UHGV virus genome: UHGV-0151125
Source of the DNA: a virus
Length of the DNA: 17,225 nucleotides
Strand: one strand, 5' to 3'
Shown: positions 1-17,225 of the stretch, piece by piece
Layout of the letters: every line of letters begins with the position of its first letter
Numbering within the stretch: the first letter of the stretch is position 1
Translations under genes and position numbers: made by a program
The notes under the pieces: model-generated
Told to the model about the DNA's origin: nothing
Seen by the model: only the letters and a program-made list of their open reading frames with translations
Database searches by the model: none

Positions 1-30
1 CGTGGGCTCGGAGATGTGTATAAGAGTCAG
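1..30. other. Illumina Nextera/Tn5 mosaic-end adapter remnant (rc of CTGTCTCTTATACACATCTCCGAGCCCACG, 1 mismatch); mirrored at 17196-17225
   Basis: Seen directly: 12-30 agatgtgtataagagtcag matches the 19-nt Tn5 ME with one T/A difference, preceded by cgtgggctcgg, the rc of CCGAGCCCACG of the Nextera read-2 adapter. The same sequence is mirrored at the right end. Confidence 0.85.
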
Positions 31-157
31 GTATAAAAGTAAATCTGACACCCTCTTTCCCCCCATCTTCAATTGTCTGCTGGATTTGATACCCTCATTA
101 TACAAGCTTCATCACCTCATGTCAAATCATTTTCCAATTGTCATCTCAATCATGCAA

Positions 158-178
158 TTAATGAACATCGTTCATCAA
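158..178. promoter_or_regulatory. Operator-like inverted repeat TTAATGAAC-atc-GTTCATCAA inside the ITR, centred about -58 from the early promoter start. A mirrored copy lies at 17048-17068.
   Basis: 9-nt arms are reverse-complementary with 1 mismatch and a 3-nt spacer. The same architecture recurs at 16611-16631. Confidence 0.5.
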
Positions 179-190
179 TGCGCTGTCAGT

Positions 191-219
191 TTGACAATGA
201 GTAAGGCGGCTGTTATACT
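191..219 (+). promoter_or_regulatory. Early promoter: TTGACA (191-196), 17-nt spacer, TATACT (214-219)
   Basis: Near-consensus sigma70 -35/-10 hexamers with optimal spacing, 37 nt upstream of the first CDS. The -35 lies inside the ITR. Confidence 0.6.
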
Positions 220-248
220 GTAAGTGTCAGTTAAACAAGTCAAAGGAG
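219..248 (+). promoter_or_regulatory. Conserved 30-nt leader tgtaagtgtcagttaaacaagtYaaaggag (copy A), ending in the RBS for the CDS at 256
   Basis: 29 of 30 nt identical to 680-709. Both copies abut a -10-like hexamer and end in AAAGGAG 6-7 nt before an ATG. Confidence 0.55.
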
Positions 249-255
249 TAGTACA

Positions 256-579
256 ATGGCGACTAAATTGGAAAAGAACGTTCGTAAGATTATCGACCAT
301 CACGGAGGGATGGTAGTGAACCGGGGCGTGACGGGTGGGTATTGGCACAATTGTGACGGTCTAGTCGAGGGGCGTTTGATTTGCGGCAAGTATGAGCGTA
401 ACAATTTGGCTATGTGGATTAAACACCATCCTGATGCCGAATTGGTTGAGAGTACGTTCGGGGCATTTTACCAGTTGAAAGGTTATTGCATCGCCACCGG
501 GGCGGGGTACGGGGGATTCGCGCACCGCCGTGCGAAGCAGGTATGGTATGCGGTCATCAAGATTGATGATGCGGACTAG
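256..579 (+). CDS. Hypothetical early protein, 107 aa
   Basis: ORF with RBS aaaggag 7 nt upstream, immediately downstream of the early promoter, in the AT-rich left arm. No family recognised. Confidence 0.6.
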   Translation: MATKLEKNVRKIIDHHGGMVVNRGVTGGYWHNCDGLVEGRLICGKYERNNLAMWIKHHPDAELVESTFGAFYQLKGYCIATGAGYGGFAHRRAKQVWYAVIKIDDAD

Positions 580-656
580 CTCCCCAATTATGTGGGTTGG
601 GATCTCAGCAGTGAATCCGGGCAATATTTTATCGACAATACGTTGAGGAGGCAACG

Positions 657-695
657 ATGGACGTGATTCTCGCTATCATTGTAAGTGTCAGTTAA
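657..695 (+). CDS. 12-aa upstream mini-ORF (MDVILAIIVSVS) with strong SD GAGGAGG; its stop lies inside leader copy B
   Basis: GAGGAGG at 645-651 with 5-nt spacing to ATG 657. Could be a regulatory uORF or chance. Confidence 0.2.
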   Translation: MDVILAIIVSVS

Positions 696-709
696 ACAAG
701 TTAAAGGAG
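680..709 (+). promoter_or_regulatory. Conserved 30-nt leader (copy B) preceded by TATCAT (674-679), ending in the RBS for the CDS at 716
   Basis: See copy A. No good -35 upstream, so this is either an activator-dependent promoter or an RNA leader/processing element. Confidence 0.5.
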
Positions 710-715
710 CCTACC

Positions 716-874
716 ATGTTCTACGTAATCAAATATTACCAGCGCAACAAAGATACCAAAGTTTACGAGTTGAAGCATATGCACTGTGACACGATCAAAG
801 CAGCATGCGAATATCTTCAATTCATGGAAAAACATCCGTCTTACGTTTTCGTTTCCATGAAAAAAGTAGGGTGA
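716..874 (+). CDS. Hypothetical small protein, 52 aa (MFYVIKYYQRNKDTKVYELKHMHCDTIKAACEYLQFMEKHPSYVFVSMKKVG)
   Basis: Translated by hand. RBS aaaggag at 703-709, 6 nt from the ATG. Below the ORF-track size cutoff. Confidence 0.5.
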   Translation: MFYVIKYYQRNKDTKVYELKHMHCDTIKAACEYLQFMEKHPSYVFVSMKKVG

Positions 875-876
875 CT

Positions 877-951
877 ATGAACGCTGAAACCATATTCGCC
901 ATCATAGCTTATGCAATCGGAATGGTTTACATTTGCAGGAGGCATCGATGA
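877..951 (+). CDS. 24-aa hydrophobic peptide with a basic C-terminus (MNAETIFAIIAYAIGMVYICRRHR), ATGA-coupled to the next ORF
   Basis: Hand translation. Its stop TGA at 949-951 overlaps ATG 948-950 of the downstream ORF. Composition resembles type I toxin-like membrane peptides. Weak RBS. Confidence 0.25.
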   Translation: MNAETIFAIIAYAIGMVYICRRHR

Positions 952-1151
952 AACATGAAAAGCAAGATTATTTAAATGGATACGAGCTTTCAAAGCTTCA
1001 TGGCTTCATCAAATTGAACGGTGATAGGCACGAGCATGGAAGCGTTCCTAAACATTTGAGCTATTGGGCTGAAAAAGGCTATATAGCTGGCATAGATGAA
1101 AGGGAGTTTAAAAGAGATTTAATTCTATATTTTTTAAAATTTGATTTGTGA
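948..1151 (+). CDS. Hypothetical early protein, 67 aa
   Basis: RBS gcaggagg at 935-942, 5 nt before ATG 948. The ORF track starts at an upstream TTG at 933. Confidence 0.5.
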   Translation: MKHEKQDYLNGYELSKLHGFIKLNGDRHEHGSVPKHLSYWAEKGYIAGIDEREFKRDLILYFLKFDL

Positions 1152-1160
1152 AGATTCTAT

Positions 1161-1190
1161 GAAAAGACCGGATTCCGGTCTTTTCTCTTT
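1161..1190. terminator. Rho-independent terminator (agaccgg-att-ccggtct + TTTCTCTTT). The upstream A-tract makes it potentially bidirectional.
   Basis: Perfect 7-bp GC-rich stem with a 3-nt loop and a T-rich tail, 10 nt after the stop of the 948-1151 ORF. Marks the AT-rich/GC-rich boundary. Confidence 0.7.
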
Positions 1191-1248
1191 CAACCCGCGT
1201 ATAATGGATATCGTCAAAGCAAGCCGACCGATCAAAGGAGATTACATT

Positions 1249-1512
1249 ATGGCTGCTATCACCCGCACTTTCAAGAGTTTCGAGCTGACCGCGTACGAAC
1301 TGGATGATTCAATCCCGCCCAGCGTGCGCGCTGTCGCCCAGTACGTCGTGCTGGACACCAACATGAACGCCCGCAAAGCCCGTATCGCCTTCCGCGATGC
1401 CGGCGTGGCGCTGCCCAAGGGCTGCACGATCAAGTGGGTCGAAGGCGAGGAGAAGACCTATTCCATGCCCGTGGAAACGTTCCTCGAAAACGCTACCGTC
1501 GTCGACGCTTAA
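1249..1512 (+). CDS. Small early protein, 87 aa; candidate p6-like dsDNA-binding protein by position and size (tentative)
   Basis: RBS aaaggag at 1234-1240. First gene of the GC-rich replication operon. The C-terminal segment EKTYSMPVETF resembles my recollection of phi29 p6, but that is recall, not a search. Confidence 0.5.
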   Translation: MAAITRTFKSFELTAYELDDSIPPSVRAVAQYVVLDTNMNARKARIAFRDAGVALPKGCTIKWVEGEEKTYSMPVETFLENATVVDA

Positions 1513-1537
1513 ACCATCTGACTAGAAGGAGAAAACC

Positions 1538-1999
1538 ATGCCCGAGAACAAAGACATCGCCATCGCCGAGGAAATGCCCGTCAACGACCTCGCACCTGCC
1601 CGCACGTACGCCATCGCCGAGCTTGCCAAGCCCGAGGACAACACGTTCTGCTCGGTGAACCCGGAGCTTGGAGCGGATGCCAAGAAGCTGATCTACAACG
1701 CGTCCAACAACCCGACGCACAAGATCGACGACTTCATCAACAAGCAGATCGCGCTGAAAGACCTGTTCGTGGAGATCATCGAAATCGCAGACGAGGACGG
1801 CACCGTGGAGCAAGCCCCGCGCATCGTCCTCATCGACGACAAGGGCGAGAGCTACCAGTGCGTTTCGAACGGCGTGTGGGGCTCGCTCAAGAAGATGTTC
1901 GCCGTCTACGGAGCGCCAACCTACGAGGAGCCTATCAACGTGGTCGTCAAGCAGGTGAAGGTTAAGCGCGGCACGATGCTCACACTCGAAGTCGCTTAA
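1538..1999 (+). CDS. Hypothetical early protein, 153 aa; candidate ssDNA-binding protein by synteny (phi29 gene 5 position)
   Basis: RBS aaggag at 1526-1531. Followed by a strong terminator. Function inferred only from gene order. Confidence 0.5.
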   Translation: MPENKDIAIAEEMPVNDLAPARTYAIAELAKPEDNTFCSVNPELGADAKKLIYNASNNPTHKIDDFINKQIALKDLFVEIIEIADEDGTVEQAPRIVLIDDKGESYQCVSNGVWGSLKKMFAVYGAPTYEEPINVVVKQVKVKRGTMLTLEVA

Positions 2000-2012
2000 A
2001 GTTCTCAATCAC

Positions 2013-2041
2013 AGGCCGCACCCAGCGTGCGGCCTTTTTTT
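2013..2041 (+). terminator. Rho-independent terminator (aggccgcac-ccagc-gtgcggcct + TTTTTTT)
   Basis: 9-bp perfect GC-rich stem, 5-nt loop, 7 T's, directly after the stop at 1999. Confidence 0.8.
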
Positions 2042-2052
2042 CAGGAGGAGCC

Positions 2053-2361
2053 ATGTTGTCGCTTGCAGACAAGGATTTGATGGAGCAGTTCGTAGCGGAC
2101 TCGTCGAACAGGGTGTTGAAAAAAGAGCTATGGGCGCATGCCGTCGTCCCGCAAGGCGTGGTCGTTTTCAACCGCCATCGTAACGGGCGCATCGAATATA
2201 TGTTCACCAAGGACGACAAGTTCGATATGAAGCGGGACGACATAAACGACCTGCGCGAGCTTGTGCGCCGCTACGTCATAGACGATTATATCGGACTCGT
2301 CTTCGTCATGCATTCGCAAGCGCTGAAAACGGTTTCCAAGCATATCAAATATCGTTATTGA
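2053..2361 (+). CDS. Hypothetical early protein, 102 aa (possible regulator by position, unproven)
   Basis: RBS caggaggag at 2042-2050, ATG at 2053. Confidence 0.55.
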   Translation: MLSLADKDLMEQFVADSSNRVLKKELWAHAVVPQGVVVFNRHRNGRIEYMFTKDDKFDMKRDDINDLRELVRRYVIDDYIGLVFVMHSQALKTVSKHIKYRY

Positions 2362-2374
2362 AAGGAGGTGCGCC

Positions 2375-2779
2375 ATGCCTTCGAAAAACGGCGTTTTCTA
2401 CGAGTTGAAGGAATCGCCTTACTCTTTCATGTACGGAGACTGTACGTTCTTCTTCTCGTCTAGGAGGCATCTTTACAGTTTCATGGACAAGATCTGCGTC
2501 AGAACGCAATGGCTGGACGACAGCATGGAAAAGCGTTTCCACTTCTACGTCAATATGCAGCTGGCCGCCGCGTTCCAACTGTATTTCACGGTGGAGACCA
2601 GGGGGTGCTACGTCAGATTGGAAAACGGTGAGGAGCTGACATGCAGAGAGAACCTAAGATTAAATGGACTGAAAGCCAGCGTTCGCGCCTCAACTCCGCA
2701 GTCCGAAAGTACAACAACGCCATTCGACGGGCTATGCGGGCGAATCCCGTCAACGCCCGGTTCATGCCCGAACCGGTAA
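2375..2779 (+). CDS. Hypothetical early protein. The N-terminal ~90 aa are convincing; the 3' end overlaps the terminal-protein gene by 139 nt, so the true stop is uncertain.
   Basis: RBS aaaggagg at 2361-2368. Aromatic/Cys-rich, protein-like N-terminus. The C-terminal extension may be chance read-through in GC-rich DNA or a frameshift artefact. Confidence 0.4.
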   Translation: MPSKNGVFYELKESPYSFMYGDCTFFFSSRRHLYSFMDKICVRTQWLDDSMEKRFHFYVNMQLAAAFQLYFTVETRGCYVRLENGEELTCRENLRLNGLKASVRASTPQSESTTTPFDGLCGRIPSTPGSCPNR

Positions 2780-3381
2780 GCTACAAGGATGTCAAAGCCG
2801 AGATCAAGAGCGCGCGCGTGCTTAACAACACGGTCGCGCGCTTGCTGCGCGCTACGCGCAAAGGAGCCTTGGACTTGACGACCGTCGGCGAGGGAGGCAT
2901 TGCCACGCGCTACGAAGTGCGGGAGTTCCAGATCGCGAAAGCCGTCAACGAGCGGCGCAAGTCGCTCAGGCGCAAGAAGCTGGGGATCGACTACGGCCAG
3001 ACCCTGGGACGCATGGGAACGTTGCAGCAGAACAACCTCCTTCCCGACAAGCGCACCGCGCGAGACTTCTCTCCCATCGCCCTCAAGCGCTTCATCAAGC
3101 GTTACGAGGAGCTGAGCGCTACGAGTTCCTATGAAAGGCTGAACAGGTACTACAAGAACTATATCAAAGGCCTCAACACGGTGTTCGGCGGCTACTCCGA
3201 GTTCGATGCGGCTATATCGCAGATCGCGAAGAAGATCGAATCCATGATGAAGTCCAACGCGGGCGACCTCATGGATTTCTTCGAGTCCGGAGACGAGCTT
3301 TTGAACATCGAGTACATTTACGCTCCTGAAGACCGCGCCGACAAGATGGGCTATATCCTCGACAGATGGGCTGAGCTATGA
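2641..3381 (+). CDS. Terminal protein (primer protein for protein-primed replication), 246 aa
   Basis: Basic 246-aa protein immediately upstream of the protein-primed DNAP. RBS ggtgaggag. The basic N-terminus and the segment GGYSEFDAAISQIAKKIES resemble phi29 p3 (GSFNSFDAADELIEELKK) as recalled. Size and synteny are typical. Confidence 0.7.
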   Translation: MQREPKIKWTESQRSRLNSAVRKYNNAIRRAMRANPVNARFMPEPVSYKDVKAEIKSARVLNNTVARLLRATRKGALDLTTVGEGGIATRYEVREFQIAKAVNERRKSLRRKKLGIDYGQTLGRMGTLQQNNLLPDKRTARDFSPIALKRFIKRYEELSATSSYERLNRYYKNYIKGLNTVFGGYSEFDAAISQIAKKIESMMKSNAGDLMDFFESGDELLNIEYIYAPEDRADKMGYILDRWAEL

Positions 3382-3382
3382 T

Positions 3383-5071
3383 ATGCAGTACTTCACGGCC
3401 GATTTCGAAACGACGGCAGACGACCTGACCCGGACGCGAGTTTGGGCGTGGGCTGCCTGCACCTTGAAAACCTACGATATAACGACCGGAACTTCCATCG
3501 AAGGGTTCGTGGAATGGTGCGAGCGCGCCCCGGACGCTCGCGTGTACTTCCACAACCTGAAATTCGACGGGAAGTTCATCATATCGCATCTGCTCGATGC
3601 GGGGTGGGAATGGATTCCCAGCCACGGAGAGCAAGCGCCCTACCGGTTCACGACGTTGATCAGCGACATGAACCAGTTCTACACCATCAAGCTCTGTTTC
3701 GGGCGCGGGCATTATATCGAATTCTGCGATTCGTTGAAGATCATCAGCTTGCCGGTCGCGAAGATTCCGAAGGCGTTCGGCTTCGAGGATGAGGACGCGA
3801 AGCTCGAGATAGACTACACGGGGCATCGCGATCCCGATCACGTTCTCACGCAGCAGGAGATAGACTACATATCGGCAGATGTCAGGATCGTGGCGCGCGC
3901 CTTGGGCGAGCTGATCGACCAGGGCGCGACCAGGATCACGGCGGGATCGAACGCCATCGCCGAGTACAAGAAGACGATAGGAGGCGAGAAGGGGTTCAGG
4001 CGCACCTTTCCGGTGTGCGACTACGACGCGGAGATCCGGCCATGCTACAAGGGAGGATTCACCTACGTCAACCCCGATTTCAAAGGGCGCGACATCGGGG
4101 AGGGTATCGTCCTGGACGTTAACAGCCTGTACCCTTCCGTCATGGCCGGTGTTGGAGGCGAGACCCTGCCGTACGGCGATCCGATGCTCTTCGAAGGGGA
4201 GTACGTCCCGGATCCTCGATACCCGCTCTACATACAGACCGTGACCGTCGACTTCAAGCTCAAGCCCGGCTTCATCCCGTGCTTGCAGCTCAAAGGCAAT
4301 TTGAGCTTCATGCCGACCGAATACGTAGTCGATTCCAAAGGAGAGCAGACGCTGGTGTTGACCAGCGTCGACTTGGCGCTTCTGCGCGACCACTACGATG
4401 TCTATTCCATCCGCTACGGCAAAGGCTGGAAGTTCAAGGCATCGAACAAGCTATTCTACGATTTCATCATGGCGGCCAACGAGGAGAAGGTGCATGCGGC
4501 CGAGGAGGGAAACGCCGGCAAGCGGTACATGGCGAAGCTCAAGATGAACTCCTCGTACGGGAAGATGGCGACGCATCCGGTCAAACGGAGCCGCCGGCCG
4601 GTCATGTGCGAGGACGGCATAGTGCGCTACCCTCTGCTCGAACCGGAAGAGACCGACGGCATGTACCTGCCGGCCGGGGCTTTCATCACGGCATGGGCGA
4701 GGAACAAGACGATACGGAGCGCGCAGAAGGTGAAGGATCGTTTCCTCTACGCCGACACCGATTCTCTTCATCTGGCCGGAACCGAGATCCCGGAAGAGCT
4801 TGACGTGGACGATTACAGATTGGGCGCGTGGAAGCTCGAAAGCACGTTTCAGCGCGCCAGGTTCCTGCGCCCGAAGACCTATATCGAGGACGAGGGCGGC
4901 AAGCTCACCGTGCATTGCGCGGGGTTGCCCGAATCGTGCCATCCTCACGTCACATGGGATAATTTCCATGTCGGCGCGAAATTTCCGGGAAAACTCTATT
5001 CCAAGACCGTAAAAGGCGGTATTATACTATGCGAAGGTGATTTTGTCATCAGAAAGGAGGCAGGCTTATGA
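3383..5071 (+). CDS. Family-B DNA polymerase, protein-primed type (phi29 p2-like), 562 aa
   Basis: Motifs seen in the translation: Exo I DFETT, Exo II YFHNLKFDGKF, motif A DVNSLYPSVM, motif B KMNSSYGKM, motif C YADTDS, KTY. Length is typical of protein-primed DNAPs. ATGA-type coupling to neighbouring genes. Confidence 0.92.
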   Translation: MQYFTADFETTADDLTRTRVWAWAACTLKTYDITTGTSIEGFVEWCERAPDARVYFHNLKFDGKFIISHLLDAGWEWIPSHGEQAPYRFTTLISDMNQFYTIKLCFGRGHYIEFCDSLKIISLPVAKIPKAFGFEDEDAKLEIDYTGHRDPDHVLTQQEIDYISADVRIVARALGELIDQGATRITAGSNAIAEYKKTIGGEKGFRRTFPVCDYDAEIRPCYKGGFTYVNPDFKGRDIGEGIVLDVNSLYPSVMAGVGGETLPYGDPMLFEGEYVPDPRYPLYIQTVTVDFKLKPGFIPCLQLKGNLSFMPTEYVVDSKGEQTLVLTSVDLALLRDHYDVYSIRYGKGWKFKASNKLFYDFIMAANEEKVHAAEEGNAGKRYMAKLKMNSSYGKMATHPVKRSRRPVMCEDGIVRYPLLEPEETDGMYLPAGAFITAWARNKTIRSAQKVKDRFLYADTDSLHLAGTEIPEELDVDDYRLGAWKLESTFQRARFLRPKTYIEDEGGKLTVHCAGLPESCHPHVTWDNFHVGAKFPGKLYSKTVKGGIILCEGDFVIRKEAGL

Positions 5072-5424
5072 GCAGGTACCAATCGGGCTTGCGCGAGCTG
5101 GCGATGGAGCCGGACGAGGACAAGCGTCTCGAGATGGCCGCCGCTATCGACGAGGACGCGGCCGAGCTGGACGACCGCTGGGACGAGCGCGAGGGCTGGC
5201 GAAACGAGCGAGAGGAGTGGGACGTGGAGCGCGACCGCCTGAACGCGGAGCGCGACGAGGCCATCGCCGAGCGCGACCGCTACCGCGAGGAGCGCGACGA
5301 GTCGCGCCGCAGGTACGCCGACCGGTTCTTCGCCGTCGAAGGCCAGACGCTGCTCCATGCGAACGAGGTAGGCGAGGAAGTTCGGCGCGAGCCGATCCGC
5401 TCAGCCGACGAGATCTGGGATTAA
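5068..5424 (+). CDS. Acidic coiled-coil protein, 118 aa; scaffolding-protein candidate (phi29 gp7 position)
   Basis: RBS aaaggagg at 5053-5060. ATGA overlap with the DNAP stop. Highly charged E/R/D-rich helical sequence immediately upstream of the major capsid gene. Confidence 0.55.
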   Translation: MSRYQSGLRELAMEPDEDKRLEMAAAIDEDAAELDDRWDEREGWRNEREEWDVERDRLNAERDEAIAERDRYREERDESRRRYADRFFAVEGQTLLHANEVGEEVRREPIRSADEIWD

Positions 5425-5433
5425 GGAGAGATT

Positions 5434-6915
5434 ATGGCAGTTAAGCAACCTAACATGAAAGCCGCCGATTCGCCGATCGTCATGAAGGCCGGCGATACGG
5501 CAGCGCGCGAGACGGCTGCGCAGAAGGCGGTCGAAGCGACCATCAACGAGACTCCGGAGGTAGCGTCCGCGCTCGCGGCTCGCGGGATCCCGGCGACTTA
5601 CGACTCGAACAACCGCGCCTACGTGGAGCTTGCGGGAACCACCGACGAGCTCCACGTCATCGGCGAGTACCTGACCAGCTACCAGCCCGCGCGAAACGCG
5701 TTTCTGAACGCGCTCGTGAACCGCATCGGCCTCACCATCGTGACCTCCAAGCTGTACCGCAACCCCTGGGCGGTGTTCAAGCGCGGGTACCTCGAGTTCG
5801 GAGACACGATCGAGGAAATCTTCGTCAACCTCGCCGACGTTCACGGCTTCTACCCCGAGGGCGCGGAGGACACGTTCGCCAAGCGCGAGCTTCCCGACGT
5901 GCGCACCGCGTTCCACCGTATGAACTTCCAGAAGTTCTACAAGACGACCGTCTCCTCCCAGCAGCTGCGCCAGGCGACCCTGTCCTGGACGGCCGTTAGC
6001 GACCTGATCGCGCGCATCATCGAGTCTCTCTACACCAGCGCCAACACGGACGAGTACTACGTCATGCGCTATTTCCTGGCCAAGTGCCTCCTCAACGGCT
6101 ATATCGGATCGGTGGAGATTCCCGCGATCGGCAAGGACAACGCCGTCGACATCGCCACGCAGTTCCAGTACATGTCCGACCTGTTCCAGTACCAGTCCAC
6201 GAAGTACAACATGGCGGGCGTGACCACGCACACGGACTTCGAAGACCAGTACTTCATCGTCACGGCCAAGTTCAAGGCCACGATGAACATGAACGTGCTG
6301 GCCACCGCGTTTAATCTGGAGTACCGCGAGTTCCAGGCGCGCATGATCACGGTCGACACGTTCACCGACTTCGACTGGGTTCGCATGGACGCGCTGTTCA
6401 CCGACCCGGCCACCGGCAAGCTCGATCCGAACTACCACCGCTTCACGCAAGAGGAGATCGCGCTGCTCGAGAGCGTGCCGGCGGTGCTGGTGTCGCGCGA
6501 TTGGTGGATGGTGCTGGACAACTACGTGGAGTCCGCGCAGTGGTTCAACGGCGAAGGGGTGTACTGGAACCATTGGCACCATGTGTGGAAGACCATCAGC
6601 TGCTCGCCGTTCGGGCAGGCGGCCGCCTTCACCCCGACCGCCCCGACCATCACGAGCGTGACGGTCACCCCCGCGACCGCCACGCTTTCCAAGGGAGCCG
6701 ACCTGCAGCTGTCTGCCGCGGTCGTCGGAACCGGCATCGTGAACCATGGCGTGCAGTGGACGGTGACCGGAGGCGCGGCATCCGGCACGACCGTCACCAA
6801 CGGCGGGTACCTGCATGTGGCGGCCAACGAGACGGCGACGACGCTCACCGTCACGGCAACCTCCATCCAGGACGGAACGAAGACGGGCGAATCCACCATC
6901 ACCGTCACCGCATAG
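5434..6915 (+). CDS. Major capsid protein (phi29 gp8-like) with a C-terminal Ig-like (BIG2-type) domain, 493 aa
   Basis: RBS aaggagag. Multiple segments match phi29 gp8 as recalled (LVNRIGLTIV, GDTIEEIF, RDWWMVLDNY, GVYWNHWHHVWKTIS). The C-terminal T/V-rich repeat region is typical of BIG2. Confidence 0.85.
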   Translation: MAVKQPNMKAADSPIVMKAGDTAARETAAQKAVEATINETPEVASALAARGIPATYDSNNRAYVELAGTTDELHVIGEYLTSYQPARNAFLNALVNRIGLTIVTSKLYRNPWAVFKRGYLEFGDTIEEIFVNLADVHGFYPEGAEDTFAKRELPDVRTAFHRMNFQKFYKTTVSSQQLRQATLSWTAVSDLIARIIESLYTSANTDEYYVMRYFLAKCLLNGYIGSVEIPAIGKDNAVDIATQFQYMSDLFQYQSTKYNMAGVTTHTDFEDQYFIVTAKFKATMNMNVLATAFNLEYREFQARMITVDTFTDFDWVRMDALFTDPATGKLDPNYHRFTQEEIALLESVPAVLVSRDWWMVLDNYVESAQWFNGEGVYWNHWHHVWKTISCSPFGQAAAFTPTAPTITSVTVTPATATLSKGADLQLSAAVVGTGIVNHGVQWTVTGGAASGTTVTNGGYLHVAANETATTLTVTATSIQDGTKTGESTITVTA

Positions 6916-6928
6916 CCTATGTTCTGCC

Positions 6929-6960
6929 GAGGGCGGGATTCGTTTCCCGCCCTCCTTTCC
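6929..6960 (+). terminator. Hairpin gagggcggga-ttcgtt-tcccgccctc followed by a short CTTTCC tract; candidate partial terminator/attenuator after the capsid gene
   Basis: Perfect 10-bp GC stem 14 nt after the MCP stop. The U-tract is short, so likely leaky. Confidence 0.45.
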
Positions 6961-6974
6961 GAAGGAGGTGAGAA

Positions 6975-8600
6975 ATGTACCAGCCCAGCACGGAGATTCG
7001 GATAGGGACGGTTCCGTGGAACCCGAACTACAAGCACGTTCGCTGGTATCCGAACCTGAACGCCCAGTTGTCGGGCGTAGCTTCGTTCATGGACGCTCGG
7101 CGAACGATTTCAACCTACACGTACCAGCGCCTGGAATCTGCCATCGACGTGGACGGCAACCCCGAGCAGTACTACAATTACAACTACGTGATGTTCCAGA
7201 ACGAGAACTTCGGGACTAAGTGGTTCTACGCGTTCATCGCCCGCGCAGAGTACAAGACGGCCAACACGACGCGCTTGCACTTGGAACTCGATTACGTGCA
7301 GACCTACATGTTCGACTACGATATCAAACCGTGCTTCGTGGAGCGCGAGCATGTGAACGACGACGCGATAGGCGCTCACGTCAAGGACGAGGGGATCGAT
7401 CCGGGCGAACTCAAATGCACGTACTCGGCGATCGACAACGAGGACATGGATTGCTACATGGTCGTGGCGAGCGCCGTGGAGCCTTTGAAGGACGGAACGT
7501 ACGTCAACAACGGCGGGGACAAGTACATGGGCGTTACCAGCGGCACGAGCTTGTCGGTGTTTCTGACGGTGGACGACTTCAAGGGATTCATGAAAGCGCT
7601 GTCCGACAACGGCCAGCAGGACGCGGTGAGCCAGGTCTACATGGTTCCTCGAGCGGCGATCCCGACTATCGTCAAGAAGTCCGACGGCTGGGGCTACTGG
7701 GTCGATTCGAACGCGGCGACCCCGCAGGTTACGAAGAACTACGCCCTGGGCTTCACCAACCTGGACGGTTACGTGCCGAAGAACAACAAGATGTTCTGCT
7801 ACCCGTTCGAATACGCCGAAGTGACCAATTTCACCGGAGCCGACCAGCAGTTCCGGCTCGAATTCTGCGGAACGCCCGGAACGCTGAGCTTGCAGAAGAC
7901 GGGCGGCTGCGATGCGAACTCGCGTCTGGCCTACATACCGCTGAACTACAACGGGGTGAACCGCTTCGTCGAAGGCGCGGTGTACTTGGAGAAGTACCCC
8001 ACTTGCAACTGGGTGTACCAGGCGTTCGCCAACATGCTCGGCGCGTCCCAGGTGGACACGTCGTTCGGCTTGTCGTTCAACTCGATGAGCCAGCTGCCCT
8101 ACGTGAACTCCTTCATCGACTCCACGCAGAACATCATCGGAGGAGCCATGCAGGGCTTGGCATCCGGCACCGTCGCCGGGGCTGCCGCGAGCATGATCAA
8201 CTCGACGATCAACGGCGCGCAAGACCTGACCAACACCTTCGCGAACTTCTCGAAGGCATCGAAGACCCCGAACACGCAGCGCGGAGGCACTAACTCGACT
8301 ACCGCGCTCGTGAACTTCGGAACCTACACGATAGGCGTTCGCAAGTACACGTGCCGAGCCGAGATAGCGCGCCAGATCGACGACTTTTTGAGCGTGTACG
8401 GCTACAACGTTTCCGTCGTGAAAACGCCCAACATCACGGGGCGCGCTTCGTGGAACTACGTGAAGACCGTAGCCGCGAACATGACCGGATCGGTTCCGGC
8501 CGGATACCTGGCGATGTTCAACAGGCTGCTCGATTCCGGAGTCACGTTCTGGCACACGGACGACGTGGGCAACTATTCTCTACCGAACAACATAATCTAA
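6975..8600 (+). CDS. Tail knob / distal tail tube protein (phi29 gp9-like), 541 aa
   Basis: RBS gaaggagg. N-terminal YVMFQNENFGTKWFYAFI...REHV and C-terminal TFWHTDDVGNYS match phi29 gp9 (YIMFQNADYGNKWFYAFV...REHV, TLWHTDNIGNYS) as recalled. Synteny. Confidence 0.75.
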   Translation: MYQPSTEIRIGTVPWNPNYKHVRWYPNLNAQLSGVASFMDARRTISTYTYQRLESAIDVDGNPEQYYNYNYVMFQNENFGTKWFYAFIARAEYKTANTTRLHLELDYVQTYMFDYDIKPCFVEREHVNDDAIGAHVKDEGIDPGELKCTYSAIDNEDMDCYMVVASAVEPLKDGTYVNNGGDKYMGVTSGTSLSVFLTVDDFKGFMKALSDNGQQDAVSQVYMVPRAAIPTIVKKSDGWGYWVDSNAATPQVTKNYALGFTNLDGYVPKNNKMFCYPFEYAEVTNFTGADQQFRLEFCGTPGTLSLQKTGGCDANSRLAYIPLNYNGVNRFVEGAVYLEKYPTCNWVYQAFANMLGASQVDTSFGLSFNSMSQLPYVNSFIDSTQNIIGGAMQGLASGTVAGAAASMINSTINGAQDLTNTFANFSKASKTPNTQRGGTNSTTALVNFGTYTIGVRKYTCRAEIARQIDDFLSVYGYNVSVVKTPNITGRASWNYVKTVAANMTGSVPAGYLAMFNRLLDSGVTFWHTDDVGNYSLPNNII

Positions 8601-8610
8601 GGAGGTGCAT

Positions 8611-9603
8611 ATGAACCCTTTGCAAGTGCAAACCACCCCGTACGGACTACCGTGGGGACGCATGCCCAAAAACGCCAAGAAGAACCAGCGGGACATGGAC
8701 AACGCGGCGATGAACTCGCAAACCATGTTCCTGTGGCAGATGCGACTGTACGAACTGGCGATGAGCGTGTTCGAATGGGAGAACCTTCCCGAGGGCATCA
8801 ACGAGCGTCAGATCGAATGGTGGCTCCTTCGCGACGGTTTCTGCGTGTTCCTGCATGACGAGGATATCGCGCTCGACCCTGTTCAGCGCAGCCCGGAGGG
8901 CTACGCGATCATGCAGTGCATGTTGGAGGGCAACTTCGACATCTACTCGCAGCCGGTGAACCGCATAGCCTACTCGGTGATGGGCGTTAACATCCCGCTC
9001 ACCATCGAGAACTCCGTCATAATCTGGAACTCGAATCTTCGCGTGCCTACCTGGTTCGCGCTCAACATGTACGCCAAGAAGCTGTGGGCGATAGACCGGG
9101 CGATAGACGTTAACGTCCACCAGCAGAAGACCCCTCGCGTCGTGAAATGCTCGCAGAAGCAGCGCCTGAGCTTCGAGAACATGATGGCGCAGGTGGACGA
9201 GTACAAACCCCTCATCATGACGGACAAGGACTTCGACCTCGAATCCATCGACATCCTCGACAACTCGTCTCCGTACGTCGCCGAACAGCTCTACGAACTC
9301 AAAGATAAGTACTGGAAGGAGGCGCTCGGATTCTTAGGGATAGCCAGTTCCGAGTCCAAGTCCGAGCGCGTCATCGTGGACGAGATGCTCGCCAGCCTCG
9401 GCGGCACGGAAGCGCAGCGGCTCTGCCGCCTCGAGTCCCGCCAGTTCGCGTGCAAGCAGATCAACGAGATCTTCGGGCTCGACGTTGACGTGCATTTCAG
9501 GGTTTCGGAGAAACGCCAAGAAGAGCAGTGGGCTATCGCCGACGGCGAGTTCGACGAATCCAAGTACGCCGAGGAGAACGGAATCGAGGCGAGCGGAGAA
9601 TGA
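8611..9603 (+). CDS. Head-tail connector / portal protein (phi29 gp10-like), 330 aa
   Basis: RBS aaggagg at 8599-8605, ATG 8611. FEWENLP motif and long C-terminal similarity to phi29 gp10 (QKTP..., INEIFGLDVDVHFR vs INELYGLNVKVKFR). Confidence 0.85.
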   Translation: MNPLQVQTTPYGLPWGRMPKNAKKNQRDMDNAAMNSQTMFLWQMRLYELAMSVFEWENLPEGINERQIEWWLLRDGFCVFLHDEDIALDPVQRSPEGYAIMQCMLEGNFDIYSQPVNRIAYSVMGVNIPLTIENSVIIWNSNLRVPTWFALNMYAKKLWAIDRAIDVNVHQQKTPRVVKCSQKQRLSFENMMAQVDEYKPLIMTDKDFDLESIDILDNSSPYVAEQLYELKDKYWKEALGFLGIASSESKSERVIVDEMLASLGGTEAQRLCRLESRQFACKQINEIFGLDVDVHFRVSEKRQEEQWAIADGEFDESKYAEENGIEASGE

Positions 9604-10274
9604 GCAAGTATACGGTGCAGCTTCGATGGGTGCTCGAACAGACGCTTGCCGATGCGAAGCTGCCGAACATCGAGGCCAACTGGCATGCTGCTTACGACAA
9701 GCTGGGCTTGGCCGACTATCCGATCTTCGACGAAGCGTATAGGCAGACGCTGAACGACAAGATCATACGCCACTATTTCATGTACGAGATAGGAGCTGAA
9801 ACGGCGGGGTTGTTCCGCATGTTCGTTCGCGACGCGATGTTCTTGATCATGCCGTACTATAATCAGCTGTACCTGTCGGAGATAACTGCGAAGGGCATCC
9901 ATCCGCTCATCGACCACACGCGGACTATCGCGGAAGACGCGACCGGCACCGCCTCGAATGCCGCGAACACCAGCGCGACTTCGACGAGCAACGCGCAGGA
10001 CATTTTCAGCGACACGCCTATGAGCGCGCTCAATTTCGACAATATCAAGGCGGGCAACTACGCGTCAACCGCCGACTTTACCGATGCGTCCACGACCGAT
10101 TCCGGCAAATCGGATTCGAGCGGCAGCTACGACAACAAGCTGTCGCGCACGGAGACCGGGCATGACAAGGCGGAATCCGAACTGCTCTTGATTTGGCGAG
10201 ACACGTTCGTTAATATAGACCGTGACGTAGTGGAAGACAAAGCGCTGCGCGAATGCTTCATGACGATATGGTAA
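9600..10274 (+). CDS. Lower collar protein candidate (phi29 gp11 position), 224 aa
   Basis: ATGA overlap with the portal stop. Assignment by synteny only. Confidence 0.5.
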   Translation: MSKYTVQLRWVLEQTLADAKLPNIEANWHAAYDKLGLADYPIFDEAYRQTLNDKIIRHYFMYEIGAETAGLFRMFVRDAMFLIMPYYNQLYLSEITAKGIHPLIDHTRTIAEDATGTASNAANTSATSTSNAQDIFSDTPMSALNFDNIKAGNYASTADFTDASTTDSGKSDSSGSYDNKLSRTETGHDKAESELLLIWRDTFVNIDRDVVEDKALRECFMTIW

Positions 10275-10284
10275 GGAGGAGCGC

Positions 10285-10743
10285 ATGAACCAGCCCACAC
10301 CGGACGTAGCGCCGTTTCGCTACTACGTGCAAATGGTTCTGCCGGCCGTCTACGGCGACGAGCTGAGCTATTACGAGGTGCTTGCGAAAGTGACCGAGAA
10401 GCTGAACGAGGTCATCGAGAATTTGAACAAACAGGGTCAGAACGTGAACGACCTCATGGCGTTCTACAATCAGCTGAAAGCGCAGGTGGACGCGCTGGAA
10501 AACGAGGTGGACGCGATCAAGAACGGCGAGTACGTGCATCTGTACCTCGATTCCATCATAAACTGGATCGACGCGAACCTGCAGTGCCTGGTGGCAAGGA
10601 TCGTGAAGTTCGTATGCTTCGGGCTTGGCGACGACGGGCATTTCAAGGCGTACATCCCCGCTACCTGGCAGTTCCTGCAGTTCGACACGGGCATGAACCC
10701 CGACGACTCGGAAACGTACGGGCACCTCATCATCAAATGGTAA
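10285..10743 (+). CDS. Hypothetical coiled-coil protein, 152 aa, between the collar and tailspike genes
   Basis: RBS aaggagga. Predicted heptad-rich segment (LNEVIENLNKQGQNVNDLMAFYNQLKAQVDALENEVDAIK). Confidence 0.6.
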   Translation: MNQPTPDVAPFRYYVQMVLPAVYGDELSYYEVLAKVTEKLNEVIENLNKQGQNVNDLMAFYNQLKAQVDALENEVDAIKNGEYVHLYLDSIINWIDANLQCLVARIVKFVCFGLGDDGHFKAYIPATWQFLQFDTGMNPDDSETYGHLIIKW

Positions 10744-10754
10744 AGGAGAGAATC

Positions 10755-12869
10755 ATGGCAGAATCCACGAAGAACATGACGGTGGGCGCGGGAAGCGCGA
10801 GCGCGAGCGTCACCGCCACCGTGACCGATCAAATGCCCGGCGTTCCGTGCCCCGCGACTCCGGGTTATACATATACCGGCATGCGCTACGTGCCCGTGTT
10901 CGCCGACCCTGCGGAGTGGTCTAGCGCGAACAGCTACGAGCCATTGGAAATTGTCATCCACGAAGGTAATTCGTACACTTCCAAGACGTTCGTGCCGGTT
11001 GGTGTCGAGATCACCAATAAGGAGTACTGGGCTAATACCGGTAATTACAATGCGCAGATCGAACAGTATCGGCAGGAAGTATTGGCAATGCAGGGGCAGG
11101 TGACGCAGAACAAGAACAATATCGCGGGCTTGAAGCAGCAAGTCTCGGCAGTGCAGGGGCAGGTGACGCAGAACAAGAACGATATCGCGGACGAGATCGC
11201 CGCACGCAAGAAGGTGTACGTCACCTACGCGGACTTCGGGGCCAAGCTCGACGGCGTGACGGACGACAGCGCCGCTATCATCGCCGCGCACAAATACGCG
11301 AACGCTAACGGCGTTCCCGTCGTGCAGCACGGCGGTAAGGTGAAGTGCAATTTCCAGGCCGAAGTCAAGACCTCGTGCCTGCTAGATATGGAGTTCGTGC
11401 TGCTGGCGGACTCGCCTCAGCCCGTGTACTCGATCGAGGCCGACGACGCGCAGGACTTCACGTTCTCGGGGAGCGTCACGGCCGATTCCGTCACCAGCCC
11501 CGATGCCAGGCTGAACGGCTGCTTCGCGGTGATACAGAACGAGAACACCGGTTGGAACCTGGGGGCTCGAGAAGGGAAGGGGGCGGCGGTCTACCATCGG
11601 GAAGTCAAGGCGTACGACAAAGCGGGAATGCTCATCACATCGCCGTTCTACATCCCGAACACCGGAACGTTCACGTGCTCTAACGTTCATTCCCTTTGGG
11701 AACGGCCAGTGGAGTTCGCCGGGGCTACCATCACGTACGACAATTCGGAGCAGGCCAACATTCCGAATTTCCTGCGCGTGCGTAGAAACAACACTACAGT
11801 CAAGGATATCACGTTCAATCCGCTGTCCGTTCCGCCTGCGAATGCTGCTTCTCTTACAAGCAACGGGTTGATTTTCGTCACCGCTTGCGCAAACGTTAAA
11901 GTAAGCAATATCTCGGCAAATAACAACTCGTCAGACAACGAAACCGCTACCGCATCTTACTACAGCTATATCATCGGGTTCAACAGCACGTTCAACTGCC
12001 ATGTTGACAACATGCTCGGAGTAGGAGGCTGGGGTGTTGTCGGGAACGACTGGTGCGACTGCATGACTTACTCTAACTGCGTGTTGAACAGAGTTGACAA
12101 CCATTACGGAGCATTCGGAACTTACAATCTAACAAATAGCAAACTGACTGGAGTCTGCGCGTTCACGCTACCGTACGGAAACGCGAACGCCGTTATAAGC
12201 AACGTTGATATGTTCCCGCGTGCTAACAAATTCTCTTGCATCGACTTTAGAACAGACGTGAAGCTAACATTTCAAGGGACTTTGTATATAAACAACTGCA
12301 CATTAAACGAGCCAAATTCTAATCGAGCAAACATCTTTATAAAAGCTGTTAAAAGCGTTTCTTCTGGTTCACAACCAGACGTAAAGCCAAGAATCGTAAT
12401 AAACGGCCTGTATTACAACACAACTCGCCAATTCTGTTATTCGCCGGAAGGTATGGCGCTCAATTACTCTATTAACGGGTTCGAAGGCAACTTCAGCATG
12501 TGGGGAGACCCGAACGTCAAAATGTCAAATTCCATATGCTGGAACATGGACACGAACGGATTATTGACACCTAACACGATCATCCACATCGATAACTGCA
12601 CACTCAACAAAAAAGAAACGCTCCCTAGCACAGACTGGTTTTTCACTGGCGAATTTATAATCGCGAATTGTAAAATCAACAATACTTTCAAATGCAACAC
12701 TCAAGACGATCAAGCTAAGCACCTAGTAACCGGATGCATTTTCAAAAACGGCGAGACCGTTAGCGGAAAGGGTGCGGTCAGCTTCGTCGGATGCGTGATC
12801 GACACGGTTCCAACATTGGCGCATTACAAATCGAAAAGCTGTTTCGGCATTGCGGATGCTGAAAAATAG
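10755..12869 (+). CDS. Tailspike / pre-neck appendage-like protein (phi29 gp12 position) with a right-handed beta-helix-like region, 704 aa
   Basis: RBS aaaggagag, ATG 10755. The ORF track's earlier start at 10584 lacks an RBS and overlaps the upstream gene. Asn/Gly/Cys-rich repetitive beta-helix-like sequence, an internal 21-aa tandem repeat, and synteny. Confidence 0.65.
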   Translation: MAESTKNMTVGAGSASASVTATVTDQMPGVPCPATPGYTYTGMRYVPVFADPAEWSSANSYEPLEIVIHEGNSYTSKTFVPVGVEITNKEYWANTGNYNAQIEQYRQEVLAMQGQVTQNKNNIAGLKQQVSAVQGQVTQNKNDIADEIAARKKVYVTYADFGAKLDGVTDDSAAIIAAHKYANANGVPVVQHGGKVKCNFQAEVKTSCLLDMEFVLLADSPQPVYSIEADDAQDFTFSGSVTADSVTSPDARLNGCFAVIQNENTGWNLGAREGKGAAVYHREVKAYDKAGMLITSPFYIPNTGTFTCSNVHSLWERPVEFAGATITYDNSEQANIPNFLRVRRNNTTVKDITFNPLSVPPANAASLTSNGLIFVTACANVKVSNISANNNSSDNETATASYYSYIIGFNSTFNCHVDNMLGVGGWGVVGNDWCDCMTYSNCVLNRVDNHYGAFGTYNLTNSKLTGVCAFTLPYGNANAVISNVDMFPRANKFSCIDFRTDVKLTFQGTLYINNCTLNEPNSNRANIFIKAVKSVSSGSQPDVKPRIVINGLYYNTTRQFCYSPEGMALNYSINGFEGNFSMWGDPNVKMSNSICWNMDTNGLLTPNTIIHIDNCTLNKKETLPSTDWFFTGEFIIANCKINNTFKCNTQDDQAKHLVTGCIFKNGETVSGKGAVSFVGCVIDTVPTLAHYKSKSCFGIADAEK
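11091..11190 (+). repeat. Two copies of a 37-nt direct repeat (period 63 nt) encoding QGQVTQNKN(N/D)IA in the tailspike
   Basis: 11091-11127 and 11154-11190 are identical at 36 of 37 nt. Confidence 0.8.
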
Positions 12870-12957
12870 GATGAGGTGGTGCTTCGATGGATTTCATCAT
12901 AACCGAGCAGACAATCACGCTTTCATTAGACAATTCGTTTTGGATCGGAAACGCATA

Positions 12958-13323
12958 ATGCCTAACGATCCTACAGGCGGTGGAAACCCCAACTTCTTCA
13001 AGACCTTCAAGGGGGCGTACGTCCACGCCCCCTCCCCCGAAGCGATGTTCACCAGCGAGCGGGTCATGCTGTCCTGCGTGAACGACGTGCAGTTCCAAGG
13101 CGATTGCATGATCATGAACTACACGCCGGGCGCGACGCTCACGACGCTGCCTCCGGAATGCCGGCCGTCGACCGAAGTGCGGATTCCCGTGGTAGTAGAT
13201 ACTAACGTGGACGTGCTTTCGATTCAGACGAACGGCGCGGTTTCCTTGCATGCTTCTACCGACGGCATGGTGTATCTGGCGGGACTGTCCTTCAATATAA
13301 GCATGAACTGGTATTCTAATTAG
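12958..13323 (+). CDS. Hypothetical protein, 121 aa (beta-rich; possible virion protein)
   Basis: GC-rich ORF. Start chosen at ATG 12958, because the upstream in-frame extension to TTG 12850 has atypical W/C/H-rich composition and overlaps the tailspike end. Weak RBS. Confidence 0.5.
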   Translation: MPNDPTGGGNPNFFKTFKGAYVHAPSPEAMFTSERVMLSCVNDVQFQGDCMIMNYTPGATLTTLPPECRPSTEVRIPVVVDTNVDVLSIQTNGAVSLHASTDGMVYLAGLSFNISMNWYSN

Positions 13324-13334
13324 GAGGAATCAAG

Positions 13335-13514
13335 ATGGATGTTAACGATATTGTCACTCTTATCGGTAGTCTGGGCTTCCCTATTGTGGCTTGCGTGGGC
13401 ATGTTTTACCTGTACAATCGTACTCTTAAGGATTTTACTAGCACACTTAACGACATTGCGAGCGAGATTAAGGAGATACACGAAGAGCTTAAAGAGCTGA
13501 TCAAGAATGCTTAG
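13335..13514 (+). CDS. Small single-TM holin-like protein, 59 aa
   Basis: Strong RBS taggagga. One hydrophobic helix (LIGSLGFPIVACVGMFYLY) plus a charged C-terminus. Overlaps the endolysin start by 8 nt. AT-rich island. Confidence 0.55.
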   Translation: MDVNDIVTLIGSLGFPIVACVGMFYLYNRTLKDFTSTLNDIASEIKEIHEELKELIKNA

Positions 13515-14181
13515 GGGCATCGACATATCGAACTGGCAAGCTGGGTTGGACGCGGATAGCGTGTTCCCGAACGTGGACTTCGTGATCTGCAAGGCGACCG
13601 AGGGCGTGGATTTCGTGGACGGATACTGCGACAGCTGGGTGCAATGGTGCCGCAGAAACGGCAAGCCCTGGGGCTTCTACCATTTCGCGAATTCCAACGA
13701 TCCCATGAAAGAGGCTATCCATTTCATAGACAACACGAGCAACTATTTCGGCGAAGGTATTCCGGTGCTTGACTGGGAGGGCGGCCAAAGCGTTGAGTGG
13801 GTCAACGAGTTCGTGAACATCGTCCACGATCAGACCGGAATCTGGCCGTGGATCTACGCCAACCCCTGGCGATTCAACCAGGGCGGCGTGGAGCAGAACT
13901 GCATGCGCTGGATCGCGAGCTACCCCGACGTGCTGCGCCCGGGACTCGACTACGACCCCGGCGAGCCTCCGGAGACGGACGGCCTCGTCGGCTGCTGGCA
14001 GTACGCGTCCGACGGGCAGGTGCCCGGATACGCGGGCAACCTGGACGTGAATCACTTCTTCGGAAGCGTCGGCGCGTGGCAAGCGTACGCGGGCGTCCCA
14101 TCTTCGGGACAACCTGACCCGTCGCCTTCGCAGTCGGTTTTGGAAAACGATAGATTCCGCGTGACAATCGAAGAGAAGTAA
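13507..14181 (+). CDS. Endolysin, GH25 family muramidase (lysozyme), 224 aa, no obvious cell-wall-binding domain
   Basis: N-terminal RGIDISNWQ, DFVICKATEG, GFYHFA and LDWEG signatures of Glyco_hydro_25. Confidence 0.8.
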   Translation: MLRGIDISNWQAGLDADSVFPNVDFVICKATEGVDFVDGYCDSWVQWCRRNGKPWGFYHFANSNDPMKEAIHFIDNTSNYFGEGIPVLDWEGGQSVEWVNEFVNIVHDQTGIWPWIYANPWRFNQGGVEQNCMRWIASYPDVLRPGLDYDPGEPPETDGLVGCWQYASDGQVPGYAGNLDVNHFFGSVGAWQAYAGVPSSGQPDPSPSQSVLENDRFRVTIEEK

Positions 14182-14310
14182 TGTATGATGGTCATGCGCC
14201 GGAAAGCAAGCTATCTTCTGCGTCTGTGGGGCACCCGGTGAAACGGGCACGGGCGCATACGGAGAACAGCCCCCTCTGTGATAGTCTTTTCGGTTAGCGC
14301 CCTTTGACTT

Positions 14311-14347
14311 GCCGCCCTCCGCTTGCACAGCATGATGGAGGGCGGCG
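14311..14347 (+). other. Strong hairpin (gccgccctcc - 17-nt loop - ggagggcggc) within a 200-nt GC-rich non-coding region
   Basis: 10-bp perfect stem. No U-tract follows, so it is not a canonical terminator. Additional stems at 14194-14200/14252-14258 and 14234-14247. Confidence 0.5.
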
Positions 14348-14389
14348 CTCTAAAAGTCGAGGGAAATTCTCAAGTCAAAGGAGGAAATC

Positions 14390-14461
14390 ATGAAAATCAA
14401 AGAGCTTTTGAAATACGCCGAAGAAGGAATAACGGTGTACTTCGGCTCGACATTGAAATGA
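14390..14461 (+). CDS. 23-aa mini-ORF (MKIKELLKYAEEGITVYFGSTLK) with a strong RBS
   Basis: aaaggagg at 14377-14384, 5 nt from the ATG. Its TGA stop overlaps the ATG of the next ORF (ATGA). Alternatively the 5' part of a frameshifted single gene. Confidence 0.3.
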   Translation: MKIKELLKYAEEGITVYFGSTLK

Positions 14462-14586
14462 ACTATTGCTTCGATAAGAACAGCTCTCTTAGCGAAGCAG
14501 ATATGGAAGTGCTGAACATGGAACCGTCGAAAATCTGGGGATGGGACGATGGAACTATCTGCGTTGAAGTGAAGATAAATGGCTAA
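14458..14586 (+). CDS. 42-aa ORF (MNYCFDKNSSLSEADMEVLNMEPSKIWGWDDGTICVEVKING) coupled to the upstream mini-ORF and overlapping the ATPase start by 8 nt
   Basis: The stop-start overlap architecture on both sides suggests translation. No RBS of its own. Confidence 0.35.
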   Translation: MNYCFDKNSSLSEADMEVLNMEPSKIWGWDDGTICVEVKING

Positions 14587-15589
14587 GTACTGGGACATAT
14601 CGAAGACTCTCTCCTACAACTGCCTGTTCAACTTCATTTACGGCATCCGCGGTGCGGGCAAGACCTACACGGGGCTGCAGCACTATGTGAAACGGTACCT
14701 GCGCACGGGCAAGCGCTTCATGTATTTGCGCCGCACGGAAGAGGAGTTGAAGAACCTGGCCACCCGCAAGGATGGTCGCCTCTTCAACCATGTGCAAGTC
14801 GAGTTCCCGGGACACGCGCTCTGGGCTGAATCCAACATCCTGCATATCGACAAGGAGATATGCGGCTACGCGCAAGCGCTGTCAACGGCGCGCAAGCTCA
14901 AGTCCGATGCGCTGGACAACGTGGACACGATCCTGTTCGACGAGTTCGTCATCGACAAGGGTTTCCAAACGTACCTTCCCGACGAGGTGACGGCGTTCTT
15001 GGAGCTTTACGAAACCATCGCGCGACCCGGTTCGCGTGATTACGACGTAACCTGCATGTTCTGGGGAAACGCGGTGACCTCGGCGAACCCCTACATGGAC
15101 TACTTCAAGTTGGAGCTTCCCTACAAGACGGACGTATGGAGGCGCGGCGAGTTCCTGACGCAGATGGTAGCGCCTCCCGAGCTGATCGAAGCGAAGAAGG
15201 GCACGCGCTTCTACCAGGCGATAGCGGGCAGCGACTATGCGGCGTACGCGGCCGAGAACAAATGGTTGCGCGACAATCCGAAGTTCATCGCGAGAAAAGG
15301 CAAGAATGCCGAATACCAGTTCACGCTCCTTTACTACGACGATGCTATCGGCATATGGCGCGACAACCGAAACGGATGCTATTACGTATCGGAAGACGTT
15401 GACCGCCAATGCCGCCACGTGTTCGCCGCCACGACGGAAGACCATGAGCCGAACACTCTGCTGCTCAAAGGTTTCAAATCCTCGCCCCATCTGGCTAACT
15501 TGAAGAAGGCTTACGACATGGGGTGCGTGCGGTACGAGTCCATGAAGCTCAACAACTGGTTCAGGGATATTGTTAGGATGGGATTATGA
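14579..15589 (+). CDS. DNA encapsidation (packaging) ATPase, phi29 gp16-like, 336 aa
   Basis: Walker A GIRGAGKT, Walker B ILFDEF. Extended similarity to phi29 gp16 (LSYDRILNFVIGARGIGKSY; VFDEFI...NAVSVVNPYF) as recalled. Confidence 0.88.
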   Translation: MAKYWDISKTLSYNCLFNFIYGIRGAGKTYTGLQHYVKRYLRTGKRFMYLRRTEEELKNLATRKDGRLFNHVQVEFPGHALWAESNILHIDKEICGYAQALSTARKLKSDALDNVDTILFDEFVIDKGFQTYLPDEVTAFLELYETIARPGSRDYDVTCMFWGNAVTSANPYMDYFKLELPYKTDVWRRGEFLTQMVAPPELIEAKKGTRFYQAIAGSDYAAYAAENKWLRDNPKFIARKGKNAEYQFTLLYYDDAIGIWRDNRNGCYYVSEDVDRQCRHVFAATTEDHEPNTLLLKGFKSSPHLANLKKAYDMGCVRYESMKLNNWFRDIVRMGL

Positions 15590-15834
15590 TCATCACTACT
15601 AAAAATGGCGATATGGTAGATACAGTGCAGATTATCGAAGAAAACGTATATACCATAGATGATGTTAAATACGCGGTGGAAACTGACATGTATATTGCTG
15701 CAACGGTTCAGATACGAATTTGCGATACTGGAAAGAAACAGCTGGAAGTTTCCGACCCGGAAATTGGCAAAGAAGCGCAGTACCATCTACGACAGTTCAT
15801 CAAGTACATGAAACAGTTGGGGAGGTATTACTGA
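15586..15834 (+). CDS. Hypothetical protein, 82 aa (AT-rich island)
   Basis: ATGA overlap with the ATPase stop. Its stop overlaps the next start (TGATG). Confidence 0.5.
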   Translation: MIITTKNGDMVDTVQIIEENVYTIDDVKYAVETDMYIAATVQIRICDTGKKQLEVSDPEIGKEAQYHLRQFIKYMKQLGRYY

Positions 15835-16535
15835 TGGCTGAGCCGGTTATAATCAGCGCTACCAAGCAAGGCGGCGTTGAGAACGCTTACGTAGGAACCA
15901 TCGGAAACGACGGCTATATATACTTCAACGATGTTGACTTCTACCGCTTCAAGAACGAGGGCACGTGGGAGAACAACGTATACGTGCTTAACCGCACTCG
16001 CCACTCATGGACGAAGACGACCATGTTCACCAAGATCAGCGCGCAGAATCTCAATTCAGGCTCTGGAAGCGTCGCACCCGGCGGATCAGGCGTTGAGGGC
16101 GCGTGTCTGTGGGCTGTCGGGATCGCCGACGACAACAGCCACGGCTACGACCAGCCGACGCGGGACGGCGGCGTGGACTTCGACTGCTCGAGCCTTGTGT
16201 CCTGGGCGTTCCGCGAGAACGGATGGGACGTTCCGTTCCCCTCCCCCTCCACCTACAACATGTCCAGCGTGTTCACGGGGCTTGGCTTCAAGAGGTACAA
16301 CGGCAACCCGGCAGCGTCGGATTTGGTGCGCGGGGACATCGTTCTGTTCGAGGGCGACATATCGGCGGGCACCGGGCACGTGGAGCTGTATCTCGGAGAC
16401 GGTATACTCGTGGGCGCGCATATCAACGAGTTCGGGGGCGTGGCCGGAGGGCAGCCGGGAGACCAGACCGGGAACGAGATATCGACCGGCGGGTATTACA
16501 GGAGCTGGAACTGTTGGCTGAGATGGGAGGGTTAG
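15834..16535 (+). CDS. NlpC/P60-family (CHAP-like) cysteine peptidase with an N-terminal ~100-aa extra domain, 233 aa; candidate virion-associated or second lytic peptidoglycan hydrolase
   Basis: RBS ggagg at 15821-15825. FDCSSLVSWAF (catalytic Cys context), GDIVLF...GHVELYLGDG...GAHIN (His region) are typical of NlpC/P60. The ORF track's start at 15720 extends into the upstream gene. Confidence 0.7.
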   Translation: MAEPVIISATKQGGVENAYVGTIGNDGYIYFNDVDFYRFKNEGTWENNVYVLNRTRHSWTKTTMFTKISAQNLNSGSGSVAPGGSGVEGACLWAVGIADDNSHGYDQPTRDGGVDFDCSSLVSWAFRENGWDVPFPSPSTYNMSSVFTGLGFKRYNGNPAASDLVRGDIVLFEGDISAGTGHVELYLGDGILVGAHINEFGGVAGGQPGDQTGNEISTGGYYRSWNCWLRWEG

Positions 16536-16610
16536 GGTGTTGTCGCATTATATTGCACTTGTAGTGGGCACTATGTTAGGTATCGCTATTATGTGTCTGG
16601 TGAGCGGTAA

Positions 16611-16631
16611 TAAATGAACGTTGTTCATTAA
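16611..16631. promoter_or_regulatory. Third copy of the operator-like inverted repeat TAAATGAAC-gtt-GTTCATTAA, overlapping the -35 region of the right-arm promoter
   Basis: Same arm sequence and 3-nt spacer as the ITR copies. Confidence 0.5.
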
Positions 16632-16660
16632 ATCTAATTATCACTTGCTTGTTGTATAAT
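16632..16660 (+). promoter_or_regulatory. Right-arm promoter with consensus TATAAT (16655-16660), TG just upstream, poor -35
   Basis: TATAAT sits 43 nt upstream of ATG 16703, with an RBS in between. Confidence 0.45.
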
Positions 16661-16702
16661 ACAGTTGTAGGGATAAGTCGAAGGGTGAATGGAGGAATTG
16701 AC

Positions 16703-16975
16703 ATGTTTCTAGGGCTTCCGGGATTTGCGTGGTTCGTGATCGGCGTTATCGTGGTGGCAGTGCTGGTCACAGTGGCAAATTGGTATATCATGTACTGCGT
16801 GTTCGACTGGGCAGTGCATCATGTAAAGCATGTTTGGTTGGAAGAGCCTACGGATGCGATTGACATTAAGGAAAGCGAATATCCTAAGCCCATTAAAAGA
16901 GAAATTTCTGATGAAGAATATGAGAATTGGGAAAAATGGATGGATTACTTGGAGGATAGACGTGAGGATGCATGA
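16703..16975 (+). CDS. Small membrane protein, 90 aa (N-terminal TM helix, acidic C-terminal tail)
   Basis: RBS ggagg at 16691-16695, 7 nt to the ATG. Hydrophobic stretch FAWFVIGVIVVAVLVTVANWYIMY. The track's longer start at 16649 lacks an RBS. Confidence 0.55.
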   Translation: MFLGLPGFAWFVIGVIVVAVLVTVANWYIMYCVFDWAVHHVKHVWLEEPTDAIDIKESEYPKPIKREISDEEYENWEKWMDYLEDRREDA

Positions 16976-17051
16976 GGAGCAGATAGTTGCGTGCTTGTTT
17001 ATGGCGGTCATTTTGGCCGCCTTACTCATTGTCAAACTGACAGCGCATTGA
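16968..17051 (+). CDS. 27-aa hydrophobic mini-ORF (MHEEQIVACLFMAVILAALLIVKLTAH) running into the right ITR
   Basis: ATG 16968 preceded by gtgagg. The 3' third lies inside the ITR. Speculative. Confidence 0.2.
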   Translation: MHEEQIVACLFMAVILAALLIVKLTAH

Positions 17052-17225
17052 TGAACGATGTTCATTAATTGCATGATTGAGATGACAATTGGAAAATGAT
17101 TTGACATGAGGTGATGAAGCTTGTATAATGAGGGTATCAAATCCAGCAGACAATTGAAGATGGGGGGAAAGAGGGTGTCAGATTTACTTTTATACCTGAC
17201 TCTTATACACATCTCCGAGCCCACG
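17016..17225. repeat. Right inverted terminal repeat (17196-17225 is adapter)
   Basis: Reverse complement of 1-210. Confidence 0.7.

Follow-up and report, generated by a model that had tools for sequence, protein, structure and literature searches.

Gene content of the phage genome and its closest relative

The window, i.e. the whole stretch of 17,225 nt analysed here, is a complete genome of a phi29-like podophage. With protein-primed podophages of this type it shares SSB, a gp4-like activator, type-B polymerase, capsid protein, tail knob, connector, gp16 ATPase and inverted terminal repeats (ITRs). All its genes lie on one strand, unlike those of phi29, and a search of the window for pRNA detected none. 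Eggerthella phage LE1-1 (MW679025, Guelinviridae) is 94.6% identical in nucleotide sequence over 84% of the window, and has the same gene order and the same GC mosaic. The two genomes differ in the spike module, which is a beta-helix depolymerase in the window and an SGNH/GDSL esterase in LE1-1. The window also has two additional arm genes (orf107, and orf72, which is missing from LE1-1), a 67-codon gene with a frameshift, and a tail lysin that is shorter because it lacks about 500 nt found in LE1-1.

The outermost 30 nt at both ends are presumably the Nextera read-2 adapter (Tn5/Nextera mosaic end, one mismatch). Alignments of five relatives begin at position 31 and stop at 17195, and the perfect inverted repeat at the genome ends is 210 nt long with the adapter counted in. 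The annotated features are as follows.

1–30, mirrored at 17196–17225, no strand: adapter remnant, non-phage DNA (sequence read)
31–210, no strand: left ITR, about 40% GC (repeat search, promoter scan)
31–1250, plus strand: AT-rich left arm, 42.6% GC (segmentation, sequence)
256–579, plus strand: orf107, accessory gene, GC 0.52, GC3 0.62, in 4/33 relatives
716–874, plus strand: orf52, conserved small arm gene, GC 0.38, GC3 0.51–0.52, in 27/33 relatives
933–1151, plus strand: orf72, variable accessory gene, GC 0.36, GC3 0.36, in 6/33 relatives
1251–11725, plus strand: GC-rich core, 58.5% GC, GC3 0.68–0.90 (segmentation, homology)
10755–11087, plus strand: tailspike N-terminal anchor, residues 1–111, in 26/33 close relatives
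11088–12869, plus strand: exchangeable tailspike module, residues 112–704, in 6/33 close relatives
11726–12975, plus strand: AT-rich distal spike, 45.2% GC, GC3 down to 0.33
13335–13514, plus strand: holin (PHROG holin family, 3.6e-10), in 29/33 relatives
14182–14578, plus strand: AT-rich gap between lysozyme and packaging genes (sequence)
15586–15834, plus strand: orf82, accessory gene, GC 0.41, GC3 0.47–0.48
15804–16535, plus strand: tail lysin (NlpC/P60), short allele (homology)
16547–17195, plus strand: AT-rich right arm, 42% GC (segmentation, sequence)

The left ITR carries a conserved consensus promoter pointing outward (125 to 97), a palindrome, ATGAACATCGTTCAT, at 161–175, and an early promoter facing inward at 191–219; the promoter hexamers are invariant among relatives, with variation in the spacer. 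The left arm is an early transcription unit which extends from the inward promoter to a terminator hairpin at 1161–1190 (dG -16.8, z -3.3) and includes orf107, orf52, a 24-codon ORF (878–952) and orf72. Direct repeats of 30 nt (219–248 and 680–709) flank orf107. This gene is variable yet relatively GC-rich, which counts against the explanation preferred below. The right arm is comprised of a 26-codon hydrophobic ORF (16538–16618), a palindrome (16614–16628), a promoter-like TATAAT at about 16640–16660, orf90 (16703–16975) with a hydrophobic N-terminus, and the right ITR (17016–17195). Family-library searches revealed no recognisable homologues of the arm ORFs, so “early takeover”, the function given to them in the original prediction, is only a putative label.

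Core products, encoded by DNA common to 93–100% of close relatives, are a phi29-type SSB, gp4-like late activator, type-B DNA polymerase, major capsid protein, tail knob, connector, lower collar, minor tail protein and the proximal spike. The gap between lysozyme and packaging genes holds a stable hairpin (14311–14346) and the decayed 67-codon accessory gene, now, with a 7-nt deletion, a 23-codon mini-ORF (14390–14461) followed by an out-of-frame remainder up to 14586. Lengths of this gap in relatives fall into two main classes, of about 273–278 nt and 463–499 nt. On one side orf82 overlaps the packaging ATPase gene and on the other the tail lysin gene; it is present in 18 of the 28 close relatives that cover its locus.

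Extent and position of the compositional contrast

GC content in 300-nt windows spans 0.37 to 0.71, and its standard deviation is 0.069; in shuffled sequences (n = 1000) this value averages 0.028 and never exceeds 0.036. Likelihood-ratio segmentation on GC yielded five domains:

1–1250: 42.6% GC
1251–11725: 58.5% GC
11726–12975: 45.2% GC
12976–16546: 55.4% GC, with a dip to 45.1% at 15542–16058
16547–17225: 42.0% GC

The sharp GC mosaic noticed in the original prediction was confirmed in windowed GC, segmentation and GC3, and the boundaries proposed there (about 1190/1200, 11760–12869 and 16540) agree with those of the segmentation. The small islands it named are also real, as the holin (GC 0.42), 14401–14600 (0.43) and orf82 all have GC of 0.41–0.43. 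Its description of the two larger regions holds in part. The left arm is AT-rich overall but not uniformly so, owing to orf107. The distal half of the tailspike is AT-rich but GC3 drops gradually, with no single sharp step, from about 0.9 (residues 120–260) through 0.7–0.8 (260–360) and 0.5–0.7 (360–500) to 0.33 (500–560). Shallower GC dips were observed at 2250–2550 and 4951–5100.

Core genes have GC3 of 0.68–0.90, highest in capsid (0.90), SSB (0.86–0.87) and tail (0.85), and island genes 0.36–0.55. Because this gap of 0.3–0.5 is seen at synonymous positions, the mosaic cannot be put down to amino-acid composition alone. The partition is not confined to this genome. All close relatives have AT-rich arms (40–49% GC, compared to 54–58% in cores), with 43–49% in the left arm of each. 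The genes for holin, orf52 and orf90 are each found in 24–29 of the 33 close relatives. Together with orf82 they show pi12/pi3 of 0.15–0.28 (holin 0.28, orf52 0.27, orf82 0.15), i.e. purifying selection, and pi3 of 0.06–0.18, a synonymous diversity like that of the core (holin and orf52 both have GC3 of 0.51–0.52). The conserved island genes are genuine resident genes.

The tailspike cassette and variable DNA

The spike segment 11088–12869 is an exchanged cassette. It includes a coiled-coil linker, a right-handed beta-helix depolymerase and a C-terminal domain, and a 63-nt tandem duplication (11072–11190) spans its junction with the anchor. In one set of 7 genomes, its pi3 is 0.044–0.055 and that of the flanking DNA 0.17–0.28, a 4–6-fold reduction, and its pi12/pi3 is 0.7–1.0. 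In relatives, several unrelated C-terminal modules with GC3 of 0.25–0.75 follow the conserved anchor at this one site, and the anchor region was found again in thousands of metagenomic spike proteins. The composition break (about 11726–11850) is internal to the exchanged module, away from the junction at 11087/11088.

Tailspikes of capsule-targeting podophages (Klebsiella, E. coli K1-type, P22/HK620) combine a conserved N-terminal anchor with an exchangeable depolymerase. The same pattern is found in the window clade, in which the anchor is conserved over about 110–150 residues and unrelated C-terminal enzymes share one site; the variants include a pectate-lyase-like beta-helix, a GDSL esterase and an endosialidase-type N-terminal extension. 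In contrast to known modular tailspikes, the host of the window phage is a Gram-positive gut actinobacterium, and GC3 steadily declines along the module. The predicted structure (pLDDT 82.9) has its best fold match in the Klebsiella K64 tailspike 8x8m (E = 9e-15), with Klebsiella and Pseudomonas tailspikes and phi29 gp12 among the best matches, so the module is modelled as folding like a capsule-depolymerase tailspike. Because a distal module with this predicted fold is swapped, a link to host range, which the original prediction extended to the islands in general, is reasonable for the spike. The spike is also the GC-poorest large gene in two other phi29-like contigs (0.46 vs 0.64–0.83 in L081; 0.51 vs 0.64–0.77 in L153). 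In a third one, L154, its value of 0.41 is tied lowest with one small ORF, the rest being at 0.53–0.76.

AT-rich pieces largely represent the variable part of the genome. Among the 33 close relatives, GC of 100-nt bins correlates with their sharing (Spearman rho 0.38, p = 2e-7). In 26 pooled genomes, bins present in at least 90% of genomes have 57.6% GC and those in fewer than 70% have 43–49%, a difference of about 10 GC points between variable and core DNA. Three clades of distant relatives, independent of one another, likewise have variable DNA that is GC-poorer. In two relatives, L014 and L022, there is a 2.8-kb block of 29–47% GC with diverged homologues of the same recognition and lysis genes as in the window. 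This module thus has low-GC versions, which enter this backbone by recombination. An older low-GC import of the same type is conceivable for the holin or distal spike of the window.

Singleton variants, polarised by the majority allele among metagenomic contigs from a population that recombines, and open to distortion by sequencing errors and imported tracts, imply an equilibrium GC of 0.57 (CI 0.53–0.61) at core third positions, at present 0.85, and of 0.30 (CI 0.18–0.42) at island third positions, at present 0.52. Corresponding present and implied values are 0.45 and 0.43 in the distal spike and 0.40 and 0.26 in the arms. Islands are therefore at or above the GC implied by their variants, and the core is further above its own. 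The differing spectra indicate that the compartments are under different substitution regimes, none of which converges upward.

Origin of the AT-rich compartments

According to the original prediction, the islands were recently acquired as modules from low-GC phages or hosts by a high-GC lineage, or the reverse. Modular acquisition holds for the spike cassette. As a general account, in which every island is a recent, un-ameliorated module, recent import is unlikely. GC-poor variable DNA and the L014/L022 block agree with it, and so do holin homologues, which outside the clade are weak and limited to phi29-like phages of 37–40% GC. The pooled islands have a dinucleotide signature moderately unlike that of the core (delta* 102; core chunks of equal length give 56 +/- 18), which would also fit foreign origin. 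Against it stand the presence of the arms, holin, orf52 and orf90 in most close relatives (orf82 in a smaller share), their core-like synonymous diversity, and AT-rich arms, with a weaker contrast, even in relatives with only 27–32% capsid identity. Furthermore, singletons in every island are without AT-to-GC excess, and the composition break of the spike does not coincide with its junction. Searches for a low-GC donor or bacterial source of the distal spike, orf90 and holin found none, and none was found for the other small ORFs in family libraries and fetched loci. The amelioration model of horizontally transferred DNA, reportedly of Lawrence and Ochman, predicts directional AT-to-GC substitution here. 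The window islands resemble its subject in their atypical base composition and in the patchy distribution of some of them, but differ in lacking such substitution and identified donors.

It is equally improbable that a low-GC ancestor among Firmicutes phi29-like phages had only its selected core raised by a high-GC host, leaving the islands as relics. Such a history agrees with the listing of LE1-1 in Guelinviridae, other listed members of which infect Clostridium and Amedibacillus (PMC11476376). Related phi29-like genomes of 37–40% GC, a GC3 rank that follows expected expression, and core GC3 far above the equilibrium implied by its own variants point the same way. The present data do not polarise the direction, however: the nearest outgroup clades already have 45–59% GC, most island genes are without homologues in distant relatives, so that their ancestry is not demonstrable, and variable cassettes clearly turn over. 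A contrast arising merely from amino-acid content (hydrophobic or Asn/Lys/Ile-rich) or from non-coding DNA, and evolutionarily meaningless, would suit the drop in GC1 and GC2 in the distal spike and small genes and the coding share of the arms (just about 55–60%). The GC3 gap largely refutes it, third-position singleton spectra differ as well, and it is very unlikely. Least credible of all is an assembly chimera of AT-rich pieces mis-joined to a GC-rich backbone. Adapter remnants at both ends do indicate an untrimmed short-read assembly, but the same spike module occurs in the same context in six independent contigs, and the arms, holin and orf82 are alike in most relatives.

The mosaic is probably a long-standing partition of the genome of a phi29-like Eggerthella phage rather than a set of recent imports. 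It only partly reflects swapped gene modules, is mostly free of recent foreign DNA, and is mosaicism of an ordinary, already known phage kind. In the core, the genes for replication, capsid and tail, passed on by vertical descent, have GC-high synonymous sites, the likely cause being selection for codon usage of a high-GC host; judging from the GC3 ranking, this selection appears to act most on genes whose products should be the most abundant. Three AT-rich compartments, which may escape it, have a GC content much nearer to the lower one that new variants of the clade imply. These are the terminal arms, with replication ends, conserved promoters, palindromes and operator-like sites, and with the left boundary coinciding with the terminator hairpin; short accessory or membrane-protein genes; and the distal depolymerase tailspike, fast-evolving and swapped by recombination. 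Recombination shuttles the spike module and small cassettes among backbones. Phages fetched as related have 37% to 59% GC, mostly lower than the clade core, so imports would on average be GC-poorer. Weak selection and import from this lower-GC pool may together hold the islands low.

In Pseudomonas Mu-like phages, genomes of 64% GC have valleys down to 46% at accessory regions (PMC4378225). As with these phages and their “morons”, GC valleys of the window (58% vs 36–45%) lie where close relatives vary, and some are small single-gene insertions between genes that adjoin in relatives. The window differs in that several of its AT-rich genes (holin, orf52 and orf90) are not variable, and its singleton spectrum speaks against taking low GC to mean that DNA arrived recently. 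Unlike morons, orf82 overlaps both its neighbours and is without a promoter or terminator of its own.

Compositional domains of a phi29-like genome

Base composition along the window varies far beyond chance. The GC content of 300-nt windows ranges from 0.37 to 0.71, with a standard deviation of 0.069, compared with a mean of 0.028 and a maximum of 0.036 in shuffled controls (n = 1000). Likelihood-ratio segmentation delimits the following domains.

GC domains obtained by likelihood-ratio segmentation
1-1250, 42.6% GC
1251-11725, 58.5% GC
11726-12975, 45.2% GC
12976-16546, 55.4% GC (15542-16058 within it, 45.1%)
16547-17225, 42.0% GC

The sharp mosaic of the original prediction is thereby confirmed by windowed GC, shuffling and segmentation alike, and the breaks fall almost exactly at the boundaries it had proposed. 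In the following, the AT-rich arms, the distal spike, the holin gene, orf52, orf72, orf82, orf90 and a decayed 67-codon gene are referred to as islands, and the GC-rich remainder as core. In core genes, GC at third codon positions (GC3) is 0.68-0.90 (capsid 0.90, SSB 0.86-0.87, tail 0.85), and it is 0.36-0.55 in orf52, orf72, distal spike, holin, decayed small gene, orf82 and orf90. Because the contrast persists at synonymous positions, amino acid content alone is not sufficient to cause it. One relatively GC-rich gene, orf107 (0.52), lies inside the left arm. The dinucleotide distance delta* between pooled islands and core is moderately elevated (102 against 56 ± 18); it is significant for the right arm and for pooled islands only; individually, neither the distal spike nor the small islands reach significance.

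The window, 17,225 bases long, is the whole genome of a small phi29-like podophage with linear DNA, and is 94.6% identical to phage LE1-1 (MW679025, Guelinviridae, host E. lenta DSM 2243) across 84% of its length. Every credible gene is on the + strand. Pfam searches disclosed the phi29 gene set, including SSB and a gp4-like late activator in addition to the proteins listed below, as well as a GH25 lysozyme and an NlpC/P60 tail lysin.

Pfam matches of phi29-type proteins
Type-B (protein-primed type) DNA polymerase, PF03175, 1e-52
phi29-type capsid protein, PF25622, 3.5e-85
Connector, PF05352, 1e-43
Tail knob, PF20934, 2e-24
gp16 packaging ATPase, PF05894, 8.5e-63

Perfect inverted repeats of 210 nt are found at the two ends, adapter bases included. 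Segments 1-30 and 17196-17225 both read CGTGGGCTCGGAGATGTGTATAAGAGTCAG, which we take to be the Tn5/Nextera read-2 adapter with one mismatch. Since the outermost 30 nt on each side are adapter-like and several relatives align starting from position 31, the true genome corresponds to 31-17195, i.e. 17,165 bp with perfect inverted terminal repeats (ITRs) of 180 bp. It is thus a small linear dsDNA genome with ITRs, as in phi29-like protein-primed podophages. The alignment of one related locus, L030, also spans the adapter bases, indicating at least one IMG/VR contig with the same contamination. Concerning a terminal protein, the ORF upstream of the polymerase has no Pfam family, and an Rfam scan of the whole window (E ≤ 1) gave one weak and unrelated sub-threshold sRNA match and no pRNA family; divergent versions of both could escape these searches.

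Variable regions and exchange of the tailspike module

A capsid-protein search of IMG/VR retrieved 79 loci, 32 of them close (84-99% capsid identity) and 47 distant (27-32%). The close loci and LE1-1, 33 genomes in total, were mapped onto the window.

Sharing of window segments among close relatives
249-677 (orf107), common to 15%
901-1200 (orf72), common to 39-52%
nearly all of 1201-10200, common to 93-100%
11101-12900 (spike module), common to 19%
14401-14550, common to 30%
15601-15750 (orf82), common to 60%
16801-16950, common to 56%

GC content of bins tracks the breadth of their sharing in the window (rho 0.38, p = 2e-7). When 26 near-complete genomes were pooled, mean GC was 57.6% for bins present in ≥ 90% of genomes and 43-49% for those present in < 70%, and the same rule was observed among distant relatives in three independent clades. 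The AT-rich pieces therefore tend to be the modular ones, as had been proposed. Such a coincidence of variable regions with low GC is familiar from other phages: in the 64% GC genomes of Pseudomonas Mu-like phages, regions of genomic plasticity form GC valleys down to 46% (PMC4378225). Faster drift by point mutation was considered as a source of AT-richness and rejected, as shared islands are ~ 0.92-0.97 identical to relatives, like the core.

The spike gene (10755-12869, + strand) is composed of an anchor (residues 1-111) and an exchangeable module (residues 112-704). The anchor is present in 26 of the 33 close relatives and the module of the window type in only six, in agreement with the original prediction of a modular receptor-binding piece. 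Behind the same anchor, other relatives carry unrelated modules with GC3 from 0.25 to 0.75, including an SGNH/GDSL esterase (in LE1-1), pectate-lyase-like and endosialidase-type domains. A search with the spike of the related locus L014 returned 3,522 proteins; among the 120 matches listed, most can be aligned over no more than the N-terminal 19-30% and differ in their enzymatic domains, and many are located on 15-18-kb contigs.

In the seven genomes sharing the module, its synonymous-site diversity (pi3) is 0.044-0.055 compared with 0.17-0.28 in adjacent genes, i.e. 4-6 times lower, while its ratio of non-synonymous to synonymous diversity (pi12/pi3) reaches 0.7-1.0. Accordingly, the spread of the module from one diverged backbone to another is recent, and the sequence of its protein evolves fast. 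The module genealogy is discordant with that of the flanks, as expected of recombinational spread. Exchange of receptor-recognition modules is thus well supported.

An alignment-based AlphaFold model of the module (pLDDT 82.9, pTM 0.85), which replaced a single-sequence model of pLDDT 38, predicts a right-handed beta-helix. The best Foldseek match is 8x8m, the Klebsiella K64 capsule tailspike (E = 9e-15), followed by LKA1 gp49 and phi29 gp12, and the modelled fold is of the polysaccharide-depolymerase type. Comparison of the spike with PDB sequences yielded marginal matches only.

The junction of the exchange does not coincide with the change in composition. Spike GC3 falls gradually from about 0.9 to 0.33 without a single step, and the composition break (~ 11726-11850) lies in the middle of the beta-helix, inside the module, while the recombination junction is at 11087/11088. 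This junction is straddled by a 63-nt tandem duplication in the coiled-coil linker (11072-11190; 56-nt copies, 91% identical), which may be a recombination hotspot.

The search for a source of the module named no low-GC donor. Its nearest kin outside the clade are spikes 35-42% identical, residing in phi29-like contigs of 53% GC in which the spike is likewise the large gene of lowest GC, and a tblastn search of GenBank phages with the distal spike gave no match. In 185,579 bacterial and archaeal genomes, the module profile found at best beta-helix proteins of 22-27% identity, which occur in Clostridia, the PVC group and other taxa, with none in Eggerthellaceae; host origin of the module was rejected on these grounds.

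Arms and small accessory genes

Arms of 40-49% GC accompany cores of 54-58% in all close relatives, and a weaker version of AT-rich arms is found in distant ones. Only about 55-60% of the arm sequence is coding; the terminal repeats and an early promoter directed inward (191-219) are also located there. In addition, each ITR contains a perfect sigma-70 consensus promoter, TTGACA-17-TATAAT, directed outward toward the genome end.

Outward promoters
97-125, - strand, left ITR
17101-17129, + strand, right ITR

Among relatives, both hexamers are invariant and the spacer varies, a pattern which suggests that the outward promoter is functional. The RNA of ~ 60 nt (62 nt) predicted from it has no stable fold, and a pRNA-like product is for this reason unsupported. 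A palindrome, ATGAAC-N3-GTTCAT, was detected in three copies (161-175, 16614-16628 and 17051-17065; 0.06 expected by chance), each directly upstream of an arm promoter. In 28 close relatives it is conserved at corresponding positions, and it is absent from every other fetched locus; it looks like an operator for some regulator. The boundary of the left arm coincides with a terminator hairpin (1161-1190; dG -16.8, z -3.3). As the arms are AT-rich in all close relatives and carry regulatory sites, their composition is regarded as a standing architectural and regulatory trait of the lineage, within which individual genes, orf107 and orf72, are gained and lost.

Small island genes and orf107 (all + strand), with presence among close relatives
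256-579, orf107, 4/33
716-874, orf52, 27/33
933-1151, orf72, 6/33
13335-13514, holin, 29/33
14390-14586, decayed 67-codon gene, 9/33
15586-15834, orf82, 18/28 genomes covering its locus
16703-16975, orf90, 24/33

The holin, orf52, orf90 and orf82 are under purifying selection (pi12/pi3 0.15-0.28) and have synonymous diversity comparable to that of core genes; they are real resident genes that diverged together with the core. The holin belongs to a PHROG holin family (3.6e-10). Its homologues outside the clade are weak matches only, in phi29-like phages of 37-40% GC, which fits either an old gene of the family or an old import. Neither Pfam nor PHROG contained a match to orf107, orf52, orf72, orf82, orf90 or the decayed gene, and a tblastn search of GenBank phages with orf90 found LE1-1 only.

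Four genes, orf82, the 67-codon gene, orf72 and orf107, resemble morons in being present or absent between genes that adjoin in close relatives and in their odd composition (GC 0.36-0.45, with the exception of orf107). The promoter and terminator of its own expected of a moron are missing in orf82, which extends at one end over the packaging gene's stop codon and at the other over the beginning of the lysin gene, and which has no adjoining + strand promoter or terminator. The 67-codon gene has no more than a hairpin upstream and a weak promoter-like site. What had been described as a mini-ORF region is this gene, disrupted in the window by a 7-nt deletion relative to LE1-1 and the related loci L002, L012 and L015; the resulting frameshift, which leaves a 23-codon mini-ORF, reflects either pseudogene formation or a fault in the assembly.

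Several minor features were observed in these regions. Two copies of a 30-nt leader (219-248, 680-709) enclose orf107, and recombination between them could account for its gain and loss. A 13-nt leader, CAAGTYAAAGGAG, at 236-248, 697-709 and 14371-14383 (three matches, 0.04 expected) lies ahead of three start codons, those of orf107, orf52 and the decayed 67-codon gene. A very stable hairpin (14311-14346; dG -30.5 kcal/mol, z -5.5) with no clear U-tract separates this last gene from the lysozyme gene. The tail lysin of the window (15804-16535; compare 14154-15442 in the related locus L001) is a short allele without ~ 500 nt found in LE1-1, its ORF being the start of a 38-codon ORF of LE1-1 fused in frame to lysin residues 158-390. 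Among relatives, the orf82-lysin interval has mainly three lengths (399, 625 and 956 nt), variously combined with orf82.

Substitution regimes and origin of AT-rich DNA

To test directly for recent import under amelioration, singleton variants among close genomes were counted and polarised by the majority allele. New variants are AT-biased in every compartment.

Present GC and equilibrium GC implied by singleton variants
Core, third positions: present 0.85, equilibrium 0.57 (95% CI 0.53-0.61)
Island genes, third positions: present 0.52, equilibrium 0.30 (95% CI 0.18-0.42)
Distal spike: present 0.45, equilibrium 0.43 (95% CI 0.32-0.56)
Arms: present 0.40, equilibrium 0.26 (95% CI 0.15-0.36)

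Core and islands are in different substitution regimes: islands are at or moderately above the composition implied by their own variants, and the core is held further above. If the islands were recent acquisitions by a high-GC lineage, as originally proposed, amelioration toward the backbone would predict an excess of AT-to-GC changes, and singletons show no such excess in any island. Patchy distribution among close relatives characterizes the spike module, orf72, orf107 and the decayed gene, and does not extend to the arms as such, the holin, orf52 or orf90. No donor lineage of matching composition was found for the distal spike, orf90 or the holin, nor for the other small ORFs in comparisons with family libraries and the fetched loci.

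The best support for acquisition comes from other genomes. In L014 (9750-12550), and also in the related locus L022, a 2.8-kb block of 29-47% GC is situated within an otherwise ordinary backbone of 57% GC. Its genes are diverged homologues of those in the window, arranged in a different order: an orf121-like gene (44% identity, GC3 0.32), the holin (57%, GC3 0.29), the spike anchor (61%; GC3 of the L014 spike 0.27) and the lysozyme N-terminus. The foreign origin of this block rests on protein divergence and not on GC alone, indicating that a low-GC sister lineage exists and recombines with this one. Import of low-GC DNA thus does occur in the clade. It is rather improbable that adsorption and lysis modules are regularly exchanged as a whole between this lineage and the high-GC Eggerthella lineage and that orf52, orf72, orf82 and the 67-codon gene are mobile anti-defence genes, likened to the low-GC anti-CRISPR regions of Pseudomonas Mu-like phages. 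If true, near-identical virions could be redirected to hosts that differ greatly in GC and perhaps even in phylum.

Modular acquisition consequently holds in part: the spike module can be exchanged, as can several small cassettes, and flexible DNA is poor in GC, but most AT-rich pieces are not recent, nor are they demonstrably foreign. The genome is best read as a standing partition, in which the GC-rich core is selected and host-like, the AT-rich compartments are weakly selected, regulatory or exchangeable, and recombination is superimposed. Selection for codons of the high-GC host would keep GC3 high in the core (E. lenta is described as high in GC in PMC8778435), and would act weakly or inefficiently on the non-coding arms, on short accessory genes and on the spike tip, which evolves fast. 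We infer this selection from the singleton spectra together with the ranking of GC3 by expected expression.

The case adds one more example to the well-known mosaicism of phages and modularity of tailspikes, unsurprising to specialists. Few phages are known for E. lenta, a gut bacterium of medical relevance, and the analysis provides a practical engineering map for re-targeting a 17-kb phage, in which the replication and virion core is fixed, and the depolymerase tailspike behind its anchor and the small cassettes are interchangeable. Low GC in a high-GC phage generally marks regulatory, weakly selected and exchangeable DNA, and in genome scans it should not be taken as a date stamp of recent horizontal transfer.

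The spike is also the GC-poorest large gene in other phi29-like contigs, as illustrated by three related loci.

Spikes in other phi29-like contigs
L081, 10001-12043, GC3 0.46
L153, 10001-12061, GC3 0.51
L154, 205-2016, GC3 0.41 (one small L154 ORF equally low)

Genes neighbouring these spikes have GC3 of 0.53-0.83, and an AT-rich spike seems to be typical of the phi29-like group in general.

Follow-up and report, generated by a model that had tools for sequence, protein, structure and literature searches.

Whether a phi29-type phage of the human gut carries an RNA subunit for its DNA-packaging motor, and where such an RNA would be encoded, is the question raised by a 208-nt non-coding stretch upstream of a packaging ATPase gene. 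The window (the whole 17,225-nt stretch of DNA analysed, UHGV virus genome UHGV-0151125) is a phi29-type phage genome, 17.2 kb and linear with 210-bp ITRs, encoding a type B DNA polymerase, the phi29 major capsid protein, a GP10 connector and a gp16 ATPase (Pfam matches PF05352, E 1e-43; PF05894, E 8.5e-63; PF25622; PF03175). The ATPase can be aligned with phi29 gp16 (7jqq, residues 6-325) and with its isolated C-terminal domain (6v1w, E 1.7e-12), and the gp16 C-terminal domain is retained. In phi29, the left genome end encodes the prohead RNA (pRNA), on the early strand; this RNA has become a workhorse scaffold for RNA nanotechnology, and, to our knowledge, it is the sole RNA subunit known from any viral DNA-packaging motor. 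According to a 2024 review, pRNA is confined to phi29 and certain related Bacillus phages, and the phi29 molecule is 174 nt long, of which 120 nt are enough (PMC11476376). The original prediction, read from the letters of the sequence, was that the gap upstream of the window's ATPase gene holds either a pRNA-like structured RNA or the remnant of a gene.

The gap (14182-14389, 208 nt) lies between the GH25 lysozyme gene (13507-14181, Pfam PF01183) on its 5' side and a start codon at 14390 on its 3' side. It is non-coding, with stop codons in all three + frames, as predicted, and also in all three - frames. The genes that follow it are:

14390-14586, + strand: small accessory ORF, broken into 14390-14461 (23 aa) and 14458-14586; recognised by LE1-1 alignment; outside the RNA
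14579-15589, + strand: phi29 gp16-type DNA packaging ATPase (Pfam PF05894 over near-full length, E 8.5e-63)

The gap had been placed directly 5' of the ATPase; in fact the broken ORF intervenes, being frameshifted by a 7-nt deletion relative to gene 18 of Eggerthella phage LE1-1, whose product matched no Pfam family. Among 42 loci compared in relatives, at least four unrelated small ORFs occupy the position between RNA and ATPase, and many relatives have none; the element precedes the gp16-type ATPase gene or its operon. The GC content, given earlier as ~60%, is 56.2%, which stands out against the other non-coding stretches of the genome (37-45%) and not against the genome mean (55.1%). The program-made ORF list has two entries that overlap the gap, a long antisense ORF at 13501-14328 and a TTG-initiated ORF at 14323-14586. 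LE1-1 is 94.6% identical to the window overall; the RNA region differs by one indel and one substitution, unlike the adjoining lysozyme 3' end, which diverges between the two phages.

On the + strand, 14182-14390 folds with an MFE of -90.3 kcal/mol (z = -4.0; 0 of 200 shuffles equal it) and 14195-14381 gives z = -4.3, whereas the - strand of the region folds less well (z = -1.9 to -2.6); the excess folding is thus specific to the + strand. The other non-coding stretches (1-255 at the left end, 580-715, 875-1140, 16536-16650, 16565-16830 and 17052-17225) are unstructured, with z between -1.6 and +1.4. These include 16536-16650, which had been named as an alternative pRNA site (z = -1.0 and +0.3). 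The ~92-nt outward transcript from a perfect ITR promoter is likewise unstructured (z = +1.2).

Folding and covariation analysis among relatives had been named beforehand as a check. RNAalifold on a structure-blind MAFFT alignment recovered 50 pairs, with compensatory changes in 19. In a covariance-model (CM) alignment of 27 distinct sequences, which is biased towards the model structure, the paired fraction of cells is 97.6% and both partners have changed in 36 of 53 pairs, a level reached by 0 of 500 shuffles, with slid controls at 35-53%. Indels among the relatives are not multiples of three and are located in loops. The gap therefore encodes a real structured RNA element of ~105-190 nt, and the earlier suggestion of a functional structured RNA adjacent to the motor gene is borne out by this covariation and by a conserved promoter described below. 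The covariance model built in this analysis (R1) matches the window exactly once. A permissive Rfam scan (E <= 10) of the whole window, and of 14150-14420 alone, matched no family in 14182-14389, pRNA and riboswitches included, apart from a spurious snoRNA on the - strand; eight related genomes scanned at the gathering threshold gave no match either, RF00044 included.

The element consists of two domains, the first of which was defined by MFE folding, RNAalifold on the MAFFT alignment, CM pair counts and comparison with the RF00044 consensus:

14195-14299, + strand: domain 1, a three-way junction of pRNA-like topology, 105 nt
14195-14206, + strand: 5' strand of P1 (A-helix-like), pairing with 14286-14299, with U14295 and A14296 bulged
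14210-14215, + strand: 5' strand of P2, GCUAUC, pairing with GAUAGU at 14280-14285 in the MFE fold and lengthening the closing helix
14219-14257, + strand: P3-bulge-P4 arm, resembling the C helix, CE bulge and E hairpin
14219-14228 with 14248-14257, + strand: P3, 10 bp
14229-14233, + strand: 5' bulge GGGCA
14229-14232, + strand: GGGC of the bulge, complementary to GCCC in the P5 loop (14269-14272); candidate kissing or pseudoknot contact
14234-14247, + strand: P4 hairpin, 4 bp, loop GUGAAA
14259-14279, + strand: P5 hairpin (D-like), 6-bp stem ACGGAG/CUCUGU, 9-nt loop AACAGCCCC (14265-14273)

In the P3-bulge-P4 arm (helices 3, 4 and 6 of the alignment), 99-100% of cells are paired and both partners have changed in 11 of 12 pairs; its P4 hairpin is the cccg-gtgaaa-cggg stem of the original prediction (14234-14247), which proved real and covarying. 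The P1 helix 14195-14201/14291-14299 is 98.9% paired across the 27 sequences, with compensatory changes in five of eight pairs (helix 2), and its sequence UGCGCCG...CGGU-UA-GC is near-invariant among the Eggerthella-phage clades. The earlier alternative for the same 5' strand, atgcgcc/ggcgcat (14194-14200/14252-14258), is present in the sequence and does not belong to the conserved fold, being 66.7% paired against 98.9% for P1. P2 shows two compensatory pairs by eye between the window clade and L028/L029, and its length is clade-dependent, with a reduced or doubtful helix in clades C, D and E. P5 (helix 7) is 97.5% paired with one-sided changes only (G-U to G-C), its covariation being weak because the stem sequence is conserved.

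Complementarity between the 5' bulge and the P5 loop extends across lineages. In each of the 13 lineages compared, the cognate bulge and loop can form 4-6 contiguous Watson-Crick pairs, and at least 10 distinct sequence combinations serve for this (GGGC/GCCC, GUGG/CCAC, GUGC/GCAC, GUGCA/UGCAC, GGGUU/AACCC, UAGGC/GCCUA, GCGCA/UGCGC, UGAAA/UUUCA, UGAUA/UAUCA, AAAGCA/UGCUUU, UGUGA/UCACA, ACCA/UGGU and CACC/GGUG), while non-cognate combinations reach four pairs in just 8% of cases. The same pairing is counted as helix 5 in the CM alignment. Covarying complementarity between bulge and D loop is the hallmark of pRNA ring formation, and the phi29 pair AACC/GGUU conforms to the same scheme. The window's GGGC/GCCC is a candidate contact, which might join separate RNA copies in the manner of pRNA rings or form inside a single molecule.

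The closest known system is the phi29 pRNA (Rfam RF00044 'Phage_pRNA', with its 3WJ core, from phi29, PZA, B103/Nf/M2, GA-1, SF5 and relatives). Both RNAs belong to phi29-type podophages with protein-primed replication, a GP10 connector and a gp16 ATPase; both have a core of ~105-120 nt in which the 5' end pairs with the 3' end, at least 4 nt of Watson-Crick complementarity between 5' bulge and D-type loop that covaries among relatives, and an additional 3' domain, and in both the lineages share little sequence. Comparison of the RF00044 consensus, and of the phi29 MFE fold, with the window MFE fold gives a three-way junction with identical 5'-to-3' element order. The phi29 consensus runs from the A helix through a 1-nt joint, a 9-bp C helix, a 5' bulge, a 4-bp E helix with a 6-nt loop, a contiguous 3' strand and a 6-bp D helix back to the A helix; the window runs from P1/P2 through the 10-bp P3, a 5-nt 5' bulge, the 4-bp P4 with a 6-nt loop, a contiguous 3' strand and a 1-nt joint to the 6-bp P5. 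In both, the 3' strand of the distal hairpin (P4 in the window) continues into the next helix (P3) without an unpaired base.

The two RNAs also differ. The window closing helix has ~17 bp with bulges against ~24 bp in the phi29 A helix, the bulge is 5 nt against 9 nt, and the D-type loop is 9 nt against 5 nt. The window RNA lies between a lysis gene and the ATPase, upstream and on the same strand as the latter, and not at the left end on the early strand; it has no U-tract terminator of its own, its 3' domain holds the ribosome-binding site of the next gene, and its part in packaging is a putative one. RF00044 scores phi29 with 145 bits and gives no match to the window at E <= 10, while R1 finds no match to the phi29 pRNA with filters off, and no sequence similarity was detected; since each model misses the other RNA, homology with phi29 pRNA rests on shape only. 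A second point of comparison is Streptococcus phage Cp-1, for which a pRNA was predicted that pRNA covariance models miss (Martin et al. 1996, cited in PMC6266182). The Cp-1 prediction, compared by description only, resembles the window RNA in being from a non-Bacillus phage and missed by those models, and unlike it, the window RNA family is defined by covariation across many genomes. The predicted Cp-1 RNA lies near a genome end.

Transcription of the element is predicted to start at its first helix:

14161-14189, + strand: predicted sigma-70-type promoter, -35 GTGACA (14161-14166), 17-nt spacer, -10 TATGAT (14184-14189); consensus scan, 10 of 12 matches

The -35 hexamer sits within the final codons of the lysozyme gene, and the distance from the promoter end to the first helix is 5-6 nt, giving a predicted transcription start at ~14195-14197, the first base of P1. 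An equivalent promoter (TTGACA-like, 16-18 nt spacer, TATAAT-like) is present in 15 of 15 lineages checked, ending 4-9 nt before helix 1, and in L152 it is a perfect TTGACA-17-TATAAT.

The RNA element was found in more than 60 related phage contigs, with one copy per genome, and has so far been seen in phi29-type phage genomes only. In the far lineages Clostridium phage CI461P1, fecal contig MT835873 and L192, whose ATPases are 30-37% identical to the window's, the ATPase gene is immediately preceded by a promoter and by a fold that combines a long closing helix, a 5'-bulged arm and a hairpin with a complementary loop. A U-rich tract comes right after the closing helix and there is no separate platform domain; covariation is present within the CI461P1 clade. 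The far lineages thus keep the architecture and not the sequence. R1 gave no matches on CI461P1, MT835873, L192, Athos and BD811P1; the likeness is structural, from inspection by eye and MFE folding (the folds of L152, L157, L158, MT835873 and L192 were parsed by eye). In L157 the RNA lies two genes upstream of the ATPase, after a TATAAT of its own and ahead of a terminator-like hairpin. L153 (ATPase 52% identical) has the gap, the promoter and a GC hairpin, with an interior that resisted fitting to the fold and a palindrome, UGCA, as bulge candidate. In the Clostridium perfringens Guelinviridae phages CPQ7 and CPD2 the ATPase is not preceded by a gap, which shows that not all Guelinviridae share the arrangement. 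A search for the core pattern in 185,579 bacterial and archaeal genomes, limited in sensitivity because an exact pattern is required, returned seven chance matches in unrelated high-GC organisms, none confirmed by R1.

The second domain is a hairpin that reaches into the ribosome-binding site of the next gene:

14301-14381, + strand: domain 2, a long GC-rich hairpin
14301-14310 with 14372-14381, + strand: outer stem
14311-14320 with 14337-14346, + strand: inner GC stem
14324-14326 with 14330-14332, + strand: tip stem
14354-14363, + strand: 'decoy' strand AAGUCGAGGG, alternative partner of the anti-SD strand 14301-14310; decoy pairing would free the Shine-Dalgarno (SD)
14372-14384, + strand: 3' strand of the outer stem, overlapping the SD AAGGAGG (14378-14384) of the next ORF (ATG at 14390)

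Helices 8-10, which make up this domain, changed on both sides in 17 of 20 pairs. The inner stem, predicted as gccgccctcc/ggagggcggc, is real and covarying, its loop being 16 nt and not the 17 nt first given; it is 100% paired, in clade versions GCCGCCCUCC, AGCCCCUGUC, GGCCGCCG, GAGCGCCCC and AGGCGCGUC, and the apical sequence CUUGNNNNNCAUGAU is conserved. In the window, the hairpin 14311-14346 is followed by GCUCUAAAAGUCG, with no U-tract (as originally noted) and no match in a terminator scan. The low-GC relatives have a U-tract after the inner hairpin (AUUUUUA in L152, UUAUUU in L157, U18 in L203, and also one in L158), and domain 2 is a true terminator in these relatives and probably a leaky one in the window phage. 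A discrete small RNA is therefore expected where a canonical U-tract terminator follows domain 2, as in L203 and L152, and the window RNA, lacking such a terminator, may exist solely as an mRNA leader.

The outer-stem 3' strand is 89.2% paired across relatives, and the SD is located in it whether a small ORF or the ATPase comes next. In the modelled folds, the anti-SD strand 14301-14310 has two possible partners, the decoy (14354-14363) and the SD strand (14372-14381); the two helices are mutually exclusive and the conformers nearly isoenergetic (-41.6 vs -42.6 kcal/mol). A column-wise count of decoy pairing on the CM alignment (61%) is uninformative because the linker is out of register there, and was replaced by duplex energies compared with shuffles, in which the anti-SD:linker duplexes outdo shuffled linkers in 8 of 9 sequence variants. 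In clade C, the anti-SD, decoy and SD strands have all changed together and the duplex is still better than with shuffled linkers; the decoy is absent from clades D and E and from L156. From these energies, we infer that the decoy/SD bistability may act as a switch. The 3' part of the RNA has in this respect the features of an element controlling translation, an aspect absent from the original prediction.

The reading that best accounts for these observations is that the gap encodes a pRNA-type packaging RNA, produced as the leader of the ATPase operon, to which we assign a probability of about 0.65. The RNA is conserved, predicted to be transcribed from its own promoter and of the same architecture as phi29 prohead RNA, and is for these reasons probably the missing RNA subunit of the motor; the pRNA-like idea of the original prediction gains support from the element order of RF00044, the covarying bulge-loop complementarity and the retained gp16 C-terminal domain. 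On this reading, the RNA would be made as the first part of a transcript that also carries the ATPase gene. By analogy with phi29, each RNA would pair its bulge with the P5 loop of its neighbour, so that a ring closes on the empty prohead's connector; P1/P2 would extend outward from the ring, where the gp16-type ATPase, which would have no portal-binding domain of its own, would dock on them through its C-terminal domain; and the RNA would depart once packaging is done. The GC hairpin of domain 2 would end the small RNA, and in the window phage the base of domain 2 would pair with the decoy or the SD strand, so that read-through transcripts would translate the downstream gene or ATPase in one conformer only, coupling ATPase output to RNA output. 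A more specific proposal, possible and put forward tentatively, is that the pRNA-like domain is itself the 5' leader of the ATPase mRNA and that the decoy/SD helix makes ATPase translation depend on leader folding or assembly. We know of no such one-transcript coupling of pRNA and ATPase in phi29.

Several features of the same RNA speak against a packaging role and for the main rival, a purely cis-acting regulatory leader with no motor function, riboswitch-like or bound by a phage protein, which we consider rather unlikely. Domain 1 would then be a sensor (for a small ligand, or for a protein such as the ATPase itself) and domain 2 an expression platform, controlling read-through in the terminator versions, or ribosome access in the SD versions, of the ATPase/tail-lysin operon. 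Known aptamers, THF-type riboswitches among them, use a pseudoknot between bulge and loop to lock a three-way junction, and the bulge-loop contact here could also be such an intramolecular pseudoknot. The SD built into the fold, within the outer-stem 3' strand, together with a covarying decoy that yields two near-isoenergetic conformers, has the look of a cis-regulatory element. The element, moreover, is always first in the transcription unit containing the ATPase, and, like riboswitches and leaders, it combines a promoter-proximal fold with a following terminator or SD-hiding helix, has alternative pairings, and differs in platform type among relatives, which alternate between SD sequestration and a U-tract terminator in a pattern typical of riboswitch classes. 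Unlike riboswitches, however, the window RNA has no match to a riboswitch or leader family in Rfam and no conserved ligand-type core: junction, bulge and loop sequences vary between lineages, there is no highly conserved unpaired core, and only the architecture is conserved, with junction and loop nucleotides free to change as those of ligand-binding cores are not. The alternative pairings are confined to domain 2, none of them competing with domain 1, so no path from the putative sensor to the switch is visible. The decoy is missing in clades D and E and in L156, and CI461P1, MT835873 and L192 have no separate platform; outside phi29-type phages, the exact-pattern search of bacterial and archaeal genomes yielded nothing beyond the seven chance matches. 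This explanation would also leave a phi29-type motor with a gp16-type ATPase without an RNA adaptor anywhere in the genome.

An improbable alternative is a trans-acting small RNA with another job (an anti-defence decoy, a host-factor sponge, or a regulator of replication or transcription), merely parked between the lysis and packaging genes and resembling pRNA by convergence. It would fit with the strong promoter of the element, the terminator of its own in some relatives, the occurrence of one conserved structured RNA per genome, and the position in L157, which is not next to the ATPase. Nothing points to any specific other function, however, the linkage to the ATPase operon is kept where the ATPases are only 30-37% identical to the window's, and the detailed match to pRNA in element order and helix length would have to be coincidental. 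The gene-remnant half of the original prediction, a decayed gene or non-functional spacer whose stems arose by chance from GC-rich sequence, was rejected as extremely unlikely: although the GC content resembles that of coding regions and two listed ORFs run across the region, all six frames contain stops, the indels fall in loops and are not multiples of three, 36 of 53 pairs carry compensatory changes of RNA type, the element has its own conserved promoter, and the RNA region is near-identical in LE1-1 while the adjoining lysozyme 3' end diverges.

Taken as a pRNA-type packaging RNA, the element would probably represent, judging from its likeness to the phi29 molecule, a second, sequence-unrelated RNA family with pRNA architecture, outside the Bacillus phages, in phages of gut Actinobacteria (Eggerthella) and Firmicutes, with a natural library of at least 10 orthogonal bulge-loop pairs. 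Because Eggerthella phage LE1-1 has been isolated in culture, this reading can be tested directly. If it is true, RNA-dependent packaging would be a general property of phi29-type motors, comparative data would become available on which parts of the RNA matter, and new GC-rich three-way junctions and kissing pairs could be used for engineering; it would also bear on whether pRNA is ancient or acquired. Through its SD-sequestering 3' domain, the RNA may also tie the making of motor RNA to translation of the ATPase. Should the tentative leader-coupling proposal hold, pRNA-type RNAs would be common among those phi29-like phages of the human gut that do not infect Bacillus, and the dosages of pRNA and ATPase, perhaps together with docking of the ATPase on the RNA during its translation, would be linked in cis.

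The 17,225-bp genome is complete and phi29-type, with perfect 210-bp inverted terminal repeats (ITRs; 1-210 and 17016-17225) and every gene on the + strand. It aligns over 84% of its length, at 94.6% identity, with Eggerthella phage LE1-1 (MW679025, assigned to Guelinviridae). Pfam matches include a type B DNA polymerase, a phi29-type major capsid protein, the GP10 connector, a GH25 lysozyme (13507-14181, +) and a gp16-type packaging ATPase (14579-15589, +), which aligns to residues 6-325 of phi29 gp16 (7jqq) and matches the isolated gp16 C-terminal domain (6v1w) with an E-value of 1.7e-12. ATPases of the phi29 type lack a domain for binding the portal and depend on the packaging RNA, pRNA, for their attachment to the prohead (reviewed in PMC11476376), and the window ATPase retains this architecture. 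At the right end, the LE1-1 ‘tail lysin’ (14270-15442 of its locus, 390 aa) has as its counterpart at 15931-16535 only shorter ORFs, and an ORF of 196 aa (15931-16521) has no Pfam match; the shorter ORFs, together with the 84% aligned length, suggest that right-end gene content differs between the two phages or is disrupted.

The gap at 14182-14389 contains stop codons in all six frames and is non-coding, as originally predicted, and its reading as a decayed gene is excluded. The predicted high degree of structure is borne out on the + strand, with a minimum free energy (MFE) of -90.3 kcal/mol versus -71.8 +/- 4.6 for dinucleotide shuffles (z = -4.0; none of 200 shuffles matched it), while the - strand gives z = -1.9; for 14195-14381, z = -4.3. 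The GC content, put earlier at about 60%, is 56% and thus equal to the genome mean, but still well above that of other non-coding stretches (37-45%). The gap is the sole structured non-coding element found in the genome. It had been placed directly 5' of the ATPase gene, but a small ORF intervenes, split in the window into 14390-14461 and 14458-14586 (23 and 42 aa) by a 7-nt deletion relative to LE1-1 gene 18 (which has no Pfam family) and most relatives. The split is the mark of a pseudogene or else an error of sequencing or assembly. The RNA comprises domain 1 (14195-14299, helices P1-P5) and domain 2 (14301-14381).

Features of the promoter and RNA
14161-14189, +: putative sigma-70-type promoter (GTGACA, 17 nt, TATGAT)
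14195-14206 with 14286-14299, +: P1, with UA bulge at 14295-14296
14210-14215 with 14280-14285, +: P2
Joint between P2 and P3: UUC, 3 nt
14219-14228 with 14248-14257, +: P3, 10 bp
14229-14233, +: 5' bulge, GGGCA
14234-14247, +: P4 hairpin, 4 bp, loop GUGAAA
Joint before P5: 1 nt
14259-14279, +: P5 hairpin, 6 bp, loop AACAGCCCC
14301-14310 with 14372-14381, +: domain 2 outer stem
14311-14320 with 14337-14346, +: domain 2 inner stem
14324-14326 with 14330-14332, +: domain 2 tip, 3 bp, conserved apical sequence CUUGNNNNNCAUGAU
14378-14384, +: Shine-Dalgarno (SD) AAGGAGG, within the 3' strand of the outer stem

Three stems had been proposed from the sequence. The stem at 14234-14247 is part of the conserved fold, as is 14311-14320/14337-14346, although with a loop of 16 rather than 17 nt; 14194-14200/14252-14258 falls outside it, being 66.7% paired in relatives versus 98.9% for the real partner helix. 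Only 5 nt separate the promoter end from the first paired base, and an equivalent site lies at the same distance in all 15 lineages checked (a perfect TTGACA-17-TATAAT in locus L152). The RNA is thus predicted to begin with the first strand of its closing helix, as is typical of a stand-alone structured RNA. The domain 2 hairpin of the window has no U-tract, as noted previously. Its homologues in three relatives are followed by AUUUUUA (L152), UUAUUU (L157) and eighteen U (L203), and by sequence would be genuine intrinsic terminators, upstream of the ribosome-binding site of the next gene. The 18-U run of L203, a human-gut contig (~655-680), represents either a terminator tail of unusual length or an assembly artefact at a homopolymer.

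Relatives were gathered by ATPase protein search, DNA pattern search and look-up of more distant ATPase homologues, which together yielded over 60 related contigs, each 14-18 kb long. Nearly all contain a gap of ~185-380 nt before the ATPase gene, whether the upstream neighbour is a GH25 lysin, amidase, holin or small ORF, and the gap of LE1-1 matches that of the window except for one indel and one substitution, in contrast to the diverging 3' end of the adjoining lysozyme gene. With 38 distinct sequences aligned by MAFFT, blind to structure, RNAalifold gave 50 pairs, 19 of them with compensatory changes, and a covariance model (R1) derived from this alignment finds exactly one site per genome, scoring 221 bits in the window, 105-118 bits in clades D and E, 84-86 bits at ATPase identities of 58-64%, and 10-30 bits in the most distant relatives (50-56%). 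In an alignment of 27 distinct sequences to R1, which is fitted to the model and hence biased towards its structure, pairing holds in 97.6% of cells, and both sides have changed in 36 of 53 pairs; none of 500 shuffles reached any measure of this pairing, sliding the 3' partners by 1-3 columns lowers it to 35-53%, and the MAFFT alignment and raw sequences agree on the compensations. The gap therefore encodes a conserved RNA element. The C. perfringens Guelinviridae are without the gap. In L153 (ATPase 52% identical), the gap at 9788-10000 has a TTGACG-18-TACAAT promoter and a GC hairpin, and its interior departs from the fold of the family; its C-like arm has a 5' bulge GUUGCA with the palindrome UGCA, and an extra hairpin lies 5', not 3', of the arm.

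The Rfam pRNA consensus, mapped on phi29 itself (145 bits), consists of the A helix, one joint base, a 9-bp C helix with a 1-nt bulge, a 9-nt bulge on the 5' side only, the E hairpin (4 bp, 6-nt loop), the uninterrupted C 3' strand, UUU, the D hairpin (6 bp, 5-nt loop) and the A 3' strand. When MFE folds are compared side by side, window domain 1 has the identical order of elements, with C-, E- and D-like helices of 10, 4 and 6 bp versus 9, 4 and 6 bp in phi29. In phi29, the ring is closed by pairing of four bulge bases (AACC) with GGUU in the D loop of the neighbouring pRNA. The window bulge GGGC (14229-14232) is likewise complementary to GCCC (14269-14272) in the P5 loop, and this pairing covaries across lineages: at least four contiguous Watson-Crick pairs are present in 14 of 14 cognate bulge/loop combinations (phi29 included) versus 8% of non-cognate ones.

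Bulge and loop sequences in related phage loci
Window and clades A-E: GGGC / GCCC
L151: GUGG / CCAC
L156: GUGC / GCAC
L203: GUGCA / UGCAC
L154: GGGUU / AACCC
L202: UAGGC / GCCUA
L205: GCGCA / UGCGC
L152: UGAAA / UUUCA
L157: UGAUA / UAUCA
L158: AAAGCA / UGCUUU

A like RNA design is present directly upstream of the ATPase gene in Clostridium phage CI461P1 and fecal contig MT835873 (ATPases 30% and 37% identical to that of the window) and in contig L192 (found via MT835873, to whose ATPase its own is 48% identical in the matched part). Parsed by eye, each combines a promoter close to consensus with a long closing helix (~23 bp in CI461P1, bulges included), an arm with a 5' bulge and small hairpin, a further hairpin with a loop complementary to the bulge (ACCA/UGGU, UGUGA/UCACA and CACC/GGUG, respectively), and then a U-rich tract. 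The CI461P1 clade has compensatory changes in the closing helix, lower C-like helix and D-like stem. R1 gives no score on these three RNAs, so their sequence has diverged while the shape is kept; Bacillus phage pRNAs, too, reportedly have shape in common far more than sequence. The E-like hairpin carries a recurrent GURARA-type loop in the Eggerthella clades, CI461P1, L192, L152 and L157, a hint of shared ancestry.

Other gaps were noted in more distant phages. Enterococcus phage Athos (LR990834, Salasmaviridae) has no Rfam pRNA match at the gathering threshold; its 266-nt gap at 4577-4842, between early and late genes, contains a TTTACA-17-TAAAAT promoter, an RNA of several helices whose 5' and 3' ends pair to close it, and a strong U-tract terminator. 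This makes it a candidate for an overlooked pRNA, in a third genomic location. Clostridium phage CPD2 and Bifidobacterium phage BD811P1 are without an upstream-of-ATPase RNA; the 107-nt non-coding gap 3' of the ATPase gene in CPD2 (2524-2630), and in BD811P1 the 228-nt gap ending in a strong terminator (4655-4882) and the 127-nt promoter-bearing gap before the ATPase gene (14819-14945), could encode their own packaging RNAs. In the window itself, perfect, outward-facing TTGACA-17-TATAAT promoters in the ITRs (125-97, -; 17101-17129, +) have predicted run-off transcripts of ~92-96 nt to the genome ends, which are unstructured (z = +1.2) and therefore no pRNA candidate. A canonical intrinsic terminator (AGGCCGCAC...GUGCGGCCU and seven U) lies 3' of the early genes (2013-2035, +), and a short hairpin region rich in GC, with z near -3 on either strand, separates capsid and tail genes (6916-6974).

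We consider the gap RNA to be a pRNA-type packaging RNA encoded at the head of the ATPase operon, with a probability of roughly 0.65. A motor RNA acting in trans is favoured over a leader because the ATPase has the phi29-type architecture, the RNA is the sole structured non-coding element, the L157 RNA lies two genes upstream of the ATPase gene with its own TATAAT and terminator-like hairpin, unpaired nucleotides vary between lineages, unlike ligand-binding cores, and an exact-pattern search for the core in 185,579 cellular genomes gave only 7 chance matches, all rejected by R1. The main rival, a purely cis-regulatory leader, is rather unlikely, and draws on domain 2. Throughout the Eggerthella clades, the domain 2 outer stem contains the SD of the next gene, be it the ATPase gene or a small ORF, of which there are at least four unrelated kinds. 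The anti-SD strand (14301-14310) can pair equally well with a decoy (14354-14363, AAGUCGAGGG) or the SD strand (14372-14381, AAGUCAAAGG), at -41.6 and -42.6 kcal/mol, respectively; decoy complementarity exceeds that of shuffled linkers in 8 of 9 variants, clade C among them, in which the three strands have changed together (UAUGCG / CGCAUA / GCAUAAGG). These alternative pairings are confined to domain 2, and there is thus no sign of domain 1 as a sensor. The SD position and alternative pairing lead us to propose a double duty for domain 2, which would end or attenuate the small RNA and gate translation on read-through transcripts. Some other trans-acting small RNA is improbable.

The slot between the SD and the ATPase gene is empty in many relatives and elsewhere filled by at least four unrelated small ORFs of ~60-75 aa (L007, L014/L015, L033, window/LE1-1), and seems to be a hot spot where accessory gene cassettes take over the RNA-embedded SD. 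In clade C (L030-L043, about position 3001 of each locus) the ATPase frame opens ...AAGGAGGAnnCU AUU UCU AAG UAC UGG, without ATG, GTG or TTG, suggesting an ATT start codon; L033, the one clade C member with an inserted upstream ORF, has ATG TCT AAA.

In the literature searched, pRNA is not reported for either Guelinviridae or Eggerthella phages. A 2024 review describes pRNA as unique to phi29 and related Bacillus phages (PMC11476376), and a pRNA predicted for Cp-1 in 1996, as cited in PMC6266182, is the only precedent outside Bacillus that was found. In contrast to phi29 pRNA, the window RNA fails on score for membership of the Rfam pRNA family RF00044, and it is therefore classed as a pRNA-like variant outside that family, with putative expression, prohead binding and ring formation.
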